Position numbers and translations under genes: made by a program
Notes under the pieces: model-generated
The model's database searches: none
Seen by the model: only the letters and a program-made list of their open reading frames with translations
What the model was told of the DNA's origin: nothing
NCBI GenBank assembly: GCA_046705145.1
Contig: JBJKQO010000049.1
Coordinates: 591-64,590, forward strand
Direction: 5' to 3'
Source of the DNA: Candidatus Woesearchaeota archaeon
GTDB lineage: Archaea > Nanobdellota > Nanobdellia > Woesearchaeales > JBJKQO01
Length of the DNA stretch: 64,000 nt
In this document: positions 1-64,000 of the stretch, one piece after another
Numbering within the stretch: the stretch's first letter is position 1
How the letters are laid out: each line of letters starts with the position of its first letter

Positions 1-20
1 TCATGCAAAACATCAACGCG

Positions 21-53
21 CGTCGCGGGGGGTTGCCCCATCCGGGGACGCAG
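21..53 (+). repeat. GC-rich 33-nt element, copy 1 (cgtcgcggggggttgccccatccggggacgcag), upstream of the L10e gene
   Basis: Identical to 60491..60523 except one base (T/A at core position 13). Contains nested inverted repeats (CGTC...GACG, GGGG..CCCC). GC-rich in a roughly 38% GC genome, so a 32/33 match is non-random. Confidence 0.6.
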
Positions 54-172
54 CGCTCGCTCTTTACACAGACTGAGTTTTGAAGATGCTACAACCTATT
101 TTAACCTCTTATCCTGCTGTTTTTACCCAACCAAAACCTTTTTAAATGGGATTTGATTCTCCAGAAAGCACA

Positions 173-709
173 ATGGCTAAATTAAGGAAATTTTGCGCAT
201 ATAGAAGGCTTGAGAGGCCCTACACAAGGATCTCTAAGTTTCGGGCTAAGTCCTTTGTCAGGACAAGACCCAACAGCAAGATAGTGCGCTACGACATGGG
301 AGACCCAGCAAAGAACTTCGAGTACGAGATAAGCCTGATATCTGATGAAAACGTGCAGATCAGGCATAACGCCCTTGAGTCAGGAAGGCTAACATGCCTA
401 AGGACGCTTGAAAAGGCGCTTGGAAAAAAAGGATTTCACTTCAAGATAAGAGTCTATCCACACCACATCCTAAGGGAAAACCCCCTTGCATCAGGAGCAG
501 GAGCAGACAGGATGAGTACAGGTATGAAGATGTCATTCGGTAAGGTCATAGGGATAGCTGCACAGGTCAGGAAAGGCCAGAAGCTTTTCTCAGTAAAACT
601 TGACAAGAGCGCGCTTCCAGTAGGAAGGACAGCGATCAAGAAGATCTCACACAAGCTTCCATGCTCATGCAGGTTCTCAGAGCAGAAGGTTGAGCTTCCA
701 GCCGAGTGA
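173..709 (+). CDS. rpl10e: 50S ribosomal protein L10e (uL16)
   Basis: The translation MAKLRKFCAYRRLERPYTRISKF...RVYPHHILRENPLASGAGADRMSTGMKMSFGK is a typical archaeal/eukaryotic L10e. The track ORF begins at 146 (MGFDSPEST), but the conserved N-terminus begins at the ATG at 173. Stop is TGA. Confidence 0.85.
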   Translation: MAKLRKFCAYRRLERPYTRISKFRAKSFVRTRPNSKIVRYDMGDPAKNFEYEISLISDENVQIRHNALESGRLTCLRTLEKALGKKGFHFKIRVYPHHILRENPLASGAGADRMSTGMKMSFGKVIGIAAQVRKGQKLFSVKLDKSALPVGRTAIKKISHKLPCSCRFSEQKVELPAE

Positions 710-726
710 AACAAGATAATATATCG

Positions 727-735
727 TTTTTTTTT
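727..735 (+). terminator. oligo-T tract (T9) downstream of rpl10e, putative archaeal intrinsic terminator
   Basis: A run of 9 T starts 18 nt after the L10e stop codon. Archaeal termination commonly uses oligo-T tracts. Confidence 0.3.
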
Positions 736-749
736 GTCTAGGGATTTAT

Positions 750-1688
750 ATGGTCGGATTTAAAGGAGTGACTCGTAGGGAGTTCATAAAACATATTTTG
801 TTCTTTTGGGGGCCTATTTTAACAGGAGGATCTATAAGTTATCTAGATAATAGGCATATGAAAAAGCCCCCTGTAGAGACTGAACACCATCTGCTTCTGG
901 ACAGCCATGTCCATCTATCTGCTAAAGAAAAACCTGAAAATCTGGTTTTAGCTTTAAGCAAAGGAATTACTGTAATCACAGCGATATCAGGATCTAAAGG
1001 GATCTTAACATATAATCAGGCAATTCAGCTTGAGGGGGTCACTGAAACAGAAGACGGGATTATGGCGAAGGTTGAACACGAAGGGAATGTGGGTTATATC
1101 GTAAGAGGCCAGGAGATTGTATCAGACAAACATCATATTGTAGGCATATCATGGAAGGATAATCCTAATGTTCCTATCACCAGCCACGCTGACTCAAGAA
1201 GGACAGTGGAAGAGATCCAAAAAAGAGGGGGGCTAGCTATCTTAGCCCATGGATATGCAGTGAGAAGAGATTTTGGTTTTACCTACCCCTCTTATGAAGA
1301 AGAGAAAAGAATATCAGAGTTGCTTAGAGGGGTTGATGGAGCAGAAACATTTAATTCAAATTGCATATGTCTTGTTCCTGGATTATTTGATGTGAGCGAT
1401 GCAAATCGAAGGATGTTAGAAACAGTCCAAACTAAAACTAAGTTAAGAGGATTAAATGTTTCAGACACACATTACCAACTTAAACAACACCAATTATCAG
1501 GGGTGATGGTGCCAAAAGAACATTTTTGCTTAGAAGCATTATGTCATTATATCACTTCCGGAGCATTCATTAATAATTCAATTACTTTCGGAAACCCAAG
1601 AATAAGTGCAAAATTACAGAATTATGTTAGCAGATGGAGTTTTATCAAAGGGACATTAAGAGTAAATTTTGATGAATGTCTTGAATAA
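750..1688 (+). CDS. PHP-domain metal-dependent phosphoesterase with Tat-like N-terminal motif
   Basis: PHP motifs are present: LLLDSHVHLS (HxH), ILAHGY, ETFNS and a C-terminal SDTHY. The N-terminus VTRREFIKHILFFWGPILTGG matches the twin-arginine consensus S/T-R-R-x-F-L-K followed by a hydrophobic stretch. Codon usage is atypical for the window (A/T-ending codons). Confidence 0.45.
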   Translation: MVGFKGVTRREFIKHILFFWGPILTGGSISYLDNRHMKKPPVETEHHLLLDSHVHLSAKEKPENLVLALSKGITVITAISGSKGILTYNQAIQLEGVTETEDGIMAKVEHEGNVGYIVRGQEIVSDKHHIVGISWKDNPNVPITSHADSRRTVEEIQKRGGLAILAHGYAVRRDFGFTYPSYEEEKRISELLRGVDGAETFNSNCICLVPGLFDVSDANRRMLETVQTKTKLRGLNVSDTHYQLKQHQLSGVMVPKEHFCLEALCHYITSGAFINNSITFGNPRISAKLQNYVSRWSFIKGTLRVNFDECLE

Positions 1689-1722
1689 TTTGTTTTTTTT
1701 GCTTAATGGATTCTCAATTACA

Positions 1723-1730
1723 TTTATAAA
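1723..1730 (+). promoter_or_regulatory. TATA box (tttataaa) for srp54
   Basis: The AT-rich box lies about 23-30 nt upstream of the SRP54 ATG at 1753. The spacing fits an archaeal leaderless or short-leader transcript. Confidence 0.4.
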
Positions 1731-1752
1731 GAAAAACTGCTTTCCATCTAAA

Positions 1753-3120
1753 ATGCTTGACAAACTATCAGAATCCTTAAAGAACACATTGTCTAAGATA
1801 GCTAAATCAATGTTTGTTGATGAGAAGCTCATAAACGAGCTAGTGAAAGACATACAAAGAGCGCTTCTGCAGTCAGATGTAAACGTAAAATTGGTCTTTG
1901 ACCTCACCAAAAAGATAAAGGAAAGGGCACTTGATGAGAAAGCGCCTACAGGGCTTGCAAAAAGAGAGCAGCTTGTAAACATAGTCTATGAGGAGCTTGT
2001 CAGGTTCCTCGGCGAAGACAAGGCAGAGATAGTCATAGGAAAGGAAAAGCCATTCAAGATAATGATGGTCGGGCTTTTTGGTTCAGGAAAGACAACAACA
2101 ACAGGCAAGCTTGCAAAGTATTACTCAAAAAGAGGATTTAAGGTAGCAGTAGTCGGCCTGGATGTCCACAGGCCAGCTGCGATGAGCCAGCTCGAGCAGG
2201 TCGCAAAAGTAGCAAAGGTATCTTTCTTCATCGAGAAAGGGGAGAAGGACGCAGTAAAGATATGGAAAAAGCACGAATCAGAGCTCAACAAGTTTGACAT
2301 AGTGATAGTCGACACAGCAGGAAGAGATGCTCTTTCTGACGACCTTATCAAGGAGATAGAATCCGTGAACTCGATCATCAAGCCGCAGGAAAGGCTTCTT
2401 GTGATATCAGCTGACATCGGCCAGGCAGCGCAGAAGCAGGCACAGCAGTTCCACGATTCTGTTAGCATAACAGGCGTCATAACCACAAAGATGGACGGCA
2501 CAGCAAAAGCAGGAGGCGCCTTATCTGCATGCGCAGTAACATCCGCCCCAATAAAGTTCATAGGAGTAGGAGAGAAGGTTGATGATCTTGAGGTCTTCAA
2601 CCCAAAAGGATTCGTGTCAAGGCTTCTTGGGATGGGAGACCTAGAAGCTCTTCTTGAGAAAGCGAAAGAAGCAGTGTCTGAAGAAGAAGCAAAAGACCTA
2701 TCAAAAAAGCTGCTTAAAGGCGAGTTCTCACTTATCGACCTTTATGAGCAGATGGAAGCCATGAAAAAGATGGGTCCACTTTCAAAGGTCATGGAGATGA
2801 TCCCAGGCATGGGCCAGCTCAAGATACCAAAAGAGGCTCTTAACGTCCAGCAGGAAAAGCTAACATCATGGAGATACATAATGGACTCCTGCACAGAGGA
2901 AGAGCTTGAGGATCCTGACTCGATAAACATCCACAGGATAGAAAGGATAGCAAAAGGCTCAGGAAGGTCAGTATCTGATGTTCGCGAGCTTCTCAAGCAA
3001 TACAAGCAGTCAAAAAAACTCATGAAGATGTTCAAGGGAAAAGACCCTGAAAAGATGATGAAGAAGATGGGCGGAATGAAAGGCATGGCAGGGATGGGCG
3101 GAGGAGTAAAGTATAAGTGA
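1753..3120 (+). CDS. srp54: Signal recognition particle protein SRP54
   Basis: N domain, GTPase motifs GLFGSGKTTTTGKLA, DTAGR and TKMDG, and a Met-rich M domain ending in MKKMGGMKGMAGMGG. The conserved start MLDKLSESL is at 1753; the track ORF start at 1669 adds an implausible leader. Confidence 0.9.
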   Translation: MLDKLSESLKNTLSKIAKSMFVDEKLINELVKDIQRALLQSDVNVKLVFDLTKKIKERALDEKAPTGLAKREQLVNIVYEELVRFLGEDKAEIVIGKEKPFKIMMVGLFGSGKTTTTGKLAKYYSKRGFKVAVVGLDVHRPAAMSQLEQVAKVAKVSFFIEKGEKDAVKIWKKHESELNKFDIVIVDTAGRDALSDDLIKEIESVNSIIKPQERLLVISADIGQAAQKQAQQFHDSVSITGVITTKMDGTAKAGGALSACAVTSAPIKFIGVGEKVDDLEVFNPKGFVSRLLGMGDLEALLEKAKEAVSEEEAKDLSKKLLKGEFSLIDLYEQMEAMKKMGPLSKVMEMIPGMGQLKIPKEALNVQQEKLTSWRYIMDSCTEEELEDPDSINIHRIERIAKGSGRSVSDVRELLKQYKQSKKLMKMFKGKDPEKMMKKMGGMKGMAGMGGGVKYK

Positions 3121-3122
3121 GC

Positions 3123-3734
3123 TTATCCAGTCCTATGGTATATCTCGACTTGCGGGCCTTCTGGAGTTAACATACACGCAGCAACACCGATGCCTGTTCC
3201 TTGGGTAGGAAACCTTTTGTGAAACAATGTTTCTGCTACAGTTGCTAAATCTGCTTCTTCTCCAAAATGATAGATTGTACCTTGGTTTCCGTTTGAAGGT
3301 AATACTGATACTCTCATTGCTCCCACTTCGACAGTTTTAATCCATAAATTATATCTTTTATTATCTGGATCCACTTCGCAAGAACCAAGAATGTGAATTC
3401 CAGAATCTGTGCAACCTGCTACCATCCATGAACTTTGGGTGTTCACCAAATTATGTATCCCTTGCCCGTTTGGGAAAAAAGCCATTGCATCATTTACACC
3501 GATACCATACGCTGCAACAGCAACTCGCTCTCTTCCATTATTTCTTGCTGATAAGCATGCGAACCCAGGATAAAGGCTTGTTGGCTCAACTTCTTCTCTT
3601 GCCCTAACCATTTCTTGCTTCGAATCCAAGACCAACCTCAAGTTAGGGTTTCTCCCACCTAAACCATACACAACTGTAGGGTGTGGGCCTAATCTCCCAG
3701 TTCCCACAAAACAATTCTGATTATCCAAGACCAT
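3123..3734 (-). CDS. purO: IMP cyclohydrolase PurO-like protein (Ntn-hydrolase fold)
   Basis: 203 aa. The segments GRERVAVAAYGIG, YNLWIKTVEVGAMRVSVLPSNGNQGTIY and the N-terminal VGTGRLGPHPTVVYGLGGRNPNLR resemble archaeal PurO (compare MJ0626 ...ERVAVV..., ...[20 protein letters not shown]...). Codon usage is atypical. Confidence 0.5.
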   Translation of the reverse strand: MVLDNQNCFVGTGRLGPHPTVVYGLGGRNPNLRLVLDSKQEMVRAREEVEPTSLYPGFACLSARNNGRERVAVAAYGIGVNDAMAFFPNGQGIHNLVNTQSSWMVAGCTDSGIHILGSCEVDPDNKRYNLWIKTVEVGAMRVSVLPSNGNQGTIYHFGEEADLATVAETLFHKRFPTQGTGIGVAACMLTPEGPQVEIYHRTG

Positions 3735-3837
3735 ACCGGAAAAAGAAAAATAATAAATATTTAAATGTTTGCTTTGATTACTACTTTACAGAAGTATTAA
3801 GAGAAAGGTTTATAAAAAGGAGGATAATTCTTTTTTT

Positions 3838-4272
3838 TTGAGGGGGTTTAACAATATGCGCGAAAAACTATTATTATTTTATGATCTTAACACTTCCAGA
3901 GGAATGACCAATGCAAAAAAGATATGTGCTTCCTTAGGAGTTGATGCTGGGGTATGTTCTATGCATGTTCCTGTACACTCATTAACTGATCAGATTTTGG
4001 ATGCAGACCCTACTCTGAATCAGTATCGTGCTATTATTGTGTCTGAATTCTCAGATGGGGAAAGAGTAGAGGATATTGTAACTGCTTTCCAAATGTCAAG
4101 AGACACGAACCCAGGGCTAAAAGGAAAATCTTTAGTTGTTTTGACATATGGTACAATCGAGGGAGAAATCTCCCCAAAGGCCCATTATGTTCCTACAAAT
4201 GGAGGGAATGGTCATTTGAGCAAATCAGAAGCTGATAAGATTGCAGGTATAATCTCAAGATCTATGAATTGA
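3838..4272 (+). CDS. hypothetical protein
   Basis: 144-aa ORF with a TATA/SD-like upstream region (tttataaaaaggagg). No recognisable motifs. Confidence 0.3.
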   Translation: MRGFNNMREKLLLFYDLNTSRGMTNAKKICASLGVDAGVCSMHVPVHSLTDQILDADPTLNQYRAIIVSEFSDGERVEDIVTAFQMSRDTNPGLKGKSLVVLTYGTIEGEISPKAHYVPTNGGNGHLSKSEADKIAGIISRSMN

Positions 4273-4283
4273 GGATTTATCTC

Positions 4284-6140
4284 TCACTCCCACTCTGTCG
4301 TTCCAGGGGGCTTGGCAGTAAGGTCGTAAACGACCCTTGATATGCCTTTCACTTTCTTTAGTATCTCTTTTACCATCTCGTCAACGACCTTTTCAGGAAT
4401 ATCTGCTCCTGGGACTGCAGGAACGCCAGTCATGAAGTCGTTTGTGATAAATGTCCTTATTGCAATACCTCTACTTCCTTTCATGCCGAAATCTACAGGA
4501 AACAGGATGACAGGGACCTGGCTTAGCTTTCTTATAAGATCATTCTTGTAAAGGATATCATTCACTATGTCATCAGCTTCCTGAAGCTGCCTTATCACGT
4601 CTTCTGTAAGGTGGGCAGGAGTTATGGTCCTGACATCTTTTTCTATCTTTTCCCCAAAAACATAAACTACGCGGTTGACCTTATGCACTTTTTTTGGGAT
4701 CTCTTTTGCGATGCTGACAAGCTTTTTCCAGTCTTTTTTTCCGCTTAACCCTACAAGGTAGCTGTAGCTTCTTGAGTCTCCCTGTACGCCCACAGTCTGC
4801 ACAGGCAGAAGCGAAGCAGAAACATCCTTGTCTGAAAATACCTTAAGCTGATCCTGTATGTTCTCAAAATCATCCGTGATGTATGGCTTGTCAGCGCATA
4901 TTATCCTTACTGCAAGACCAGGTCCAGGAAAAGGCTGCCTCCAGACTATCTCATCAGGAAGCCCGAGCATCTTTCCTAAGTTTCTTACCTCATCCTTATG
5001 ATAATCCTTAAGAGGCTCGATAACCCTTCCTTTTTTCCTAAGATCCCTTACAAGCTCTGTATCGTTATGATGGGTCTTGATAGTATCAGCATTTGATGAG
5101 GCAAGCTCTGATGCGCTTTCGATAAGATCAGGCCGAAGGGTTCCCTGGCAAAGAAAAACTTCATCAGGATCAAGGTCCAGGTCCTTTACTGCTTTTTCTG
5201 CAACCCTCATGAAAGTGTCTCCGATTATCTTTCTTTTTTCTTCAGGTGACACAGTCTCTTTTAGCCTTGATGTCTCCCTGCCACCTACTTTTGTCTTTGC
5301 ATCATAAAAGGACTGTGAAGCATCCACAACATCAAGCTGTATCCCGATCTTCTCAAGCACGTCTTTCACTTTTTTGCTTTCATCTTTTCTCATGAACCCG
5401 TTGTTGATGTGGATAGCATAAACATTATCTGGGCCTATTGCCTTGTTAAGAAGGGCTGCGCAGACAGTCGAGTCGACGCCGCCGCTTATGAGAAGAAGGA
5501 CTTTTTTGTCACCGACCTTTTTCCTTATCTCAGTTATCGCAATCTCTTCCCTGTTTTCCATGGTATAGTCGCCCTTAAACCCTGCGATCCTGAAAAGGAA
5601 ATTTGAAAGGACCTGTTTGCCGTTTTCTGTCAGGTCAACCTCTGGATGGAACTGCACCCCATATAGTTTCTTCTTCTTGTTCTCAAGACCTGCTATTATC
5701 TCCCCGGACTGGGCTATCACGCTAAGGGAATCAGCGACTATCCCCACGCTGTCTCCATGTGTCAGAAGGGCGTTTTGCCTCTCATGCAGGCCACTGAACA
5801 GATCTGACCCCTTGTTGACAACTATCTCATACTGGCCGTCTTCCCTAAGCGATTTCTTCTCGACGCTCCCTCCCATCTCATAGTTCAGAAGCTGCATCCC
5901 ATAACATATGCCAAGGACAGGAACACCCATGTCAAAAACTCCTTTTACCGGCTTAGGCGAATCTTTCTGATAGACGCTAAAACCAGAACCTGATATTATT
6001 ATCGCCTTGTACTTCTTCAGCTTGGAAAGAGGAGTTGTGATAGGAAGGATCTCTGATTCCACCTTCAGCTCCCTTACTTTCCTGTCAATTACCTTTCCGT
6101 ACTGTGCGCCTGCATCAAGAATAGCAAGTTTTTCTGCCAT
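4284..6140 (-). CDS. guaA: GMP synthase (glutamine-hydrolysing), fused GATase plus ATP-pyrophosphatase
   Basis: Class-I GATase motifs GICYGMQ (Cys nucleophile) and VQFHPEV. The PP-loop SGGVDSTV and a C-terminal dimerisation domain are present. The conserved start MAEKLAILDAGAQYG is at 6140; the track ORF extends to 6308. Confidence 0.85.
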   Translation of the reverse strand: MAEKLAILDAGAQYGKVIDRKVRELKVESEILPITTPLSKLKKYKAIIISGSGFSVYQKDSPKPVKGVFDMGVPVLGICYGMQLLNYEMGGSVEKKSLREDGQYEIVVNKGSDLFSGLHERQNALLTHGDSVGIVADSLSVIAQSGEIIAGLENKKKKLYGVQFHPEVDLTENGKQVLSNFLFRIAGFKGDYTMENREEIAITEIRKKVGDKKVLLLISGGVDSTVCAALLNKAIGPDNVYAIHINNGFMRKDESKKVKDVLEKIGIQLDVVDASQSFYDAKTKVGGRETSRLKETVSPEEKRKIIGDTFMRVAEKAVKDLDLDPDEVFLCQGTLRPDLIESASELASSNADTIKTHHNDTELVRDLRKKGRVIEPLKDYHKDEVRNLGKMLGLPDEIVWRQPFPGPGLAVRIICADKPYITDDFENIQDQLKVFSDKDVSASLLPVQTVGVQGDSRSYSYLVGLSGKKDWKKLVSIAKEIPKKVHKVNRVVYVFGEKIEKDVRTITPAHLTEDVIRQLQEADDIVNDILYKNDLIRKLSQVPVILFPVDFGMKGSRGIAIRTFITNDFMTGVPAVPGADIPEKVVDEMVKEILKKVKGISRVVYDLTAKPPGTTEWE

Positions 6141-6225
6141 GTGAAATGACAATAGAATGCGGTTTATATGTTTTTCTGAAATTATGTGAGCAAGATATTT
6201 ATACCAGACCCACTTATTCCCCTCC

Positions 6226-6624
6226 ATGCCACGCATCCAGATAGCAGACTGCATCATCGAGAAAGAGGGGAAGATTCTTATGCTTGCGAGGGCATTTCCT
6301 CCAAACAAAGGGAAGCTGGACCTTATGGGAGGATTTGTCGATTCCGGAGAGACCCCCGAGAAAGGTGCGGTCAGGGAAGCAAAAGAAGAGTCAGGATTTG
6401 AGGTAGAGATAATAAGAAAGCTAGGGACTTATGACTATTTTGACAGGCAGGAAAAGACGATGCACATATATGTGACAAAAGCGGTAGGGGGCAAGCTGGC
6501 AGAGTCTGTCGAAGGAAGTCTTATATGGCGAGAGCCAGGAAGCATAACCGAAGAAGAGCTTGCCTTTCCCCAGGTGCATGCTAGGGCGCTGAAGGATTTT
6601 ATGAATGAGAAGCATTCTAGATAA
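6226..6624 (+). CDS. Nudix (MutT-family) hydrolase
   Basis: The canonical Nudix box GGFVDSGETPEKGAVREAKEESGF fits Gx5Ex7REUxEExGU. Confidence 0.8.
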   Translation: MPRIQIADCIIEKEGKILMLARAFPPNKGKLDLMGGFVDSGETPEKGAVREAKEESGFEVEIIRKLGTYDYFDRQEKTMHIYVTKAVGGKLAESVEGSLIWREPGSITEEELAFPQVHARALKDFMNEKHSR

Positions 6625-6684
6625 TAAGTCATAGTATATTTTAAATACTCTAAAATCTTAATGCAGCATAACGAGGTGATAATT

Positions 6685-7308
6685 ATGGTGTCGAAGGTAA
6701 AACAGACAATTCTTGCTGTTGGCATAGCATTGATACTTGCTTTTTTCGTAGGCTATGGCATTCAGACATTTTACAGGGGAGTCAATATGCAGGACTTCTG
6801 CAATGAAGGGCCGATGGTTATAGAGAATCAGGCGCAATGCGAAAAATCAAACGGAAAATGGACAGAGCCTCAGATTCTTGATGAAGGGCTCAAACTCACA
6901 TGCAACATGAACGCTGATAACAGCTACACCTGCTATTCTGATGACCCCCAAAAACAAAGGGGTTACTGCGACATGTCATCATGCTATGACGAGTACAGGA
7001 AAGTCATGGCCCCATATAACAGGAATGTCTTCATAATCGCGACAGTGATAGGGCTCATAGCGTTATTCATCGGAGTGAGCTTAAAGCTTGGCTCAGTAAG
7101 CGCAGGACTCATGGGAGGAGGGGTGCTTACGATAATATACGGAGTCATCAGATACTGGGGAGATGCAGAAGACTGGCTCAGGTTTGTCATACTTGGAGTC
7201 GCACTTGCAGCGCTGATCTGGATAGGCTACAAGAAGCTTAATCCATCTGAGCCAAAACCCCAGACCAAGCCAGTAGTGGTTGCAAGACAGCAAAAAAAGA
7301 GGAAATAA
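6685..7308 (+). CDS. membrane protein with Cys-rich extracytoplasmic domain
   Basis: An SD-like GAGGTGAT lies 6 nt upstream of the ATG at 6685. There is an N-terminal TM helix, a Cys-rich loop, two C-terminal TM helices and a basic tail. Confidence 0.4.
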   Translation: MVSKVKQTILAVGIALILAFFVGYGIQTFYRGVNMQDFCNEGPMVIENQAQCEKSNGKWTEPQILDEGLKLTCNMNADNSYTCYSDDPQKQRGYCDMSSCYDEYRKVMAPYNRNVFIIATVIGLIALFIGVSLKLGSVSAGLMGGGVLTIIYGVIRYWGDAEDWLRFVILGVALAALIWIGYKKLNPSEPKPQTKPVVVARQQKKRK

Positions 7309-7334
7309 TCTTTTTTTTATTTCTTTTTTTTAAG

Positions 7335-8282
7335 ATGAAGCTTTTTATCCTTTCAAAACTTAACCAGGAGATGTCAATCGCAGAGGCATCTTCAGTGCTT
7401 GGGCTTGATCCCATAAAAACATTTGAAGGAGGGATGATCGCAAAAACAGGATCATCCGAATTTGACAGGCTCGCCTATACCAAAGGGGTATATGAAATCC
7501 TGTTCTCTTCTGACTTCAAGGGATTTCAGGATACCTTTATGAACCATCCATGGGCAGATTCTGTCAAAGGAAGCTTTTGTGTTAGGTCTCACACACCCAA
7601 ATTTGATGAGAAGATGCTTGCAGGCTACGTCTGGCACAAGCTCAAGAAGCCAAAAGTCAGGCTTGAAGACCCGGATTTTCTTATCGAGATATTTGAGGTA
7701 GAAGGAAAATTTCACTGCTGCAACAGCATCTGGCAGAACAAAGGTGGATTTGAGGAAAGAAAAGCCCATCTTAGGCCAAAGCTTGTCCCTGTATCACTTG
7801 ACCCCAGGCTTGCAAGAGCTCTTGTTAACCTGACAGGTATACGCAAAGGAAAGCTTCTTGACCCGTTCTGCGGCACTGGAGGGATACTGATCGAGACTGG
7901 GCTCATAGGGATCAAGCCTGTGGGGATTGACATAAATCCATGGATGGTCAAGAGCACAAATGAAAACCTGAAATTCTACAAGATAAAAGGAGGGGACATC
8001 AAGGAAGGTGATGCGCTTTTGTTAAATGAGTCATGGGACTATATCGTGACAGACCTTCCTTACGGGAAGAACACCGGAAAGATAGACACGAACAAGCTCT
8101 ACAAGGAGTTCATGAGTGTCCTTGGGAATGTGCTCAGGAAGAGGGCAGTCATAGTATTTCCGAAAGGCACAAAGGTAAACCTTATTGCCAAGGGGCTCCC
8201 TCTTAAGATCATATACGAGTTTGACTATTACATACACAAGTCGATGTCAAAAAGGATAGTTGTTCTTGAGAAGATCAAATAA
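7335..8282 (+). CDS. tRNA (guanine-N2)-methyltransferase, Trm11/Trm-G10 type (THUMP plus class I methyltransferase)
   Basis: N-terminal THUMP-like region. Methyltransferase motif I DPFCGTGGILIE and motif IV DLPYG are present. Confidence 0.65.
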   Translation: MKLFILSKLNQEMSIAEASSVLGLDPIKTFEGGMIAKTGSSEFDRLAYTKGVYEILFSSDFKGFQDTFMNHPWADSVKGSFCVRSHTPKFDEKMLAGYVWHKLKKPKVRLEDPDFLIEIFEVEGKFHCCNSIWQNKGGFEERKAHLRPKLVPVSLDPRLARALVNLTGIRKGKLLDPFCGTGGILIETGLIGIKPVGIDINPWMVKSTNENLKFYKIKGGDIKEGDALLLNESWDYIVTDLPYGKNTGKIDTNKLYKEFMSVLGNVLRKRAVIVFPKGTKVNLIAKGLPLKIIYEFDYYIHKSMSKRIVVLEKIK

Positions 8283-8284
8283 AA

Positions 8285-8426
8285 TGGGCCTGCCCGGACT
8301 CGAACCGGGGACCTCCGCCGTACTCAACAAAGCTTCGCTTAGTTGGTCGCCCAGCGAAGCTGTGCATGTGAAGGCGACGTCATCTGCAGCATACCCGAAA
8401 GTATGTAGCCACTAGACTACAGGCCC
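8285..8426 (-). tRNA. intron-containing tRNA, best model tRNA-Val(CAC) with two introns
   Basis: The reverse complement gives acceptor GGGCCTG/CAGGCCC with discriminator A, T-arm CCCGG-TTCGAGT-CCGGG and D-loop AGTGGCTA. The anticodon stem TCGCC/GGCGG is split by a 46-nt intron at 37/38 (genomic 8321..8366). That intron holds a 9-bp hairpin AGCTTCGCT/AGCGAAGCT. A second 23-nt insertion in the D-loop (8383..8405) forms the hairpin CATAC-TTTCGGG-GTATG. Removing both leaves a 73-nt cloverleaf with anticodon CAC (8368..8370). No CCA is encoded. An alternative reading is an Arg-TCG anticodon in the first hairpin. Confidence 0.55.
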
Positions 8427-8453
8427 AACCTTCAACAGGTAAGAACAGATGGT

Positions 8454-9152
8454 TTATAAGGGTTTTGGGTTAGGTGTTGCTTTTCCAAGATATGTGAATC
8501 TATCTTCTGTTAACTCCAGGGAGAATCCAGAAAACAGTTTTCTTAGTTTGTCCTCATCAAATCTTTCAGAGCTAAATGGCCCATGCTCTGTCTGTGCAAA
8601 AGTATAGTCTCCTTTGCTGGATACTTTTGAGAATCCTGGAAGTGACCTGTATGCTGATTCCTGTATCTTCTCTGATCTTTGAGAGTAAGTGCTGAACAGC
8701 ACCATCCCTCCTGGTTTAAGGATCCTTCTTATCTCCCGAATCGCCAAGTCTTTATCATTATCAAGGTTTCCGAGAAGGTTGAAGGATAAGACAATACAAT
8801 CAAAATATGAATCAGGATAACCTGTTTCTGTGATAGAGCCAACTTTGTATTTGTTTTTTGGCAGGTTTTCTTTACATAGTTGTACAGAAGTTTCATTGAT
8901 ATCAATCCCGTGTCCATGAGTTATGTGATTATCTAACCTGGATAAGATCCGTCCCTCACCACAACCCACATCAAGTATCCTGCCTGCAGGAATGTTCTTT
9001 TTGTAATAGCTTACCTCCTCTTCTAAGTACTCAAGCATCTCAGCAGGCAGGTTTGAATTAATCTTGTCCCATCTGCAATCCTTGTAAAAAGAATGGTTAA
9101 TAGCCATGATACCACATCTGTTACTACTCATTAGAGATTTAATATTTATCAA
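8454..9152 (-). CDS. class I SAM-dependent methyltransferase
   Basis: Motif I ILDVGCGEGRIL and motif post-I HGHGIDIN. An alternative start is MAINHSF at 9107. Confidence 0.6.
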   Translation of the reverse strand: MINIKSLMSSNRCGIMAINHSFYKDCRWDKINSNLPAEMLEYLEEEVSYYKKNIPAGRILDVGCGEGRILSRLDNHITHGHGIDINETSVQLCKENLPKNKYKVGSITETGYPDSYFDCIVLSFNLLGNLDNDKDLAIREIRRILKPGGMVLFSTYSQRSEKIQESAYRSLPGFSKVSSKGDYTFAQTEHGPFSSERFDEDKLRKLFSGFSLELTEDRFTYLGKATPNPKPL

Positions 9153-9216
9153 TCTTATGGCTTATTTTTAGTACTTTTAGAAAAATATTTATATCATTTT
9201 ATCTATTTATTAATAA

Positions 9217-10188
9217 ATGGATGAAAATTTAGACCTAACTGACAAAAAGCTTCTGTTTGAGCTGGACATGAACGCAAGAGCGACAAATGCAGAACTGGCA
9301 AGCAAGCTGAAGATAAGCAAACAAGCGGTGCAGTACCGCATCAACAGGCTGAAAGAAAAAGAAGTTTTGAAGGGGTTTTATGCAGTTATTGACATCTCTA
9401 AGATCGGATTTATGTATGTTAGGTTCTTTATCAAGTTCAAGGATACAGATGCAGAAAAAGAAGACGAGATAATAGCTTACGCATTAAACAACCCTAGCTC
9501 AGGATGGGTTGTCACGATCGATGGCAATTGGGATTTCTGCGTTGCCCTCATAGTAAAGGATAACATTGAGATCAAGGAAGTCATGAATGATTTTCTGCTA
9601 AAATACGGGAAATACGCGAGAGAATACCAGATAAGCATAGCAAACTACATCCACCACTTCCAGAACAGGTTCCTTCTCGAATCAAAACGAGGAGAGGATT
9701 TTCGCATAGGCGGAAGGCTTGAAGACCAAAAAATAGACCAGTTAGACAGGAAGATACTTTTGACTCTATGCTCCGATGCCCGCATAAGACTGATCACGCT
9801 AGCTTCAAAACTTGGAGAGTCCTATAAGGTCATATCATACAGGATCAGGCAGCTGGAAAAAAGCGGAGTGATAAAATGCTATCGTGCAGATCTGGACTTT
9901 AACAAGCTGGGATACACCCATTATAAGATATTCATAAACACAAAAGACGTGACAGCGCAGTCACTTAACAAGCTTAAGGAGTACTTAAAGCTCCACCCTA
10001 ACACCATCTATGTGACTGAGGCGATAGGCATGGCGGACATCGAGTTTGAAGTTGTCATAAAAGACTACGCCCAGTTCCATGCATTCATGCAGCAGCTAAG
10101 GTTAGAGTTCAGCCAGATAATCAGGGAGTATCACTCAATTATCCTGTATAAGTTCTACCAGATAAACTACCTGCCAAGTCTTGGATAG
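9217..10188 (+). CDS. Lrp/AsnC-family transcriptional regulator, tandem duplicated (two HTH plus RAM units)
   Basis: Two consecutive HTH_AsnC-like segments: LTDKKLLFELDMNARATNAELASKLKISKQAVQYRINRLKEKEVL and LDRKILLTLCSDARIRLITLASKLGESYKVISYRIRQLEKSGVI. Each is followed by a RAM-like domain. The stop is TAG. Confidence 0.7.
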   Translation: MDENLDLTDKKLLFELDMNARATNAELASKLKISKQAVQYRINRLKEKEVLKGFYAVIDISKIGFMYVRFFIKFKDTDAEKEDEIIAYALNNPSSGWVVTIDGNWDFCVALIVKDNIEIKEVMNDFLLKYGKYAREYQISIANYIHHFQNRFLLESKRGEDFRIGGRLEDQKIDQLDRKILLTLCSDARIRLITLASKLGESYKVISYRIRQLEKSGVIKCYRADLDFNKLGYTHYKIFINTKDVTAQSLNKLKEYLKLHPNTIYVTEAIGMADIEFEVVIKDYAQFHAFMQQLRLEFSQIIREYHSIILYKFYQINYLPSLG

Positions 10189-10756
10189 GCTTTCTATCAA
10201 AACCACTAACATTTTTAAATCATCTTGGATTGCTGCATGTAAAATGGGCGATATAACTCTAGTTGAATGCAGGTTGGTTCTTCCAGAAAGGAAATATGGG
10301 GTGTTGGGATCTTATTCCCATCGCACTGAAGTAAGCATTGTTGATCCTTTGAACCAAGGAGCAGAAGAAGGGTTAGTAGGTCATCTGTCCCAACTTTTTC
10401 AGAAGTTATACGGTCTGGGAGACTTAGGGGAGCTCATCAACAAGGCTAACTTTGCATTGAATCGTCTTGGAAATGGAAACTGCTCCTCTCCTGATGAAAT
10501 GGGTTGGTGGAGATCAATTATGCTTATACGGCCGATTATTGACGGTCAACCTTACAGGATAGGACTAGTCGCTTATCCTCACCAATCTGAAAAAAGAGGG
10601 ATCCTTGAGATTGCAGTATTGTTCCCTAATCTAGAAAAATCGGGTTCCACCCCTACTTTAGTAGTAGCTAAAGGCCTCCCTCCTCCTTACCATAAGGTGG
10701 GTGTAGAGGCTATCCTGACAGCATTGACTCTTGCAGAATCTTATAAACCTAAATAA
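10181..10756 (+). CDS. hypothetical protein
   Basis: ORF overlapping the preceding gene by 8 nt. Codon usage is atypical. No motifs recognised. An alternative start is at 10244. Confidence 0.3.
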   Translation: MDRLSIKTTNIFKSSWIAACKMGDITLVECRLVLPERKYGVLGSYSHRTEVSIVDPLNQGAEEGLVGHLSQLFQKLYGLGDLGELINKANFALNRLGNGNCSSPDEMGWWRSIMLIRPIIDGQPYRIGLVAYPHQSEKRGILEIAVLFPNLEKSGSTPTLVVAKGLPPPYHKVGVEAILTALTLAESYKPK

Positions 10757-10759
10757 ATC

Positions 10760-13183
10760 CTACTTCAGCCTGTTCTTGCTTCTGATCTTCTTTTCCATCT
10801 CTGCGATCTTAAGCGTTGTCTTGATCACAGTGTCAGGATTGAGGCTTATCGAGTCTATCCCGCACTCCACGAGGAACGTAGCGAACTCAGGATAGTCTGA
10901 AGGAGCCTGGCCGCATATGCCTATCTTCCTGTGGTTCTTCTTTGCCTTGTGGATGACTTCCCTCACAAGATCCTTCACTGCCTGGTTCCTCTCATCATAG
11001 ACGCTTGCGACAAGCTCAGAGTCGCGGTCAAGGCCGAGAGTCAGCTGTGTCAGGTCGTTTGTACCTATAGAGAAGCCGTCAAATATCTTTGAGAACTCAT
11101 CAGCAAGTATGACGTTTGAAGGTATCTCGCACATGACATAGACCTCAAGATGGTTCTTCCCTCTTTTCAGGCCTGCTTTTTCCATCTCAGCAAGAACCTT
11201 CTTGCCTTCATCAATTGTCCTGCAGAAAGGTATCATAGCCTTCACGTTCGTAAGCCCCATCTCATCCCTTACCTTTATCATCGCCTTGCACTCAAGAGCA
11301 AACGCGTCGCTATACTTAGGATTATAATACCTTGATGCTCCCCTCCACCCGATCATCGGGTTGTCTTCAACGGGTTCATAAGCCTTTCCTCCGATAAGGT
11401 TTGCGTACTCGTTTGACTTGAAATCTGACATCCTGACGATAACATCATACGGATAGAACGCCGCTCCTATCATAGCGATACCTTCTGCCAGCTTGTCAAC
11501 GAAAAACTGCTTCTTGTCAGGGTAGCCCTGGGTCAGGGAGTCTATCTTTGCCTTGAGAGGAGAATCCTTAAGCTTTGAATAGTTGATAAGCGCTTTTGGA
11601 TGTATCTGTATATAAGAGTTGATTATGAACTCTTCCCTTGCAAGCCCGACTCCTGAGTTAGGTATGAAAGACAGCTCAAATGCCTGCTCAGGATTTCCCA
11701 CGTTCATCATTATCTTCGTGTGGGTCTGAGGGATCTTTTTCAGGTCAACCTTGTCCACCCTGAATTTTATCAGGCCATCATATACCCTTCCTCTTTCGCC
11801 TTCTGCACAGGATACTGTTATGCTTTTTCCGGTCTTTATCCTTGTAGAGCCGTTGTTGGTCCCGACCACGCAAGGTATCCCAAGCTCCCTTGATATGATC
11901 GCTGCATGACAGGTCCTTCCGCCCCTGTTTGTCACTATCGCCGACGCTATCTTCATGATAGGCTCCCAGTCAGGATCAGTCATGTCAGTCACAAGGACCT
12001 CTCCTTTCTTGAACTTGTTGATATCCTTTACATTCAGTATAACATGGGCTTTTCCTGAACCTATCTTTGATCCGACGCTCGCTCCCTCGACGATCATCTT
12101 GCCCTTTCCAAGCATCTTGTACTCCTCAAATATCGTCCTGTCCTTCTGGCTCTGCACAGTCTCAGGCCTTGCCTGCACCATGTAAAGCTTTCCTGACACG
12201 CCATCTTTTGCCCATTCCATGTCCATCGGGCTGAACTTTCCACGTTTTTCAGAATAGTGGTCCTCTATTATGCAAGCCCACTTTGCAAGCTTTAACACCT
12301 CAGCATCAGTAAGCGCGAAACTCCTCCTTTCCTCTTCAGGCACAAGAACGTTTTTTGTAGGATGGTTGCCGTTATGCGCATATATCATCTTGATCTTCTT
12401 CTCGCCGACCTTCCTTGAGATTATAGGCTTAAAGCCCTGCTTTAGCGTCGGCTTGAACACAAAATACTGGTCAGGGTTCACTGCGCCCTGGACGACGTTC
12501 TCACCAAGCCCGTAAGCTGCAGTTATCAGGACAGAATTCTCAAACCCTGTCTCTGTGTCGATCGAGAACATGACTCCCGAGCATGCAAGATCGCTTCTTA
12601 CCATCTTCTGCACGCCTATGGAAAGCGCTATCGAGAAATGGTCAAACTTCTTGTCTTCCCTGTAAGATATCGCCCTGTTGGTGAAAAGCGATGCGAAGCA
12701 CCTCTTGCACGCATCGATAAGCGCGTTAGGACCTTTTATGTTAAGGTATGTTTCCTGCTGGCCTGCAAAAGAAGCGTCAGGAAGATCCTCTGCTGTTGCA
12801 GAGCTCCTGACAGCAACATCAGGGTTCTTGCCATACTGCTTCTCCATCTTCTTATAAGCCTCAAAGATCTCATTTTTGAGATCCTGCGGAAACTCAGCAT
12901 GCCTTATTATCTCCCTCACTGCATGGCCCCTTTCAGCTAGGTTCTGCATGTTTCTCGTGTTAAGGCCCCTAAGCGCATCCTTTATCTTCTGCTGGATGCC
13001 TGCCTGCTTAAGAAGATACCTGTAGGCATAAGCAGTTATCGCAAACCCATTTGGCACGTCAACGCCTTTCTTTGTGAGGTTGCGGTACATCTCACCAAGA
13101 GAAGCGTTCTTTCCGCCAACATAAGGAACATCAGATATCCCGATCTCATTAAACCATAGAATAAACTTCTTACTCTTATCCAT
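10760..13183 (-). CDS. ppsA: Phosphoenolpyruvate synthase (pyruvate, water dikinase)
   Basis: N-terminal ATP-grasp region, a phospho-histidine domain GGRTCHAAIISRELGIPCVVG, and a C-terminal PEP-utilising TIM barrel. The conserved start MDKSKKFILWFNEIG is at 13183. Confidence 0.85.
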   Translation of the reverse strand: MDKSKKFILWFNEIGISDVPYVGGKNASLGEMYRNLTKKGVDVPNGFAITAYAYRYLLKQAGIQQKIKDALRGLNTRNMQNLAERGHAVREIIRHAEFPQDLKNEIFEAYKKMEKQYGKNPDVAVRSSATAEDLPDASFAGQQETYLNIKGPNALIDACKRCFASLFTNRAISYREDKKFDHFSIALSIGVQKMVRSDLACSGVMFSIDTETGFENSVLITAAYGLGENVVQGAVNPDQYFVFKPTLKQGFKPIISRKVGEKKIKMIYAHNGNHPTKNVLVPEEERRSFALTDAEVLKLAKWACIIEDHYSEKRGKFSPMDMEWAKDGVSGKLYMVQARPETVQSQKDRTIFEEYKMLGKGKMIVEGASVGSKIGSGKAHVILNVKDINKFKKGEVLVTDMTDPDWEPIMKIASAIVTNRGGRTCHAAIISRELGIPCVVGTNNGSTRIKTGKSITVSCAEGERGRVYDGLIKFRVDKVDLKKIPQTHTKIMMNVGNPEQAFELSFIPNSGVGLAREEFIINSYIQIHPKALINYSKLKDSPLKAKIDSLTQGYPDKKQFFVDKLAEGIAMIGAAFYPYDVIVRMSDFKSNEYANLIGGKAYEPVEDNPMIGWRGASRYYNPKYSDAFALECKAMIKVRDEMGLTNVKAMIPFCRTIDEGKKVLAEMEKAGLKRGKNHLEVYVMCEIPSNVILADEFSKIFDGFSIGTNDLTQLTLGLDRDSELVASVYDERNQAVKDLVREVIHKAKKNHRKIGICGQAPSDYPEFATFLVECGIDSISLNPDTVIKTTLKIAEMEKKIRSKNRLK

Positions 13184-13275
13184 TCTAAAAACACCCCTTT
13201 TTTTCTTGAAAATAATGATTTCTAGATTACCATCTCTTCTACACATGACTATATATAAAGCTTTCGAATATCCTA

Positions 13276-13494
13276 TCATGCAAACCGTATCTTTGTGAAA
13301 ATCAAAATGAGGTAGATAGCGATAAGTAGCAGGCTTATAGACACCGAAACGATTGAAACATAAAGGTAGGCTTTTGAGAAGCGATACTTCTTCTTTGAGC
13401 TGTACCTAAACAATAGGGAGCACGCTGTTCCCATAAGAAGATACGTTATTGATATTGTGATCAGGGAGTTCATCTTTTTACAGACCTCTAACAA
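13276..13494 (-). CDS. small hydrophobic membrane protein (hypothetical)
   Basis: Two predicted TM helices. The frame opens with TTG at 13494 and has an internal ATG at 13473. It abuts the next small ORF. Confidence 0.25.
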   Translation of the reverse strand: MLEVCKKMNSLITISITYLLMGTACSLLFRYSSKKKYRFSKAYLYVSIVSVSISLLLIAIYLILIFTKIRFA

Positions 13495-13707
13495 TCAAAT
13501 CCTCAACAAAAGCGTGAAAACAAGATAAAATATCAGAAGCATCACAAAAGGCACGGCGCTTATCAGGAGAAGCATCTTCTTGTCCTTCACTCTCTTGTGA
13601 TATGATAAGTAGAACAGGCAGGATATACCTATTGCCAGAACAGCAAGTATCAAGAAGGTCATAAGTGTTGATCTGAACAGGCCCATAAGTACCAATATTT
13701 TTTTCAT
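13495..13707 (-). CDS. small hydrophobic membrane protein (hypothetical)
   Basis: 70 aa with an ATG start and two TM helices (MKKILVLMGLF...). It is directly adjacent to the previous small membrane ORF, so the two may be one gene, or artefacts. Confidence 0.25.
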   Translation of the reverse strand: MKKILVLMGLFRSTLMTFLILAVLAIGISCLFYLSYHKRVKDKKMLLLISAVPFVMLLIFYLVFTLLLRI

Positions 13708-13759
13708 TTTATTTAAATCTTTTGAGGTATCTTATTTACGATAACTTTATAACCTGACC

Positions 13760-14704
13760 TTGTCTTTTTGTACTGCTATAGATGCTATAGAAGTGAGTGG
13801 GCTTGTCAAGACATTTCGGCATGGAAAGGTGAAAGCTGTTGACGGAGTCTCATTTACAGTGAAAAAGGGAGAGATATTTGGCCTTCTTGGAGTTAACGGC
13901 GCAGGAAAGACCACGACAATTAACATACTTACAGGAATACTGAAAAAAGACAAGGGGGAGATAAGGATACTTGGGATGGACCCGAGAAAAGACTGGGAAG
14001 AAGTCAAGCCAAAGATGAACGTGAGCACAGCTTATTATCCCCTGTCTGATGTTCTGACTATCAGGCAGAACCTGAGGGTATATGCAGGCATATACCATGT
14101 CAAGGAACCGAAAAAAAAGATAGAACATCTTCTTGAGATATTTGAGCTAAAGCATCTGGGAGACAGGAAGGTCAGAGACCTTAGCTCAGGAGAAAAGACG
14201 AGGACCGCGCTTTGCAAGGGGTTGATAAATGATCCCGAAATATTATTCCTTGACGAGTGCACAGTAGGCCTTGACCCGGACATCGCAGAAAAGACAAGGA
14301 ACATAATAAAAGAATACAACAAGAAGAAAGGCTGCACCATAATCTTCACATCACATTACATGTACGAGGTAGAAGAGCTTTGCGACAGGATAGCCTTCAT
14401 GAGCAAGGGAAAGATAATAACCATCGCGACAGCAGACGAGCTTAAGAAGACCATAAAAAAGCAGACCATAGCGATAACCGTGAAAAGCGACGTGCATAAG
14501 CTAAAGAAGTTCCTGGAAGATGAGAAGGTAGACATCCTTACGACTGAAGACAACAACATAATATTTGAGGTCTCAAGCGAGAACGACAAGATATACAAGA
14601 CCCTAAATAAGATATTTGCAAACGGATTCATGCTGCAGGACCTTCACATAAAAAGGCCGACACTTGAAGAGATCTTCATCAAGTTTGCGAGGTCAAAAAA
14701 ATGA
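13760..14704 (+). CDS. ABC transporter ATP-binding protein
   Basis: Walker A GVNGAGKTTT, signature LSSGEKTR, Walker B ILFLDECTVGLD and an H-loop. There is no in-frame ATG at the N-terminus: the frame opens with TTG at 13760, and an alternative GTG is at 13793. Confidence 0.8.
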   Translation: MSFCTAIDAIEVSGLVKTFRHGKVKAVDGVSFTVKKGEIFGLLGVNGAGKTTTINILTGILKKDKGEIRILGMDPRKDWEEVKPKMNVSTAYYPLSDVLTIRQNLRVYAGIYHVKEPKKKIEHLLEIFELKHLGDRKVRDLSSGEKTRTALCKGLINDPEILFLDECTVGLDPDIAEKTRNIIKEYNKKKGCTIIFTSHYMYEVEELCDRIAFMSKGKIITIATADELKKTIKKQTIAITVKSDVHKLKKFLEDEKVDILTTEDNNIIFEVSSENDKIYKTLNKIFANGFMLQDLHIKRPTLEEIFIKFARSKK

Positions 14705-15486
14705 AGCTATACAGGATAAATGCGCTGCTCCTGAAATATTATTACATTACTATCAACAGGATCGACAGGATATTTGACATAATATACTGGCCTTTTGTAA
14801 GCCTGCTGTTATGGGGATTCACAAGCACGTTCATAGACAAGGCAGCAAACCTAAACCTCATAAGCGTCATGATAGGAGGATTCATGCTTTGGATACTTGT
14901 CTGGAGGGCGACGCAGGACATGGCAGTTTTCGTCCTTGAGGATTTCTGGTCTGACAACCTGTACCACCTTTTTTCCTCTCCTGTAAGGCTAAGCGAGCAC
15001 GTCATATCGATAGTGCTGCTTGGATTTTTGAGGGCATTTCTCACTTTCGGAGTGATGGTCGTGATAGGGATACTTGTATATTCTTTTAACATATTTACCC
15101 TAAATCCGGGTTTTTTGGCGATAGCCATGTTTTTGCTTTCGATCTTCGGATGGGCGCTTGGGCTTCTTGTGATAGCGCTGATCATCAAATGGGGGCAGAG
15201 GATACAGGTTCTTGCATGGAGCATAGTATGGCTTGTGCAGCCTTTCAGCTGCATATTCTATCCTCTGGAGTCCCTCCCAAGATGGGCGCAGTACGTGGCC
15301 AAGGTGATGCCCACGACCTACATCTTTGAGAACCTTCGAAATGTTGTGTACCACAACACCATAGACTATAGGGGTATGGTGTATGCTTTTATTATTAGTG
15401 TGGTGATGGTAGTGCTAATGGTGTTCTTCCTTAAATGGTCTTTTGAGAGCTCAAGAAAATCAGGGCTTCTTGCAAAAAGCGGTTGA
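14701..15486 (+). CDS. ABC-2 type transporter permease
   Basis: A 4-nt overlap (ATGA) with the ATPase gene. Six predicted TM helices, as expected for ABC-2 family exporters. Confidence 0.65.
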   Translation: MKLYRINALLLKYYYITINRIDRIFDIIYWPFVSLLLWGFTSTFIDKAANLNLISVMIGGFMLWILVWRATQDMAVFVLEDFWSDNLYHLFSSPVRLSEHVISIVLLGFLRAFLTFGVMVVIGILVYSFNIFTLNPGFLAIAMFLLSIFGWALGLLVIALIIKWGQRIQVLAWSIVWLVQPFSCIFYPLESLPRWAQYVAKVMPTTYIFENLRNVVYHNTIDYRGMVYAFIISVVMVVLMVFFLKWSFESSRKSGLLAKSG

Positions 15487-15578
15487 TTTGTTTGGATTTA
15501 AACAACAACCGTTTCGTGACAATAAAATTAGTTAAATGTCTGCTTCTGATAATATGACTAGAGGCGTCATCTATTACA

Positions 15579-18500
15579 ATGCAAAAAAAGGGGTTGGAAG
15601 GCGTAGCTATGCTGATAGCGATGCTCCTGATAGCTTCAGCTGTCTATGCCGAAAACGATACAGGACCGCTTACATACAATGTTTCAAATGTTTCAGGATC
15701 ATCATCCATAAATGATTCAGCAATAATTCTTTCTGATAATCTTACTTTGCCTCCATCCGAACCAGCTGTTAGTGAGACTCAAAATCTCTCTTATAACACA
15801 TCACCACATTTTGAGTTTCCAGCATACGTTGGATCCGCAAGCATAAGCCACAACAAGATATCGATAGTGAAAAAACAGCAGTTAAACATCTCTGCAACAC
15901 GCGAGTGGGAGATACTTCAACAGGAAGCTGACGGAAAACTCAAGCTGGAAACCTCTCCTTCAGGTGGCCCCACAAGGATAATAGGGACCAAGATAAGGGC
16001 AGGAAAAGAAGTCGCATATGCAAAGGTAGGAATTTCAAAAGAAAATGCAGAGTCATTTATCAGGTCAAACCAAAACCTTCTTGGCCTGGAATATTCCGAC
16101 CTGAAAATATCTAATGAGTATGAATCCGGGCCATTTAAGACATATTCCTTCCAGCAGTACTACATGGATATCCCGGTTTTTGAAGGGGGAGCAGGGATAA
16201 CTCTTGAGAAAGAGGACTATGTGATCCTTTTTGGATCTAATTACCATCAAGGGATCGATCTTGACACTGTACCTTCGATCTCATCAGAAGATGCATTTGA
16301 AGCAGTGGTTTCAGACTTGGGCATCACAAACAAAAGTGATGCTGTCATAAGGAACATTACCCTTATCATATTTCCAGTTGATGAAGAAGACCAGACACGC
16401 TACTATCTTTCATGGAAGGTAGATATAATACTGCCAAAGATGCCTGGCGCATGGACCTATCTTGTCGACGCGCATTCAGGAGATTTAATCAGCAGGATTA
16501 ACCTTCTTAAGGATTATCCTGACAGCATAACAGTGCATGGCACAGCATCTTCACACATATACCCTGAACACGTTTATGATCCTCTGCAACAAAAGCCGCT
16601 TGCAAATGCATATGTCTATTTTTATGATTCTGACCCATCTGATTCTGATGACCTGCTCGGATCAAGCCCCTACACAACAGACAGCAGCGGATATTATGAC
16701 TCAGGATGGATGAGCACAATGACAGATCCAGGACCATCACAGGGCCAGCCTTACATAACCTCATACCTCAAAGGTCCATATCTTGAAGTGGAAGATTATG
16801 ATGGCGAGCCTGAATCATACTACTTTGATCTCACAAGCGACCCATCAGACTCAATAACCCATGATTTTAACATGGGCTACGGAGAGCAGCAGAACGTGTT
16901 TTATCACGCAAACCTCATGCATGATTATTTCAGGCAGGCTCCTTTCAATTTCAGAGGGATGGACTATAGGATGATCGCCACAGTAGGATACGGCACGAAT
17001 TACTGCAACGCATTCTATGACGGAAGAGACATAGCGTTTGGAGACGGCATCCCATCAAGAGGCTGCGGCAACCTCGCCCTTGACTCAGACATAATCTACC
17101 ATGAATACATGCACGGCGTAACGGACAGGATAATCTACCTCCCATATTCAGGCCAGTCAGGAGCGATCGATGAGGCGCTATCAGACTATTACGGATGCTC
17201 CTTTAACGGAAACCCGATACAGGGAGAAGGAACATTTAGCGGAGGAGCAAGAAGGCTTGACAACAGCATGAAATACCCCGACGACTGGGAAGGAGAAGTG
17301 CACCATGACAGCATGATCATATCAGGAGCATTCTGGGAAGTGAGAAGTGCGCTTGGCAGGGACTACACAGACCTTCTTGTATTTCGTGCGCTTAAGATGT
17401 CGCCGCACGCCTACACATTTACAGCATTTCTTGAGAACATGCTTCTTGCAGATGATGACGATGGAGACCTCTCAGACGGCACGCCAAACATGAACGTGAT
17501 ATGCGACGCTTTCAATAGCCATGGCATAGACTCAGATTACTGCGTCGTTGTCTCATGCTCAACATCATGGATAAGCTATCCTTATGATGCAGAAGTTGGA
17601 AATCAGCAGACCTACAGGTGGTCAAACTCGTGCTCTTCATCAAGCACGATGCTAAGATACTGTTCTCCTGACTTTTCAGGATGTTCTTATTCCAATCATG
17701 AGTATTCTACCTCTTCTAAGCAGGGAAGCAAAGGGACGTTTTCTGAATCGATCGTTTTTGATGAGCCAGGAAGCTGGAAGATCTTTGCGCAGGCATCATC
17801 TGACCCTGGAACAGCTTATTCAAGCATCATAACAACAGTTGTCACGCTTCCAAAAACTGACCTTGACGGAGATGGCTATGATGATTCTTCTGACTGCAAC
17901 GATTCTGATGCGAGCATACATCCAGGAGCGACCGAAACATGCAATGCAAAAGATGATGATTGTGACGGAAAAGTTGATGAAAGCCTTCCTGACATCTTTG
18001 ACGGATCTGACACAGGCGTGTGCCAGACAGGCATAAGGTCATGTCAGGGAGGAGAATGGGTGATAGTCCAGGAAAGGATAGATCCAGTCGAAGAGATATG
18101 CGAAAACGGCCTTGATGATGACTGCGACGGAAAAGTTGACGAGTGCCTATCCCTCATTATCAATGCACCTTCAAGCGGAGTGAAAGACACAAGAAGGATA
18201 TACATAAACCTGACTACAAACGGCATTGTCGACAGGATAACCTATACAGACAGCCCACTCGATGATCATCTCACTGAGGACCATGCAGCAAGAAGCTCGG
18301 AAAGGATGCTTTGCGCAAGATGCGACGGATACGGCTATGATTCTGCAAAGATGAAAGTCTTCAGCGAAGGATGGCACAACATAACATTCAAGGCATATGT
18401 AGGGGGTGAGACCTTCAGCAATAATGTAATGATATTTATCGACAGCATATCACCAAGGATATTTTCAACCCTCCCAAAAAAAGGAGGATACACAAACGGC

Positions 18501-18980
18501 TCATTTACAGTCATATTCAGGGAGGAAAATCCCGTCAAGTTCACGCTGGCTTACGGACCAGTTAATGATGAAGAATCATATGATTCATACAGCGAAACAT
18601 ACCAGAAGCAGGATTTCACCTTCTTTACCAACATCACAAGATTAGACGGCATGAAGATGCATTATTGGATGAGGGTCACGGACGTTGCAGGCAATCTTGG
18701 CACAAGCAGGGACAACATAGTATATGTTGACGTGACCAAGCCAAACATAACCCGATTGGATTATGAGATCATAAGAAGAAGCGCGTCATTTGACATTGAC
18801 ATATCCGAAAAAGTCACGCTTGAATACCTTGATGGCAGCAGATGGAATATGATGTGCAGGAACTGTGATAGCTACAGCAGAAGAAAGACCTTCTCAAGAG
18901 GAGACCACAACGTAACTATAAAGGCAACAGACAAAGCAGGAAACACAGATATAAAAGAAATAAGTTTCAGGGTGGATTAA
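15579..18980 (+). CDS. secreted M4 (thermolysin-like) zinc metallopeptidase with FTP/PepSY propeptide, MopE-like Cys-rich repeats and C-terminal beta-sandwich domains
   Basis: N-terminal signal MQKKGLEGVAMLIAMLLIASAVYA. Zinc-binding HEYMHGV with the third ligand in IDEALSDYYG (the HExxH...NEAxSD pattern of family M4, also close to the fungalysin HEYTHG). Three repeats of the CxxxDDDCDGKVDE type (DLDGDGYDDSSDCNDSD...CNAKDDDCDGKVDE). Confidence 0.7.
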   Translation: MQKKGLEGVAMLIAMLLIASAVYAENDTGPLTYNVSNVSGSSSINDSAIILSDNLTLPPSEPAVSETQNLSYNTSPHFEFPAYVGSASISHNKISIVKKQQLNISATREWEILQQEADGKLKLETSPSGGPTRIIGTKIRAGKEVAYAKVGISKENAESFIRSNQNLLGLEYSDLKISNEYESGPFKTYSFQQYYMDIPVFEGGAGITLEKEDYVILFGSNYHQGIDLDTVPSISSEDAFEAVVSDLGITNKSDAVIRNITLIIFPVDEEDQTRYYLSWKVDIILPKMPGAWTYLVDAHSGDLISRINLLKDYPDSITVHGTASSHIYPEHVYDPLQQKPLANAYVYFYDSDPSDSDDLLGSSPYTTDSSGYYDSGWMSTMTDPGPSQGQPYITSYLKGPYLEVEDYDGEPESYYFDLTSDPSDSITHDFNMGYGEQQNVFYHANLMHDYFRQAPFNFRGMDYRMIATVGYGTNYCNAFYDGRDIAFGDGIPSRGCGNLALDSDIIYHEYMHGVTDRIIYLPYSGQSGAIDEALSDYYGCSFNGNPIQGEGTFSGGARRLDNSMKYPDDWEGEVHHDSMIISGAFWEVRSALGRDYTDLLVFRALKMSPHAYTFTAFLENMLLADDDDGDLSDGTPNMNVICDAFNSHGIDSDYCVVVSCSTSWISYPYDAEVGNQQTYRWSNSCSSSSTMLRYCSPDFSGCSYSNHEYSTSSKQGSKGTFSESIVFDEPGSWKIFAQASSDPGTAYSSIITTVVTLPKTDLDGDGYDDSSDCNDSDASIHPGATETCNAKDDDCDGKVDESLPDIFDGSDTGVCQTGIRSCQGGEWVIVQERIDPVEEICENGLDDDCDGKVDECLSLIINAPSSGVKDTRRIYINLTTNGIVDRITYTDSPLDDHLTEDHAARSSERMLCARCDGYGYDSAKMKVFSEGWHNITFKAYVGGETFSNNVMIFIDSISPRIFSTLPKKGGYTNGSFTVIFREENPVKFTLAYGPVNDEESYDSYSETYQKQDFTFFTNITRLDGMKMHYWMRVTDVAGNLGTSRDNIVYVDVTKPNITRLDYEIIRRSASFDIDISEKVTLEYLDGSRWNMMCRNCDSYSRRKTFSRGDHNVTIKATDKAGNTDIKEISFRVD

Positions 18981-19723
18981 TCATTCTCAACCCTTGGTGC
19001 AAGGATGAATGCAAGGTTAAGCTTGTCAACAACCTTGTAGTTTATCTTAAGAGGATAATCCTTGCTGAAAGACACAGATACGCGGTCTGTGAACTTTGAG
19101 CCGCCTGTCATCTTCTTAAGGTATTCTATAGAATATTTTGCCTTGACAGCGTCAGAACCCTCTTTTTCTATCTTTACACCGTCACCTGCCTTCATCTCGA
19201 TCTCAGCCTTTGACAGGTCCCCTTCAGCCTTTATAAGAAGCCTCTTGTCATCAGCGCTAAAAGTAGCGGATTCTGCCACTATATCCGCATCCTCTATAGC
19301 CTCATTGAGCATGTTGCAGGGCATCGTGACAACAACCCCAAACTTGAGGTCAGGAACCTTCTGTTCCTTCTCTTCTATATCAAGGATAGGAAGCGAGAAC
19401 ACCCTCTTTGAGTTTCCTTTTATTGTTATGGAAAGCTTGTTTTCAGAGCCCATCTCAAGGGTTATCATGTCATTTGCTCCTGCTCTTTTGAGCATCTGCT
19501 TGAGGTTTGACAGGTTGATGGCTATCTCTGTCTCCTTCTTGACATTATACTCTGTAAAACAGCTTGAAAGAAGCTTGAATATGACCATCGCCACATTTGC
19601 AGGATCCATCGCGACAAGCTCCACTGCAGTAGGAGTTATCTTGAACCTTGCCTCATTGACAAGCTCAGATATTATTGCGACACTGTCCTTTAGGTATTTT
19701 GGTTCTGCAAGTGTAAGTTTCAT
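18977..19723 (-). CDS. pcn: DNA polymerase sliding clamp PCNA
   Basis: 248 aa from MKLTLAEPKYLKDSVAIISELVNEARFKI.... Length and sequence are typical of archaeal PCNA. The track ORF start at 19756 adds 11 residues. Convergent 4-nt overlap with the peptidase gene. Confidence 0.85.
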   Translation of the reverse strand: MKLTLAEPKYLKDSVAIISELVNEARFKITPTAVELVAMDPANVAMVIFKLLSSCFTEYNVKKETEIAINLSNLKQMLKRAGANDMITLEMGSENKLSITIKGNSKRVFSLPILDIEEKEQKVPDLKFGVVVTMPCNMLNEAIEDADIVAESATFSADDKRLLIKAEGDLSKAEIEMKAGDGVKIEKEGSDAVKAKYSIEYLKKMTGGSKFTDRVSVSFSKDYPLKINYKVVDKLNLAFILAPRVEND

Positions 19724-19899
19724 GTTTAATTCCCCCTTAATACCTGTAAAGAACAAATCTACTATTTAAATATTTTTATGTTTTTTTTAGGGATTCATCC
19801 AAATCCATATTTTATAGTGTTAGTATCGATTTCTTCTTCATATTTTAGTATCACTTTTAAATAGTAAAAATAATAAGGTTTATATATCCTTTCTGATTA

Positions 19900-20993
19900 T
19901 TGTCGTGGATAATGGTCAATGACAGGAAAAAATTATACCGTGAACTGGAGAATACAATCGGAAGAACCCCTTTGTATGAAATTCGTAAGATAAGAATACC
20001 TAACGGCAATACGGTCTTTGCAAAACTAGAGCATATGAACCCTGGGGGAAGTCATTATGACCGGGTGTTTTTAGCGCTTTATCAATATTTTGAACAAGCA
20101 GGCAGGATTATCCCTGGACAGACCCCTTTGGTCGAGACAACTTCAGGGAGTGCAGGAGTCTCTTTTGCTCGTATTGGCAGGATCTTAGGATATGACTGCC
20201 TTGTTGTTTGTCCTGAAGACCTGCCCAGACCAAGGCTTGATGCTATAGCCAGAGAAGGGGCAGAATTAAGACTCACTCCTTCTAGCAGTTATGTGGATGG
20301 GGCGGCTAGAGAACTTGCTAAAATATTTAGAAAAGAAAATAAATCAAGAGCAGCCCAAGGAAAACAACCTTATTTCGGATTTAACCATACCCAGGGCAAG
20401 GCTGCAGAAATCTCTGCTGACTCGATGATACCTGTGATTGATGAGGCTGTAGCTCAGGCAAAAAACATTTATGGTATTGAATTTGATTTAGTAGTCGCTG
20501 TAGGCGGAAACGGAACAACCCTTCTAGGATTTGGGAGAGGAGCAAGAAACTATAACCTGCCTTTGGTTATGTGGGAACCCCTAAGTTCAGGATTATATTA
20601 TAGTAAGTTATTTGGTGAAGAAAAACTTCGTCAAGAATATGGGGATTTACCTAAATCAAAGAAAATAGTATTGGGGGGGTTTATGGAAAAACACCTTATC
20701 CCCTACCTAACATTGAAACCGCATTTGAAGAACAGTTAGTATCTGACGTAATGTTCGTGACTGATTCCCAAACAAGAGAAGCTGCTTTGGATAAAGCAGG
20801 AAATGATCTTCATAGGGTTAACATAGGAAGAATCCCTTTATGGGATCCTATTTTAGCTCAGCTAAACGAAATTGAAGATATGCCTGTAGGAAGGTCCTCT
20901 GCAGGTAACTTGGCCCTTATCTTAGATATATGCAAACGTATGGAAGGGCAAAACATTCTTACTTTTTTCTATGATTCCTTAAGCAGATATTGA
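19900..20993 (+). pseudogene. PLP-dependent enzyme of the cysteine synthase/Trp-synthase-beta fold, interrupted by a frameshift at a G7 homopolymer
   Basis: ORF 19900..20739 (KLEHMNPGGSHYDRV, TTSGSAGVSFA) and ORF 20751..20993 (VTDSQTREAALDKAG...VGRSSAGNLALILDICKR) are the N- and C-terminal parts of one fold-type II PLP enzyme. Inserting one G in the run at 20675..20681 restores a continuous frame (...VYGKTPYPLPNIETAFEEQLVSDVMFVTDSQTREAALDKAG...). The PLP-binding Lys of the SxKDR motif is replaced (GSHYDR). Codon usage is atypical. Confidence 0.5.
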
Positions 20994-21011
20994 ACTTTAA
21001 GAAAAAATCCC

Positions 21012-21311
21012 TTATGCGTTCTCAAGCTCCTTTACACGCTGCTCTATTATGTCGACGTAGAGGTCCTTGTCCATAATGTCCTGCAGGCGCTTCCAGAGCT
21101 CTATGTCGCAAAGGACGTCCTTTATCCACTGGGCGTAGTCATTTTTCCTGTTATCCACATTCACGTGATACATGAACACGTCATAGCTTTGGCCCTTTAT
21201 GTTGTTTATAAGCTCATAGATATTCCTGCATACAGCCCCATTGCACGTCCAAAAAGCCATGTGAGGGGGGCAGTCTGACAGCACCTTTTCCCTTAGCACC
21301 CTTAAATCCAT
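21012..21311 (-). CDS. hypothetical protein sharing a ~70-aa domain with the N-terminus of the divergently encoded neighbour
   Basis: NIYELINNIKGQSYDVFMYHVNVDNRKNDYAQWIKDVLCDIELWKRLQDIMDKDLYVDIIEQRVKELE aligns with NYRELASELKLLSDTEFSVHVSKGIDDFSDWISSNYGDGELLSRLKGVASKKKYAALIEKRIKELE from the 21388 gene. The start chosen is MDLRV at 21311; the track ORF begins at 21347. Confidence 0.35.
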   Translation of the reverse strand: MDLRVLREKVLSDCPPHMAFWTCNGAVCRNIYELINNIKGQSYDVFMYHVNVDNRKNDYAQWIKDVLCDIELWKRLQDIMDKDLYVDIIEQRVKELENA

Positions 21312-21387
21312 AATTTTATATAATCCCCCCCATAGATATATAATCATTTGGTATAACTAGCTAGTTGTACAGCTAAAAAGAGATAAA

Positions 21388-22323
21388 ATGGATCATCTTA
21401 AAAACGTGAGATATGACCGCGCGCTTAAGCTTGCAAACGGCAGGTTTGTCCATAACTACAGGGAGCTTGCATCCGAGCTTAAACTCCTTTCTGACACTGA
21501 GTTCTCGGTCCACGTATCTAAGGGGATAGATGATTTTTCTGACTGGATATCCTCAAATTACGGCGACGGAGAACTTCTCTCAAGACTAAAAGGGGTAGCA
21601 TCAAAAAAGAAGTACGCGGCACTCATAGAAAAAAGGATAAAAGAGCTTGAAAAAGACAGCAGCCCTAAGGAAACAGACAATCAAGAGAGGAGATACAGGG
21701 GCCCGAGCTACAGTTTTCTGTGGATGGTCCTCTCCTTCATACTTGTGATAGTGATAGTATTCTTAAGCACGAACCACTCAGTCAAGGAAGACGAATATTC
21801 TTCTCTTGTAGATTCCCTTAATGAGAAAGTTTCAGATCTTGAGACCCAAAGCGCAATAAAAGACAACAGGATAAGCATCCTTGAATCAGAAAACAAGAAG
21901 CTTTCTGATAATGTAAACATTCTCGAAGAAGAGAACAGCGCAATAGTCTCAAGAGCATCTATCCCAGGCCCAAAAGACAGGATTGCAGAAGACAAGATAA
22001 TGATAAAATCAAACAAGGTAGAGATATCTGTTGATTCCCCTTTGATCGCTAAATTCACAGATACAGGATCCATGCTTCCTTCCATCACCTCAACATCAAA
22101 CGCGATAGAGATAGTGCCTGATTCTCCCGCAGAAATATCTGTCGGAGACATCGTAAGCTACAAGACAGAAGAAGGGCTGGTTGTCATACACAGGGTTATT
22201 GAGACAGGCACGGACCAGGAAGGATGGTATGGGGTGATGCAGGGAGACAACAGGAACATACCGGACCAGGATAAAGTAAGGTTTTCCCAGGTAGAAAGGA
22301 TAGTTGTAGCGATAATCTACTGA
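21388..22323 (+). CDS. membrane-anchored protein with N-terminal cytoplasmic domain, coiled coil and C-terminal S26/S24-type (signal peptidase I-like) domain
   Basis: TM helix FLWMVLSFILVIVIVFLS, a heptad-rich segment (LNEKVSDLETQSAIKDNRISILESENKKLSDNVNILEEENSAIV) and a C-terminal peptidase-like region carrying GSMLPSI (catalytic Ser context), GDIVSYK...GLVVIHRVIE and GDNRNIPD. Confidence 0.5.
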   Translation: MDHLKNVRYDRALKLANGRFVHNYRELASELKLLSDTEFSVHVSKGIDDFSDWISSNYGDGELLSRLKGVASKKKYAALIEKRIKELEKDSSPKETDNQERRYRGPSYSFLWMVLSFILVIVIVFLSTNHSVKEDEYSSLVDSLNEKVSDLETQSAIKDNRISILESENKKLSDNVNILEEENSAIVSRASIPGPKDRIAEDKIMIKSNKVEISVDSPLIAKFTDTGSMLPSITSTSNAIEIVPDSPAEISVGDIVSYKTEEGLVVIHRVIETGTDQEGWYGVMQGDNRNIPDQDKVRFSQVERIVVAIIY

Positions 22324-22328
22324 CCTGC

Positions 22329-25300
22329 CTATCTAGACCTAATAAGTTTCTCAAGTATTAACTTAAGCTCAGGATTGAAATTCTGACCTTCATCAACCAT
22401 CACCATTATATCTTTAAGTGAATAGAAACTTACATCGGCTGGGAATCTCACCCCTGCTTCCTGCCTTTCAGTTATTATTGCCTTATAAGCTATCAGTACC
22501 TTATCCGGGCCGTCTTTTGATGAATAGATATCCTTGCTGAAGAAGAAAAGCATAGGGCTTATACCAATTGACTTCTTGATCTTCCTTAGCGCTGTTTCCT
22601 TAGGGCTTTCTCCTGGTCTTACTTTCTCTCTAAATGCAGTGATAGCAGGCCCATCTTCTTCTGATGAGAGAGTCTTTTGCAGCGCAAGCTCCCCTTTGCT
22701 GTTAAAGAGCAGCACATATGTTATTTCAGGAATGCTGTGCCCTTCATGGATCTGGCCTGAATAGATGCTAAAAGGCGCAGGACCATTTGCATCATCATCA
22801 GTAGGCTTGCTTAACTCTTTTGCTATCCTTTTTTCCCTGGACTGCCTCATCTTGATCTCATCATAATCAATCTCTGCTTTTTTTTGGGACATCTCTTTTT
22901 TTGCTGGAGGGGTAGGTGTAGGTGGCACATATCTATATTTTGGTGGAATATCCCCTTCAGGTTTTTCTTCTTTTACTTTAGGCAAAGCAGTATCCTGATC
23001 CTTAGGTGGCTTCTTTTCTTCTTTTGTCTTTCGGTAAAAAAGGATCAACGCCATGACTATCATCAAAAGAATGATCCAGACATACCAGAAACCAAGGAAT
23101 GACTTTCCATACTCGCCTAATCCTCCCTCTTTTTCTTCTGGTAATGGGATCTCATCGTTAGACCTATCTTTTTGGGTCTCTTCCACAGAAGTACCCTCTT
23201 CTGGCTTTTCTTCACTGATATTACCACCTCCCTTAACGATCTCGCATTCTCCGCAGTCCTCCGGGCAGCTTGAGCATGTCTCGCCATACATGCCAAGGCA
23301 GATACCATCTCCGCACCTTATAGGTATGGATCCTGCCCCACCTGAAGGGCTTGAAGCTATAGTTGTAACAGGAGCGCTCGCAGGAGTTGCAGGAGTGCCC
23401 CTCATCGCAGAATGCCTTAGGTTGCTTACCTTTATCCTTGTCCCGAGGTCCTCGCAGACAAGCCCGTTCTTGTGGACTATACTTGAGTTTCCAAGGCATG
23501 ATGAGAAGTCAGTCTCGTTTGGTCCGGTACATGATGAGGTCATGTTAGATATCCTTATTATCGGAGCGTCCTTCACGCAAAGCGCCACAAAATTATTGTC
23601 TTTTATGTAAAGGCTCTTGTTTGTGCTGAGCTGGCCGCTCATGTTGACTATCAGATAGTTTGCCGAGAGGTTTATCGTTATGTTTGCGAGATCAAGCTTT
23701 GATGCGCTGAAATTATGCGTGAAGTTCATTATGGTATCTGTCGAGTTATAGAACACGACCTGCCGCCTTCCGTCATAAGAGCTAAGGTCTGATGAGCCGT
23801 CTACCCTTATGTTCAGGCCGCTTGCTCCTTCACCACTCACATTCTCAAGGTTCCAGTTAAGGTTATCTTCATTGTCATACACGCCGTCTCCATCAGTGTC
23901 AGTGACATATGACTGGTCAGGATATATCCTGAAATCATAATCCCTCGTGACATTGACGTTTCCTGCATCATCATAGATGTAGAACCTGAAAGAATGGTTC
24001 CCTGAAGTTGCGTTTTTTACAGCCCTAATACTGGCTCTTGACGAGGACAGGTTTACGAAAGAATCGTTTGACCATGACCCGCTCATGTTTGTCGAGAATA
24101 TATAACCTTTCAGCTTATAGTTGTCAAACATGTTCAGCACGACGCTGAAGTTCTCATTGTTGAAAACAGGAGTCTTGTTTTTTATCCCTGAATAATAAGG
24201 CAGGATGTTATCTATCCTGACATATGCAGTTTCAGAGCTCCTGACATTGTTTGAAGGGGTGGCGTTATCAAGCACGTGCAGCGTAACATTCTTGATTCCA
24301 GTCTCATTATCTATGACGACACTTATGTTCCACTGGCTCCAGCTTCCCGTGACCTTGCTTCCGAGGACAAGCCACATAGTGGTGTTTCCCTGCGTGTTGT
24401 TAAGATGCGCAAGCTCTATAAGGGTGTGGTTGAGCCCTGCTCCTGAATCCTGCGAGTCCTTGGCTTCAAGGGTTATCATGACAGGCTGGCTGTTTCTTGC
24501 AGAGGTCTGGTTCTCAGGATATATCACCCGAAGATCTCTTGCATAAGGCATAGACTTGTCTATCGTATAGTTCATGATCCTGGAAGCATTGTTTAGCGAA
24601 GCATCAAATGCAGTCGCCCTGATAGTATATCCTGCTCCGTCAGAAAGCGAGGATACATCCCAGCTGCAGTCATAAGGAGAGGAAGTAGTGTTGCATATCT
24701 GCGTGAACCCTACACTTGAGTTCTTATACTCAAAGAGGACATGACTGATGCCTCCTGAATCATCAGAAGGAACTGTCCGAAGAGTAACGTTTCCGTTAAC
24801 GTATGAGTTATTTCTAGGGGAATAAAACTCAAGCGTAGGAGAGGTCATATCCCTCACAGCAAGGGGCAGATGATCATAATAATCTGTTCCCCCAAAGCGG
24901 CCCACAAGATAAGGATCGTTGCATATCCTGTCTCCGTTCGCATCCTTGCACGTGTCAGAATATCCTGTTGCAGTAGGGTTTGTCCAGTAGTTTCCGCCGA
25001 TATAGCTTTGGCCCATTATGTTTATCCCTGAAGAATAGCTTGTGTTAAACCGGGATATCGCATCAAGATACACGTTATAGGAATTGTTGAGAAGGTTATC
25101 ATATACCTTTACAGTTCCGGAGCTGCCCTGATAATCATCTATGTATATCCCTACTTCAGCGCTGTCCTTGACAGTCGAATTTCTCAGGATGATATCTCCA
25201 GAAGTGACTGAAGCAAAGCCATAGACATCTGAGCATAGACTGCTTGAGGCTACGGCACTGCGCTTGGAATCGATATAATACGCGCCTATAAGGTTGTTAT

Positions 25301-28300
25301 CGCTTCTTGCTCTTGTCAGATTTGTGCTGTTTGAATACTCGACCCAGAACCCGACAAAACAAGACGTGAGATTTGAGTCTGTTATCTTGATGTCCTTTGA
25401 TCTGCTGGCGTGGATCCCTGATGCTTCATATTCATAATAGCCTCCTCCCCCAAAATCCCTGATGCTAAGCTTATCTGCAAAGATGTAAGATGAGTCTCTC
25501 ACAAAGAGGCCTGAAACAAGCCCTCCTGTAAAGTTTGATCCTGTCACGTTTGACCTGGATTCTGAACCCAGCTGAAGCGAGGTCCTTTCGCTCGTTATCC
25601 TAAGCCCATGATACGAGTTCATGCGGCCGCCATAGCTTTGCACTCCTGTGTTGCTGCCGTTTACTGTCACATTTACCAGGCGGCTTGAGTTTGCGCTGCT
25701 CATATACACACCATTTTCGTTGAAATTGTAGATAGAGCAGTTCCTTATCGTTATGTTCCTTATCCCTGAATCGCTTTTCTGGACCTTGATGCCTATGTCG
25801 GGCAGGCTGCCAGAAGCGATGATATACTTCCCATCACAATCGATATCCACATCATCTGCAGACACGGTTATACAGGTGCCATCTTCTGATGTTGTGATAT
25901 TCCCTTCAAGAGAATATGATCCTTTTTGTGTCACTTCCTCACAGCCTGTAATCCTTCCTGTCGATGCTGCTGTATAGTTGATCATTATCGTGCGGTTCTC
26001 CCCCCAGCCTGCATGATAATATATATCATTTGAAAGGCAGTTCCAGGTATAGTTCCCCTTGTATAATGAGATCTGCCACGAGCTTGAGTTTGAGACATTG
26101 CTTATGTTTGTTGTCTGGTTAAGCTTTAGGCTCAGGTTACGGCGGTCCGTGATAAACAGGCTTATGTTTGTCAGGGTGTCAGGATCTGCAGCAGAACAGT
26201 TAAACGTGATTGTGGGAGGGACAGACGTATCATTATAATAGCCCTGTCTTGGCAGGTTCAGGCTTACAGAAGGCGAGCTTGTCAGCACAAGCACAGACCT
26301 TGTCTCAGTGCTGTTGCAGTTTCCAGACCCGTCGCACGCTGTAGCGTTGATATAATACCTTCCTAGCGGAAGCGAGCTGTAGTTCACAAAATAAGGTGAT
26401 GAAACTGAAGACTCCCTCGCATACGTTCCAGTCGAGTTATACATGAATATCGTTATGTTTGTCAGGTTATGATCTGATGCAGTCACATTTATGCTTATCC
26501 AGTACTGCGTCCTGTTCCCCTCGCCGGTAGTATGGCTTGAGAAATTTATGGCAGGATAAATCGTGTCATTGACTGTTATAGCGGATGATGAGGACCTGAA
26601 GTTACCTGCCAGGTCTAAGGCAAGCAAAGATATGTTATACCTTCCTTTCACAGAAATGTTTTCCGGGCTGAGATTGATGCTTCCCAGAGCTGAAGAGGCG
26701 CTGAAAAGCACAGCCCCTCCAGGATAGGTTATGTTAAACGTCACAGCACCCAGGTTCGCGTCACTTGCTGACCAGTTTACCATGACAGAATCATAACCAT
26801 ATTCTGCATCAGAATCATTTATAGTGATAGCAGCTGAAGGTGATGAATCATCGACAGTGAAGCTATAGGGAGGGGTCTGGTTGCGGTTTCCTGTAGTGTC
26901 ATTAAAGAACCACATATAGCTTATCGTCGATGCAGTGATCCTTTTTGAAGCAGAGATCACAGTCCCGTTTTGGTAGGTCTGCGCAGTATCATTTTCCCAT
27001 GATGACCCGTTATAGAAGGAAAAGATATACAGGTCAGGATTTTTCTCGATTATGGTCAGGTTAAAATACACATAATCTCCGACAACAGTGGAAGCGCTCA
27101 TATTCGTCGCATTAGACTCCCATCTTGGATAGACCGCGTCAAGGATAAGGGTCCGGATACTTGTGCGATTGTAATTTTTAGAGGTATCATTGACGCTTGC
27201 ATTGATATAATACGTATCATCTTTCAGGCTTGTAAAGTTTATCGTAAGAGGGAATGATGAGGATGTCGTCGTGTTGACAAGCTCATTGCTTGAGTTAAAA
27301 ATGCTTATCCTTATCAGGTCAGTATTTGTCTCTGTCCCGCTTGCGTTCACAAATATGTAATCTTGGGATCTTGCCTCAAAGTTTGATGTCTTTTCGCCGA
27401 ATTCTATCTTGGGGATAGTGTCGTCCAAAAGGACATACCTTACCTGCGACCTGTTGCACTTGTACTCATCGCATGCTGAAGCATTGTAGTGATACAGGCC
27501 ATCAGCAAGAGAGGTGAAATTGATCGTATTTGGGGAAAATGCCGTAATCGACTGGTTGATCAACGAGGATCCAAAGTAAAGATACACGTTTGCAGACCTA
27601 AGGTTATGATCTGATGTTGAAACATTAACAAAGATAAAATCGCCTGATATGTTCCCGGATACTGAGCCAGTCATCGTCAAGGTAGGATAAAGCGTATCGT
27701 TTACGGTAAAAGCGAAATACGTCGAGTTTGAGTTACCGGCATTATCTTCCGCATAGACAGATATAGTGTAGTTCCCGACATTTGAGAAATTTGCAGGAGA
27801 CAACACGACACTGCCAGACACAAGCTGTGATGAGAACACAGAAGGCCCGAACTCTGAAGTGATGTTTACCATCCTGCTCCTCAGGTTTGAATCGTTTGCT
27901 GTCCAGTTGACATATATCCCTTCAGCCTTGTATTCGATAAGAGAATCATTGGCGTATAGCCTTGCTACAGGGTTTGTGGTGTCAAGATAGATGGCTCTTG
28001 ACAAGGTCTTGTTGAAATGTCCAGCAGAATCATTTATCGAAGCGTTTACAGTGTACAATCCATCAGCAAGGGACGTGAAATTCGAAGCGAATGAAGACAC
28101 AGACCTTTGTGTCGTAAATGCGGAACCTGCAAGAGACCCTGAAGAATCATACAGCTTTATGGTGGTGTTCCTGTTGTTTGATTCAGAAAGGTTCAAAAGC
28201 ACGTATATGTAATCCTGCGAGATGTTTCCTGCAGTTGATGTCAGGGCAGCATATCCTATCTTTGGCAGGACAAGATCGACAGTAATATTTGACGATATCA

Positions 28301-31300
28301 AAGCGACGTTTGATGCATTATCCCTGCAGTATACAGTAAAGTTGTATGTCTGGGACTGGAACGATGAAAAAGTCACGTTGCAAGGTGATGAATTTCCGCA
28401 AGTTAGGGTCCTTGTGGCAGCGCCAACAGATATGTTGCATCCCATCCAGGCAGACACGTTGTCTTTTGCAGTCCAGTTAAACACGACTGAAGATGACGAG
28501 AGGTAAGCTCCTGCTTCTGGATCGTTAAGCGTCATCTTAGGAGCGTTTGCATCGACATAGAACCTTGCGCTTTCAGTCCTGTTGTTTTTTGCAGTATCCT
28601 CAGCAAAAACAGTTATGTTATATATCCCATCAGGCAGGACGCTTACCCCTACTATGTCCTGCCAGGCATGCCTTGATGTGCTAGTCGCATATATGGAAGA
28701 GTTATGCTGTACCCTATCTCCTGAAGAGTTTGTTATGTTATAATAGGTGTAGTTAAGCGATGCATCCTGCGCTACCATATCCATCGTGAAATTTGAGCTG
28801 TAGAACAATTCCTTCTTTGGAGGGGTTATCAGCTGGATCACAGGCTTAACATTATCCAGATAAAACGACACGTTATCATTTGCCATGTTTCCCAAGGTGT
28901 CATTAGCATACACAACCAAGGTCACGTTCCACATGACATCATTGTGAGCTGTAGTGTCCCATGCGCTGTCCCAGGAACCTGTATAGTTAAGCTTTCCCTG
29001 GAAAAGCACCTGTGTCCTGTTTGAGGTGTTAAGTATATAGTACCATGAATCATCAACTGAAAGCAGGCTGTCTGAAACAGTTGTCCTTATATACACAAGA
29101 TATCCTGTGCTTTGGTTTTCAGTAGGCGTGTCAAAAGATATGAGGGGCGCACTCGTGTCAACTGTCAGCCTTCTTGGCGTAGTCGTATTGGAGTTGCCTG
29201 CAGCATCCACGCATCTTATGTACCACATATTACGCCTTTGCGCAATACCTGAAACATTGAGTGTAATAGTAGACCCAGATCTTGAAGATGAATTTGTTGA
29301 TCTAGGAAGATAGCTGACAGACCCTTCCTGATCTATATAGACTGAACAGTTGTTTGTCGAGTTATCAGTTATAGAGAAAGTAAAATTGACAGATGAGGAA
29401 GTAGCATTAAAGAGGTCTGCAGGCGAAACTATGCTTATAGCAGGAGAGCTTGTATCAAGCGTGATGATCCTTGTGGTCACGGACTCAGCATTATCGCTTG
29501 TATCAAAAGCAGTAGCATTTATGCGATAGGTTCCTGCAGGAAGATCGTTAAACTGGACATAATACTTTTTCTGGGTTGTTGAAGTATGGTTCTTCAAGCC
29601 CGATGCGTTGTATAAGTAGATAGTTATGTTATCAAAATTATTATCATCTGCTGTAACGTTTACGCGGATATATGACTGGCTGAGGTTTCCTGATGAAGTG
29701 GTCTTTTGGCCGTAGTTTATTGTAGGAGGATTGATATCAGTTATTGTTACGTTCCACCTGGTTGTCTGGTTTGTTATGTTCTCTCCTGCATCAACAGTTG
29801 CGTATGCATAGAACTCATACACACCTCCGACAGAACCTGTAGCATTCACAAAGAAGGTTACAATAGTTGAATTGCTCTTGTTCAGGCTTACAATATAAGG
29901 GTTTGCAGACTTATTCGTAAAGAATGGTGTTGCTCCAACAGTAGTTGAGACAAGGCCTCCTTTAGAGCTTACAGCGCTGCAAGGGCTGGAGTTAAGAAGC
30001 TGGGCAAACCCGTTGCCGATGCTTACAGCGCAACCATGCTCCCAATCACAACCCATATATGAATCATCATCAGTGATCGCGATCCCCCCAGAGCCATGGC
30101 AGATGTAATCAAGCTCATAAGGCGTGCGGAGGCATGGGAAACTTGTGTTATAATGCATTTCTGTAAGGCCATAATCGGTCTTAAGCTGGTTAAGATAAGA
30201 CCTTTTGATTATCAATACTTTCCCTGCTGCAAATGCACCTGAGACAGCACTATAGTTATAGCCTGAAGGATAATTCACGCTACCAGAGAGTATAAGGATA
30301 TTGTTTTTCCAAAACCCATTTGAAGACACGGGCGTCGTATAACTGTAGCCTGATGCAGAGGTATTAAGCGTTGCTCCTATGCTTGTTGCGACCTGCTGTC
30401 CGACTGCCTTTGCTCCGTTGTTATAATCTCCTGAATCTCCAGTCTCCCAGACCGCTATCTTATAGTTCGAATATGGATCAAGCGATACAGATACATTTCC
30501 GCAATCCTCATACATGCATGTGACATTCACAGTAACATTAAACCATCTTTTCTGTGGCGCGTCAATATTTGTCTGAGGATAAACTCTTGTTATCCTGATA
30601 GTGGGTTCTGTCAGGTTTATCATCCTTGATGAAAGCGTAGCATTATTTCCTGATGTGTCATTTGCTGTCGCATTGATGTAATACACGCCTGCTTTCAGAT
30701 CATTGTACCTAAGATATGCTCCGCTTGTGTGGGTAGTCATATTGACAAGACCAGTTGAATTGTATAGGTACACCCTTACCTTGTCAAGATACGCATCGCT
30801 TGCAGTGATGTTTGCTATGACATAGGTCTGCATAGGCCTCTTTCCTGCTGAAGTTGTCGTCTCACCAAAACTTATGGCTGGGTCGGTCATATCCTTGATA
30901 GTAACGTTCCAATGGGAGGTTATGTTCCCGACAGACATATGCCCAGTAATGTTAGAATATGCGTAAAACTCGTAAGAGTGGTCCAAAGGACCTGTTGCGT
31001 TGACAAAGAAAGTGATGATCCCGCTTTGCCCCGAAGACAAGGTGAGATTGTGTGGGTTTGCCGACTTATTCGTGTAAAATGGTGTTGTGCCTGCTATAGT
31101 CCTGATCAGCCCGCCCTTTACGCTTACTGCGCTGCACGGGCTTGTGTTAAGAAGCTGGGCAAAAGCGTTGCCTACGCTTGCAGCGCATCCGTGTTCCCAG
31201 TCGCAGCCCATATAGTTTGAGTCATCAGTAATTGCCATCCCTCCTGAATTATCACAGATGTAATCAAGCTCGTAAGGGTTTCTTAAGCAGTTAAAAGTTG

Positions 31301-34300
31301 AATTGTAATGAAGCTCAGTTAGGTTGTATACAGATTTGAGCTGGTTAAAATATGATCTTTTTACTATCAAGATCTGTCCGGCTCTAAACGCAGTTGATAT
31401 AGCAGAATAATTGTATCCAGAGGGGTAATTCAGGCTTCCTGAAAGGATAAGTATGTTATTATTCCAAAACCCATTTGAATATTTGGGAGTTGTTGAGCTA
31501 TATCCTGAAACCGAAGTGTTCAGCACTGCTCCTATGCTTGTCCCAAGCTGCTGTCCGACTGCCTTTGCTCCGTTGTTATAATCTCCTGAGTCTCCTGTCT
31601 CCCATACTGCGACCTTATAGTTCGTATATGGGTCAAGGGACACATTGACCTGGCCGCAGTCCTTGTATAAGCATGTCACGTTGACCGTGACATTGAAAAA
31701 TGAAAGCCTTTCAACATCTATATCTGAAAGTGGATACACCCTTTTGAGGCTTAATGCATAGACTGCAAATACGCGCTTGCTCCAAACATCAGTCTTCACC
31801 CAGTTCTTTGAGGTATCATTGATGTACCATGTCCAGTTTACCGTAACATTATTTGAGTTGATAGTCTTAACCACACTGATGCTCCTGCTATCATTATACC
31901 TCTGTGCAGAATCGTTCCTCCAGACTGAACCATTATACCAGCTGAAGATATAATGGCTTGGGCTTCTTTCAGTAACAGTAACATTGAAGTAGACCCTTGA
32001 GCCAGCACCAGTGCCATTAGTAAGGTTGGTCTTGTTGCCAGACCATGAGGGGGCAGTGAGGTCTGCAATAGTCACGTTCCACCTTATCGTGCGGTTATTG
32101 ACACTCATGTTTGTTGTCATGTTCACGAAAGCGAAAAATTCATAAGTCGAGTTAATATCGCCTGTAGCATTGACATGGAACATCACAACCTGGCTTTGCC
32201 TGCTTGTGAGGCTAATATTATAGGGGTTTCTTGACTTGTTTGTTGCAAAAGGAGTAGCGTTGCTTACAGTGCTTATGATGCTTTTTGATGATGACAAAAG
32301 CATAATATTAACGAAACCTGCTGCGTTGTTTGCTCCGCTCGTGTTGATCTGGTACGTACCTGAATTGTATGAGCTGCCGCCATAACCCCCTCCCTGGTCA
32401 TTTCCGTTTCCGCCGCTATAGCCTCCCCCGCCGCCAGCGCCATCAGAATAAAGCGAGCCGCCCCCACCAAATCCGCCGTAGGATGAACCTCCTGCTCCTC
32501 CGTTTACAAATGACTTTCCGCCGTTTGTTCCTGATATGCTTGAACCATCGCCAGTGAATCCTCCTCCTCCAGCCCCACGCTCATTGCTGTAGCCTGAATC
32601 AGCAGCGCCTCCGTTTCCTGCGGTTCCAGTTGTTGATGCTGTCCTTGCGGCTATCCCTCCATTACCGTTTGAATAAGGATTATTTCCTGCGGCTCCGCCT
32701 CCACCGCCTGCTATGACAAGTATATCTGAGACATCATCAGGAGTTCCGTCAGGCCCGTTTTTGATAACATAGGTCCCGCCACCGCCTCCACCGCCCTCAT
32801 CATTTCCTGATGGGACCTGGCCTACAAGAATATTGATAATTTCTCCTTTTTGAAGAATGAAAGTACCAGACACCTTTGCGCCATATCCTGCTGTCCTATA
32901 ATCTCCATTATCCCCTTTTGCGCCGGCAGCAGTTATCCTATATGTACCGGTCTGCGGAACAGTCCATCTCTGTATGCCTGATGTTACTGTTACCTGTCCT
33001 GAGAGAGTCTTTCCTGAATAAGCAGTGTTGCAGCTTGTCTGGCTTGGGCCTGCTGTCCCTGTAGCGCTGCATGTGGTAAAATTATATGCGGTCCCGACTG
33101 CAGGATCAAGAGTCACGTTTATCTTTCCGCAATCAAGATATAAGCAGGTTATGTTCATCGTCACGTTAAAATATTGCATCCTGTCAACAGTGATGCTTCC
33201 TGAAGGATAGATAAGCTGAAGCCCAAGGCCATACTGATAGTATAAGCTTTTGCTCCAAACATCCGTCTTGACCCTGTTCCCATAGCTGTCATTGATGTAC
33301 CATGTCCAGTTTATCATCCTTCCTTTTATCGTCTTATTTACCTTTACCTTCTGGCCGTCCGTATAGCTGACTGCAGAATCATTTCGCCAGACAGACCCGT
33401 TGTACCAGCTGAAGACATACTTTCCAGGATTCCTTTCAGATATCGTGATATTGAAATAGGCTGATTGTCCTGGGGCGGTCGCTACTGTCAGGTTTGTAAG
33501 ATTCTGCGACCATGAAGGAGAGACCAGGTCAGAGATAGTGACGTTCCAGAAGGAAGTCATGTTGCTTATGTCTGTATCAGAAGTCAGGTTCGCATAAGCG
33601 TTGAAAAGATGGGTGCTTCCAATATTTCCTGTCGCGTTTACATAGAATGTGACCAACTGACTTTGGCCATTATTAAGAGAGATATTGTAAGGGTTTCTAG
33701 ACTTATTCGTGTAAAATGGGGTTGTGCCAGCTTCTATGCTTACAGTTCCTGATTTGATAGATGCACAAGGGCTTGTGTTGATAAGCTGAGCAAACCCGTT
33801 TCCTACAGTTACTGCGCATGCCCCTTCCCAATCACATCCCTGATACCCGGAGAAATCAGAGATCGCCATACCGCCGTTAGGATGGCACATATAATCCAGG
33901 ATGTAAGGTGTGTAAAGGCAAGGGAAGGAAGTTGTGTAATTTACGTCTGTAAAGCCATAATCGGTCTTTAACTGGTTGAAATATGTCCTGTCCATAATAA
34001 TCGTCTTGCCTCCTGAAAAAGCAGTTGATATGGCACTATAATTAAATCCGCTAGGATAATTGTAAGTATATGCAGACGTGACTATGATATCTTTTGTCCA
34101 GAACGGGTGGGAATATACTGGGGGGGTTGCGGAATTGCCGGAAGCAGTCGTGTTGAACGTTATTCCCATGCTTGTTGCGACCTGCTGTGCAGCCGCATAA
34201 GAGCCGGAGGAATAATCCGCTGCATCTCCAAGCTCCCAAACAACAACACTCCGCTGTGATGAGGGATCAAGGCTTACATTGACAGTCCCGCAATCCTGGT

Positions 34301-37300
34301 TTAAGCATGTAACATTCAAGGTCACATTAAAGAAACCAAATTGGGTCACATTGATATTACCCTGAGGATAAACTACCCTTAACCCTAGGCCCACAGGCCT
34401 ATATGTAAGGGTCTTGCTCCAGGTAGGGGTCTTGTTGCGGTGTCCAAAACTATCGTTATAATACCATGTCCAGTTTATGGTTCCTGTCGGTACAGTAACA
34501 TTTTTTGTAACGCTGGCAGGCACATTATCCAGATAAGGTTGCGCTGAATCATTTACCCATTCAGACATGTTATACCAGCTGAAGATGTACATCCCAGGAT
34601 GTGCATCGCTAAAGGTTATGTTAAAATAAAATATTGCAGGGCTAGGCATATATTCTGTCAGGTTTGTCATGTTCAGATTCCATGATCCATATGATGAATC
34701 AAGAGTAAAATTAACAGAATCAGACCCTACATTTCCAAAGAGGTCTTTCACATAGAGGGTCAGGTTGTTATGGCCTTGGGAATATGAAACTTCAGAAAGG
34801 TTCTTGCATTGGGGGATAGAGGTATTTGTTATCCCCCCGTCAAGAGAATAGTAACAGTCATAGGGGTTGTTTTCAGCATAGTTGAAGCTAAGATCTGAGA
34901 TCAGTGAAGCGTAAGTTGTTTCAGAAGGGTACAAGATCGAGACAACTGGGGCTGAAAGATCAACAGTAAACCCCCTTGCAGAAGTTGCAGAGCTTGAGTT
35001 CGTGATGTTATCAAAACATGATACATACCATGAATAAGTGCCATCGGCTATCGGGCGCGTGAAGTTCAGGACTGTCATATTTAACGGATTCTGGATAGTA
35101 AAATTAAGGATATTGTCGATGAAAAGCGAGCAGTTAACACCTTCTCCATTGTAGTACTTGAATGTCAGGTTTGCAGATGCGCTTGAAAATACTGAATTTT
35201 CTTCAGGAGATATCTGGACAACAGTAAACTGGGGCCTTGGGCCCATGGTTGAAAATGAACCTACTGCAGTCTCGTTAGAATTTCCAGCCTCATCAAAGAT
35301 AAAGAACTTGTATGAGAGTATCCCTGAAGTTGCAGTCTTTGCAAAAGAGACAGGGTATGCATTGTAGGACAGGGTTTGGGCAGTCTCATTTACCCATGTT
35401 CCTGAAAAGTTCGTGGACAAGATGACCCTATCAAGCAGATGATCATCAAACGCATTTAGTGTCAGATACACCTGCTCATCATCATAAGCATCTGTATTTG
35501 TCATATTGGCATATGTCGGGGCTGTATTATCAAGATAAACGAAGAACCGGTCACTTGATCTGATATTATTTAGGGGGGTCGCATTATCATAGACATAAAG
35601 GGGAGCATATGAATATCCGCTTGTAGCTAAGCTTGTGGTCAGGCTGGTATTCCAAAGGCTCCAGTGCCCTGTGGTCCTTGATCCTGACCCAAGAACCATC
35701 GTAACGTTCCCCGAGGAATTAAGATATACCAGAGACACCTCTGTAGTGTTGATGCCTGCACCTACATCCTCAGAATCAGAGACATTTACCTTTAAGGAAA
35801 ACCTCTGCCCATCACGGACTGATGATCTTCCTGGCGGATAGACAGCCTGGACATCCTTTGAATAAGGGATGGACCTGTCAATCGTAAAATGGACAAGGTA
35901 TGATGCGGTGTTGCCTGCATAATCATAAGCAGTTGCCGACAGATCATACCCTTCAGACGAATCAGCATAATCTCTGGTGTGCCATGTGCAGCTGTATGGA
36001 GAGGAACTCTCATTGCAGATTGTCACATTGCTTATTGTAGAATTTTTTACACGGTAGACAACATTTTTTATGCCTGTATTGTCGGTTGCAGAAACATAGA
36101 CCGATACATTGCCGTTCACAAATGTGTTGTTTGATGGTGAAACGATAGTCACTGAGGGGGGGACATGATCCATACCTGAAGTGATTGCAAGCGGCAAGTA
36201 ATCATAATTGTTCGCATTAAACACCATATAGGGATCATCGCATATGCTGTCAAGGTCTGAATCAGCACATTTTTGGGAGTATCCTGTCCCAAGGATATTT
36301 GCGTAGAAATTGCCGCCCATATACTGTCCGCCGACGATATTTTGTCCTGCACTGCTTGTCCTGTTCCACAGGTTCTGGCTGGAAGGAAGCTTTATAGGCT
36401 TTGATGCAGAACTGTTGATAAGATTATCGTAGATACGATTTCCTTGTGATTTCCCCGTAAAATATATGTCATACGCTTTTGCCAGTCTTATCGTGTTATT
36501 CGTGAAATTATTATATTTTCCGTCGCTTGCATAGATATTTGAATCCTGGCTTGACGCAAAATAATTTTCCTTTACCGAGCTGTTCTGGCAGGAATAGCAC
36601 TCATACCCCCTATTGTTTTGCACAAAACTGTTGTTTAGCACCGTGGTTGAACCGGCTGATGAATAGACGCCGGTGTACGTCCTGTAAAATACACAGTTTT
36701 GTATCGTAACTTTCGGGAGAGTTGCAGAAATACCCTTTGTTGATGGCTTTAAAGCCCCACTGATCATAGATCCGTCACAGTCTATGATGATATTGCTTGA
36801 ATTTGCCATAAGAACGGTTTTTGTCTTGTTATATGTTCTTGTGCATAGGGTAATATTTGAGTTCACAAAATAACCTAAAGAGTTATTTCTTATCTTCGTA
36901 CCAAACGTACTTGTGTCATCAAGGTTCACGCAAGCATCAGCAAGAGATATCGTGACATACCTTTTTTCTGACTTATTCTGATTATTTAAGGAATCCTTTG
37001 CAAAGATTTGATAATCATATGAGGCTTCACTAAGCGAAGCAGTGGAGTTTTTACTTTGGTTGGCCCACAAAGTCCAGTGAGTCTGATTTTTTCGTTTGAT
37101 GTCTGTTGCATAAATCTCATATACTTCTGTTTTTGTAAGGCTTCTGTTCCAGATCATCACTTCATCAATATAACTATCAACATACCTTGCAGCATAGCCT
37201 CCAATATAGGTTACATTCCCTTTTGGCACAAGACCATCACTATTAAGCGTGTCTGAGTAGACCTTTTTGCCGTCGATATATCCGCTTGGCTCACCATCCT

Positions 37301-40300
37301 TGTCAACAACCATAGCTACATGATGCCAGCCTGTGCCGATGTTTACATTTGTATCGATCCATCGGATGCCTTCATACAGCATGATCAGGTTGTTGCCAGA
37401 ATCATCAAAAGTTGATGCGCCGACCCCTATACCAAAGCCGGTTGATGAATCTCCAATCTTGATGAATGCCCCATCTTCGCTTGCGGAATCCAGGTTAACC
37501 CATGCTGAAGCGCTCAGGTTTCCATTTGTGAGGTTGTATGTTGAAGAAATTGCAACAAGATCATTGCTGCCATCAAAGCTCAGGGCACCACCATACTTTC
37601 CAGAGCTGATGACCTGGGCGCTATATACTGTGCCATTGATCGCATGCATCGATGAATCATTTGCCCTAAATGGGCCTTTTGATGTATTTGAAAGAGTGAC
37701 CAACGAACCTGACACAGCCGTATGAGCAGCGCTTGTAAACGAGCCATTATTGTAGATGTTCTTTCTTGTTGTTCCGTTGCCATCTGTGATGCGTATGTTG
37801 TCCAGGTATCCAGTATACCGTCCAGACGTGTCAGATTCACATACGATATCATAGTACTGGATAGTCTTTCCAACATGAGTTGCAGGGATCGGAATCCTCC
37901 GGTGATACCACTGCTTTAATGCCCTAGATGAAAGCAGCGTATTTGGATGTGCATTAAGGCCATACTGGTCGTTTGCTGTTGACTCCCCCCTTAGTGCAGT
38001 CTCATCAGACGTCGTATAATCAAAAGCTATCTTAGCAGCCGAACTGTCCCAGAAAACATCATATTCAAGATAGTCTCCTGATTGAACAACATAATCAGAA
38101 ACACTTGTAAGATCATAGTACACATAGGAATTTCCGCTTGTTGACATGCTAAATGTTGCATTGATCGACTCTTCAGATGACAATCTGTCCATATCAAGCT
38201 TTAGCAGCAGTGATCTGTTATACAAAGTGAAATTTGTCCCGTTCCAATTATACTTTAAGCTCGCCAGATCAGGTTCAACTATCGTTGCGTTAATCTGCAC
38301 ATATCTTGCAGATTGTGATGAGGCATTTGCAGGCGTAGGAGACGCAAAAGTTATCCTTTGGGCACTTGTTACGCTTTGAGATGTTCCAGTATAATTTCCC
38401 TTAACATACACTGAAACATTGCCATAGTTATTATGATAGCTGTCAGAATTAAGATATGTTGCTTTTGTATCAAATGAAGAGTACCCTCCTGATTCTAAAG
38501 CACAATAATCCCCTGAGCAAGATGACTGACTTGCATATCCTAAAAAGAATGATTCTCCATCCAGCCCTTCATTAAATGACCTGCAGATGTCCAGATATAA
38601 TGTGGAATTGATCCTTCTCGAAATGTTGACGTACTGTTTTTCACAGGTTCTAATTTGAGCTCTCATTGAGGAATTTGTTAGATTTATTGAATAGTCAAAC
38701 CCATTCACATGATCAATAATTCTTATTGATGAGAACGATAGATTATCCCAGGATTTGTAAATTGTTGAGCTTGTTGGATCACTCGAATAGTTGATAGGGG
38801 TGTAATTATGGCTCCAGAAGTACTGTGGCTTAAACACCTGGGCATTTGTCTTTTTTGCAACAAGAGTCCATGGACCATCAGCTGAGGTCATATCACAATA
38901 AACGCTGAATTTGACAATTGGGCCTGAACCATCAGGATCGATCCAATACAATCCATCACCTGTAGAATTTCCGCTTGCAAGTATCTGTGCACAAGATACT
39001 GCAGGTACTTCAGACGACCCATAACCATTAGTAACTGTAACAAACCTTTTTTCTGTTGAATTCTGAAGATTACTTGTATCTTTTGCAAATACCTGGTATG
39101 AATAAGTGCCATCAGACAAACCGGTTGTTGCATTCTTGCTCTGGTTTACATACAAGTTCCAGTATGTTGAATTTATTTTTTGCAGGTTTGAAGCATACTG
39201 TTGGTATACTTCTGCTTTTGTAAGGCTCCTGTTCCACAAAGCAAACGAATCAACATCACCATGGAAAAAGTAATCACTGTCATCAATATCTGTCCCAAAC
39301 CTCACCACTCTGCTGTTAGATAAATCTGTAGCAGCCCATGATGAGCAATCAGTAATATTAGTAATATTTGCATCACGATAGTTTACACAATTGCCGTCCC
39401 TGTCAATAGTGATTGCCACAAAATGCCAATTGCTATCATCCAAATCTATGGTGGCAGTATATGGGCACGTTGCCCCATTACACATGCTTGGGTGGACTGT
39501 ATAGGATGGTGAGCCAAGCCAAAAACCCCATCCGGTATCCGCAGTATCAATAATCTTTTTTGTGACAAACCTTTGATACGTACCATCAAATCGCAGCCAA
39601 AATGTGAATGAGAAATCCTCATTTGCACCAATATCAAGACTATTGTGATCTGCGATATCAATGCGATCATCAACACCATCAAAGTTTAGAGTACGCCCAT
39701 AAACTCCCGTTTCATTCCATGCAGGACTGCCATATATTGTTGCATTGTTCCCATACAAGCTTATGTCTGCAGCATGAGTGCTACTCTCTCCCAAAGCAGA
39801 CACATTGTCAAAGTTTAGCATCAAGACCAATGATTTGTTGTACAATGTGAAATTTGTACCATTCCAATCATACTTTATTTCCTTAAGGTTTGATTCCGTT
39901 ATGCTAATATTTGTCCTTACGTATCTAGCTGATTGTGTTGTTGCATTTGTTGGTGTTGGAGAGAGATAGTGAAGTATCGGATGAATTATATCTGAACTAA
40001 TTGTCAGAACCCTTTTTTCCGTTGAATTTTGGAAATTGTTTGTATCTTTTGCAAATACCTGGTATGAATAAGTGCCATCAGACAAACTGGTCGTTGCATT
40101 CCTTGATTGGTTGACCCACATGTTCCAGTGTGTTGAGTTTATTTTTTGCAGGTTTGAAACATACTGCTGATAGACTTCTGCAGCTGTAAGGCTTCTGTTC
40201 CATATCCTTACTTCGTCAATCTTTCCATCAAAATACTCTCCACCAACATTCCCTTCCCCGATCCTTAAACCAACAGTAGCTGCATTTGGAACATAATTGT

Positions 40301-43300
40301 GACTCCAGTTCCCCACATTTATCCCATTAGCGTAAATGACCATTGTATTTGTAACCCTATTCATAGTAACAACAGCATGGACCCAGCTGCCTATAGGGAC
40401 TGCATAAGAAGACTGATGGGTCTGCCAGGTGCTCCCATCTCCTGTTCCAGCACTTAACTTTCCTGTATCTGAAATCCCCATGTGCCCCTGAGATTTTGCA
40501 GCAGAATCGTGATATATCAGTCCCTTCCACCCAGTCTGGTTTGAATCCCACCTAAACCAGAGAGAATACGAAAAGCTTTTACCTGCACCAAAAGACAGGC
40601 TAGAATCGTTACCGCAATCAATATGATCATTGTTTCCTGCAGTAAAATTATATGCTCCTCCATGTTTCCCATCAGATACATACACTGGGCAACTAGTGCA
40701 ATTTCCATGATTTGCATTTCTTGACGTATCGTTTAGCCTTGTCCAATCATCAAAATTTAGCATCAAGACCAATGAATCGTTGTACATGGTAAAGTTTGTT
40801 CCATTCCAGTTATACTTTATTTCCTTAAGGTTTGATTCTGTTATGCTGATATTTGGCCTTGCATATCTTGTTATTTGACTTGTCGCATTTGATGGTGTTG
40901 GAGATACGAAACTTATCTTTGGTGCTGGATCATATATAATCCATTCATAATTAGTAATATTTGCTTTCCATGCATGATAAGGGTATCCGTCATTTTGATC
41001 AATTTGGGTTGCACTTATGCTCCAAGAAGAGAATGTGCTTATGTTTTTCATGAGTTGTGTTGTTTTTGCAGTCGCTCCAGTTGCAGTATCCTGGTTGCTT
41101 GCACTACTATCAAAGAAATTGTTTTGTGCAGTATCGATATCATCTCCGCAGAATCCCTTATCTGTCGGAGCAGCTGCTCCAGCATAAAAGACACTCCCTA
41201 TACTATAAGAATTTTTTATCGTCGTGTACGTATTGTATCCTACAAACCCCCCAAATGTTGTGGCTGCTTCTCCTGTATTTCGCGTTACATTACCTAAGGA
41301 AAATGAATTATTTATTGTAGTTCCATAACAATATCCGACAAAACCCCCTGTGCTGGAATCACCAATGACATTTCCTGTGCTATAACAGTTCTCAACAACA
41401 CTTGTCCCTTCAGCATCAGTCGTCTCTCTCCAAAGCTGTCCGACAAAACCTCCCGCACGATAGCCTGTGGCGTAGACATCAACACTTGCATATGAGTTTT
41501 TGATATTTGTGATGTATGTAGCGCCAACAAGCCCTCCCATCTGTGAATAGCCTGTAGTACTTGCCTGTGTACTGTTTATGATACCGATCGCATAACAATT
41601 TTCGATCAAGCTATGGTTTGTAGGCCTGGCAACAAGCGCACCCACGCGGTACCTTGCAAGGATGCTGACATTTGTTAGTCCGACATTCCTTAATGTAGCA
41701 TTAGATATTGACCCAAACAACCCCTGGTTGTCCCCGGTAGACCTATTGATGAAAAGCCCATTGATCGTAAGGTTCCTTCCATCAAGATCCCCCTTAAAAG
41801 ATTGCGTTCCGTTCCCTATGGGGATAAACCCTTCTCCATGATTAAATGGGGATATGTTACAATTCACGCTGTTATTAAGAGCATAAAAATAGGTCAATGA
41901 CTCATTTATTGCCTGAAGATCTGAGCAGTCAGTTATCATGCAAGGATCATCCTGCGTTCCAGTTCCTTCCATATTCTCGGGACAATATGAAATTGTTATC
42001 TGCCTAACTTGTGTCGAGTTAGAGTTTACATTTGTGTCCTTTGCAAAGACCTGATATGTATATGTACCTTCACTTAGCCCTACTGTTGAGTTCATGCTCT
42101 GGTTGACATATAGGTTCCAGTGCGTCTGGTTTACCTTATTAAGGTTTGAAGCATATTGTTCATAGATCTCCTCTGATGACAAGGAACGGTTCCATACCCT
42201 AACTTCATCGATCGTGCCATTGAAATTATAACTGGTCCCATCACAACTAGACACACCAATCGTAAGATTCCTGACTGTATCATCAATAGGACCACAGGTA
42301 GAGATGTCGGTAGGGGTGCTATCTTCCTTTCCATCAATATATATCCTTAAGTAATTGCCGTCTTTCACACCGGTGATATGGTGCCATTTTCCATCGTTTA
42401 TGTGGGTCGATCCATGGACTTCAGGAGCACCACATCCAGTATCATCATCGATAATCAAAGCAGAAGATGAAGTCTCCTGTCGATAACCCCACAAGTTATA
42501 CCTTTTCCCTCCTCCACCACAACTGCCTTTAGATATGATCAAATTATACCCTGATGAGACCGTGGTATTTATCCAAGCTGAGACCGTAAAATCATGACTT
42601 CCCATGTTAAAGCTGCTGTCATTACCACAATTGATATAGTCATCATCACCATCAAATTCAAAGGCCCCGCCAAATTTGCCTAAAGATTTCCATACCGGGC
42701 CATTAACTGTACCATCATTTCCTTCCCTACCCAAATCAACAACATAAGTACCATCCTCACCTAATTCGGAAACATTGTCAAAATTCATCATCAGCACAAG
42801 AGAATCATTATATATCGTGAAGTTAGTGCCGTTCCAGTTAAACTTCAACTCTTTTAGGTTAGGCTCAGATATAGACACGTTTATCCTGACAAACCGATTT
42901 GACTGGACACTGTTGTTTGACGGGGTAGGTGAAAGATACTCCAGGTCAGATGTCGAGTAATCATCGCCTACTGACAGGAACCTTTTTCCAGTAGTGTTAG
43001 ACCCGCCAAGAGAGTCGGCCGCAAATGCTGAGTAGCTGTAAAGCCCGTTTGAGAGTCCCAATGTAGCATTCCTGCTCTGGTTGATGTAAAAGTTCCATGT
43101 GTCTGGACCGGTCCTTCCCAGGTTTGATGCGTACATCTCATATATCTCCTGATTCGAAAGGCTGCGGTTCCATATTGAAAACTCGTCTATCCTGCCTATG
43201 AAATATTTCATCTGCGCATCCATCGCATATCCGATAAACGCAGTTCTTGCCCAAGTAAAATCTGACGCTTTTCTTGACCCGTTTGCAACACTGATACCAT

Positions 43301-45089
43301 CAACAAAGATGCTTTGTCCAGTAAAATTGTCCATCCTCTGCACAACATAGTGCCATCTGTTATCAGCATAGTTTTTTCCAGTCGTGCAAATTGTCTGGTC
43401 ATTCCATACGCGCTGGCATATGTTTCCTGAATTGTTAAGATAGATCAGCCTGTCAAACCCTATGTAGTCTAATGTGAATATACTGCAATTAGTGCAGTTA
43501 GTGTTTATCCACATGCCTATCGTGAAGTTTGTAACCATCCTGCTGAAATTAAGATTTTTAGAGTTGTTGACAGTTATCCTGTCATTCCCATCAAAATAGA
43601 ACGCCCCTCCGTACTTTCCGTTTGAAACCCATGAAGGATCAGATCCAGGAGATGAGTTTCCAAGAGTGCCATTGTTCTGCTTAAGGCTTATGTCTTTTAG
43701 GCAGCCTTTCTGGCCTCTTGTCGTGCATTCTGACAGGGAAGACACATTGTCAAAATTAAGCCTGCAGACAAGAGAAATGTTATATATCGTGTAATTTGTG
43801 CCGTTCCAGTTGAACCTGAACTGTGAAAGGCTTGAAGCATTGACAGACACATTGATAATTGCATAGTTATTGTAAGTGATTGCCTTATGGGAAAGTGTAG
43901 GTTGCCTGAAAGATATCTGGTACACCTGTGTCGAAAGGTGAGGAACGACCCACATTATCCTTTCTATAAGCCCGTCATCATCCTTATCCACCACAGTAAA
44001 ACTTACAGGAACAAGAGTGTTGTTCTCAATGTGATAAAGCATTATATCCACTGCAGGAACACCAGGCACGTCTGAATAAGCTTGTATGCTTGTGTAATGG
44101 ACGCCCGAAGATATCGTCACTTTCTTACCCCCAGGCACATCTTCCTCGTATGACTCAGGCCCTTGAGTGTAATACTCGATCTCAAGCTCTCTAAACCCAT
44201 CTTCGACTATTATCTGCTTAATGCTCTCACCAGCGCTTTTTCCCTCCTCCTTTTTTTGGACGATCTCCCTTGTGTTCACTGCCCTTTCTGATCCGTCGAT
44301 CATCGTGATAGAATAGTTTATGGCTCCAGCAAGGCTTATCTGCGTGCCATTGACCAATGTCTGTGACCTAACTGTCTTTTTCCAGGCAACAGGCTGGTTT
44401 ATCACTGCAATGCCCTGCTCATCATATTCAGAAAGTGAAGTTATGTTTACCTGTCTGGAAACATCTGAATCATTTATGCCTGTACTGTTCTCCCCTATGT
44501 CAGTTACGTTTTCAGCCACTCCCTCAATATCTGAAGAACTGACATTACTCTCTTCTGGCTGATCTAGGCCGGAATCTTCATTTTTTCCCACGATGATCCT
44601 AATGTCTCCTGAGACGCTTTTGTTTGAATGAAAAGCATATACTGTAAGCATATATTCGCCTGATATGTTTGATGAGAACAAAAGATCATTGCGCTTGACT
44701 TCTACAACAGAGTTTTCAGGCTGCGTGCTGATGAACGTACACCCTTCTTTTGAAACAAGGCTGTCAAGGTCTATCTCAATCTCATGTTCGGTCTCAAAAG
44801 TATCCTTTTCAGGTTGCCAAAGAAGATCTTGTATAAGATCAGGAGGGTTTTTTGTCTCGCTGTCGTTATCTTCATTTATACTAAGGCTGATATTGCTAAA
44901 GTTGCTATTGCCATAACCTATGCCGATCCTGCCAGCCTCATATAGGTTTTCAGGAATGCTTTTGTTCCAATCTTTTACAGTCATGTTGTCTTCGATGACT
45001 GCCAAGACTCCTTTGGCTATGAAAAACGATACCACAAGCAGGACTATCAAGCTAGCCCTGACATCCAACCTACCCCTTTTTTGTTTCAT
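22329..45089 (-). CDS. giant (7586 aa) type-I membrane surface protein with repeated LamG-like, beta-helix (NosD/CASH-like), beta-sandwich and glycine-rich modules and a cytoplasmic Nudix-like tail
   Basis: Single uninterrupted ORF. The N-terminus is a signal/anchor MKQKRGRLDVRASLIVLLVVSFFIAKGVLA. At least five LamG-type modules are present, with the motifs FDGxDDxI...WIN and IDEVRxWNRSLSxxEIYEQYASNL. Two parallel beta-helix modules end in C(D/N)DPY...DYLPLA. Three roughly 330-aa paralogous modules are present (VYPQ...CDWE...TPFYTNKS...). A stretch of about 150 aa is rich in Gly. NxS/T sequons are extremely frequent throughout. The C-terminal region has a TM helix FLGFWYVWIILLMIVMALILFY (about 23034..23099), then a Pro/Lys-rich linker and a Nudix-like domain. 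The stop is TAG. Confidence 0.8.
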   Translation of the reverse strand: MKQKRGRLDVRASLIVLLVVSFFIAKGVLAVIEDNMTVKDWNKSIPENLYEAGRIGIGYGNSNFSNISLSINEDNDSETKNPPDLIQDLLWQPEKDTFETEHEIEIDLDSLVSKEGCTFISTQPENSVVEVKRNDLLFSSNISGEYMLTVYAFHSNKSVSGDIRIIVGKNEDSGLDQPEESNVSSSDIEGVAENVTDIGENSTGINDSDVSRQVNITSLSEYDEQGIAVINQPVAWKKTVRSQTLVNGTQISLAGAINYSITMIDGSERAVNTREIVQKKEEGKSAGESIKQIIVEDGFRELEIEYYTQGPESYEEDVPGGKKVTISSGVHYTSIQAYSDVPGVPAVDIMLYHIENNTLVPVSFTVVDKDDDGLIERIMWVVPHLSTQVYQISFRQPTLSHKAITYNNYAIINVSVNASSLSQFRFNWNGTNYTIYNISLVCRLNFDNVSSLSECTTRGQKGCLKDISLKQNNGTLGNSSPGSDPSWVSNGKYGGAFYFDGNDRITVNNSKNLNFSRMVTNFTIGMWINTNCTNCSIFTLDYIGFDRLIYLNNSGNICQRVWNDQTICTTGKNYADNRWHYVVQRMDNFTGQSIFVDGISVANGSRKASDFTWARTAFIGYAMDAQMKYFIGRIDEFSIWNRSLSNQEIYEMYASNLGRTGPDTWNFYINQSRNATLGLSNGLYSYSAFAADSLGGSNTTGKRFLSVGDDYSTSDLEYLSPTPSNNSVQSNRFVRINVSISEPNLKELKFNWNGTNFTIYNDSLVLMMNFDNVSELGEDGTYVVDLGREGNDGTVNGPVWKSLGKFGGAFEFDGDDDYINCGNDSSFNMGSHDFTVSAWINTTVSSGYNLIISKGSCGGGGKRYNLWGYRQETSSSALIIDDDTGCGAPEVHGSTHINDGKWHHITGVKDGNYLRIYIDGKEDSTPTDISTCGPIDDTVRNLTIGVSSCDGTSYNFNGTIDEVRVWNRSLSSEEIYEQYASNLNKVNQTHWNLYVNQSMNSTVGLSEGTYTYQVFAKDTNVNSNSTQVRQITISYCPENMEGTGTQDDPCMITDCSDLQAINESLTYFYALNNSVNCNISPFNHGEGFIPIGNGTQSFKGDLDGRNLTINGLFINRSTGDNQGLFGSISNATLRNVGLTNVSILARYRVGALVARPTNHSLIENCYAIGIINSTQASTTGYSQMGGLVGATYITNIKNSYASVDVYATGYRAGGFVGQLWRETTDAEGTSVVENCYSTGNVIGDSSTGGFVGYCYGTTINNSFSLGNVTRNTGEAATTFGGFVGYNTYTTIKNSYSIGSVFYAGAAAPTDKGFCGDDIDTAQNNFFDSSASNQDTATGATAKTTQLMKNISTFSSWSISATQIDQNDGYPYHAWKANITNYEWIIYDPAPKISFVSPTPSNATSQITRYARPNISITESNLKEIKYNWNGTNFTMYNDSLVLMLNFDDWTRLNDTSRNANHGNCTSCPVYVSDGKHGGAYNFTAGNNDHIDCGNDSSLSFGAGKSFSYSLWFRWDSNQTGWKGLIYHDSAAKSQGHMGISDTGKLSAGTGDGSTWQTHQSSYAVPIGSWVHAVVTMNRVTNTMVIYANGINVGNWSHNYVPNAATVGLRIGEGNVGGEYFDGKIDEVRIWNRSLTAAEVYQQYVSNLQKINSTHWNMWVNQSRNATTSLSDGTYSYQVFAKDTNNFQNSTEKRVLTISSDIIHPILHYLSPTPTNATTQSARYVRTNISITESNLKEIKYDWNGTNFTLYNKSLVLMLNFDNVSALGESSTHAADISLYGNNATIYGSPAWNETGVYGRTLNFDGVDDRIDIADHNSLDIGANEDFSFTFWLRFDGTYQRFVTKKIIDTADTGWGFWLGSPSYTVHPSMCNGATCPYTATIDLDDSNWHFVAITIDRDGNCVNYRDANITNITDCSSWAATDLSNSRVVRFGTDIDDSDYFFHGDVDSFALWNRSLTKAEVYQQYASNLQKINSTYWNLYVNQSKNATTGLSDGTYSYQVFAKDTSNLQNSTEKRFVTVTNGYGSSEVPAVSCAQILASGNSTGDGLYWIDPDGSGPIVKFSVYCDMTSADGPWTLVAKKTNAQVFKPQYFWSHNYTPINYSSDPTSSTIYKSWDNLSFSSIRIIDHVNGFDYSINLTNSSMRAQIRTCEKQYVNISRRINSTLYLDICRSFNEGLDGESFFLGYASQSSCSGDYCALESGGYSSFDTKATYLNSDSYHNNYGNVSVYVKGNYTGTSQSVTSAQRITFASPTPANASSQSARYVQINATIVEPDLASLKYNWNGTNFTLYNRSLLLKLDMDRLSSEESINATFSMSTSGNSYVYYDLTSVSDYVVQSGDYLEYDVFWDSSAAKIAFDYTTSDETALRGESTANDQYGLNAHPNTLLSSRALKQWYHRRIPIPATHVGKTIQYYDIVCESDTSGRYTGYLDNIRITDGNGTTRKNIYNNGSFTSAAHTAVSGSLVTLSNTSKGPFRANDSSMHAINGTVYSAQVISSGKYGGALSFDGSNDLVAISSTYNLTNGNLSASAWVNLDSASEDGAFIKIGDSSTGFGIGVGASTFDDSGNNLIMLYEGIRWIDTNVNIGTGWHHVAMVVDKDGEPSGYIDGKKVYSDTLNSDGLVPKGNVTYIGGYAARYVDSYIDEVMIWNRSLTKTEVYEIYATDIKRKNQTHWTLWANQSKNSTASLSEASYDYQIFAKDSLNNQNKSEKRYVTISLADACVNLDDTSTFGTKIRNNSLGYFVNSNITLCTRTYNKTKTVLMANSSNIIIDCDGSMISGALKPSTKGISATLPKVTIQNCVFYRTYTGVYSSAGSTTVLNNSFVQNNRGYECYSCQNSSVKENYFASSQDSNIYASDGKYNNFTNNTIRLAKAYDIYFTGKSQGNRIYDNLINSSASKPIKLPSSQNLWNRTSSAGQNIVGGQYMGGNFYANILGTGYSQKCADSDLDSICDDPYMVFNANNYDYLPLAITSGMDHVPPSVTIVSPSNNTFVNGNVSVYVSATDNTGIKNVVYRVKNSTISNVTICNESSSPYSCTWHTRDYADSSEGYDLSATAYDYAGNTASYLVHFTIDRSIPYSKDVQAVYPPGRSSVRDGQRFSLKVNVSDSEDVGAGINTTEVSLVYLNSSGNVTMVLGSGSRTTGHWSLWNTSLTTSLATSGYSYAPLYVYDNATPLNNIRSSDRFFVYLDNTAPTYANMTNTDAYDDEQVYLTLNAFDDHLLDRVILSTNFSGTWVNETAQTLSYNAYPVSFAKTATSGILSYKFFIFDEAGNSNETAVGSFSTMGPRPQFTVVQISPEENSVFSSASANLTFKYYNGEGVNCSLFIDNILNFTIQNPLNMTVLNFTRPIADGTYSWYVSCFDNITNSSSATSARGFTVDLSAPVVSILYPSETTYASLISDLSFNYAENNPYDCYYSLDGGITNTSIPQCKNLSEVSYSQGHNNLTLYVKDLFGNVGSDSVNFTLDSSYGSWNLNMTNLTEYMPSPAIFYFNITFSDAHPGMYIFSWYNMSEWVNDSAQPYLDNVPASVTKNVTVPTGTINWTWYYNDSFGHRNKTPTWSKTLTYRPVGLGLRVVYPQGNINVTQFGFFNVTLNVTCLNQDCGTVNVSLDPSSQRSVVVWELGDAADYSSGSYAAAQQVATSMGITFNTTASGNSATPPVYSHPFWTKDIIVTSAYTYNYPSGFNYSAISTAFSGGKTIIMDRTYFNQLKTDYGFTDVNYTTSFPCLYTPYILDYMCHPNGGMAISDFSGYQGCDWEGACAVTVGNGFAQLINTSPCASIKSGTVSIEAGTTPFYTNKSRNPYNISLNNGQSQLVTFYVNATGNIGSTHLFNAYANLTSDTDISNMTSFWNVTISDLVSPSWSQNLTNLTVATAPGQSAYFNITISERNPGKYVFSWYNGSVWRNDSAVSYTDGQKVKVNKTIKGRMINWTWYINDSYGNRVKTDVWSKSLYYQYGLGLQLIYPSGSITVDRMQYFNVTMNITCLYLDCGKINVTLDPAVGTAYNFTTCSATGTAGPSQTSCNTAYSGKTLSGQVTVTSGIQRWTVPQTGTYRITAAGAKGDNGDYRTAGYGAKVSGTFILQKGEIINILVGQVPSGNDEGGGGGGGTYVIKNGPDGTPDDVSDILVIAGGGGGAAGNNPYSNGNGGIAARTASTTGTAGNGGAADSGYSNERGAGGGGFTGDGSSISGTNGGKSFVNGGAGGSSYGGFGGGGSLYSDGAGGGGGYSGGNGNDQGGGYGGSSYNSGTYQINTSGANNAAGFVNIMLLSSSKSIISTVSNATPFATNKSRNPYNISLTSRQSQVVMFHVNATGDINSTYEFFAFVNMTTNMSVNNRTIRWNVTIADLTAPSWSGNKTNLTNGTGAGSRVYFNVTVTERSPSHYIFSWYNGSVWRNDSAQRYNDSRSISVVKTINSNNVTVNWTWYINDTSKNWVKTDVWSKRVFAVYALSLKRVYPLSDIDVERLSFFNVTVNVTCLYKDCGQVNVSLDPYTNYKVAVWETGDSGDYNNGAKAVGQQLGTSIGAVLNTSVSGYSSTTPKYSNGFWNNNILILSGSLNYPSGYNYSAISTAFRAGQILIVKRSYFNQLKSVYNLTELHYNSTFNCLRNPYELDYICDNSGGMAITDDSNYMGCDWEHGCAASVGNAFAQLLNTSPCSAVSVKGGLIRTIAGTTPFYTNKSANPHNLTLSSGQSGIITFFVNATGPLDHSYEFYAYSNITGHMSVGNITSHWNVTIKDMTDPAISFGETTTSAGKRPMQTYVIANITASDAYLDKVRVYLYNSTGLVNMTTHTSGAYLRYNDLKAGVYYINATANDTSGNNATLSSRMINLTEPTIRITRVYPQTNIDAPQKRWFNVTVNVTCMYEDCGNVSVSLDPYSNYKIAVWETGDSGDYNNGAKAVGQQVATSIGATLNTSASGYSYTTPVSSNGFWKNNILILSGSVNYPSGYNYSAVSGAFAAGKVLIIKRSYLNQLKTDYGLTEMHYNTSFPCLRTPYELDYICHGSGGIAITDDDSYMGCDWEHGCAVSIGNGFAQLLNSSPCSAVSSKGGLVSTTVGATPFFTNKSANPYIVSLNKSNSTIVTFFVNATGSVGGVYEFYAYATVDAGENITNQTTRWNVTITDINPPTINYGQKTTSSGNLSQSYIRVNVTADDNNFDNITIYLYNASGLKNHTSTTQKKYYVQFNDLPAGTYRINATAFDTSDNAESVTTRIITLDTSSPAISIVSPADLFNATSSSVNFTFSITDNSTNNCSVYIDQEGSVSYLPRSTNSSSRSGSTITLNVSGIAQRRNMWYIRCVDAAGNSNTTTPRRLTVDTSAPLISFDTPTENQSTGYLVYIRTTVSDSLLSVDDSWYYILNTSNRTQVLFQGKLNYTGSWDSAWDTTAHNDVMWNVTLVVYANDTLGNMANDNVSFYLDNVKPVIQLITPPKKELFYSSNFTMDMVAQDASLNYTYYNITNSSGDRVQHNSSIYATSTSRHAWQDIVGVSVLPDGIYNITVFAEDTAKNNRTESARFYVDANAPKMTLNDPEAGAYLSSSSVVFNWTAKDNVSAWMGCNISVGAATRTLTCGNSSPCNVTFSSFQSQTYNFTVYCRDNASNVALISSNITVDLVLPKIGYAALTSTAGNISQDYIYVLLNLSESNNRNTTIKLYDSSGSLAGSAFTTQRSVSSFASNFTSLADGLYTVNASINDSAGHFNKTLSRAIYLDTTNPVARLYANDSLIEYKAEGIYVNWTANDSNLRSRMVNITSEFGPSVFSSQLVSGSVVLSPANFSNVGNYTISVYAEDNAGNSNSTYFAFTVNDTLYPTLTMTGSVSGNISGDFIFVNVSTSDHNLRSANVYLYFGSSLINQSITAFSPNTINFTSLADGLYHYNASACDEYKCNRSQVRYVLLDDTIPKIEFGEKTSNFEARSQDYIFVNASGTETNTDLIRISIFNSSNELVNTTTSSSFPLTINFTSLKDDTYYINASVNDTSKNYNRTSIRTLILDAVYPRWESNATNMSASTVVGDYVYFNLTIIEKNPDLYIFSFYNGSSWENDTAQTYQNGTVISASKRITASTISYMWFFNDTTGNRNQTPPYSFTVDDSSPSAAITINDSDAEYGYDSVMVNWSASDANLGAVTFNITYPGGAVLFSASSALGSINLSPENISVKGRYNISLLALDLAGNFRSSSSAITVNDTIYPAINFSSHTTGEGNRTQYWISINVTASDHNLTNITIFMYNSTGTYARESSVSSPYFVNYSSLPLGRYYINATACDGSGNCNSTETRSVLVLTSSPSVSLNLPRQGYYNDTSVPPTITFNCSAADPDTLTNISLFITDRRNLSLKLNQTTNISNVSNSSSWQISLYKGNYTWNCLSNDIYYHAGWGENRTIMINYTAASTGRITGCEEVTQKGSYSLEGNITTSEDGTCITVSADDVDIDCDGKYIIASGSLPDIGIKVQKSDSGIRNITIRNCSIYNFNENGVYMSSANSSRLVNVTVNGSNTGVQSYGGRMNSYHGLRITSERTSLQLGSESRSNVTGSNFTGGLVSGLFVRDSSYIFADKLSIRDFGGGGYYEYEASGIHASRSKDIKITDSNLTSCFVGFWVEYSNSTNLTRARSDNNLIGAYYIDSKRSAVASSSLCSDVYGFASVTSGDIILRNSTVKDSAEVGIYIDDYQGSSGTVKVYDNLLNNSYNVYLDAISRFNTSYSSGINIMGQSYIGGNYWTNPTATGYSDTCKDANGDRICNDPYLVGRFGGTDYYDHLPLAVRDMTSPTLEFYSPRNNSYVNGNVTLRTVPSDDSGGISHVLFEYKNSSVGFTQICNTTSSPYDCSWDVSSLSDGAGYTIRATAFDASLNNASRIMNYTIDKSMPYARDLRVIYPENQTSARNSQPVMITLEAKDSQDSGAGLNHTLIELAHLNNTQGNTTMWLVLGSKVTGSWSQWNISVVIDNETGIKNVTLHVLDNATPSNNVRSSETAYVRIDNILPYYSGIKNKTPVFNNENFSVVLNMFDNYKLKGYIFSTNMSGSWSNDSFVNLSSSRASIRAVKNATSGNHSFRFYIYDDAGNVNVTRDYDFRIYPDQSYVTDTDGDGVYDNEDNLNWNLENVSGEGASGLNIRVDGSSDLSSYDGRRQVVFYNSTDTIMNFTHNFSASKLDLANITINLSANYLIVNMSGQLSTNKSLYIKDNNFVALCVKDAPIIRISNMTSSCTGPNETDFSSCLGNSSIVHKNGLVCEDLGTRIKVSNLRHSAMRGTPATPASAPVTTIASSPSGGAGSIPIRCGDGICLGMYGETCSSCPEDCGECEIVKGGGNISEEKPEEGTSVEETQKDRSNDEIPLPEEKEGGLGEYGKSFLGFWYVWIILLMIVMALILFYRKTKEEKKPPKDQDTALPKVKEEKPEGDIPPKYRYVPPTPTPPAKKEMSQKKAEIDYDEIKMRQSREKRIAKELSKPTDDDANGPAPFSIYSGQIHEGHSIPEITYVLLFNSKGELALQKTLSSEEDGPAITAFREKVRPGESPKETALRKIKKSIGISPMLFFFSKDIYSSKDGPDKVLIAYKAIITERQEAGVRFPADVSFYSLKDIMVMVDEGQNFNPELKLILEKLIRSR
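29300..34300 (-). repeat. intragenic tandem-like repeats (three roughly 1.1-kb paralogous modules plus a glycine-rich spacer) inside the giant gene
   Basis: The DNA blocks 29941..30105, 31081..31245 and 33721..33885 align at about 75-80% identity (for example ...aagaagctgggcaaa...cttacagcgca...). They correspond to the repeated protein modules. Confidence 0.6.
38150..43850 (-). repeat. five dispersed repeats of the module boundary encoding SPTPxN...NLKExKxNWNGTNFTxYNxSLVLxxNFD, followed by LamG-like domains
   Basis: Similar DNA segments occur near 38200, 39800, 40780, 42800 and 43750 (for example gtgaaatttgtaccattccaatcatactttatttccttaaggtttgattc...). Confidence 0.55.
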
Positions 45090-45277
45090 TTCAAGTAATG
45101 CAGTTTTGCCATCCCTACCTGCCGCACCCGTATCTTATCTGCCCCTTTTAGCTCTGCCAGTGCGACAGCTGCGGTGTTTCTTGATATCTTGAGTTCTTTA
45201 GCTATCTCAACTATCGTAAGCCCGTCAGTTTTCTTTTTCAATAGTTCTATTATCAGATCTATTTTTTTCTTACTCAT
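45086..45277 (-). CDS. small winged-helix HTH transcriptional regulator, translationally coupled to the giant gene
   Basis: 63 aa containing LTIVEIAKELKISRNTAAVALAELKGADKI (HTH). Its TGA overlaps the ATG of the giant gene (ATGA). Confidence 0.6.
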   Translation of the reverse strand: MSKKKIDLIIELLKKKTDGLTIVEIAKELKISRNTAAVALAELKGADKIRVRQVGMAKLHYLK

Positions 45278-45280
45278 TGT

Positions 45281-45355
45281 GCATTATTGCTCAACATTAT
45301 TGATAATTATTATTGTTTATAAATAACGTTGATTATCATTAGTGAGCATTATTGC
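45281..45355 (-). promoter_or_regulatory. promoter region of the regulator/giant-protein operon: TATA box flanked by direct repeats GCATTATTGC
   Basis: tttataaata is at 45316..45325, about 43 nt upstream of the ATG at 45277. A 10-nt direct repeat gcattattgc occurs at 45281..45290 and 45346..45355, with additional ATTATTG iterations between. Confidence 0.4.
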
Positions 45356-45443
45356 ACGATGTATTTATAAAGCTTTTGATTTGTTGCTTTTTCCTTTCTC
45401 GAAGGCTTGATTGCAAGTTTTATGCTTTGCATAAGTTTGCCAT

Positions 45444-45544
45444 CAGCCTTTTAATAAAGGCTGGCGAAAACATAACGGGCGTGAAGCCCGTTGTCGCGGC
45501 TTTCCAATTAAGCAGATAGCCGCGATGCATGACTTTATGTCATG
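45444..45544. other. cluster of four consecutive perfect hairpins (candidate structured RNA or regulatory element)
   Basis: cagcctt-ttaataa-aaggctg; aacgggc-gtgaa-gcccgtt; tcgcggct-N16-agccgcga; gcatgac-tttat-gtcatgc. The element is GC-enriched relative to its surroundings and sits between two divergent promoters. Confidence 0.25.
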
Positions 45545-45747
45545 CTTCTTTTGATCCAGCTTTTTGTAAAAGGTGGGTTCGCTTGTGCTTATCCTCGATG
45601 TATGGCTGACTTCCCCATATGGGGCACCCCCCTTAGTCAGCCTTAATATGTCATTTAAGAAGCTCACAAAACTGATGGCAAACCTTAACTTGCAATCAAG
45701 CCATCCCAAAGCAAATTATATAAACCCGCTTCTCTTTTTTAGGTGGT

Positions 45748-46170
45748 ATGGTCAAGGTAAAAGATCTGATGAACCCTGATGTCAGGACGATCTCTCCAAA
45801 AAAGACTGCGTTTGACGCTGCAAAAGTGATGGCTGAGTCAGACACAGGGCTTCTTGTCGTTATAGAAGGACAGGGCATAATAAAGAACCCTGTAGGGGTG
45901 ATATCTGATACTGATATCCTGAAGAAGGTCATCGTAAGGAAGCTCAGCCCTGAAAAGGTGCTTGTGGAAGACATAATGACAAAAAAGCTGGTCTTCGTCT
46001 CAGATGAGGACTCAGCCACAGACGCAGCAAACAAGATGAAAGCATTCCATTACAAGAGGCTTCCAGTGCTGCACGATAACCGGCTCGTAGGGATAATATC
46101 GAACAAGGAGCTGATAAACATATTCATCAACTACAAGAAAGAGCTTCTTGACCTTGCCATCAACTTCTAG
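45748..46170 (+). CDS. CBS-domain pair protein
   Basis: Two CBS motifs: VKDLMNPDVRTISPKKTAFDAAKVMAESDTGLLVV and VEDIMTKKLVFVSDEDSATDAANKMKAFHYKRLPVL. Confidence 0.75.
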   Translation: MVKVKDLMNPDVRTISPKKTAFDAAKVMAESDTGLLVVIEGQGIIKNPVGVISDTDILKKVIVRKLSPEKVLVEDIMTKKLVFVSDEDSATDAANKMKAFHYKRLPVLHDNRLVGIISNKELINIFINYKKELLDLAINF

Positions 46171-46253
46171 GCTTAAAATCGAGCATGATACTATCTCTTT
46201 TAGGTTGGGGACAGGCGAGTAATAATGATTAGCCATTTGTTATAGCATGTTTT

Positions 46254-48035
46254 CTATTTCACAGTACATGACTTTGCAATGTTTCTCGGCTTGTCCACAT
46301 CATTGCCAAGCTCTACTGTAAGAAAATACGCAAGCAGCTGCAAGGGCATAATGTTCATGATCGCGCTGGTCTCTTTCGTGTCAGGGACCTTTATAAGATG
46401 ATCGAATAGCTCATTGTTCTCCGGAGCGAGCCCTATGACAGTCGATCCCCTCGCCTTGACTTCATTGATCGCGTTTAGCATGTCTGATCTGACCTTGTCA
46501 TTTGACACTGCCGCGATTACAGTGACTCCTTTTTCCATGAGGGTTATGGCGTAATGTTTGAGGTCTCCTGCAGGGATTGCATGGGCGTGTTTGTATGTTC
46601 CTTCGATCAGCTTTACCATAGCTTCATTCATTATCTGCAGGTTTTGGGCCTTCCCCATGAGGAAAACATCTTTTACATGTGCCAGTTCATGTGCAAGATC
46701 CATCACCTGTTGCATGCTTTTCTTGTCTTCAAGGTAGAAGTTCATGTTTTTTATAAGCTCTTTCAGGTTTTCTATCCCTTCATCATATCTTCCGGAAAGT
46801 GTTTTTGCCAGAAGGTATCCCCATGCCAGCTGTGAAACAAATACCTTTGTGCACATTACGCATATCTCCGGCCCGGCATTAGTCATGAACCTGAAGTCTG
46901 ATATTCTTGTCATCGCAGAGCCAGCCATGTTGACATATGATGCAATCCTGGCGCCTTTTGATTTTGCGATCTCAAGCACCTCAAGCACGTCTGCTGTCTC
47001 GCCGCTCTGTGATGGCGATATGAGAAGATCATCTTCACCGAACAATCCGAAGTATTCTGTCGATTCTGCTCCAATAAGGTTTACTACCTTGATTCCTCCG
47101 TATGTCCTTAGGTAATATGCTATCTGGGCTGAAGCGATGCCTGTTGTTCCAGAGCCGATGACATAGACATTTTTTGATCTTTTTATCTGCTCTGCAAGCT
47201 CTTCGATCTTATCCCTGTCCTGGTTGATCACCTGCTGTACAACATAAGGATCCTCATTTATCTCCTTGATCATGAAGTGGTCATATCCTTCCTTGTCGAC
47301 CTTGTCGTTTTTCATATCCAGCTTTTCAACAACTGGAGAGACTTCCTTGCCATTTTCTATGTCATAAACACTTATCTTGCTTTTGTTGACATGCACCATC
47401 TGCCTGTTGTCCATCACGATGATATCCTGCACAAATGGTGCAAAAGACAGCGTGTCTGAAGACAGGTAGATATCACTATTATTTTTATCAAGTCCTACTA
47501 CCAGAGGAGAGCCGTTTCTTACGGCATATATCTCCTGCGCATTATCCTTTAGGATTATTATCGTGTTCCTTCCTTCAAGTTCTGCGAAAGCTTCTTGGAT
47601 TGCGCTCCTGAAGTCAAGGTTATTTTTGCATTTATCTTCTATCAGCCTTACTATGACTTCAGTATCTGTCTCACTTTCGAATTTGTATCCTTTTTTAGCC
47701 AGACCTTTCTTGATCTCCTTGTAGTTTTCAACTATGCCATTATGCGCCAGAACGAATGACCTGTCGCTTGAAGCATGCGGATGGGAGTTTATATCACTTA
47801 CCTTACCTGTTGTTGCCCACCTAGTGTGCCCGATTCCGATGTTGCTTTTTGGCAGATTTATTTTTTCAGCTGTCATGTCAGCTATCTTGCCTGCTTTTTT
47901 ACTGATATATATCTCACTGCCTGACTGCACCGCCACCCCCCATGAATCATACCCCCTATATTCGAGCCTTTTCAGGCCAAATAGGATTCTTTTAACAGCA
48001 TCATCCTTTCCGATATAGCCAAATATGCCGCACAT
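46254..48035 (-). CDS. glmS: Glutamine--fructose-6-phosphate aminotransferase (isomerising)
   Basis: The N-terminal MCGIFGYIG has the Ntn Cys nucleophile. Two SIS domains follow. The C-terminus ...SCTVK is typical of GlmS. Confidence 0.9.
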   Translation of the reverse strand: MCGIFGYIGKDDAVKRILFGLKRLEYRGYDSWGVAVQSGSEIYISKKAGKIADMTAEKINLPKSNIGIGHTRWATTGKVSDINSHPHASSDRSFVLAHNGIVENYKEIKKGLAKKGYKFESETDTEVIVRLIEDKCKNNLDFRSAIQEAFAELEGRNTIIILKDNAQEIYAVRNGSPLVVGLDKNNSDIYLSSDTLSFAPFVQDIIVMDNRQMVHVNKSKISVYDIENGKEVSPVVEKLDMKNDKVDKEGYDHFMIKEINEDPYVVQQVINQDRDKIEELAEQIKRSKNVYVIGSGTTGIASAQIAYYLRTYGGIKVVNLIGAESTEYFGLFGEDDLLISPSQSGETADVLEVLEIAKSKGARIASYVNMAGSAMTRISDFRFMTNAGPEICVMCTKVFVSQLAWGYLLAKTLSGRYDEGIENLKELIKNMNFYLEDKKSMQQVMDLAHELAHVKDVFLMGKAQNLQIMNEAMVKLIEGTYKHAHAIPAGDLKHYAITLMEKGVTVIAAVSNDKVRSDMLNAINEVKARGSTVIGLAPENNELFDHLIKVPDTKETSAIMNIMPLQLLAYFLTVELGNDVDKPRNIAKSCTVK

Positions 48036-48036
48036 C

Positions 48037-49245
48037 CTAACCCTCTATATCATCTTTGACTATATCTCCTGGAAGAGTCCCTTTTCCGGGCCATATCTTC
48101 CTTCCAGGATAGATAAGGGTGCCGATGCCTGTGTTGACATTGTCACCTATGAAAGCACCGAGCTTTCTCCTTTTGGTATCGACCTTCTTTCCCTGCACAA
48201 GCGTAAGATGTTCTTTCCCGTCATGACGAAAATCAGCAGTTATCGTCCCGGCAGCTATGTTGCAGTTTTCTCCGACTACAGAATGGCCAAGGTAGCATTC
48301 ATGCTTTGCTGTAGTGCCCTCCATGATCACAGAATCAATGATCTCTGCCCTTGTCTTGACACCTTCCATTATTATCGTGTCAGGCCTAAGGTAAGCGTTA
48401 GGGCCTATGACACAGTTTTCCCCTATAAAAACCGGGCCTTCGATGTAGGTCCCTGACTTGATGATAGTATTTTTGCCTACTGACACAAAACCCCTTATGG
48501 TCACGTTATCCTCAACATTCCCTTCTATCACAGGCTTGTCATTTTTTTCTTTTGCAAGCTTCCTGAGGAAAAAAACATTAGCTTCAAGATAATGCCAAGG
48601 GTAACCCACAGGAACCCAGTAATCTGAAACAGTCTCGCAGAAAACGTCATCTTTTCCCTGCACCAGAAACGTTATGTAATCAGTAATCTCGATCTCTTTT
48701 CGCCTTGTCGGCTTAAGAGTAAATCCAAATATCTTCTTGTCAAAGACGTAAAGGCCGACGTTTGCATGGTTAGACTTAGGATCTTGCGGCTTCTCCTCAA
48801 ACGATTCAACCTTCCCTTCCTTTAGCGTGAATACCCCCCACTTTTCAGGATCCTTCACTTCCTGCGTCATCACGCAGTACTTATGGCCAAGGCATCTTAG
48901 CATATCCTTGTAAGAATACATGTCATCCCCGTTAATCACCATAAAAGCGTCTTTTAGGAAGTCTTTGCAGGCAATAATAGCCCCGCCGTTCCCGTCAAGC
49001 TTCTCCTGTATGACATAGGTTATCTTTAGCCCCTTGTAATCCCTGCCAACACGTTCCATTATCACTTCTTTCTTGTATCCCACAACTATTATGGCTTCTG
49101 ATACCTTTTTTGTGAGGATCAGCTGGTCAAGATTATGTTCAAGGATAGTCTTGTCAAGAACCTTAAGCATGGGCTTTGGCTTGTTTGAAGTTAGCGGATA
49201 AGTCCTTGTCGAGCTTCCAGCTGCAAGTATGACTGCCTGCATCAT
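48037..49245 (-). CDS. glmU: bifunctional sugar-1-phosphate nucleotidyltransferase / hexapeptide acetyltransferase (archaeal GlmU-like)
   Basis: N-terminal AVILAAGSSTRTYPLTSNKPKPML (nucleotidyltransferase G-x-G-T-R). The C-terminus is a left-handed beta-helix with hexapeptide repeats. Confidence 0.7.
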   Translation of the reverse strand: MMQAVILAAGSSTRTYPLTSNKPKPMLKVLDKTILEHNLDQLILTKKVSEAIIVVGYKKEVIMERVGRDYKGLKITYVIQEKLDGNGGAIIACKDFLKDAFMVINGDDMYSYKDMLRCLGHKYCVMTQEVKDPEKWGVFTLKEGKVESFEEKPQDPKSNHANVGLYVFDKKIFGFTLKPTRRKEIEITDYITFLVQGKDDVFCETVSDYWVPVGYPWHYLEANVFFLRKLAKEKNDKPVIEGNVEDNVTIRGFVSVGKNTIIKSGTYIEGPVFIGENCVIGPNAYLRPDTIIMEGVKTRAEIIDSVIMEGTTAKHECYLGHSVVGENCNIAAGTITADFRHDGKEHLTLVQGKKVDTKRRKLGAFIGDNVNTGIGTLIYPGRKIWPGKGTLPGDIVKDDIEG

Positions 49246-50615
49246 GGCAGTACCTTCCTGATCTCTTTTGATATGGACTCAGCTATCTCCTTTATCTGCT
49301 TTTCATCCCTTCCTTCTACCATTATCCTTGCCTTGTTCTCAGTCCCTGAGTACCTTACAAGGAGCCTTCCATCGTTACCTAGAATTTCCTCAGCTTTTCT
49401 TATGGCATCAACCACGTTTTTCATGGATCCTATCGGCTTTTTTTCCTTGACCTCAAGGTTCTTTATGATCTGAGGATAGCTCTTCATGCAGGACTTAAGC
49501 GAAGAAAGCTTCTTCCCGCTGTTTTTGACTATGTTCATAAGCTGTAGTGCGGTGATAGTCCCGTCTCCTGCAGTGCTGAAGTCAAGAAAGATTATGTGTC
49601 CGCACTGCTCGCCGCCAAAATTATATCCTCCTTTTCTCATCTCTTCTGCGACAGGCTTGTCTCCCACAGCAGTCCTTATGACCTTTATGCCCTTCTCTTC
49701 AAGAGCCCTTTCAAAGCCCAGGTTGCTAAGGACAGTGACCACAACAGAATCATTTTTCAGCAATGACTCTTTTTTCATCTCAAGCGCGCAGACAGCCATA
49801 ATATGGTCACCATCAAGCACATCACCTTTCTCATCGACCATGATGACCCGGTCTGCATCGCCGTCAAGAGCTATGCCTATATCTGCCTTCTCTTCTATGA
49901 CCTTTTTTCTTATCACTTCAGGATGCATGGCTCCGCATTCTTTGTTTATGTTAAGTCCGTCAGGATGGTTGTTAAGGATTATGACTTCTGCGCCAAGCTC
50001 GCGAAATATGTGGGGGGCTATATCATATGCTGCGCCGTTTGCACAGTCAAGCACTACCTTCAGCCCAGAAAGCGAGTTGTTCCGGATAGAGCTTTTTGCA
50101 AACTCTATGTACCTTCCTTTAGCATCACCTATGCGAAAAGCTTTGCCTATCTTCTCCCCCTTTATATGGTCGTTGTCAATATCTTTTGAGAAAACGAGGC
50201 GCTCTATCTCCCTTTCGATCTCGTCAGAAAGCTTAAAGCCGTCCTTGTCAAATATCTTTATCCCGTTATGCTCGTAAGGATTATGCGAGGCTGAGATCAT
50301 GACCCCTGCATCTGCAGCAAATGACTTTGTAAGATGCGCGACAGCAGGAGTGGGCATAGGGCCGACCAGAAGCACGTCTGCTCCCATCGAGCAGATCCCT
50401 GAAGTCAGCGCATACTCTATCATGTATCCTGAAAGCCGGGTGTCTTTTCCTATGAGTATCACAGGCCTTTTCTTTCCGTTTCTTAGCGCATGAGCTACAG
50501 CCTTACCTACCTTTATAGCAGTCTCAGGGGTGATAGGCTCTATGTTTGCGACCCCCCTGATACCATCTGTTCCGAATAGCTTTTTATCCATGATCTGCAG
50601 AAATAAGGAGTTCAT
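49242..50615 (-). CDS. glmM: Phosphoglucosamine mutase / phosphohexomutase
   Basis: KLFGTDGIRGVAN, the phosphoserine loop SASHNPYEHNGIKIF, and a metal-binding DGDADR. A 4-nt overlap with glmU. An alternative start is MDKKLFGTDG at 50591. Confidence 0.8.
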   Translation of the reverse strand: MNSLFLQIMDKKLFGTDGIRGVANIEPITPETAIKVGKAVAHALRNGKKRPVILIGKDTRLSGYMIEYALTSGICSMGADVLLVGPMPTPAVAHLTKSFAADAGVMISASHNPYEHNGIKIFDKDGFKLSDEIEREIERLVFSKDIDNDHIKGEKIGKAFRIGDAKGRYIEFAKSSIRNNSLSGLKVVLDCANGAAYDIAPHIFRELGAEVIILNNHPDGLNINKECGAMHPEVIRKKVIEEKADIGIALDGDADRVIMVDEKGDVLDGDHIMAVCALEMKKESLLKNDSVVVTVLSNLGFERALEEKGIKVIRTAVGDKPVAEEMRKGGYNFGGEQCGHIIFLDFSTAGDGTITALQLMNIVKNSGKKLSSLKSCMKSYPQIIKNLEVKEKKPIGSMKNVVDAIRKAEEILGNDGRLLVRYSGTENKARIMVEGRDEKQIKEIAESISKEIRKVLP

Positions 50616-50678
50616 ATTTAAAAACTTAATTGAACAAAGTTCGTTTTGATTGAGGAAGAATCCAAAAAATCAAAGAAT

Positions 50679-51257
50679 TCAAGGAGGGGTTGTCCCCAGC
50701 TTGTATGTTCCGTCAGCGTTCTTTGTCAGGTAATAGGTGACGCTGGAATATATAGATGGGCTGGTGTCTGGCTGGAAAAGAACCTTGTCGTTTCCCATCA
50801 CTATATTATACTTCTGGCCTGCCCTAAGATTATAGTTCTTGTCAGGCTTAAATGAGTAATCACCGCTTCCAAGATCAGCATATTCTGAAGTGTTTATGTC
50901 AAGCGCAGTCGTCGTTATGACATCGCAAGACCAGCTTGTGCACTTAGCAACCCCGTCAGTAGTCTCATGAGAATTACAGATACAGTTCTTTGAGTCAGCA
51001 CAGTTGCACATCTCAGTAGCTGCATCACAATCTCCTCTGAAAGTGCCTTTTGTGCAGGAGCCTGCTGCTCCGCATGCCTCAAGACCTTCGCAGGTCCTTT
51101 TGGCCTCTTCTTTTTTGGCGTCTGCAGCACTAAGAGTTCCGTTATCTATCTTTTTTTCAAAATCCCTTTTTGCACTCTTGCATCCACTTAACACTACAAG
51201 TGCCAGAATCATGACAACAAAGGTTACAAACAGAATCTTGCTTGTTTTTGGTCGCAT
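50679..51257 (-). CDS. secreted Cys-rich lipoprotein-like protein
   Basis: N-terminal signal with lipobox-like VVLSGC, and 17 Cys. Confidence 0.4.
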   Translation of the reverse strand: MRPKTSKILFVTFVVMILALVVLSGCKSAKRDFEKKIDNGTLSAADAKKEEAKRTCEGLEACGAAGSCTKGTFRGDCDAATEMCNCADSKNCICNSHETTDGVAKCTSWSCDVITTTALDINTSEYADLGSGDYSFKPDKNYNLRAGQKYNIVMGNDKVLFQPDTSPSIYSSVTYYLTKNADGTYKLGTTPP

Positions 51258-51395
51258 CCCTATTTATTAAGGTCAGGGGTATAAAAAGTTTTCGGTATGT
51301 TTGTTAGTTCCCATGTGTACTTCTTTCATGGAGCAAGAACATAAGTTAACCAGCTAAACAAAAATTTTATAAACACGTCTCCTTAAGTATTCTGG

Positions 51396-52256
51396 ATGGT
51401 CATAGAATCACTTATCAATCCCCTCAAGGCAGAGAAGAAGCCATGGGAGATGTTCTTTTTAGGCCTGGTCTATAATTCGATAGCGATACTCATCAGCCTG
51501 AAGATATTTCGTGACTACTCAAGCCTTGTGATGGTCTTCCTCACTGTCATGGCATGCACCCCTATCATGTATGCTACGATAAGGATGGAGGAAAAAAAAG
51601 ACCTGGAATATGACGATGAAAAGAGGATACTGAAGGAGCATGGAAAGGCCCTGACATTTTTCATGATGCTTTTCTTCGGCATAACAGTATCATGCACGCT
51701 TTGGTACCTTCTTCTTCCTGCAGACACATCAACCCTATTGTTTTCGGTCCAGTCACATACCATAACATCCATCAACGCAAGGGTTGTCGAGCCGCTGACA
51801 GGAAACTTTGGAGCGACAAGCAACCTGGTCAAGATATTCATAAACAACCTATGGGTCCTTATCTTTTGCATAGCATTCGCGTTCGTCTACGGAGTAGGAG
51901 CCATATTTGTCCTGACATGGAACGCATCTGTGATAGGGGTCGCTATAGGCAACTTCATCAGGTCAAAGATAGCAGCGCTTGCAGCATCTGCCGGCGCTGT
52001 AGGGGTAGGAAACTACATGTCGATAAGCGTGCTCGGGGTATTTAGGTACGCGACACACGGCTTTTGGGAGATCCTCGCATATTTTATCGGAGGACTTGCA
52101 GGAGGCATAATCTCTGTTGCCATCATCAGGCACGATTTCGGGACAAAGAAGTTCGAGAAGATAATACTTGACTCAGCAGACCTCATAATAATATCCATAG
52201 TCATGCTTTTTGTCGCGGCGCTAATAGAGGTATTTATAACACCTGCACTATTCTGA
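51396..52256 (+). CDS. DUF95/SpoIIM-like integral membrane protein
   Basis: Multiple TM helices. The hallmark HGFWEILAYFIGG and the C-terminal EVFITP are characteristic of the SpoIIM/YqgC family. Confidence 0.45.
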   Translation: MVIESLINPLKAEKKPWEMFFLGLVYNSIAILISLKIFRDYSSLVMVFLTVMACTPIMYATIRMEEKKDLEYDDEKRILKEHGKALTFFMMLFFGITVSCTLWYLLLPADTSTLLFSVQSHTITSINARVVEPLTGNFGATSNLVKIFINNLWVLIFCIAFAFVYGVGAIFVLTWNASVIGVAIGNFIRSKIAALAASAGAVGVGNYMSISVLGVFRYATHGFWEILAYFIGGLAGGIISVAIIRHDFGTKKFEKIILDSADLIIISIVMLFVAALIEVFITPALF

Positions 52257-52265
52257 GAAAAAGGA

Positions 52266-52955
52266 TCATTCAAGCACCTTTAGCCTTCCTGCAGCTATCT
52301 CAAATATCTCCCCTCTCTTAAGAAGGGTCTCGATGACAGATTCAGCTTCCTTTGTCCCTGCAATGCTTACTACCTCATCAAAACTGACTCCCCTGCCGCC
52401 ATCTTTTTCCTTTATTATCTTATAGACCTTCTCTATAAGGTCAAGGTCTTTTTCACCCTCATCTACGCTCTCCTCGATCTCCTCAAAAGAAAGCTCTTCA
52501 ACTGTAGGAAGGTTCTCAACATCCTCTTCATCAGTCTCCTGGTGGGAAGGAAGCTTTGAGTACGCTCTTTCAAGCTCAAGCCCCCTCAGCCTTATCCATG
52601 CAGGGTCCTTGATCTTCTTTACGATCTCAGGAACGATGTACTTTTCGTTGTTGTACTCCCTTGGCCGTCCTATGACCATCACAGCATCCCCGACAGAATG
52701 TCCATCAAAGCTTACAGAATCATCAAACGAGAAAACATTGATCTTGCCAGTCCCATCATCCACAGTCAGAACCTTTGATGATTGGCTGTCATCAACAGAG
52801 ACAACTACACCGAACAGGTTAGCCCGTGAGACCTTCATCCCGCTCTTGGTGAATATGTAGTTAGGCTCAAGCCCCTCATTCTTGACATACTTGCCTCCAG
52901 AAATGTCACTCACCCTGACCTTGAGCGCAGTATGCCTTTTTTGCTGTGGTTCCAT
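52266..52955 (-). CDS. RPA32/Stn1-like protein (OB-fold plus C-terminal winged helix)
   Basis: The OB-fold-like core runs LKVRVSDISGG...ANLFGVVVSVDD...VLTVDDGTGKINVFSF...GDAVMVIGRPREY. An acidic linker follows, then a wH-like tail GVSFDEVVSIAGTKEAESVIETLLKRGEIFEIAAGRLKVLE. Confidence 0.4.
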   Translation of the reverse strand: MEPQQKRHTALKVRVSDISGGKYVKNEGLEPNYIFTKSGMKVSRANLFGVVVSVDDSQSSKVLTVDDGTGKINVFSFDDSVSFDGHSVGDAVMVIGRPREYNNEKYIVPEIVKKIKDPAWIRLRGLELERAYSKLPSHQETDEEDVENLPTVEELSFEEIEESVDEGEKDLDLIEKVYKIIKEKDGGRGVSFDEVVSIAGTKEAESVIETLLKRGEIFEIAAGRLKVLE

Positions 52956-53065
52956 GTTTCCCCCAGGATAAGTGTTTTAATCTTGGTTTAAATATTTTTA
53001 TGTTTTGTATTGGATACTAGGCATAAACAACAAATTTAAATATCTGAATCCCAGTAGGGTGGCTT

Positions 53066-54325
53066 ATGGCTGATCCGCAGCTGGTCAAGTATATAGTTGA
53101 CAATCTAAAAAAGGGGTATGACATAGCATCCATAAGGAATTTCCTCTGGAAAGCAGGCTATAACATAGCTAACATAGATGCAGCTATAAGGGAAGTCAAC
53201 TCATCTTATAACTACAGCAGCCAGCCCCAGCAGCAAGGCAAAAAGCCAAACATGATAATGATCCTTGCAGTATTCGTGATCATAGCGATCATTGCAGGGA
53301 TTGCAGTCTCATACTTCCTTCTCAGGCCAGGTTCAGGCTCGCTTGAACCAGAGCCAGAATGCACGTCTGACAGCAGCTGCGCGCAAGGATACACTTGTTC
53401 TTCCGGATCATGCGTAGTGTCAGAAAACACTTGCTCATCAGATGATGATTGTCAGGAAGGATATGAATGCTTAAACGGAGACTGCTTTGAGAAAGCGCAG
53501 CCAGACTGCTACTATGACTCAGACTGTGACACAGGATACGTATGCTCAGGAGGATCATGCATAGTCCCTACTGAAGGAGAGCCATCGGTGCAGCCAAGCG
53601 AAGATTTGGCCTCATGCTATGACGACATCCAGAACCAAAACGAGGAAGGAGTTGACTGCGGAGGAGTATGCGAAGCCTGTCCTACATGCTTTGACGGCAT
53701 AATGAACAGCGATGAGGCAGGAATTGACTGTGGAGGAAACTGCGGGACTGCATGTGACGAGCCGCAGTGCAGCCCTGATTGTAATGATGGTAACCTTTGC
53801 ACCAACGACATCTGCGTAGACGGAGAATGCTATTTCACATCAATAACTCCCTGCTGCGGAAATTTCCAGTGCGAGCAAGATGAGGATCACTCAAGATGCC
53901 CTGCAGATTGTGAAGAACCCTATGCAAACAAGGACGAGAACCTTTTAGACCCCCAGGAAGCTTATGAGAAAGCGATATCTCTTGCAGCTTCAGATCCAGA
54001 AGCTGCCGGAAACACCTGCCAGTCCATAAAGGATGAGGCCACTCTTGACACATGCTTCATAGAGGTTGCAAAGATAACCCAAAAAAGCGTGTTTTGCGAT
54101 TACGTCTCAAGCCAGGCAAGAAGAGACTCATGCTACATACTCTTTGCACAGAACGGAGACAGTGATTTATGTAACAAGGTAAGCTCAGAATACCTTCGGG
54201 ACGGATGTTTCATGATACAGGATGCTAAAAAACTGAAGGATCAGACAGCAAACCAGACAGTCGAGATAGAATCCCAAGTTGAGATAAACCAGACTCAGGA
54301 TACCAACCAGACACAGCAAACATGA
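53066..54325 (+). CDS. membrane protein with cytoplasmic N-domain, one TM helix and extracellular Cys-rich repeats
   Basis: TM helix MIMILAVFVIIAIIAGIAVSYFLL. Repeats of CxSDxxCxxGYxCxxGxC and IDCGGxCxxC. The C-terminus is a Q/T-rich low-complexity tail. Confidence 0.4.
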   Translation: MADPQLVKYIVDNLKKGYDIASIRNFLWKAGYNIANIDAAIREVNSSYNYSSQPQQQGKKPNMIMILAVFVIIAIIAGIAVSYFLLRPGSGSLEPEPECTSDSSCAQGYTCSSGSCVVSENTCSSDDDCQEGYECLNGDCFEKAQPDCYYDSDCDTGYVCSGGSCIVPTEGEPSVQPSEDLASCYDDIQNQNEEGVDCGGVCEACPTCFDGIMNSDEAGIDCGGNCGTACDEPQCSPDCNDGNLCTNDICVDGECYFTSITPCCGNFQCEQDEDHSRCPADCEEPYANKDENLLDPQEAYEKAISLAASDPEAAGNTCQSIKDEATLDTCFIEVAKITQKSVFCDYVSSQARRDSCYILFAQNGDSDLCNKVSSEYLRDGCFMIQDAKKLKDQTANQTVEIESQVEINQTQDTNQTQQT

Positions 54326-57300
54326 TCAGCTTATCGCTTTTTCTATACCTTCAAAACATTCATCCGGAACCATAGGGTCTGTCGTCTTGATACATATCTG
54401 GCTATATCTATTGTCAGACGTATAGGCTTCCTCTTTCTTTTCTGTTTCAGACTGTCCTTTTGAAAGCGTGAAACTTCCTATGCTCCTGCTGTCCTGAGCC
54501 TGCACCCCCCCTCTTGTCAGGTTTGACTTAAGATACACTTCAACATTTATCCCCTGACTGCATGCAAGGACATTATATGACCAGACATGCTTAAATCCGT
54601 AATCGACCTGCTCGGTCTTTTCAGGGCTGATGTTGATCCTGATATTAAGGGTTATGTTTGGCTGCGTGATCATGCCTGCCTTTTCTCTTGTCAGGACATA
54701 CTTGTTTGTCAAGACAGCACCAGGCTGCTGCGCTATTGCGTTATAGCTAAAGTTTATAGTGGCATTTTTCCTTTCCTTTCTTACATAGCTGTCGCCTACC
54801 CTTTCAAGAGGGGTCCTTGACCAGCTCTTATGATCCATGCTTATCTCGCTTGACAGCTCCTTCACTCCAACATCCTCATCAGCAGGAGTCTTTATGAAGA
54901 ACCTGATAGTATCATACTTAGGGAGTTCAGGATTAAGATAAACCATAGAAACATTATAACCATATAAGCCCGTGTTCACATCATAGGAATATTTTCTTTC
55001 TGCTGCAGAGCCGACAGTGACATCTTTTATATCATGATAGTAATACAGCTGCGCATCTTCAATAGTCTCGTTCATCCTCTTCGAGCAGTCAGTAGAGTTT
55101 CTCTGGTACACGTCGATCTCAGGCTGTACGCTTACCGCAGGCTCATCCTTTTCGTTTCTTGAGCTCTCATACTGATCCTCGCAGCTTTGCAGAGCCTGCT
55201 TGTATACAGTCTCTCCTATGAGCATGTTAAACAGCATGAAGACAATGTTGTAGGTGGTGTCCATAGTCTGCTGTGTTTCAGTATTCTTCTTTGCCTGGGT
55301 TGCCATATCCTTGTCTGAGACTGTGCTGCAGTCGCTGCCTCCTACATCACATATAGGTTTGCTACCATCTTTTTTGACTATCTGAACGTAGTCCTGGCCT
55401 GTGCCTGGCATTTTTTCTGTCTTTAAGGTACTACCATCTGATGTTGTGACCTGTTCCCCTTCAAGTCCAACCCTATAGAACTTTCCTTGGTAGTTTACTA
55501 TAGCATATTCTGTTCTTGAATCTATCCCATCTATTTTTCCTAAAGCATCATTATACCAAACTTTTTTGGCTGAGTCCCACTTCAAGCTCCCAGTTCCTAA
55601 AGGATCAGTCCCCCCATTTTGGCTTATGCTTAATTCGTTTCCGTTCCCAACTCCTACACCCCAGCTTTCCCCGTTTATATCAACACCGCCAGGGGCCCTT
55701 GTTTCAGGAGGTATTGGATCAGCGCTTCCAGATTTTACAGGGTTCACTTTAAGATTAGCCTGTAGTGAGTCTGGAAGTGAAGTTGTCTTGTCTTTGTATG
55801 TAAAAGAAGCATAAGGGTTACTCGATTCTCCTGAGATACTAATGGTCCCTTCCACATTTTTTCCTGCGCTGTCAAAAAAAGAGACCTTAGCATTATCAAC
55901 CCCTTTTAGAGATGCTATGTCCTTGTATGTTGTGCCGTCATAATATTTTACTTTGTTCTCGCCACCCTCATCCTTGATTATGCCGTAATATGTCTTTCCT
56001 CCAGACTGGAAGAGGAACTGCTGGTCTGACATGCTTGTCTTTCCGGATGCTCCGCCTATCCCGCTGTAGATGTTCACGCTTGCATCCTTACAAAGCTTTG
56101 TCGCCTCATTTTCCTGGCAGATCATCTCATAAGACGTGTAGTCTGGATGGTTCTTTGCATCTTCCTTCACCTTGTCAAACCCCAGCTCTGAACACTCCGG
56201 CTCTGAAAACGTCCTGCTGAGCCACTTCATGTTCTCCTGCACAGACTGTATCTGCGACATGAAATTCATGATGTCGAGGATAACAAGGATGCAAGTAGGT
56301 ATCTTGACCTTGCTCACAGCCATGCTGATAAGCTTTGCAATACCAAGACTTATCGCCATCATCATAAGCTTTGCAACTGTCACGCTTAAAGCCCCTTCCC
56401 AATACATGCATGTCGAGACATCGAGGAACTTTTCGCAGGCCTCCACATCAGTCCCTGCAGCGCAAGCCTGCTCGATGCAGCAGTTGTATGTCTGGTAGAT
56501 AGTCTTTAGCTTTCTCATGTTAAAAAGAATCCCGCTTGGGCATATGCACGCTATAGATGTGTAGATGTTTGTGTAAGGATCTATCTTATTGTACTGCATC
56601 ACGCCCTTTAGTACCGTGTTTATACCAAGAAAGTCGCATGATGCATCTCCGCGGCACCACCCACATGTCGCTATGCAGCACATCCCTTCGATTATCCCAT
56701 AAGGAGACCTAAACGGCTTAAATGTCGTTTCGCATCCGCCGGTTGCTGCCTGGCCCCATAGATTAACGCAGCACCCAAGCTTGTTGATGAAAGCTATGAT
56801 GTTGTTCATAATGTGCCATATCGTGCATATCAAGGAAGCAAGCGCTGCTACCATCTCAAGTATCTTGATTATGCCGTTGTCCATCATGTCGACGAGGGCA
56901 TGTGTCTTCTTCTCCTTGTTCACGCACTGATCAGGCAGAGCTTTCACATTGCTCTTGGAAGCAGCAGGCCGCGTAGTGTTAGTAAGGTTCAAGACAGGTT
57001 TTGTAGTATTAGTTGTGTTTATTACAACAGGGGTTGTAGTGTTGGTCTCGTTTATCGTATCATCGATCTCAGGCTCTGAGTCATCATCTATGATATACTC
57101 AACCTTTATGCATTTACTTTCTGTTGATCCCTGCCCCAGGAAGTCAGTCGACCTTATGCATATATTATATGTTCCTGCAGAAGAAAGGCGTATGCTTGTC
57201 TTTCCAGATACCTGGCAGCTCATCACATCAGAATACGTTTTTGTCTCAAAGACGCTTCCTGTCCTGTTGTTATATATCACTACCTGCGATACACCTGAAC

Positions 57301-57820
57301 ACCCGCTAAGAGAAGCATCAGCAGTATCCTCCACAACAAAAGTGATATTATATTCATCATCGCTTCCTGCACTATCCTTGACATCAAATGTTCTTATCGT
57401 CGGAGGCAGCTTATCTGTTATGGTCCTTGCAGAGCTTGTCCTTCTTAGCGTTCCCGAATCATCATAAAGCCTTACAGTATAGACATTTGTCAGGGAAAGC
57501 TCATCTTTTTCGGAATAAGAACACCTGTATAGGTCTCCCTGGGAGCTGCAAGAAGAAAAACTCTTAGCGTTTGTGGATGGTTCAGAGTTTCTTACCACCT
57601 TCAGCTGGCCTGTGCTTAGCTGATCATCATTATCCACGCTCGCTTCCACAACAAGAGTGATATTATCATCATACTTTCGCATCCCAAGACTTCCGCTACC
57701 TATCCCATCCTCTCCGCTTATACTAACAACATTAAGCACGCTTGCAAGAGCATTTGAGGAATAGACAGGGATGCACACTATAAGGAATATCATGAATACT
57801 GCTATATGTTTAGTGCGCAT
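54326..57820 (-). CDS. large (1164 aa) secreted/membrane-associated protein of unknown function with Cys-rich hydrophobic core
   Basis: Sec-type signal MRTKHIAVFMIFLIVCIPVYSSNALA. A Thr/Asn-rich linker (TNTTTPVVINTTNTTKPVLNLTNTTRP). A central roughly 250-aa region holds about 25 Cys interleaved with long hydrophobic helices. Gly-rich beta-like segments follow. No catalytic motifs recognised. Confidence 0.5.
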   Translation of the reverse strand: MRTKHIAVFMIFLIVCIPVYSSNALASVLNVVSISGEDGIGSGSLGMRKYDDNITLVVEASVDNDDQLSTGQLKVVRNSEPSTNAKSFSSCSSQGDLYRCSYSEKDELSLTNVYTVRLYDDSGTLRRTSSARTITDKLPPTIRTFDVKDSAGSDDEYNITFVVEDTADASLSGCSGVSQVVIYNNRTGSVFETKTYSDVMSCQVSGKTSIRLSSAGTYNICIRSTDFLGQGSTESKCIKVEYIIDDDSEPEIDDTINETNTTTPVVINTTNTTKPVLNLTNTTRPAASKSNVKALPDQCVNKEKKTHALVDMMDNGIIKILEMVAALASLICTIWHIMNNIIAFINKLGCCVNLWGQAATGGCETTFKPFRSPYGIIEGMCCIATCGWCRGDASCDFLGINTVLKGVMQYNKIDPYTNIYTSIACICPSGILFNMRKLKTIYQTYNCCIEQACAAGTDVEACEKFLDVSTCMYWEGALSVTVAKLMMMAISLGIAKLISMAVSKVKIPTCILVILDIMNFMSQIQSVQENMKWLSRTFSEPECSELGFDKVKEDAKNHPDYTSYEMICQENEATKLCKDASVNIYSGIGGASGKTSMSDQQFLFQSGGKTYYGIIKDEGGENKVKYYDGTTYKDIASLKGVDNAKVSFFDSAGKNVEGTISISGESSNPYASFTYKDKTTSLPDSLQANLKVNPVKSGSADPIPPETRAPGGVDINGESWGVGVGNGNELSISQNGGTDPLGTGSLKWDSAKKVWYNDALGKIDGIDSRTEYAIVNYQGKFYRVGLEGEQVTTSDGSTLKTEKMPGTGQDYVQIVKKDGSKPICDVGGSDCSTVSDKDMATQAKKNTETQQTMDTTYNIVFMLFNMLIGETVYKQALQSCEDQYESSRNEKDEPAVSVQPEIDVYQRNSTDCSKRMNETIEDAQLYYYHDIKDVTVGSAAERKYSYDVNTGLYGYNVSMVYLNPELPKYDTIRFFIKTPADEDVGVKELSSEISMDHKSWSRTPLERVGDSYVRKERKNATINFSYNAIAQQPGAVLTNKYVLTREKAGMITQPNITLNIRINISPEKTEQVDYGFKHVWSYNVLACSQGINVEVYLKSNLTRGGVQAQDSRSIGSFTLSKGQSETEKKEEAYTSDNRYSQICIKTTDPMVPDECFEGIEKAIS

Positions 57821-57844
57821 TTTTCATACCTTAACATTTCGGTT

Positions 57845-60415
57845 TTATATTATCTTCGGTTTTATATACTTGTAATACTCATCATAACCCATATTAAACG
57901 AACTTTCCATGATACAGTTCTTAGGATCTGGACTATAGTCGTCAAGCAAGGTTCCTGACACGCCCACAAGATCGCAGTTGTCATAATCGCAATCAGGATT
58001 TCCATCGGAATTCGTGCCAAACAAGCCGCACCTGTAAAGCAGCTCTGCATGGATGCTGTTGTTAAACTTCAGGACATCCATAGCCTGGTTGAAATCAATC
58101 TCATCTTCGCTGTCAAAATCAACAAACCCGAAAAATATGATCTTTTTCTTCCCGCTTAAAGGCCCTGTGCTGAATGATACATCTGTAGTACCAAGGCCCC
58201 ACTGTCCTGTGTACGTGCTGCCGTCACCGTTAAAGCTGATCTTTTGGCCCGCCTGATATGAAGGCTTGACGCTTACCTTTCCCTCTATCACGACAGTCGC
58301 TGAGTAATCCCCTGACACAAGGTTTATCCTGTTGTTTCCAGGATACATAGCAGCCATATACTTCGGACCTGAAGTTGTAGATACTGAAGCTTTCTCATCA
58401 CCTTTAAGTTCCATTATGGCTATAAGCTTCTCTTTCTTCCCTTCACTTAGCATATCCTTATACTCTTCAGTCTGGCTTAAACCCTGCAAAATCTCATTTA
58501 CACAAAGCCTTTCACTTCTCAGATAATCTATCCCGCCGTAAGCGTCACTCACAAGGCTTATGCCCAGCTTGCTTGCAGTGTCCCTTATGTTTTTCTGGCT
58601 CCTGTCAAGAAGCGTTATCGGAAACGCGCTCGTGTCAAGCCCCAGGCCTCTTGCTTTCCCCTCAACTTCTGTAGTGTCCATACCTGATTGCTTTGCTATC
58701 CTTATGGTCTTGGCAGTATCCTTGAAGCTGTTTGTGTAATCAAGATAGTAAACAAGAGTAGGAAGGTGAATCTTTTTTACTTCCATAGTAAGGTTCTTGT
58801 CGCTTTCCAGATAAAGCGAGAACCATCTTTCGCTTTGTGCATCCTTTGTTGAGATCTTCTGATAACTTGTCTCATAATCTGCCTTTATCAGGTGGGCCTC
58901 TCCATTGAGGCAGGAAGGCCACTTAGCCTCAAGCTTTCCGTTCTCGTCTGTCTGGCCTATGTATGTTGATTCATAGCGGTTTGCGCAGCTGTAATAGACA
59001 GACACCTTAGCAAGAGGGGACCCTGAATCCTTGTCATACACCCTTAGCTTGATATCTTTTACCTTCTGCGCCTCATCTCCAAAATAGCTGCCTTTTGCCT
59101 TCTTCTCTATGTCTCCAAGGCTTTCATTTATAATTATCCCTGGATCCTGCTCAACATACCTTCCGGTGTTTTGCCTTTTCTGGTTTCCGTAGATCCATAT
59201 CTTCATAGGGAACTGCATAGTGTACCCTTCATTCTCTTCAAAAGTATTGGACACAGGATCGATCTTTGCAGATGAGAAATCAGTCACCTTGACAAGCACA
59301 GGGTACTCTATGTCATACTTGAACCTGTACCTAAACACATGGATCGACGGCAGGAACCACAAGTTTGCGCTTACTATCTTGTCAGGCACTATGCTTTCTC
59401 CTTGGGATGGCACTATCTCAAGATCAATCGGCCAGTCCTTCTCATAGCTGAAGTTTATCTCAACTTCAGGATAAGACTCCTGGAAAAAATCCTTGGTAAA
59501 GCTGTCGTATATGCCTGATCCTGGATCATCATATCTCTTGAACTTTGTCTTTTCCACCTTGATATTAGGCACGTTATAGTTCAGTATGTCTTTAAGCATG
59601 CTGTTGACCCCGCTTTTAGTCCAGGTCACATGCTCCCCATCAGTATTAGCGTCTCTTGCTCCGATAGGAGGAAGCATCTCCTCATCTATCCCTGAATAGA
59701 GCACCACAAGGTTCATCGTGTCATCCTCGACATAGCTATATACCCATTCTATCATCGCCATCTCGCTTGCAAGCTTCTGCACCTTTTCCATGTCTATAGG
59801 CACGCGATATATGAAATCTCTCATCTCTATCTCTTCATCATCCCTTCTTATCTGCAGAGGAACATCCGCTTCTACAAGCACTATGTTTTTCATGCTTACC
59901 TTGACAGAAGTTTCTCCTCTTGTTATGTTATATTTCATGCTCTTGAAAGGTTCGAAGTCTCCGAGACACTTTTCAAGTTCAGGCCTTATGTAGCTTTCAA
60001 GCTCAGACTCGAAAAATCCCATTGTGGGTACTGCAAGCTCGTCTTTTCTTACCCAGTAAGGGACATCCAGCTTCTGGTTTCCTATCCCAACTTTTTTGGA
60101 GCCTGCTTTGCTTGTGACATACTTGTATTCGCTGTCCCAAAGGCTTAAAGATTCTGTCCCTTTTGGGATGTTGATATACCCTCCCTGCAGCCTTTGAATC
60201 TCAAGGCCCTGCAGAGTTACGGGCCCCAGGCAGCTTTGCACATACTCCCTGACCTGCGCCTGGATCTCTGTCGGCACCTGCCCGGTCCTTACAACCTCCA
60301 CTTCAGTCTTTTGGTCGCCTGGCTCACTGAATATGAAGTAGAGGGCTGTGCCTAGAAGCATAAGTATACCTATTATGATAAATACAGTTACCTGACCTCT
60401 TTTTTGTCTTATCAT
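57845..60415 (-). CDS. large (856 aa) N-terminally anchored extracellular protein of unknown function with class-III-like signal
   Basis: The N-terminus MIRQKRGQVTVFIIIGILMLLGTALYFIF has KRG followed by Q and a hydrophobic stretch, resembling archaeal type-IV-pilin-like signal peptides. The rest has no recognisable motifs. It lies 24 nt upstream of the 1164-aa gene on the same strand. Confidence 0.5.
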   Translation of the reverse strand: MIRQKRGQVTVFIIIGILMLLGTALYFIFSEPGDQKTEVEVVRTGQVPTEIQAQVREYVQSCLGPVTLQGLEIQRLQGGYINIPKGTESLSLWDSEYKYVTSKAGSKKVGIGNQKLDVPYWVRKDELAVPTMGFFESELESYIRPELEKCLGDFEPFKSMKYNITRGETSVKVSMKNIVLVEADVPLQIRRDDEEIEMRDFIYRVPIDMEKVQKLASEMAMIEWVYSYVEDDTMNLVVLYSGIDEEMLPPIGARDANTDGEHVTWTKSGVNSMLKDILNYNVPNIKVEKTKFKRYDDPGSGIYDSFTKDFFQESYPEVEINFSYEKDWPIDLEIVPSQGESIVPDKIVSANLWFLPSIHVFRYRFKYDIEYPVLVKVTDFSSAKIDPVSNTFEENEGYTMQFPMKIWIYGNQKRQNTGRYVEQDPGIIINESLGDIEKKAKGSYFGDEAQKVKDIKLRVYDKDSGSPLAKVSVYYSCANRYESTYIGQTDENGKLEAKWPSCLNGEAHLIKADYETSYQKISTKDAQSERWFSLYLESDKNLTMEVKKIHLPTLVYYLDYTNSFKDTAKTIRIAKQSGMDTTEVEGKARGLGLDTSAFPITLLDRSQKNIRDTASKLGISLVSDAYGGIDYLRSERLCVNEILQGLSQTEEYKDMLSEGKKEKLIAIMELKGDEKASVSTTSGPKYMAAMYPGNNRINLVSGDYSATVVIEGKVSVKPSYQAGQKISFNGDGSTYTGQWGLGTTDVSFSTGPLSGKKKIIFFGFVDFDSEDEIDFNQAMDVLKFNNSIHAELLYRCGLFGTNSDGNPDCDYDNCDLVGVSGTLLDDYSPDPKNCIMESSFNMGYDEYYKYIKPKII

Positions 60416-60448
60416 CTTCCTCTTTTTTTTGGATTTTGCAAAACTGGG

Positions 60449-60564
60449 GTCGCCATCAATCTGTGAGCTTTCTCACTTTTATATCCGGCCCGTCGCGGGG
60501 GGATGCCCCATCCGGGGACGCAGGGCCTTAACAAATCAAGGCACAAGCGAACCAGATGGCGACC
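60449..60564. ncRNA. candidate structured RNA / leader element containing copy 2 of the GC-rich 33-nt repeat
   Basis: Closed by a 10-bp helix, ggtcgccatc (60449..60458) with gatggcgacc (60555..60564). Internal hairpins include gtgag-cttt-ctcac and ggccc...gggcc around the repeat. About 60% GC versus a window average below 40%. It lies between the AbrB-like gene and the 856-aa gene, and no plausible ORF spans it. Confidence 0.35.
60491..60523 (+). repeat. GC-rich 33-nt element, copy 2 (cgtcgcggggggatgccccatccggggacgcag)
   Basis: 32 of 33 bases identical to 21..53, in the same orientation, 60470 bp apart. Confidence 0.6.
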
Positions 60565-60657
60565 TCGCGAAGCGAAGTTTTGCCTCATTGACTATGAGCT
60601 GGCAGGGAAGGCTTTTTGGGGTGGACGATCCCTGCCAGCATTGTGGTATGTTCGGAT

Positions 60658-60824
60658 TATTTTTTTCTGACTTTTTTGATCACAACCTCTCCTTTTTCGT
60701 TAAGCTTAAACTCAAGCCTGGTCCCTTGCTTAAACCCTAAAGCTTCAGCTAGCGCTTTTGGGATCGTGACCACATACTGGTCGTTCACAGTCTTTTGGAC
60801 CTTTCTTGTGCTTGCCATATCCAT
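60658..60824 (-). CDS. AbrB/MazE/SpoVT-family small DNA-binding protein
   Basis: 55 aa, MDMASTRKVQKTVNDQYVVTIPKALAEALGFKQGTRLEFKLNEKGEVVIKKVRKK. The swapped-hairpin signature VVTIPK...G.K.G is present. It is shorter than the ORF-track cutoff. It sits upstream and co-oriented with the element at 60449..60564 and the two large secreted-protein genes. Confidence 0.5.
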
Positions 60825-60990
60825 CAAATTTTAATATTAAAAATAATATTAAAATAGACTATAAAAAGCTTTTGGAAAAAATTACACTATACTGCAAAAA
60901 ACAGGCAGTATTAACTACCCTCTTAAGATGAGAAACGTTTTTATACCTTAAAAAATTGTCTCAACACACTAATCTTAGAGGTGGTTTTTT

Positions 60991-62268
60991 ATGAAGAAAA
61001 AAGTATTAGCACTTATCGTGCTCTTTCTTGCTGTGATACTCTCTTTTAGCGTCGCAGCAGCAAAGCCGCAGGCAGTGGGGCTTAAGGCTTGCGCAGACGG
61101 CATAGACAACGACGGCGACGGCTACACAGACCTTGATGATCCAGGATGCTCATCAAAAAAAGATACAAGCGAACTTAACCCTGAAATAGAATGTGATGAT
61201 GGGACTGATAATGATGGCGACGGCTACACAGACTCTGCAGATACAGGATGCACAGGGCCAACAGACACAGATGAGACAGACTGCGGAGACACAGCCTGCG
61301 AAGGAGGAGAAACACAATACACCTGCCCGCAGGACTGCGGCTATCCAGATTCCTGTTCAGATACAGATGGAGGCAATGTGGTATCTGTCTTCGGCACAGC
61401 ATCAGGCTATTACAACAACGCACCATATTCCAACAGCGATGCCTGCGTAGACCCATCAAATATTGTGGAGTATTACTGCAACGGCGTTTATGAGACAAGC
61501 CAACAGCAATCATGCGGAACAGACAGCTACGGCCCATCTTACTGCTCTGCAGATAACATATACTAGAACCTGACAGACTACTTCTGTTCTACGGGAACAT
61601 GTGCAGCATCAACAGCACCAGTCCTACAGGTCCAGTGCAACAGCTTTGACGGTTATGGGGAACAATACTGCTCAGGCGACACAGTCTATAAAGATTATGA
61701 AGATTATTTCTGTTCGCAAGGAAGCTGCGATTATATCTCAACTCCTGAAACTGTTGAAGATTGTGATGCTTCTGATGGTTATGGTTCGCTTTATTGTTCT
61801 GGAGATGAGGTGTATAAGGATTATACTGATGGCTTTTGTTCAGGAGGCGCCTGTGACACATCAGTCACTCCAGAGTTCCAGGAAGACTGCGACAGCTATG
61901 ACAGCTATGGAGATAACTACTGCATCAACTCAACTGTATTTAGGAACTATAATGACTACTCATGCAGCAGCGGAGCATGCAGCTACACGCCTATAATGCA
62001 ATTTGTAGAAGAATGTGCGAACGGATGCACAGACGGATCCTGTGACCTGGTAGCTGACTCCTGTAGCGAAACAGACGCAGGGTTTGATCCAAATAGTGCA
62101 GGAACAGCTTCAGGATACCTAAACGAGGTATTCTACAGCATGTCAGACTACTGCCTTGACAACAACATACTGAGAGAATATTATTGTTCTGGAACAAGTG
62201 CAGACAGTACGCAAGTGCCGTGCAGCTTCTTTAACGCAACAATGTGCGTGTCAGGAGAGTGCATATAG
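60991..62268 (+). pseudogene. secreted Cys-rich protein with MopE-like (DNDGDGYTD) and DYxCSxGxC repeats, interrupted by an in-frame TAG
   Basis: ORFs 60991..61566 and 61810..62268 are in the same frame. The 243 nt between them contain no further stop and continue the repeat pattern (...YCSADNIY*NLTDYFCSTGTC... versus ...YCSGDTVYKDYEDYFCSQGSC...). The TAG at 61564..61566 occupies a position held by Lys (AAG) in the paralogous repeats. Signal peptide MKKKVLALIVLFLAVILSFSVAAA. Confidence 0.55.
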
Positions 62269-62341
62269 TTATAGTACAATTTATTTTTTTTATTTTTTTC
62301 TAAACAATAATCTTATATCCTCGCTTTCTTTCTTGTTTGTC

Positions 62342-62776
62342 ATGCAACAGGATCATGTCCGGGAAGCGATCGAAGAAGAGATAAAAGCCCATCCTTTCTA
62401 TTCCATAGGTTGCATCATATCAGTCCATGAAACCCCTAGTTATGTGAGGGTAACTTTTACAAAAGGGGAACTTTCAGATCGTGTGCTGCAAGGACAGGAA
62501 GAAGAGATCATACAAACTTTCAGAGATGATCCTGAGACAGATTTTCCTGCAACAGGATTCATCCTTTATTTTGATAATTTGAAACAAGAAGTAAGCGGAC
62601 TTTTTTGCGTCAGCCCACCCCACCAAAAAAAAGGTCATGCAAAAGAGCTTGTCACTATGATGGAAGCGATCGCAAAAAACGTTTTAGGTTACAGATCAAT
62701 AAGGGTATTAGATCCCCATATTCCTCTTTTTAGTTCTATGGGATACACGATTGAGAACATGGTTGCAACAAAATAG
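62342..62776 (+). CDS. GNAT-family N-acetyltransferase
   Basis: The acetyl-CoA binding region LFCVSPPHQKKGHAKELVTMMEAIAKNVLGYRSIRV fits the V/I-x-x-x-x-Q/R-x-x-G-x-G/A pattern. The start MQQDHVREAIEEE is at 62342; upstream ORF sequence is AT-rich promoter. Confidence 0.5.
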   Translation: MQQDHVREAIEEEIKAHPFYSIGCIISVHETPSYVRVTFTKGELSDRVLQGQEEEIIQTFRDDPETDFPATGFILYFDNLKQEVSGLFCVSPPHQKKGHAKELVTMMEAIAKNVLGYRSIRVLDPHIPLFSSMGYTIENMVATK

Positions 62777-62783
62777 CGTACCT

Positions 62784-64000
62784 CTAACCCAGCTTGCTCA
62801 CATAGCCCCTTCTTGGCTCGTATATGTCTCCGCCGCGCCTGAGCCTTTCGATGACAGTCTCGACCTCGTCCTCATCCATGCCTTTCTCCTTTGCAAGCTT
62901 GCTTATCTCTTCTATGGGTATCATCTTTCCAAGCTTGTTCTCAAGCTCAGTTATTATCTCTTTTATCACAGAGATCTTTCCGCGCTGTGACGCAGTTATA
63001 CCTGTCGCGATCTTGTCTATGTCAATCGTTCCTGTCTCCTCATCAAACGCTATCTGCCTGAGGCAGTAGTTGAGAAGCTCGATAGCTCTTTTTGCATCCC
63101 TTCGCCTTATCATCTTGGCAAGCCTGACCTTTGCAACTGCCTCAGTGATCCTTACAAGGCCCTCAAGCTGCCTTGTCGAGATAGGGATGCTTTTAACGCC
63201 TTCACCAGTCCCCTTGGACCTCATGGTAAGATAATAGTTCTTAAGCTCAGACATTGCCTCATCAGAAAGCTTTGGCTTGCAATGGGTCTTGGCATAAGCG
63301 ATATACTTCCTAAGAAATTCCGTGCTTACCTCCATCTCTCCGACAAAAGGGTTCTGGTGCAGCTTAAGGATGAACTCTGCCATCATGTCATCCTTCTTCT
63401 CATCAGGAAGATCCTTTATAGGAAATATCAGGTCGAACCTGTTGATAAGGGTAGGAGGAAGATCTATCTGCCTTGCTATGACATCGTTAGGGTCAAACCT
63501 TCCGTACTTTGGGTTTGCTGCAGCAAGAACAGTTGTCTGTGAATGAAGTGTTGCCTGGATATTCGCTTTTGATATAGTGACACTCTGCTGCTCAAGAGCC
63601 TCGTGCATCGCGCTCCTGTCTTCCTTGCTCATCTTATCAAGCTCATCTATCATGCACATGCCCTTGTTTGCCAGGACCAATGCACCTGCTTCAAGGCTCC
63701 AACCCTGAAGAAAATCATCCTTGACCACCGAAGCAGTATTGTGGACCAGCACGCCATCAACAACAAAATTGTGAGAGTCTTCAACAGTTAGGTCATAGAC
63801 AAAACTGTAACCGGGAACCTTTTCTTTTATTGAAACAACCTTTTCCCAAAATATATCGCTTTTTGCAATCTTTTTGATTTCTTCACATCCCTCTTCTTTT
63901 GGGATAAGATCAAGCAGCTTTTTTAAGGCTTCATTTGACAGGTTCTTATGCCAGCCTGCTTTTTTCAAAGGCACCTTATTCTTTTGCATAAGGCCTTTTA
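62784..64000 (-). CDS. mcm: MCM replicative helicase, 3' part only (gene continues beyond the window), containing an intein
   Basis: The extein part carries TASVVKDDFLQGWSLEAGALVLANKGMCMIDELDKM (Walker B), the sensor/arginine finger region NRFDLIF and a C-terminal wH. The frame is open to the window edge at 64000. Confidence 0.8.
   Translation of the reverse strand, partial: KGLMQKNKVPLKKAGWHKNLSNEALKKLLDLIPKEEGCEEIKKIAKSDIFWEKVVSIKEKVPGYSFVYDLTVEDSHNFVVDGVLVHNTASVVKDDFLQGWSLEAGALVLANKGMCMIDELDKMSKEDRSAMHEALEQQSVTISKANIQATLHSQTTVLAAANPKYGRFDPNDVIARQIDLPPTLINRFDLIFPIKDLPDEKKDDMMAEFILKLHQNPFVGEMEVSTEFLRKYIAYAKTHCKPKLSDEAMSELKNYYLTMRSKGTGEGVKSIPISTRQLEGLVRITEAVAKVRLAKMIRRRDAKRAIELLNYCLRQIAFDEETGTIDIDKIATGITASQRGKISVIKEIITELENKLGKMIPIEEISKLAKEKGMDEDEVETVIERLRRGGDIYEPRRGYVSKLG
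63738..64000 (-). other. intein (C-terminal portion) inserted in MCM
   Basis: ...GYSFVYDLTVEDSHNFVVDGVLVHN immediately followed by the extein residue T. This matches the intein C-terminal block (penultimate His, terminal Asn, +1 Thr). Upstream intein sequence (KIAKSDIFWEKVVSIKEK...) continues past the window end. Confidence 0.6.

What the first reader, a model, noticed from the sequence alone, without database searches (positions are those of the whole stretch)
8285..8426. tRNA gene with two introns, including one in the D-loop
A 142-nt tRNA gene has clear acceptor and T-arms. Its anticodon stem halves (TCGCC and GGCGG) are separated by a 46-nt intron carrying a 9-bp hairpin. A further 23-nt hairpin-forming insertion interrupts the D-loop. 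Removing both gives a canonical 73-nt cloverleaf with anticodon CAC (Val). Multiple or non-canonical-position introns are typical of certain archaeal lineages and constrain which splicing endonuclease type the organism has.
Basis: partly seen in the sequence, partly recalled or inferred. Interest (0 to 1): 0.55.

Follow-up and report, generated by a model that had tools for sequence, protein, structure and literature searches.

The report
Two-intron archaeal tRNA-Val gene
This is a real valine tRNA gene from a tiny DPANN-type archaeon, interrupted by two small protein-spliced introns (one in the D-loop, one next to the anticodon); this is a known kind of gene that standard tRNA finders miss.

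Summary
Window 8285-8426, on the minus strand, is a 142-nt tRNA-Val(CAC) gene. It has a 23-nt intron in the D-loop, just 5' of A21 (20a/21), and a 46-nt intron at the canonical 37/38 site.

- **Detection:** ARAGORN in default mode and Rfam find nothing. After both inserts are removed in silico, ARAGORN calls a canonical 73-nt tRNA-Val(CAC).
- **Orthologues:** The predicted product is 70/73 identical to an intron-less tRNA-Val(CAC) of a Woesearchaeota MAG. Both inserts align as clean indels.
- **37/38 intron:** It folds on its own into a strict bulge-helix-bulge motif.
- **D-loop intron:** It forms a relaxed (HBh'-type) motif. The same site is occupied in about 24 distinct tRNA-Val genes from DPANN MAGs and metagenomes. 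Intron sequences differ, but the helix next to the bulge is kept by compensatory changes.
- **Rival:** The tRNA-Arg(TCG) reading fails because it has no acceptable D-arm.
- **Precedent:** Methanopyrus kandleri pre-tRNA-Glu(UUC) has a 20b/21 intron plus a 37/38 intron.

This is a new member of a known kind. No splicing endonuclease gene lies in the window, so the enzyme type cannot be read here.

The parts
8285..8426 (-). Whole tRNA-Val(CAC) gene, 142 nt, from G1 (8426) to discriminator A73 (8285). No CCA is encoded.
   Evidence: Sequence read. ARAGORN calls the in-silico spliced product tRNA-Val(CAC).
8407..8426 (-). Exon 1 (G1-U20a): the 5' acceptor strand, U8 A9, the 5' D-stem GUCU, and D-loop AGUGGCU.
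8384..8406 (-). D-loop intron, 23 nt (ACAUACUUUCGGGUAUGCUGCAG), at 20a/21. The cut CAUAC...GCAGA (8383-8405) gives the same product.
   Evidence: It aligns as a clean indel against L006, L010 and L008. The same site is occupied in about 24 other tRNA-Val genes.
8409..8412 (-). 5' strand of the central 4-bp helix H of the D-loop motif (G15 U16 G18 G19 = GUGG). It pairs with CUGC at 8386-8389.
   Evidence: Across 20 homologues 95% of cells in this helix are paired (GUGG with CCAC, CUAC or CUGC). The helix also appears in the MFE fold.
8386..8389 (-). 3' strand of helix H of the D-loop motif (CUGC, inside the intron).
8406..8408 (-). 5' splice-site bulge CU|A of the D-loop intron.
   Evidence: It is a 3-nt bulge between helix H and helix h'. 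The CUA sequence is invariant in the homologues because the search pattern fixed it.
8390..8405 (-). Helix h' of the D-loop intron: CAUACU/GGUAUG closing a UUCG loop.
   Evidence: All 5 tested pairs show compensatory changes in 20 homologues, and 89% of cells are paired. The mean run is 4.4 consecutive bp against 0.92 +/- 0.24 in permuted controls.
8383..8385 (-). 3' splice-site bulge AG|A of the D-loop intron (the last A is A21 of the tRNA).
   Evidence: It is a 3-nt bulge only if A14 pairs with U22, or if the D-stem forms. The MFE fold instead pairs AGAU with GUCU, so this side of the motif is relaxed.
8367..8383 (-). Exon 2 (A21-A37): the 3' D-stem UGAC, G26, the 5' anticodon stem UCGCC, and loop UUCACA.
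8368..8370 (-). Anticodon CAC (Val).
   Evidence: ARAGORN call on the spliced product. The intron-less orthologue L006 has the identical anticodon loop and junction.
8321..8366 (-). Canonical 37/38 intron, 46 nt (UGCACAG...GAGUA).
   Evidence: The MFE fold gives a strict hBHBh' motif. Helix H is UUCA (8369-8372) paired with UGAG (8323-8326). The 3-nt bulges are CA|U (8366-8368) and UA|C (8320-8322). Helix h' is GCA/UGU plus the 9-bp hairpin. The intron aligns as a clean indel.
8285..8320 (-). Exon 3 (C38-A73): the 3' anticodon stem GGCGG, variable loop AGGUC, the T-arm, the 3' acceptor strand and A73.
   Evidence: Its last 30 nt match exactly only DPANN MAGs among the GTDB species representatives.
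8453..8460 (-). TATA-like box CTTATAAA, at -34 to -27 from the mature 5' end, preceded by an A-rich BRE-like stretch. It overlaps the stop codon of the upstream methyltransferase gene.
   Evidence: Sequence. Most related tRNA-Val loci carry a TTTAAAA/TTATAAA-type box at -35 to -25. Promoter function is inferred, not shown.
8281..8284 (-). T-run (TTTT, then ATTT) directly after A73, a likely archaeal termination signal. It overlaps the stop codon of the convergent Trm-G10-like gene (7335-8282, +).
   Evidence: Sequence. Terminator function is inferred.

Best explanation
Window 8285-8426 (minus strand) is a functional tRNA-Val(CAC) gene of a DPANN archaeon (Woesearchaeota/Nanoarchaeia-like). It is split into three exons by two protein-spliced (bulge-helix-bulge) introns.

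Inferred steps, none shown here:
1. The gene is transcribed from a TATA box about 30 nt upstream, and transcription ends at the T-run after A73.
2. In the precursor, the 46-nt intron at 37/38 forms a strict hBHBh' motif. The anticodon stem is continued by a 4-bp helix, U32-A35 paired with UGAG of the intron. That helix is flanked by the 3-nt bulges CA|U and UA|C.
3. The 23-nt D-loop intron forms a relaxed motif. D-loop residues GUGG pair with CUGC at the intron's 3' end (4 bp, two of them G-U). The bulge CU|A and the intron hairpin lie on one side, and AG|A lies on the other.
4. The archaeal splicing endonuclease (EndA) cuts after the second nucleotide of each bulge.
5. An RtcB-type ligase joins the three exons, RNase P and a 3' nuclease trim the ends, and CCA is added.

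The product is a 73-nt tRNA with D-arm GUCU-AGUGGCUA-UGAC. The relaxed D-loop site requires an EndA with broad substrate specificity.

Shown here: the gene anatomy, the motifs, conservation of the D-loop site with covariation, and identity of the product to intron-less orthologues.
For: - ARAGORN calls a canonical 73-nt tRNA-Val(CAC) once both inserts are removed.
- The product is 70/73 identical to the intron-less tRNA-Val(CAC) of L006, which is itself an Rfam tRNA hit at 61.8 bits and an ARAGORN tRNA-Val(cac).
- Alignment A1 shows both inserts as clean indels at GGCU|AUGAC and UUCACA|CGGCGG.
- The unconstrained MFE fold of the precursor produces the strict BHB at 37/38: two 3-nt bulges, a 4-bp helix containing C34 and A35, and helix h'. 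This matches the published description of the canonical motif (PMC4090602).
- D-loop site, constrained scan: the metagenome scan found about 24 distinct tRNA-Val genes of all three isoacceptors with an intron of 16-46 nt at this place.
- D-loop site, unconstrained scan: a genome scan that did not constrain the intron found three more cases ending in CCAC-AGA|UGAC.
- On 20 homologues, 93.8% of cells pair against 76.8 +/- 1.6 in shuffles. The covariation score is 0.521 against 0.174 +/- 0.022 (0 of 500 shuffles reach it). All 5 h' pairs show double changes, and slid controls reach at most 0.226.
- A TATA-like box lies at -34 to -27, as in most relatives, and a T-run follows A73.
- Lineage: exact 30-nt 3' matches occur only in Woesearchaeota/Nanoarchaeota MAGs. 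Named homologues of the neighbouring gene come from the same groups. Archaeal PCNA, MCM, SRP54 and L10e genes lie in the window.
Against: - There is no RNA-level evidence of transcription or splicing.
- No EndA, RtcB or CCA-adding enzyme gene was recognised among 35 ORFs of the window.
- The D-loop motif is not a strict BHB. Its central helix has two G-U pairs. The 3' bulge needs either a single A14-U22 pair or the 3-bp D-stem to close it. The thermodynamic MFE prefers GUCU/AGAU pairing, which abolishes that bulge. The two-BHB model scores -54 to -57 kcal/mol against an MFE of -62.2.
- The metagenome search pattern fixed the exon sequence and the AGA bulge, so conservation of those parts is not independent evidence.
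- The organism's identity is inferred, because the source contig carries no name.
Confidence: 0.9

Rival explanations
1. It is a single-intron tRNA-Arg(TCG). The hairpin CAUAC-UUUCGGG-GUAUG is the anticodon arm, and everything from CUGCAG to GGCGG is one long insert.
For: The loop UUUCGGG has U33 and a purine at position 37, so taken alone it looks like an anticodon loop.
Against: - The resulting 67-nt molecule has a D-stem of only 2 pairs and a 5-nt D-loop. ARAGORN cannot assign an anticodon and reports 'tRNA-?(Glu|Arg)(tc)'.
- No BHB motif flanks the ~75-nt insert that this reading requires.
- In relatives, the hairpin at this position has unrelated loops and lengths, while UGAC-G-NNNCC-UUCACA is conserved.
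- Intron-less orthologues lack the hairpin altogether.
Confidence: 0.01
2. It is a decaying or disabled tRNA pseudogene whose inserts are not removed.
For: Standard finders do not detect it. The D-loop motif is thermodynamically sub-optimal, with two G-U pairs in the central helix. The rest of the genome is not available, so a second tRNA-Val(CAC) copy cannot be excluded.
Against: - All exon positions keep cloverleaf pairing and are 70/73 identical to an intron-less orthologue. One of the three differences (position 5, C vs U) lies in a stem and still pairs (C-G in the window, U-G in L006). The other two (positions 9 and 26) are unpaired.
- Both splice motifs are intact.
- The TATA box and the T-run are in the expected places.
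- Many relatives carry the same architecture, including other genes with two and possibly three introns. That is not expected of independent decay.
Confidence: 0.04
3. The 37/38 intron is spliced, but the D-loop insert is retained in the mature tRNA as an extra arm (an expansion rather than an intron).
For: The Rfam tRNA model tolerates a 21-nt D-loop insert in L009 at 57.8 bits. D-loop length is naturally variable around positions 20a and 20b.
Against: - The geometry is conserved at exactly BHB spacing: a 3-nt bulge, a 4-bp helix using G15-G19, a 3-nt bulge, and a covarying h' helix.
- Pairing G18 and G19 with the insert would destroy the D-loop/T-loop tertiary contacts of a mature tRNA (established tRNA structure, from my own knowledge).
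- Insert lengths vary from 16 to 46 nt with no sequence conservation.
- The analogous M. kandleri 20b/21 insert is excised in vitro (PMC5829648).
Confidence: 0.03

Closest known systems
Methanopyrus kandleri pre-tRNA-Glu(UUC): relaxed HBh' intron at 20b/21 in the D-loop plus a canonical 37/38 intron (Kaneta et al. 2018, PMC5829648)
   Same: The architecture is the same. One intron lies immediately 5' of A21 in the D-loop with a relaxed (HBh'-type) motif, and a strict BHB intron lies at 37/38 in the same gene. Splicing of that substrate by a broad-specificity EndA was shown in vitro.
   Different: The isotype differs (Val, not Glu), as does the lineage (a DPANN archaeon of about 43% G+C, not a hyperthermophilic euryarchaeon). 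The intron sequences are unrelated. In M. kandleri this is the single non-canonical intron of the genome, whereas here the site recurs in many tRNA-Val genes of the lineage.
Multiple-intron tRNA genes of Thermoproteales and other Crenarchaeota, for example Pyrobaculum tRNA-Pro(UGG) with introns at 25/26, 37/38 and 56/57, and A. pernix tRNA-Thr(UGU) with a D-loop intron (Sugahara 2007/2008; Hirata 2011; cited in PMC4090602, PMC4033280, PMC5829648)
   Same: These genes also have up to three EndA-dependent introns, non-canonical positions including the D-loop, and BHB, HBh' or hBH motifs. They are also hard for standard tRNA finders to detect.
   Different: The phylum differs and the endonuclease probably does too: (alpha-beta)2 with loop L1 in TACK archaea, against alpha4 with loop L3 reported for DPANN. 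No intron sequence similarity was looked for or expected.
Disrupted tRNA genes of DPANN archaea: ARMAN-1/2 with an epsilon2 EndA, and the Woesearchaeota/Pacearchaeota genomes surveyed by Kaneta et al. 2018
   Same: The superphylum is the same. [quoted passage not shown]
   Different: The papers I read do not describe this particular conserved tRNA-Val 20a/21 intron. The EndA of the window organism is unknown.

Membership tests
tRNA (class I), isotype Val | Cloverleaf with a 7-bp acceptor stem, D-arm, 5-bp anticodon stem with a 7-nt loop, 5-nt variable loop, and T-arm with a UUCRA loop, after intron removal | tested here: met
   ARAGORN calls the 73-nt spliced product tRNA-Val(cac). The D-stem has a U13-U22 mismatch that the intron-less orthologues L006, L008 and L010 share.
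tRNA (class I), isotype Val | Anticodon NAC and close similarity to recognised tRNA-Val genes | tested here: met
   The anticodon is CAC. The product is 70/73 identical to the L006 tRNA-Val(CAC), 69/73 to L010 Val(GAC) and 65/73 to L008 Val(TAC). These genes are Rfam RF00005 hits at 58-67 bits.
Archaeal canonical BHB tRNA intron (37/38) | Position one nucleotide 3' of the anticodon | tested here: met
   Intron at 8321-8366, between A37 and C38. The junction UUCACA|CGGCGG is identical to that of intron-less L006.
Archaeal canonical BHB tRNA intron (37/38) | Two 3-nt bulges on opposite strands, separated by a 4-bp helix that includes the first two anticodon bases, and flanked by helices h and h' | tested here: met
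   The unconstrained MFE fold gives UUCA/UGAG (4 bp), bulges CAU and UAC, the anticodon stem as h, and GCA/UGU plus a 9-bp helix as h'. The definition comes from PMC4033280 and PMC4090602.
Archaeal non-canonical (relaxed BHB: HBh'/hBH) tRNA intron | Located outside 37/38, with at least one 3-nt splice-site bulge flanked by two helices | tested here: met
   The intron lies at 20a/21. Bulge CUA lies between H (GUGG/CUGC) and h' (CAUACU/GGUAUG).
Archaeal non-canonical (relaxed BHB: HBh'/hBH) tRNA intron | A second 3-nt bulge exactly 4 bp away on the other strand (as in a strict BHB) | tested here: inconclusive
   AGA lies 4 bp from CUA, at the right place. It is a closed 3-nt bulge only if A14-U22 forms. 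The MFE fold pairs AGAU with GUCU instead. The model structure is 5-8 kcal/mol above the MFE.
Archaeal non-canonical (relaxed BHB: HBh'/hBH) tRNA intron | The motif is kept in homologues by compensatory change, and intron-less homologues share the exon junction | tested here: met
   All 5 h' pairs show double changes. The covariation score is 0.521 against 0.174 in shuffles (0 of 500 reach it). The permutation control is and the clean indel.
Archaeal EndA-dependent splicing system | A splicing endonuclease (EndA) with broad specificity and an RtcB-type ligase encoded in the genome | not testable with these tools
   Pfam scans of 35 window ORFs gave no tRNA-intron endonuclease or RtcB hit. The rest of the genome is not available, and the source contig is only 68.6 kb.
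Archaeal EndA-dependent splicing system | Excision and ligation observed at the RNA level | not testable with these tools
   No transcriptome data are available.
   The product is 67 nt with a 2-pair D-stem, and ARAGORN gives an undetermined anticodon.

The most novel reading that the evidence does not exclude
The 20a/21 D-loop intron is an old feature of tRNA-Val genes across Woesearchaeota/Nanoarchaeia-type DPANN archaea. It is present in all three isoacceptors and is often combined with 37/38 and T-loop introns, giving up to three introns per gene. It would be maintained either by vertical inheritance under selection or by gene conversion between Val genes. It would be processed by a DPANN alpha4-type EndA whose L3 loop confers relaxed specificity. 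Such genes would then account for part of the 'missing tRNAs' in DPANN genome bins, because current BHB models were trained on Crenarchaeota, Euryarchaeota and Thaumarchaeota.
Probability: 0.5. Interest if true: 0.4.

Novelty: new member of a known kind. Interest (0 to 1): 0.27.

Why it matters
- **Annotation:** Without intron-aware parsing this genome would seem to lack tRNA-Val(CAC). Default tools mislabel relatives as Cys, Gly or Trp. That distorts estimates of decoding capacity and completeness for DPANN bins.
- **Biology:** A relaxed D-loop splice site predicts a broad-specificity splicing endonuclease in this organism. The recurrent tRNA-Val site also gives a concrete, alignable case for studying how non-canonical tRNA introns persist in reduced genomes.
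- **Limit:** Nothing here challenges current understanding of archaeal tRNA splicing.

Tried and rejected
- ARAGORN with introns allowed, run on the raw precursor, returns a spurious tRNA-Asn(att) with a 49-nt intron, a 2-bp D-stem and a long extra arm. I rejected it as an artefact of forcing a single anticodon-loop intron.
- With only the D-loop insert removed, ARAGORN finds Val(cac) but places a 26-nt intron and a long variable arm. With only the 37/38 intron removed it calls a spurious Cys(gca).
- Rfam at E<=10 on the locus gives only a chance hit, HPnc0260 at 22 bits.
- I tested the tRNA-Arg(TCG) alternative explicitly and rejected it.
- I looked by eye for a C/D-box sRNA inside the introns and found no C box (RUGAUGA) or D box (CUGA). 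The introns are also too short to hold one.
- BLAST of both introns against the window and all fetched loci found no other copy, so there is no sign of a mobile or repeated element.
- Exact-protein look-ups for the neighbouring gene failed. Its nearest homologue (53% identity, L046) has no adjacent tRNA. No close relative of this exact locus could therefore be recovered, and neither the GTDB nor the metagenome scan contained the window's own sequence.
- No EndA was found in the window.

Full report
**1. What is in the sequence**

The feature lies on the minus strand at window 8285-8426. Read 5'->3' it is GGGCCUG-UA-GUCU-AGUGGCU[ACAUACUUUCGGGUAUGCUGCAG]A-UGAC-G-UCGCC-UUCACA[UGCACAGCUUCGCUGGGCGACCAACUAAGCGAAGCUUUGUUGAGUA]C-GGCGG-AGGUC-CCCGG-UUCGAGU-CCGGG-CAGGCCC-A.

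- ARAGORN in default mode and Rfam at gathering thresholds find no tRNA anywhere in the 64 kb.
- A T-arm motif scan finds only this one tRNA-like site.
- After the bracketed 23 nt and 46 nt are removed, ARAGORN calls a canonical 73-nt tRNA-Val(CAC).

**2. Is it real?**

A scan of one genome per GTDB species with the last 30 nt of the gene gave 10 loci. All are DPANN MAGs: Woesearchaeota, Nanoarchaeota/Nanoarchaeia, or unclassified 'archaeon'.

- Intron-less tRNA-Val genes among them include L006 (CAC), L010 (GAC) and L008 (TAC). ARAGORN recognises them, and the Rfam tRNA model scores them at 58-67 bits.
- The predicted spliced product of the window gene is 70/73 identical to L006.
- In alignment A1 the two window inserts are clean gaps at GGCU|AUGAC and UUCACA|CGGCGG. 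This gives an independent check on both exon junctions.

**3. The 37/38 intron**

The unconstrained MFE fold of the precursor extends the anticodon stem by a 4-bp helix, U32 U33 C34 A35 paired with UGAG.

- Two 3-nt bulges, CA|U and UA|C, flank that helix on opposite strands.
- Beyond them come GCA/UGU, a C-U mismatch and the 9-bp hairpin.
- This is a strict hBHBh' motif with the first two anticodon bases in the central helix, as the reviews describe (PMC4033280 and PMC4090602).
- Cutting after the second nucleotide of each bulge gives the 37/38 junction. That cleavage rule is from my own knowledge of the Thompson & Daniels and Marck & Grosjean descriptions.

**4. The D-loop intron**

The proposed motif is as follows.

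| Element | Sequence |
|---|---|
| Central helix H | G15 U16 G18 G19 paired with CUGC (two G-C and two G-U pairs) |
| 5' bulge | C20 U20a / A |
| Helix h' | CAUACU/GGUAUG around a UUCG loop |
| 3' bulge | A G / A21 |

- Cutting after the second bulge nucleotide on both sides gives the observed orthologous junction.
- The 5' half is a well-formed HBh' unit.
- The 3' bulge is closed only by A14-U22 or by the 3-bp D-stem.
- The energy model prefers a competitor in which AGAU pairs with GUCU. The two-BHB model scores -54 to -57 kcal/mol against an MFE of -62.2.

**5. Comparative support for the D-loop intron**

- Three GTDB loci found without any constraint on the intron (L004 with 46 nt, L005/L007 with 17 nt, L009 with 21 nt) carry an insert at the same place, ending CCAC-AGA|UGAC.
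- A metagenome scan for GTCTAGTGGCTA-N12-42-CAGATGACR gave 35 loci. About 24 are distinct tRNA-Val genes (12 TAC, 6 CAC and 5 GAC, plus L040, whose anticodon the script mis-parsed and which is probably GAC) with inserts of 16-46 nt. The remainder are ordinary tRNAs or chance matches.
- The strand opposite GUGG is CCAC in 13 genes, CUAC in 3 and CUGC in 3, with five other variants occurring once each.
- The helix directly after the CUA bulge has 23 different sequences. It averages 4.4 consecutive pairs, against 0.92 +/- 0.24 when intron ends are permuted between genes.
- A formal count was made on 20 trimmed sequences (alignment A2; intron interiors removed by me). It gives 93.8% paired cells against 76.8 +/- 1.6. 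The covariation score is 0.521 against 0.174 +/- 0.022 (0 of 500 shuffles reach it). All five h' pairs have double changes, and slid controls reach at most 0.226.
- Caveat: the exon sequence and the AGA bulge were fixed by the search pattern, so only H and h' are informative.

**6. Rivals**

- tRNA-Arg(TCG): this parse yields a 67-nt molecule with a 2-pair D-stem and an unassignable anticodon. Relatives lacking the hairpin, or carrying different ones, also contradict it.
- Pseudogene: this is unlikely given intact pairing and intact motifs. A TATA-like box lies at -34 to -27, as in most related loci, and a T-run follows A73.
- Retained D-loop expansion: this is unlikely because the insert keeps exact BHB spacing and sequesters G18 and G19.

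**7. Context and organism**

- The window encodes archaeal PCNA, MCM, SRP54 and L10e.
- The convergent neighbour (7335-8282) is a Trm-G10/Trm11-like methyltransferase. Its named homologues come from Woesearchaeota and Nanoarchaeota, and the best non-self hit is only 53% identical.
- The source is an unnamed NCBI contig of 68,586 nt.
- No EndA or RtcB gene was recognised in the window, so the endonuclease type cannot be read here.
- Kaneta et al. 2018 report that DPANN lineages, including a Woesearchaeota genome, have alpha4 EndAs with an L3 loop. They link this to increased tRNA gene disruption and state that incomplete tRNA sets point to undetected disrupted genes.
- The BHB models of tRNAscan-SE 2.0 were trained on Crenarchaeota/Euryarchaeota and Thaumarchaeota.

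**8. Verdict**

It is a new member of a known kind: an archaeal multi-intron tRNA gene with a direct experimental precedent for the same architecture. The modest added value is twofold. First, the 20a/21 site recurs widely in DPANN tRNA-Val genes, with covariation. Second, standard tools miss or mislabel these genes.

Noticed in passing
window 22329-45086 (-): A single 7,586-aa ORF occupies about 36% of the window. Pfam finds repeated Laminin_G_3/LamG, GLUG and bacterial Ig-like (Big_7, Big_13) domains. It looks like a giant surface or adhesion protein of the kind reported in DPANN archaea (from my own knowledge).
   Followed up: partly
window 62784-63986 (-): An MCM helicase ORF fragment runs off towards the window end. 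It begins with an Intein_splicing domain hit directly before the MCM P-loop domain, so the MCM gene probably carries an intein.
   Followed up: no
L011, L028, L029, L030, L033, L036, L037, L042 (metagenome loci): These related tRNA-Val genes carry the same D-loop intron plus a large insert inside the T-loop (after UUCRA). L035 appears to have three introns (D-loop, 37/38 and T-loop). L040 probably has a second intron at 33/34. None of these parses was validated.
   Followed up: partly
L004 and L005/L007 (contigs JBDRIN010000023, 29 and 107, one MAG): Two different Val isoacceptors of the same MAG each have a D-loop intron at the same site: CAC with 46 nt and GAC with 17 nt. The intron sequences are unrelated. 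This suggests an old insertion or repeated targeting of this site.
   Followed up: no
L002, L005, L009: ARAGORN in default mode mislabels intron-containing tRNA-Val genes as tRNA-Cys(aca), tRNA-Gly(tcc) and tRNA-Trp(cca). It misses L004 entirely. Rfam tolerates the 21-nt insert of L009 (57.8 bits) but misses L004 and the window gene.
   Followed up: yes
window 7335-8282 (+) and 8454-9152 (-): The tRNA gene is tightly packed between two methyltransferase genes. The stop codon of a Trm-G10/Trm11-like tRNA methyltransferase overlaps the tRNA's T-run. The stop codon of the upstream SAM-methyltransferase overlaps the tRNA's TATA-like box.
   Followed up: partly
window 4284-6308 (-): The GMP synthase ORF has the glutamine amidotransferase and ATP-pyrophosphatase/C-terminal domains fused in one 674-aa product. 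Many archaea encode these as two separate subunits (from my own knowledge).
   Followed up: no
L046 5481-5753 (-): The nearest relative's locus (53% identical Trm-G10-like gene) has an archaeal SRP RNA (Rfam RF01857, 144 bits) in the intergenic region instead of a tRNA. No SRP RNA was detected in the window itself.
   Followed up: yes

What the first reader, a model, noticed from the sequence alone, without database searches (positions are those of the whole stretch)
22329..45277. A 7586-aa surface protein with a dedicated, translationally coupled wHTH regulator
A single 22.8-kb ORF, the largest feature in the window, encodes a type-I membrane protein: signal peptide, about 7300-aa ectodomain, one TM helix, and a 234-aa cytoplasmic tail. 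The ectodomain is a mosaic of at least five LamG-like modules, two parallel beta-helix modules, three roughly 330-aa paralogous modules, glycine-rich stretches and many beta-sandwich repeats. NxS/T sequons occur every few residues, which suggests heavy N-glycosylation. A 63-aa wHTH protein gene overlaps its start codon by ATGA, suggesting co-transcription and possibly autoregulated expression. Giant adhesin-like proteins of this kind are hallmarks of episymbiotic DPANN archaea but are essentially uncharacterised.
Basis: partly seen in the sequence, partly recalled or inferred. Interest (0 to 1): 0.8.

Follow-up and report, generated by a model that had tools for sequence, protein, structure and literature searches.

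The report
Giant surface protein with conserved regulator
A 7,586-residue, probably sugar-coated cell-surface protein of a small DPANN archaeon is encoded right behind a 63-residue DNA-binding protein, and this gene pair recurs in dozens of related genomes with a precisely spaced row of DNA sites in front of it, which points to an undescribed self-regulating control unit for these organisms' main surface protein.

Summary
There is an uninterrupted 7586-aa ORF (22329-45089, minus strand). It has a signal peptide, five LamG domains, two beta-helix modules, ~384-aa paralogous modules, about 20 Ig-like repeats, one C-terminal TM helix and a 234-aa tail. A 63-aa winged-helix gene overlaps its start by ATGA. 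N-x-S/T sequons are 2.7-fold enriched (z=27), and there are none in the tail.

The new result is comparative. The wHTH belongs to a highly conserved family (60-78% identity) found in Woese-/Pacearchaeota-type genomes. There it is almost always fused by ATGA (44 of 66 loci) to a large, secreted, sequon-rich protein. These partners are built from a shared module pool but fall into at least 10 unrelated groups.

The promoter is also conserved. A TATA box is followed about 16 bp downstream by the palindrome TGTGCATTAATGCACA. Copies repeat in strict 13-bp register up to the start codon. The window has an array of six units.

The best reading is an autorepressed operon for the main surface adhesin or coat protein. 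The cytoplasmic tail is a degenerate Nudix domain. The giant protein is a new member of a known kind (SPEARE-like). I found no description of the regulatory cassette. There is no experimental evidence.

The parts
45364..45371 (-). TATA box TTTATAAA, with an A-rich BRE-like stretch just upstream, of the cassette promoter
   Evidence: Read. A TATA box sits 15-17 bp (centre to centre) upstream of the distal operator in 30 of 46 loci.
45343..45358 (.). Distal operator CGTGCAATAATGCTCA (palindrome family TGTGCATTAATGCACA)
   Evidence: 17.8 bits. It is one of only two matches to GWGCANNNNTGCWC in the 64-kb window.
45278..45358 (.). Array of six 13-bp units, strong at both ends and degenerate in the middle: GTGCAATAATGCT | CACTAATGATAAT | CAACGTTATTTAT | AAACAATAATAAT | TATCAATAATGTT | GAGCAATAATGCA
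   Evidence: Across loci, 49 of 57 inter-site distances are exact multiples of 13 bp. Intermediate in-register positions score far above out-of-register ones (p=3e-24).
45278..45293 (.). Proximal operator TGAGCAATAATGCACA, abutting the ATG of the wHTH gene
   Evidence: 21.0 bits. The proximal site lies 0-4 nt from the ATG in 35 of 46 loci.
45086..45277 (-). 63-aa minimal winged-helix protein (H1-b-H2-H3-wing), with recognition helix I-S-R-N-T
   Evidence: HTH_11 and HTH_24 just above cut-off; pLDDT 82.
45086..45089 (-). ATGA stop/start overlap. There is no Shine-Dalgarno-like run in front of the giant ORF's ATG.
   Evidence: The ATGA junction is present in 44 of 66 loci.
22329..45089 (-). Giant ORF, 7586 aa
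44997..45089 (-). Sec-type signal peptide (aa 1-31, MKQKRGRLDVRASLIVLLVVSFFIAKGVLA|V)
   Evidence: Identified by inspection; no dedicated predictor was available.
37107..43616 (-). Region with five LamG/concanavalin-like domains (aa 492-2661). Interspersed are Ig-like repeats, GLUG motifs (~aa 1180-1210) and a weak fibrinogen-C/COLFI-like stretch (~aa 2015-2100).
35946..36824 (-). Beta-helix (NosD-like) + Big_7 module 1 (aa 2756-3048)
29742..34685 (-). ~384-aa paralogous modules (aa 3469-5116): three complete copies and one split by a glycine-rich insert
   Evidence: Outside this protein only sub-domains recur: 18 hits covering 10-30% of the query.
26376..29786 (-). Run of ~80-aa Ig-like beta-sandwich repeats (aa 5102-6238)
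24627..25883 (-). Beta-helix + Big_7 module 2 (aa 6403-6821), 40% identical to module 1
23034..23099 (-). Single transmembrane helix (aa ~7331-7352), preceded by a Cys-rich stalk (aa 7171-7282)
22332..22790 (-). Cytoplasmic degenerate Nudix domain (aa 7434-7586). In the Nudix box, R-E-x2-E-E is replaced by R-K-x2-K-S.
   Evidence: NUDIX 23.4 bits, cut-off 21.1. (homologous to ~165-aa canonical Nudix proteins)..

Best explanation
The locus is a two-gene operon of a DPANN archaeon of the Woese-/Pacearchaeota type.

Gene 1 encodes a minimal 63-aa winged-helix protein. Gene 2 starts inside gene 1's stop codon (ATGA) and has no ribosome-binding site of its own. It encodes a Sec-exported, C-terminally membrane-anchored, heavily N-glycosylated modular surface protein. 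Its lectin-like LamG domains, beta-helix modules and Ig-like spacers suggest carbohydrate or cell binding, most likely attachment to a host or substrate, or formation of the cell coat. Its cytoplasmic tail carries a catalytically dead Nudix domain.

The pair is one instance of a conserved cassette: a conserved wHTH, a conserved promoter, and an exchangeable surface-protein gene.

The wHTH most likely binds as a dimer to the palindrome GTGCA-N4-TGCAC. This site is repeated in 13-bp register from about 8 bp downstream of the TATA box to the start codon. Cooperative occupation of the array would cover the region where RNA polymerase is recruited and where transcription starts. The protein would therefore repress its own operon.

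The regulator is translated first, and translation of the giant ORF depends on it. Its level would then report operon output and give negative feedback on a very costly 22.8-kb gene.

Shown by computation: the anatomy, the conservation of the pair, and the operator architecture. Inferred: DNA binding, the sign of regulation, glycosylation and the adhesive role.
For: 1. Gene pair.
- The wHTH family has at least 411 clusters of 61-85 aa at 63-78% identity.
- 66 non-redundant loci were analysed, including the window; each of the 66 GTDB hits came from a different assembly, nearly all labelled Woese-/Pace-/Nanoarchaeota.
- The next ORF overlaps by ATGA in 44 of 66 loci.
- That ORF is typically 0.8 to more than 3.3 kaa, with an N-terminal hydrophobic segment and 1.4-3.2-fold sequon enrichment.
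- No third gene is conserved; the best candidate is a GT2-like gene in 8 loci.

2. Operator.
- The unbiased seed GCA-N4-TGC is 23-fold enriched in the 160 nt upstream.
- The consensus is TGTGCATTAATGCACA. 59 of 66 loci have at least one site and 45 of 66 have at least two.
- 49 of 57 spacings are exact multiples of 13 bp. The distance from TATA to the distal site is 15-17 bp in 30 of 46 loci. The proximal site is 0-4 nt from the ATG in 35 of 46 loci.
- The spacers between strong sites are degenerate in-register copies.
- Only 9 strong sites occur in ~940 kb of flanks, and only the two promoter sites occur in the window.
- In a reverse scan of metagenomes, 6 of 16 exact TATA+site matches are followed by the wHTH gene. 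These are exactly the six that also carry a second site.

3. Protein and site change together. The ISRNT recognition helix goes with the GTGCA half-site. Divergent subfamilies (TTRHT, ISRAT) have other palindromes, for example TAATCATTAATGATTA in L067.

4. Fold. A confident wHTH model is nearest to the ArsR, CzrA, MarR and MJ223 repressors.

5. Sign of regulation. In archaea, regulators bound downstream of the TATA box (MDR1, LrpA, Phr, TrmB/TrmBL1) repress by blocking polymerase recruitment. This is established knowledge, not tested here.

6. Surface protein. Topology, domains and sequons are as. Partners share modules with the giant protein.
Against: - There is no experimental or transcriptomic evidence. 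The transcription start, co-transcription and DNA binding are all untested.
- The 63-aa protein has no evident dimerisation element such as ArsR or MarR proteins have.
- A 13-bp register puts successive dimers on different faces of the helix, which is unusual for simple operators.
- If coupling is near 1:1, the regulator would be made in amounts unusual for a specific repressor.
- 7 of 66 loci, all with divergent wHTH, lack the consensus site.
- A few close homologues precede small or non-secreted proteins (L003, L020).
- The PWM statistics were trained on the same promoters. The unbiased figure is 23-fold. For the window alone, two matches is only p~0.05.
- The adhesive or coat function is inferred from domain types only.
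Confidence: 0.6

Rival explanations
1. The wHTH is an activator, or a bistable switch through positive autoregulation. Cooperative filling of the 13-bp array turns the surface-protein operon fully on in a subpopulation, giving phase-variable expression. Changes in repeat number tune the switch.
For: The number of 13-bp units differs widely between genomes, from 1 to 8 units. The arrays look cooperative. Variable surface proteins are often phase-variable (general knowledge).
Against: The sites lie downstream of the TATA box and over the expected start site. Known archaeal activators bind upstream of BRE/TATA. No variation in unit number within a population was examined.
Confidence: 0.15
2. The giant protein, and the cassette partners generally, is the S-layer or cell-coat protein rather than a host adhesin. 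The cassette is simply the coat-protein operon of these lineages.
For: There was one cassette locus per assembly in the GTDB hits. The partners have a signal peptide, a C-terminal TM anchor and sequon enrichment typical of archaeal S-layer glycoproteins. Other module-sharing large proteins are not preceded by this wHTH.
Against: Partner size ranges from 0.8 to 7.6 kaa. Domain content varies and includes subtilases, TSP3 and MAM. There are at least 10 unrelated N- and C-terminal groups. 7586 aa is far beyond known S-layer subunits. Several partners lack a TM anchor.
Confidence: 0.2
3. The wHTH is not a promoter-specific regulator. It is a structural or elongation-supporting DNA-binding protein that loads at the 5' array and helps polymerase traverse very long genes, functionally like RfaH at ops sites. 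Alternatively it is an abundant chromatin protein whose gene merely sits there.
For: It is very small and very highly conserved. Its translational coupling implies high output. There are weak resemblances to Lrs14, Sul12a and ORF80-type small archaeal DNA binders.
Against: The site is sequence-specific and confined to its own promoter in ~940 kb of flanks. Partners of only 0.8-1 kaa have the same arrangement. The protein has no NusG/Spt5-like features.
Confidence: 0.08
4. The palindromes act in the mRNA leader, as hairpins that control translation initiation of the first ORF, and the wHTH has an unrelated target.
For: The proximal site abuts the start codon, and most wHTH genes lack a Shine-Dalgarno-like run (15 of 66 have one). 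Palindromes can form hairpins.
Against: The distal site sits at a fixed 16 bp from the TATA box, that is, mostly upstream of the expected transcription start. The hairpins would be only 5 bp with 4-nt A/U loops. The site changes together with the recognition helix.
Confidence: 0.04
5. The 22.8-kb ORF is an assembly artefact, a chimera of several surface-protein genes joined through repeats.
For: The protein is known from a single contig of a single assembly. It is internally repetitive.
Against: Repeats are at most 85% identical at the DNA level. One frame is open for 22,761 nt, with domain matches along its whole length. Composition is even. Cassette partners above 3,300 aa exist in other assemblies.
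Confidence: 0.03

Closest known systems
SPEARE proteins of Nanohaloarchaeota (Hamm et al. 2019, PMC6642349)
   Same: Both are giant DPANN proteins; SPEARE proteins reach 8,553 aa. Both have a mostly extracytoplasmic body with LamG and other adhesion domains, a TM helix near the C-terminus and an enzyme-type domain in the cytoplasm. Some cassette partners also carry a subtilase domain.
   Different: The window protein has no serine protease and no type III restriction domain. Its tail is a degenerate Nudix domain. In the passages of that paper retrieved by my keyword search, no coupled wHTH or operator array was mentioned. The one Nanohaloarchaea wHTH homologue found here (L067) precedes an unrelated AlbA_2/HATPase protein.
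Archaeal S-layer / surface glycoproteins (for example Haloferax csg-type)
   Same: Signal peptide, C-terminal membrane anchor and many N-glycosylation sequons in the ectodomain.
   Different: It is about ten times larger, has a mosaic of lectin, beta-helix and Ig modules, and has a folded cytoplasmic domain. Lattice formation is unknown.
First-gene autorepressors of the ArsR/SmtB and MarR type
   Same: Winged-helix fold (TM 0.77-0.87 to ArsR, CzrA, MepR and MJ223). The regulator is the first gene of the operon it is predicted to control, and the operator over the promoter is palindromic.
   Different: It is only 63 aa, with no extra dimerisation helices and no metal or ligand site. Scores are far below the family cut-offs. 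The operator is a phased 13-bp array rather than a single inverted repeat. The setting is an archaeal TATA-type promoter.
Small archaeal wHTH DNA binders (Lrs14/AbfR1, Sta1, ORF80, Sul12a)
   Same: Small size, archaeal origin, and oligomerisation on repeated sites. Lrs14-type proteins are linked to surface and biofilm traits (PMC11841832 was listed; this link is from my own knowledge).
   Different: Only marginal sequence matches (E 0.002-0.012, 16-18 bits against cut-offs of 80-150). The lineage is different, and so is the conserved coupling to one gene.
Iteron-type autoregulators (ParR/parC, omega repressor)
   Same: A small DNA-binding protein covers a phased tandem array that includes its own promoter (my own knowledge).
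   Different: Those are ribbon-helix-helix proteins of plasmid partition or maintenance systems. Here the protein is a wHTH and the cargo is a chromosomal surface-protein gene.
Giant bacterial adhesins (LapA, SiiE, MpIBP)
   Same: Multi-thousand-residue proteins with Ig-like spacer repeats and terminal ligand-binding modules.
   Different: Those are exported by type I secretion through a C-terminal signal and RTX repeats (my own knowledge). This protein instead has an N-terminal signal peptide and a C-terminal TM anchor, and the Pfam tile scan listed no RTX-type family.

Membership tests
SPEARE proteins | Serine protease domain | tested here: not met
   No Peptidase_S8 or other serine protease match in any of ten 1000-aa tiles.
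SPEARE proteins | Adhesion domains including at least one LamG domain, extracytoplasmic | tested here: met
   Five Laminin_G_3 domains, E down to 1.7e-52.
SPEARE proteins | Cytoplasmic type III restriction endonuclease-like C-terminal region (the most conserved part) | tested here: not met
   The tail matches only NUDIX. No homologue of that kind appeared in the exhaustive search.
SPEARE proteins | TM helix near the C-terminus with the bulk of the protein outside | tested here: met
   Single TM at aa ~7331-7352 after a signal peptide.
Archaeal S-layer glycoprotein | Secreted, membrane-anchored and sequon-rich | tested here: met
   (sequons 2.7-fold enriched, z=27, none in the tail).
Archaeal S-layer glycoprotein | Forms the 2-D lattice and is the dominant envelope protein | not testable with these tools
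   Needs cryo-ET or proteomics.
ArsR/SmtB family | Family profile score above cut-off; ~100 aa with flanking dimerisation helices; metal or metalloid site | tested here: not met
   NF033788 scores 18 bits against a cut-off of 55. The model has only H1-H2-H3 plus a wing in 63 aa. The window protein has no Cys (sequence).
Winged helix-turn-helix DNA-binding fold | H1-b-H2-H3-b-b topology | tested here: met
   AF2 model with pLDDT 82. HTH_11 scores 25.3 against 25 and HTH_24 scores 23.0 against 21.9. Fold matches at TM up to 0.87.
Lrs14 family | NCBIfam equivalog score | tested here: not met
   15.7 bits against a cut-off of 90.
NUDIX hydrolase (tail domain) | Nudix fold or profile match | tested here: met
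   PF00293 scores 23.4 bits against 21.1 for aa 7434-7586. All 16 aligned homologues are NUDIX. The structure model failed (pLDDT 43).
NUDIX hydrolase (tail domain) | Catalytic Nudix box G-x5-E-x7-R-E-U-x-E-E-x-G-U | tested here: not met
   The alignment shows R-K-I-K-K-S-I-G-I where homologues have R-E-x-x-E-E-L-G-I. The domain is probably inactive.
Type I-secreted RTX giant adhesins | C-terminal secretion signal and RTX repeats, no N-terminal signal peptide | tested here: not met
   The protein has an N-terminal signal-like segment and a C-terminal TM plus cytoplasmic domain. The Pfam tile scan listed no RTX-type family.

The most novel reading that the evidence does not exclude
The wHTH gene and its 13-bp operator array form a single, conserved 'expression site' in Woese-/Pacearchaeota-type DPANN archaea. 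Over evolutionary time, unrelated mosaic surface-protein genes have been placed into this site. The minimal wHTH polymerises on the phased array as a nucleoprotein filament of a kind not yet described for archaeal promoters. This gives switch-like or feedback control of the one protein that mediates contact with the host. If so, the cassette would identify the key host-interaction or coat gene in any genome of these uncultured lineages.
Probability: 0.25. Interest if true: 0.8.

Novelty: new variant of a known kind. Interest (0 to 1): 0.62.

Why it matters
Woese- and Pacearchaeota are abundant and, as far as I know, uncultured. How they contact hosts or build their envelope is essentially unknown.

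The giant protein by itself is one more example of the large LamG-rich surface proteins already noted in DPANN genomes.

The cassette is more useful. A 63-aa regulator, its operator and the ATGA coupling are conserved across dozens of species while the cargo gene is swapped. This gives three things:
- A sequence tag that singles out one particular surface-protein gene per genome.
- A compact protein-DNA system (63 aa plus a 16-bp palindrome in 13-bp register) that can be tested in vitro without cultivating the organism.
- A possible example of how a tiny cell limits expression of a gene that takes up about 23 kb, a sizeable share of what is probably a small genome.

The dead Nudix tail here and the PRC-barrel tails of other partners suggest that these surface proteins also have cytoplasmic partners.

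Tried and rejected
Searches that failed or found nothing:
- Whole-protein homology search: the query was too long. A 4867-aa query timed out.
- Exact look-ups of window proteins in the contig index found nothing, so the source sample and its taxonomy could not be read directly. Cluster look-up shows only an unnamed 68.6-kb NCBI contig.
- The word-index search of the tail found nothing. The exhaustive search then did find Nudix relatives.
- The single-sequence AF2 model of the tail was unusable (pLDDT 43), so no fold search was run on it.
- A PDB sequence search with the wHTH profile gave no hit.
- Rfam found nothing in the window at gathering thresholds.

Ideas tested and dropped:
- Z-DNA-binding (Zalpha) idea. 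Zalpha domains appear among the fold matches (TM ~0.8), and the half-sites GTGCAT/ATGCAC alternate purine and pyrimidine. I rejected it because the bases are specifically conserved. Also, the Tyr of the Zalpha recognition helix (my own knowledge) corresponds to V or A here.
- The upstream UDP-GlcNAc genes (glmS/U/M) as part of the system. They are not conserved next to the cassette.
- A conserved third gene. None was found.
- Sequestration of the regulator by the cytoplasmic tail of the surface protein. This is unlikely because the tails are unrelated between partners.
- Calibrating wHTH conservation against a shared housekeeping gene. This failed because the PEP-utilising enzymes of the window and of L003 are paralogues (23% identity).
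- Other module-sharing large proteins (P0002, P0013) are not preceded by this wHTH.

Full report
**1. The observation.**
The window holds an uninterrupted ORF at 22329..45089 on the minus strand (7586 aa). A 63-aa ORF at 45086..45277 has a TGA stop that shares three bases with the giant ORF's ATG, giving ATGA. A hydropathy scan finds only two strongly hydrophobic segments: aa ~7-30, preceded by K/R residues, and aa ~7331-7352. The residues after the second segment number exactly 234 (one search aligns them to 7353-7586 of the database copy).

Composition is even across the gene. The DNA-level internal repeats are at most 85% identical. So there is no sign of collapsed identical repeats. The sequence is, however, known from only one 68.6-kb NCBI contig.

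The neighbours are archaeal: PCNA, an MCM gene with an intein and the archaeal MCM winged helix, and SRP54.

**2. Anatomy of the giant protein.**
Pfam on ten overlapping 1000-aa tiles gives these matches:
- Laminin_G_3, E down to 1.7e-52.
- GLUG motifs.
- A weak fibrinogen-C/COLFI-like stretch.
- NosD/Beta_helix twice, each followed by Big_7.
- Big_13 and related Ig-like families.
- A weak ALK/LTK glycine-rich match.
- A weak NUDIX match in the tail.

Self-comparison and in-house profile iteration count the following:
- Five LamG domains.
- Two beta-helix+Big_7 blocks, 40% identical to each other.
- Three complete ~384-aa paralogous modules, plus one copy split by the glycine-rich insert.
- About 20 Ig-like repeats of ~80 aa.

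N-x-S/T sequons number 396, against 144.8 +/- 9.3 in residue shuffles (z=27). The reversed motif [ST]-x-N occurs 143 times, which is at expectation. There is no sequon in the 234-aa tail. Cytoplasmic proteins of the window show no enrichment. This pattern is orientation-specific and limited to the ectodomain. It is what selection for N-glycosylation would produce. Glycosylation itself is inferred.

**3. The tail.**
A word-index search found no relative of the tail. An exhaustive HMMER search of 1.84 billion representatives found about 30 small proteins of 130-170 aa that align over tail residues ~90-230. All 16 that I aligned are NUDIX by Pfam. The tail domain scanned alone passes the NUDIX gathering score, 23.4 against 21.1 bits.

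In the Nudix box the homologues have R-E-x-x-E-E-L-G-I and the tail has R-K-I-K-K-S-I-G-I. The metal-binding glutamates are therefore gone, and the domain is probably a non-catalytic binding module. No cassette partner elsewhere shares this tail.

**4. The small protein.**
It barely passes the generic HTH_11 and HTH_24 models. It is far below every NCBIfam cut-off and has no sequence relative in the PDB. With a 30-sequence alignment, AlphaFold gives a confident minimal winged helix, H1-b-H2-H3-wing, at pLDDT 82. The nearest solved folds are ArsR, CzrA, MepR/MarR and MJ223-type repressors, with TM 0.77-0.87 but no E below 1e-3.

The family is large and unusually uniform. There are at least 411 clusters of 61-85 aa at 63-78% identity to the query, and the names given by sources are Woesearchaeota, Pacearchaeota and Nanoarchaeota. 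The recognition helix I-S-R-N-T and the wing G-x-A-K-L-H-Y are invariant or nearly so.

**5. The gene pair is conserved and the partner is not.**
A scan of one genome per GTDB species returned 66 loci, each from a different assembly. Nearly all are Woese-/Pace-/Nanoarchaeota MAGs, and a few carry labels that look like binning or naming errors. I analysed 66 non-redundant loci: the window, two loci from exact look-ups and the GTDB loci, minus two weak bacterial hits and one duplicate of an exact look-up.

- In 44 of the 66, the wHTH stop is part of ATGA.
- The downstream ORF is typically 0.8 to more than 3.3 kaa, and many run off the 10-kb flank.
- It has an N-terminal hydrophobic segment and 1.4-3.2-fold sequon enrichment.
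- It often has a C-terminal TM helix with a 35-240-aa tail.
- In 33 of the 44 ATGA loci, a G-rich Shine-Dalgarno-like run is embedded in the last wHTH codons. The window has none, so translation of the giant ORF probably depends on re-initiation.

Partners share modules with the giant protein: LamG blocks, the aa 3765-4092 sub-module, Ig repeats and the pre-TM stalk. Their Pfam content is otherwise diverse and includes beta-helix, DUF11, MAM, TSP3 and subtilase. The 22 full-length partners fall into at least 10 groups by both their N-terminal and their C-terminal 300 residues, and the window protein is a singleton in both. Seven partners share a TM helix plus a related cytoplasmic tail, which matches Pfam PRC-barrel in the two of them that were scanned (L021, L046).

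No other gene family accompanies the pair in more than 8 loci. The UDP-GlcNAc genes upstream in the window are not conserved neighbours. Two other large proteins that share modules with the giant protein are not preceded by this wHTH.

**6. A conserved promoter with a phased operator array.**
I aligned the 160 nt upstream of the wHTH start codons by eye. They show a TTTATAAA-type TATA box followed by copies of a palindrome.

- An unbiased seed, GCA-N4-TGC, occurs at 4.55 per kb there and 0.196 per kb in the rest of the loci, a 23-fold difference.
- A symmetrised matrix gives the consensus TGTGCATTAATGCACA. 59 of 66 loci have at least one site and 45 have at least two. This matrix was trained on the same regions, so its 138-fold enrichment is an upper bound.
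- 49 of 57 distances between sites in one promoter are exact multiples of 13 bp. The resultant length is 0.96 for period 13 and at most 0.76 for periods 10-15.
- The distal site centre lies 15-17 bp from the TATA centre in 30 of 46 loci.
- The proximal site ends 0-4 nt before the ATG in 35 of 46 loci.
- Where strong sites are more than 13 bp apart, the in-register intermediate positions score far better than out-of-register ones: mean -6.9 against -24.8 bits, p=3e-24. The spacers are therefore degenerate copies of the same unit.

In the window the array has six units spanning 45278-45358, with strong sites at both ends. These two are the only matches to GWGCANNNNTGCWC in 64 kb. Outside the promoters, only 9 strong sites occur in about 940 kb of flanking sequence.

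A reverse test scanned JGI metagenome contigs for TATA + N5-7 + GTGCATTAATGC and returned 16 exact matches. Six are followed by a second site and a wHTH gene. The other ten have neither and look like chance matches.

Divergent wHTH subfamilies have altered recognition helices (T-T-R-H-T, I-S-R-A-T). They lack the consensus site but have other palindromes in the same place, for example TAATCATTAATGATTA in L067. This fits direct read-out of the half-site by the helix.

**7. How it most likely works.**
Shown by computation:
- A conserved unit of promoter, phased palindromes, wHTH gene and ATGA-coupled surface-protein gene.
- The palindrome is confined to that promoter in the sequence examined.

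Inferred:
- The wHTH binds the palindromes as dimers.
- The array extends from just downstream of the TATA box across the expected start site (about 25 bp downstream of the TATA centre, from general knowledge of archaeal promoters) to the start codon. Occupation should therefore block polymerase recruitment. This is the mode described for archaeal repressors such as MDR1, LrpA, Phr and TrmB/TrmBL1 (my own knowledge, not tested here).
- The regulator is the first product of the mRNA, and translation of the giant ORF depends on it. The operon would then limit its own output.

The extracellular part has five lectin-type LamG domains, two pectate-lyase-like beta-helices and long Ig-like spacers, and it probably carries many glycans. 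This fits a carbohydrate- or cell-binding fibre or coat. Attachment to a host is plausible for a DPANN archaeon but is not shown.

**8. Rivals.**
- Positive or bistable control, which would fit the variable repeat number.
- An S-layer or coat role rather than an adhesin role. The two are not exclusive.
- A structural or elongation role for the wHTH.
- An RNA-level role for the palindromes.
- An assembly chimera.

Each is weighed in the rivals section. None is favoured by the geometry of the sites or by the sequence evidence.

**9. Comparison with what is known.**
The closest described proteins are the SPEARE proteins of Nanohaloarchaeota. They have the same giant size and topology, LamG and adhesion domains outside, and an enzyme-type domain inside (PMC6642349). 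The window protein lacks their protease and restriction domains, so it is an analogue, not a member. LamG-rich large surface proteins have also been noted in other DPANN genomes (papers listed).

Five literature searches retrieved no paper whose title or abstract describes the wHTH family, its operator or its coupling to surface-protein genes. Absence from that library is not proof of novelty.

Mechanistically the cassette resembles first-gene autorepressors (ArsR/SmtB, MarR) and iteron-covering autoregulators. It differs in protein size, in the 13-bp phased array and in its cargo.

**10. Verdict.**
The giant protein is a new member of a known kind. The conserved wHTH/operator/surface-protein cassette appears to be an undescribed variant of an autoregulated operon, and it is cheap to test. 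Everything functional remains inference from sequence.

Noticed in passing
window 45425-45700 (- strand): A ~270-nt stretch lies between the divergent CBS-pair gene (45748-46170, +) and the cassette promoter. It folds very stably as RNA: -103 kcal/mol, z=-6.9, 0 of 200 shuffles as stable. Its 5' and 3' ends pair (GCCAUCAG...CUGAUGGC). A TATA-like TTTATATAA lies at 45716-45724. No Rfam family matches (best E 0.18). This is a candidate unannotated structured RNA.
   Followed up: partly
window 46254-50615 (- strand): GlmS-like, GlmU-like (NTP-transferase + hexapeptide) and phosphoglucosamine-mutase-like genes form a tight UDP-GlcNAc pathway cluster. It lies upstream of the cassette on the same strand. 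This is suggestive for glycan supply, but the cluster is not conserved next to the cassette elsewhere.
   Followed up: yes
L021:3205-8595, L046:10198-15243 and five related partners: Seven cassette partners share a C-terminal region with a TM helix and a related cytoplasmic tail. In the two that were scanned (L021, L046), the stretch after the TM matches the Pfam PRC-barrel domain. So cytoplasmic tails of these surface proteins carry different small folded domains: PRC-barrel there, dead Nudix in the window.
   Followed up: partly
L058-L061 (for example L060:10198-11466): A divergent wHTH subfamily (~50% identity, recognition helix T-T-R-H-T) is coupled not to a giant protein but to 380-470-aa ORFs with hydrophobic segments. 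The L060 ORF matches Polysacc_synt, a Wzx-type flippase family, and the L058 ORF had no Pfam match (L059 and L061 were not scanned). The L060 partner is still envelope-related.
   Followed up: partly
window 62784-63989 (- strand): The MCM gene carries an intein splicing domain ahead of the P-loop domain. The ORF listed is only the C-terminal part, so the gene probably continues beyond the listed ORF or the window end.
   Followed up: no
window 15579-18980 (+ strand): A 1133-aa protein with a thermolysin-type M4 peptidase domain, MopE-type metal-binding motifs and an Ig-like domain. Sequon enrichment is mild (1.9-fold). It is a second large, probably secreted, protein without the wHTH or the operator.
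   Followed up: partly
window 54326-57820 and 57845-60415 (- strand): Two adjacent large ORFs (1164 and 856 aa) have no Pfam match at all. Their sequon content is near expectation.
   Followed up: no
L054 (VMFF01000055.1), L007/L016/L017 and others: Several cassette loci sit in assemblies labelled 'Candidatus Doudnabacteria' or 'uncultured Methanosarcinales'. The cassette is otherwise confined to Woese-/Pace-/Nanoarchaeota MAGs, so these look like binning or naming errors.
   Followed up: no
L001:16869-20201: In one genome the 2224-aa partner is itself followed, again with overlapping stop and start, by a second large protein of at least 1377 aa with subtilase and beta-helix domains. The operon can therefore hold more than one giant gene.
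   Followed up: no

What the first reader, a model, noticed from the sequence alone, without database searches (positions are those of the whole stretch)
22332..22740. Cytoplasmic tail of the giant protein ends in a Nudix-fold domain with a degenerate catalytic box
The last roughly 135 aa align with the bona fide Nudix hydrolase encoded at 6226..6624 in this window. For example, PGESPKETALRKIKKSIGI aligns with SGETPEKGAVREAKEESGF, flanked by matching beta-strand segments (ITYVLLFNSKGELALQKT with ADCIIEKEGKILMLAR). In the giant protein the REUxEE glutamates are replaced (RKIKKS) and the first Gly of the box is missing. This suggests a binding rather than catalytic Nudix domain. An intracellular nucleotide- or ADP-ribose-binding module on a giant extracellular adhesin would imply inside-out signalling or nucleotide-dependent regulation. 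I am not aware of a described precedent.
Basis: partly seen in the sequence, partly recalled or inferred. Interest (0 to 1): 0.7.

Follow-up and report, generated by a model that had tools for sequence, protein, structure and literature searches.

The report
Dead Nudix domain on adhesin tail
A 7,586-residue surface protein of a DPANN-type archaeon ends, on the cytoplasmic side of its single membrane anchor, in a real Nudix-fold domain that has lost every residue needed for catalysis; this fusion turned up only once in the sequence libraries searched and its function is unknown.

Summary

It is not a copy of the in-window MutT-like Nudix (6226..6624). It derives from the YfcD/DR0079/IDI-like subfamily, ~160-aa standalone proteins of Patescibacteria and DPANN archaea.

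The box reads RKIKKS. The EE pair is invariant in 159/159 relatives. The His cluster, the GGH motif and the residue aligned with the conserved Arg of IDI's 'TRR' motif are also gone, while the hydrophobic core is kept.

So catalysis is excluded, and retention of the ancestral ligand pocket is doubtful. ADP-ribose sensing is unsupported.

A search of 1.84 billion representative proteins found no other giant protein with this tail, and related stalk domains end in short plain tails. The best reading is a lineage-specific gene fusion that yields a folded pseudoenzyme module; a neutral passenger is a serious rival.

Partial precedents exist (TRPM2 NUDT9-H, NUDIX domains in Omnitrophota giant proteins). 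Interest is moderate to low.

The parts
22329..45089 (-). Giant ORF of 7,586 aa plus stop codon. A type-I surface protein.
   Evidence: ORF list and translation. Pfam finds Laminin_G_3 x5, GLUG, Big_7, Big_13. An independent Logan contig is 100% identical over 19361..25323.
44994..45089 (-). N-terminal signal-peptide-like segment, aa 1-32: MKQKRGRLDVRAS-LIVLLVVSFFIAKGVLAVI.
   Evidence: Kyte-Doolittle peak of 2.83 at aa 14-32, preceded by basic residues.
23100..44993 (-). Ectodomain, aa 33-7330. It has 396 N-glycosylation sequons and adhesin-type domains.
23034..23099 (-). Single transmembrane helix, aa 7331-7352: FLGFWYVWIILLMIVMALILFY.
   Evidence: It is the only other hydrophobic segment in the protein (score 2.65). 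Flanking charge is -2 outside and +2 inside.
22755..23033 (-). Cytoplasmic linker, aa 7353-7445. It is Pro/Lys/Glu-rich and probably disordered. It contains internal Met7400 (22890..22892) and Met7414 (22848..22850). Its last ~15 aa are a degenerate remnant of the subfamily's N-terminal hairpin.
   Evidence: Composition and charge. pLDDT below 50 for the part that was modelled. Alignment A1 columns 9-34.
22332..22754 (-). Nudix-fold domain, aa 7446-7586, of the YfcD/DR0079/IDI-like subfamily. Catalytically dead.
22560..22628 (-). Degenerate Nudix box, aa 7488-7510: E-KVRPG-E-SPKETAL-R-K-I-K-K-S-I-G-I, against the consensus G-x5-E-x7-R-E-U-x-E-E-x-G-U.
   Evidence: Alignment A1. E76 and E77 (tail numbering) are invariant in 159/159 relatives, and the first Glu is kept in 151/159.
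6226..6624 (+). Comparator only: a canonical standalone Nudix hydrolase with an intact REAKEESG box. It is MutT/NudG-like and belongs to a different subfamily.
   Evidence: Pfam NUDIX at 61.2 bits. Best NCBIfam matches are PRK10546 and MutT. The tail-family HMM gives only 26 bits, over the box region.

Best explanation
Shown:
- The giant gene encodes a type-I, heavily glycosylated surface protein of a DPANN-type archaeon.
- Its 234-aa cytoplasmic tail has two parts: a ~93-aa Pro/Lys/Glu-rich flexible linker, then a 141-aa Nudix-fold domain.
- The domain is homologous to ~160-aa standalone Nudix proteins of the YfcD/DR0079/IDI-like (COG1443-type) subfamily, which are common in Patescibacteria and DPANN archaea.
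- The domain has lost the three REUXEE glutamates (RKIKKS), the first box Gly, the GGH motif (now REK), the HR..H histidines, the Arg of the family's 'LQKR' motif and the His of the C-terminal FHPE motif.
- It keeps most of the hydrophobic core and an intact reading frame.

Inferred:
- A whole Nudix gene was captured by gene fusion in this lineage. Met7414 lies 30 residues before the family's 'IY' motif, the same distance as the start codon of the standalone relative P0007 (read directly from the sequences).
- The domain can neither hydrolyse nor isomerise.
- Its most likely present role is a folded, membrane-tethered pseudoenzyme module on the cytoplasmic face. It would act as a docking handle for a protein partner or an anionic ligand, not as a sensor of the ancestral Nudix substrate. 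Four of the replaced pocket positions are now Lys or Arg.

Which partner or ligand is involved cannot be told from sequence.
For: Identity and fold.

Subfamily:
- The profile matches E. coli YfcD 2fkb at E 1.7e-28, DR0079 1q27 at 2.3e-22 and IDI at 1e-16 to 1e-18.
- NCBIfam puts YfcD first for relatives.
- JGI names relatives 'isopentenyldiphosphate isomerase'. NCBI names them NUDIX in Woesearchaeota and Patescibacteria.

Loss of function:
- The EE pair is invariant in 159/159 relatives but is K and S here.
- The first Glu is kept in 151/159, the GGH Gly in 152/159, and the 'LQKR' Arg in 143/159 (T here).
- The alignment register to IDI puts these positions under IDI's 'LH', 'TRR', 'CGH' and 'YELG' motifs. 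From memory these are H32, R51, C67/H69 and E87.

Fold retention:
- Within the core, 33/40 conserved hydrophobic columns are kept against 14/27 conserved polar columns (Fisher p 0.013).
- There is no stop or frameshift in the 234 tail codons.
- The model has pLDDT 86.8.

Lineage-specific fusion:
- Relatives of the membrane-proximal ectodomain (P0044, Aenigmatarchaeota, 58% identical; P0045, 48%) end in a TM helix plus 9-70-aa plain tails.
- The only giant protein among all hits is this one.

Not an assembly artefact: an independent Logan assembly is identical across the junction. The GC and GC3 of the domain lie within the window's range, at the 17th-22nd percentile.

Host: PCNA is present, and the best GMP-synthase relatives, at 64-66% identity, are DPANN archaea.
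Against: - The fusion is a singleton. No second genome carries it, so purifying selection on the tail could not be measured.
- The losses include probable ligand-contact residues, so a binding role has no positive evidence.
- The AlphaFold confidence comes from an alignment of bona fide Nudix proteins. The single-sequence model was poor, at pLDDT 50.9.
- The relatives used for the HMM were chosen by similarity to the tail, which inflates the 99.5-bit score somewhat.
- The hydrophobic-versus-polar contrast is modest (p 0.05 over all columns, 0.013 in the core).
Confidence: 0.5

Rival explanations
1. Neutral passenger. A standalone Nudix gene lying just downstream became fused to the giant gene in this lineage, by loss of a stop codon or by a small rearrangement. 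It is now a functionless, slowly decaying appendage, tolerated because it hangs on a flexible cytoplasmic linker.
For: - The architecture is a singleton in 1.84 billion representatives and in the genome and metagenome scans.
- All catalytic and pocket residues are lost, not only the catalytic ones.
- The subfamily's N-terminal hairpin is degenerate (columns 9-34).
- Met7414 sits where the ancestral start codon would be.
- Related stalk proteins have short tails.
Against: - The frame is open through 234 codons in a 44% GC genome. For the 88-codon linker alone the chance of no stop is about 0.006 (my estimate from base composition).
- The hydrophobic core is preferentially retained.
- About 70% divergence from every known relative implies long evolution without disruption.
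- No standalone Nudix gene lies next to large surface-protein genes in the related loci examined.
Confidence: 0.3
2. Nested gene. The Nudix-like part is also, or only, translated as a separate ~170-190-aa cytoplasmic protein from the internal in-frame Met7400 (22892) or Met7414 (22850).
For: - Two in-frame ATGs lie at the right distance upstream of the domain.
- An A/T-rich AAATATA motif lies ~44 nt upstream of the 22892 ATG.
Against: - No stop codon separates it from the giant ORF.
- No convincing ribosome-binding site or promoter at the proper spacing is visible, and the available promoter scanner does not cover archaea.
- A/T-rich motifs are expected by chance in this genome.
- Even as a separate protein it would be catalytically dead.
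Confidence: 0.07
3. Still an enzyme. The domain keeps hydrolase or isomerase activity through non-canonical residues, for example E7494, R7502 and E7574.
For: Gx5E Glu7494, Arg7502, Gly7509 and the C-terminal PE motif are retained. Some pseudoenzymes have relocated catalytic residues (PMC10211241 abstract).
Against: - The EE pair is invariant in 159/159 relatives and absent here.
- The positions that align with IDI's metal-site and Cys motifs are all replaced.
- From memory, not tested here: mutating the equivalent glutamates in MutT-type enzymes lowers kcat by orders of magnitude.
Confidence: 0.05
4. Artefact. A chimeric assembly or frame error has joined an unrelated Nudix gene to the giant ORF.
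For: The source is a metagenome-derived contig, and the architecture is a singleton.
Against: - A separate Logan assembly of run SRR31309759 is 100% identical over 5,963 nt spanning downstream genes, tail, TM helix and ~760 aa of ectodomain. It may derive from the same reads.
- No repeats sit at the junction.
- Composition is uniform.
- The frame is continuous.
Confidence: 0.02

Closest known systems
YfcD / DR0079 / IDI-like Nudix subfamily (PDB 2fkb, 1q27; COG1443-type proteins of Patescibacteria and DPANN)
   Different: All 159 relatives examined are short proteins of 97-620 aa with an intact EE pair. The tail is fused behind a TM helix of a 7,586-aa protein. It has RKIKKS and lacks the HR..H, GGH and FHPE His residues and the N-terminal hairpin.
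TRPM2 NUDT9-H domain
   Same: A C-terminal, cytosolic Nudix-fold domain on an integral membrane protein. In human TRPM2 it is catalytically inactive because of Nudix-box mutations (PMC6461439 abstract; PMC4917252 abstract).
   Different: [quoted passage not shown] The tail here is YfcD/IDI-like with a remodelled pocket. Its carrier is an archaeal single-pass adhesin, not a channel. No ligand is known.
Non-catalytic Nudix-fold modules: NrtR and AraR transcription factors, MutY C-terminal domain
   Different: Those domains are fused to DNA-binding or glycosylase domains in soluble proteins. There is no specific sequence relation to the tail beyond the fold.
NUDIX domains inside giant prokaryotic proteins (Omnitrophota 'Archaeovorins', actinobacterial giants)
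   Same: Giant membrane-associated proteins of uncultivated, host-dependent microbes that contain NUDIX domains (bioRxiv 10.1101/2023.11.21.568195; bioRxiv 10.64898/2026.06.07.730766).
   Different: Those are bacterial, mostly multi-TM, multi-enzyme polypeptides with many catalytic domains, annotated as hydrolases. Here an archaeal single-pass adhesin carries one lone, degenerate Nudix at its extreme C-terminus.
Type 1 isopentenyl-diphosphate isomerase
   Different: The positions that align with IDI's catalytic and metal-site motifs are replaced in the tail. Neither the relatives (GGH instead of CGH) nor the tail have the catalytic Cys.

Membership tests
Nudix superfamily (fold, Pfam PF00293) | Alpha/beta/alpha Nudix fold | tested here: met
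Nudix superfamily (fold, Pfam PF00293) | Profile score above Pfam's gathering threshold | tested here: met
   23.4 bits against 21.1 for the isolated 156 aa. It drops to 16.8 bits, below the cut-off, when scanned inside a 4,000-aa piece, so routine annotation of the whole protein would miss it.
Nudix hydrolases (catalytically competent) | Nudix box Gx5Ex7REUXEEXGU with the metal-binding glutamates | tested here: not met
   The box reads E-x5-E-x7-R-K-I-K-K-S-I-G-I. The EE pair is invariant in 159/159 subfamily members.
YfcD/DR0079/IDI-like Nudix subfamily | Significant sequence homology over the whole domain to subfamily members | tested here: met
   phmmer E 7e-12 to 1e-3 for about 40 members. 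The HMM built without the tail scores 99.5 bits over aa 7446-7584. The subfamily profile matches YfcD at E 1.7e-28.
YfcD/DR0079/IDI-like Nudix subfamily | Subfamily motifs: N-terminal 'VDE-D-VIG' hairpin, HR..H, P..W.TS.GGH, FHPEL | tested here: not met
   The hairpin is degenerate or absent. H->P, R->E, H->Y, W deleted, GGH->REK, FHPEL->FNPEL.
Type 1 IPP isomerase | Catalytic Cys and Glu, and a His/Glu metal site | tested here: not met
   The aligned positions are R/E/K, P and Y in the tail. Residue roles in IDI are recalled from memory.
TRPM2-type ligand-sensing Nudix tail | Cytosolic C-terminal Nudix domain with an inactivated box on a membrane protein | tested here: met
   Topology and degenerate box. 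This is a resemblance of architecture only.
TRPM2-type ligand-sensing Nudix tail | NUDT9/ADPRase-subfamily homology | tested here: not met
   The closest subfamily is YfcD/IDI-like, not ADPRase.
TRPM2-type ligand-sensing Nudix tail | ADP-ribose binding | not testable with these tools
   This needs binding assays on the purified domain.
NrtR/AraR Nudix-type regulators | Nudix domain fused to a winged-helix DNA-binding domain | tested here: not met
   The protein ends 2 residues after the Nudix domain. No other Pfam or NCBIfam domain is found in the tail.
Archaeovorin-type giant proteins | [quoted passage not shown] | tested here: not met
   The host is archaeal (PCNA; DPANN-like GuaA). The ectodomain holds adhesin-type domains only. 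The definition comes from bioRxiv 10.1101/2023.11.21.568195.

The most novel reading that the evidence does not exclude
The dead Nudix domain is a selected cytoplasmic receiver on a giant host-attachment protein of a DPANN symbiont. Tethered to the membrane by a ~90-aa flexible linker, its remodelled and now partly basic former diphosphate site would bind a phosphorylated metabolite, a polyprenyl-phosphate or acidic lipid head-group, or a cytoplasmic protein. This would couple the cell's internal state to the display, clustering or turnover of the adhesin. It would be an archaeal counterpart of inside-out signalling, built from a pseudoenzyme.
Probability: 0.1. Interest if true: 0.7.

Novelty: new variant of a known kind. 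Interest (0 to 1): 0.33.

Why it matters
If the tail is functional, it would be the first case I could find of an archaeal giant surface protein carrying a structured cytoplasmic pseudoenzyme domain. That would give an experimental handle, in the form of a small and expressible 141-aa domain, on how DPANN cells connect their huge host-contact proteins to the cytoplasm.

It also adds a clean example of a Nudix pseudoenzyme from the YfcD/IDI-like branch.

There is a practical lesson for annotation too. The domain falls below Pfam's threshold when the full-length protein is scanned (16.8 against 21.1 bits), so such tails are easily missed in giant proteins.

If it is a neutral fusion, it is an ordinary by-product of gene-dense, fast-evolving genomes.

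Tried and rejected
- Word-index homolog search with the tail alone found nothing. The exhaustive search was needed.
- Three of the strongest exhaustive hits (P0002, P0003, P0006; E 4e-30 to 7e-11) are spurious. They are tandem repeats 'VYILKLNSKGEVEWQKT' matching the strand ITYVLLFNSKGELALQKT many times. I excluded them.
- The single-sequence AlphaFold model was unusable, at pLDDT 50.9.
- Scans of GTDB species genomes and JGI metagenomes for the tail found no relative.
- I looked for a standalone Nudix gene downstream of related surface-protein genes, and for large surface genes next to standalone relatives. Neither was found, and the neighbourhoods of relatives are not conserved.
- I considered a duplication of the in-window Nudix (6226..6624) and rejected it. 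It belongs to a different subfamily.
- I considered a PGF-CTERM/archaeosortase or LPXTG-type sorting signal at the TM helix. There is no significant match; the best is LPXTG_anchor at E 0.33.
- I considered recent horizontal acquisition. The domain's GC and GC3 are unremarkable.
- I considered the 16-nt perfect inverted match between the tail and the neighbouring gene as a sign of recombination. Window-wide counts of such matches are within the range of shuffles.
- The Rfam scan of the window found nothing.
- Taxonomic names for the closest relatives were mostly unavailable.
Full report
**What is at the coordinates**

The finding lies at the 3' end of a single uninterrupted ORF, 22329..45089 on the minus strand, which encodes 7,586 aa.

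The protein starts with a basic stretch followed by a hydrophobic, signal-peptide-like segment at aa 14-32. It has exactly one other hydrophobic segment, at aa 7331-7352 (FLGFWYVWIILLMIVMALILFY). It ends with a 234-aa tail.

The region between the two hydrophobic segments carries five Laminin_G_3 domains, GLUG motifs, and Big_7 and Big_13 Ig-like domains. It is rich in Asn, Ser and Thr, has 396 N-x-S/T sequons (5.4 per 100 aa) and 1.4% Cys. The tail has no sequon, no Cys and no Trp. It is 13% Lys and 10% Glu, and begins RKTK directly after the helix. By the usual topology rules this is a type-I surface protein with a cytoplasmic tail. That is an inference, not a measurement.

The host is archaeal, since a PCNA gene lies at 18977..19753. 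Its GMP synthase is 64-66% identical to those of Woesearchaeota, Nanoarchaeota and Aenigmatarchaeota MAGs. The host is therefore a DPANN-type archaeon.

An independently assembled Logan contig from run SRR31309759 is 100% identical over 19361..25323. That stretch spans the downstream genes, the tail, the TM helix and about 760 aa of ectodomain.

**Is the tail a Nudix domain?**

Yes. The evidence is as follows.
- The isolated last 156 aa pass Pfam's NUDIX gathering score (23.4 against 21.1 bits, E 6.7e-5).
- Scanned within a 4,000-aa piece the score falls to 16.8 bits. This explains why such a tail would be missed in routine annotation.
- A word-index search found no relatives.
- An exhaustive phmmer search of 1.84 billion representative proteins found 43 hits at E<=1e-3.
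- Three strong hits are repeat artefacts ('VYILKLNSKGEVEWQKT' repeats).
- The rest are Nudix proteins, mostly ~160 aa standalone. The best is P0004 at E 7e-12, 33% identical over 122 aa.
- An HMM built from 33 of them without the tail scores the tail 99.5 bits over aa 7446-7584. The best of 2,000 shuffles scores 15.5.
- With this alignment AlphaFold gives pLDDT 86.8 and pTM 0.81, with residues 25-156 well ordered. Without the alignment the model was poor, at pLDDT 50.9.
- Foldseek returns 543 PDB hits at E<=1e-3; all 50 listed are Nudix-fold proteins.

BLASTP sees only the 20-aa box (E 0.019). hhalign reproduces the proposed strand and box pairing at 95.5% probability.

**Which Nudix?**

It is not a relative of the in-window gene, which is MutT/NudG-like.

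The profile of the tail and its relatives matches E. coli YfcD (2fkb, E 1.7e-28), Deinococcus DR0079 (1q27, 2.3e-22) and type-1 IPP isomerases (1e-16 to 1e-18). NCBIfam ranks YfcD first for the relatives.

A profile search of the 5.8-billion-protein set returns 234 members, of which the best 120 are listed. Those listed are all 136-283 aa. JGI names them 'isopentenyldiphosphate isomerase'. NCBI names them NUDIX proteins of Patescibacteria, Woesearchaeota or 'archaeon'.

A few fusions exist in this subfamily. One is behind a glycosyltransferase (P0005, 620 aa, Patescibacteria). One is behind what reads as a SAM methyltransferase (P0029, my reading of the sequence). One is a tandem pair (P0018).

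None of the hits other than this very protein is a large or membrane protein.

**The degenerate active site**

Against Gx5Ex7REUXEEXGU the tail reads E7488-KVRPG-E7494-SPKETAL-R7502-K-I-K-K-S-I-G7509-I.

In 159 aligned relatives the last two glutamates are invariant (159/159), and the first is kept in 151/159. The tail has K, K and S.

The damage goes beyond the box:
- H7454P, R7455E, H7458Y.
- R7473T. This Arg is kept in 143/159 relatives.
- The conserved Trp is deleted.
- S7485A.
- GGH is replaced by REK at 7487-7489.
- H7572N in the C-terminal FHPEL motif.
- The N-terminal 'VDE-D-VIG' hairpin is unrecognisable.

The HMM-to-IDI alignments place these positions under IDI's 'LH', 'TRR', 'CGH' and 'YELG' motifs. 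From memory these are the metal ligands H32 and H69, the catalytic C67, the diphosphate-binding R51 and the Mg-binding E87.

By contrast, 33 of 40 conserved hydrophobic columns of the core keep a hydrophobic residue, against 14 of 27 conserved polar, Gly or Pro columns (Fisher p 0.013).

The pattern is that of a fold kept while the chemistry is discarded.

**How unusual is the architecture?**

Within the searches possible here the fusion is a singleton.
- There were no hits in GTDB species genomes or JGI metagenomes.
- No other giant protein appeared in the exhaustive search.
- The protein's 90% cluster has a single member.

Two proteins share the membrane-proximal ectodomain. P0044, from an Aenigmatarchaeota MAG, is 58% identical over 155 aa. 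P0045 is 48% identical. Both end in a TM helix followed by plain tails of about 70 and 9 aa. The Nudix tail is therefore a lineage-specific addition to a variable class of DPANN surface proteins.

Met7414 lies 30 residues upstream of the family's 'IY' motif. That is the same distance as the start codon of the standalone relative P0007 (sequences). This fits capture of an entire gene.

I found no synteny evidence for the donor. Neighbourhoods of standalone relatives are not conserved and contain no large surface genes. The 64-kb window holds no second copy of this subfamily.

The first-position E-to-K change (R-K) is shared only with a Woesearchaeota cluster (P0008 / RLE48321.1). This hints at, but does not show, a DPANN origin.

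**Mechanism**

Shown:
- A dead Nudix-fold domain is encoded in frame behind the TM helix.
- It follows a 93-aa Pro/Lys/Glu-rich linker.

Inferred:
- The domain folds.
- It sits in the cytoplasm on a flexible tether.
- It cannot hydrolyse or isomerise.

I consider it most likely (about 0.5) that it persists as a pseudoenzyme docking module for a protein or an anionic ligand. Four of the replaced pocket residues are now Lys or Arg.

The main rival (about 0.3) is a selectively neutral passenger from a recent fusion. The singleton status and the wholesale loss of pocket residues fit that reading. The intact frame, the retained core and the ~70% divergence from all relatives argue against simple decay.

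Minor rivals are a nested gene started at Met7400 or Met7414, residual non-canonical catalysis, and misassembly (argued against).

**Comparison with what is known**

By descent the domain belongs to the YfcD/DR0079/IDI-like branch of the Nudix superfamily. It fails the motif tests for a competent hydrolase or isomerase.

In architecture it resembles the TRPM2 NUDT9-H domain, a cytosolic C-terminal Nudix domain. In human TRPM2 that domain is inactive through Nudix-box mutations (PMC6461439; PMC4917252). However, NUDT9-H is an ADPRase-type domain on an ion channel.

Other non-catalytic Nudix folds (NrtR, AraR, MutY C-terminal domain) appear among the structural neighbours.

NUDIX domains have also been reported as recurrent components of giant, membrane-associated proteins of Omnitrophota ('Archaeovorins') and of actinobacterial giants (bioRxiv 10.1101/2023.11.21.568195; bioRxiv 10.64898/2026.06.07.730766). 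Those are bacterial multi-enzyme polypeptides.

The general ideas therefore have precedents. The specific combination of archaeal single-pass giant adhesin, lone C-terminal cytoplasmic domain, YfcD/IDI-like origin and complete loss of both metal sites does not, as far as these searches and the literature library show.

**Verdict**

I rate it a new variant of a known kind, with moderate-to-low interest (0.33). It is a single occurrence with no evidence yet of selection or function. It is, however, a well-defined and easily testable 141-aa domain.

Noticed in passing
window 21388..22323 (+): The gene converging on the giant ORF has stop codons only 5 nt apart from it. It encodes a 311-aa protein with an N-terminal soluble part, one TM helix and a coiled-coil-like stretch. 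Its C-terminal part matches archaeal signal peptidase I (TIGR02228, E 8.3e-9, 35.5 bits, below the 51.85 cut-off; motif TGSMLPS). This is an atypical signal-peptidase-like protein next to a giant secreted protein.
   Followed up: partly
window 21661..21676 and 22592..22607: A perfect 16-nt inverted match encodes SPKET both in the 311-aa neighbour and inside the tail's degenerate Nudix box. Window-wide, five inverted 16-mer pairs exist against 0-3 in triplet shuffles, so it is probably chance.
   Followed up: yes
proteins P0002, P0003, P0006 (not in the window): These are large repeat proteins built of dozens of ~45-aa units ('...DVYILKLNSKGEVEWQKTFGG...') interleaved with Big-like domains. They score E 4e-30 to 7e-11 against the tail purely through one beta-strand-like segment. 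This is a trap for automated homology calls.
   Followed up: partly
window 45090..45747: The intergenic region upstream of the giant gene is unusually long, at 658 nt. It holds nested long-range inverted repeats: 45401-45419 with 45687-45705 (19 nt, 95% complementary) and 45435-45446 with 45672-45683 (12 nt, 100%). They enclose about 225 nt. There is no Rfam match in the window.
   Followed up: no
window 15579..18980 (+): A second large secreted protein of 1,133 aa combines a thermolysin-type M4 peptidase domain, a MopE-type metal-binding motif and a Big_13 domain.
   Followed up: no
window about 30000..34300 (-), giant protein aa ~3600-5050: Three long internal repeats of a ~500-aa module ('VWE(L/T)GD..DY..G..A..Q...' through 'CDWE..CA..VGN.FAQL') are visible in the translation. 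Between the first and second copies lies a Gly-rich block at aa ~4095-4240. A fibrillar-collagen C-terminal/fibrinogen-like match lies at aa 2015-2101 (Pfam COLFI, 28.0 bits).
   Followed up: no
protein P0005 (Patescibacteria, MFH1405090.1) and P0029: The same Nudix subfamily, with an intact box, occurs fused to the C-terminus of a glycosyltransferase (620 aa) and of a methyltransferase-like protein (384 aa). The subfamily is therefore fusion-prone in ultra-small-genome lineages.
   Followed up: partly
window 45748..46170 (+): The gene divergent from the giant gene encodes a 140-aa protein with tandem CBS domains (Pfam, E 3.2e-26). Next to it is a GlmS-like amidotransferase at 46254..48035.
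   Followed up: no
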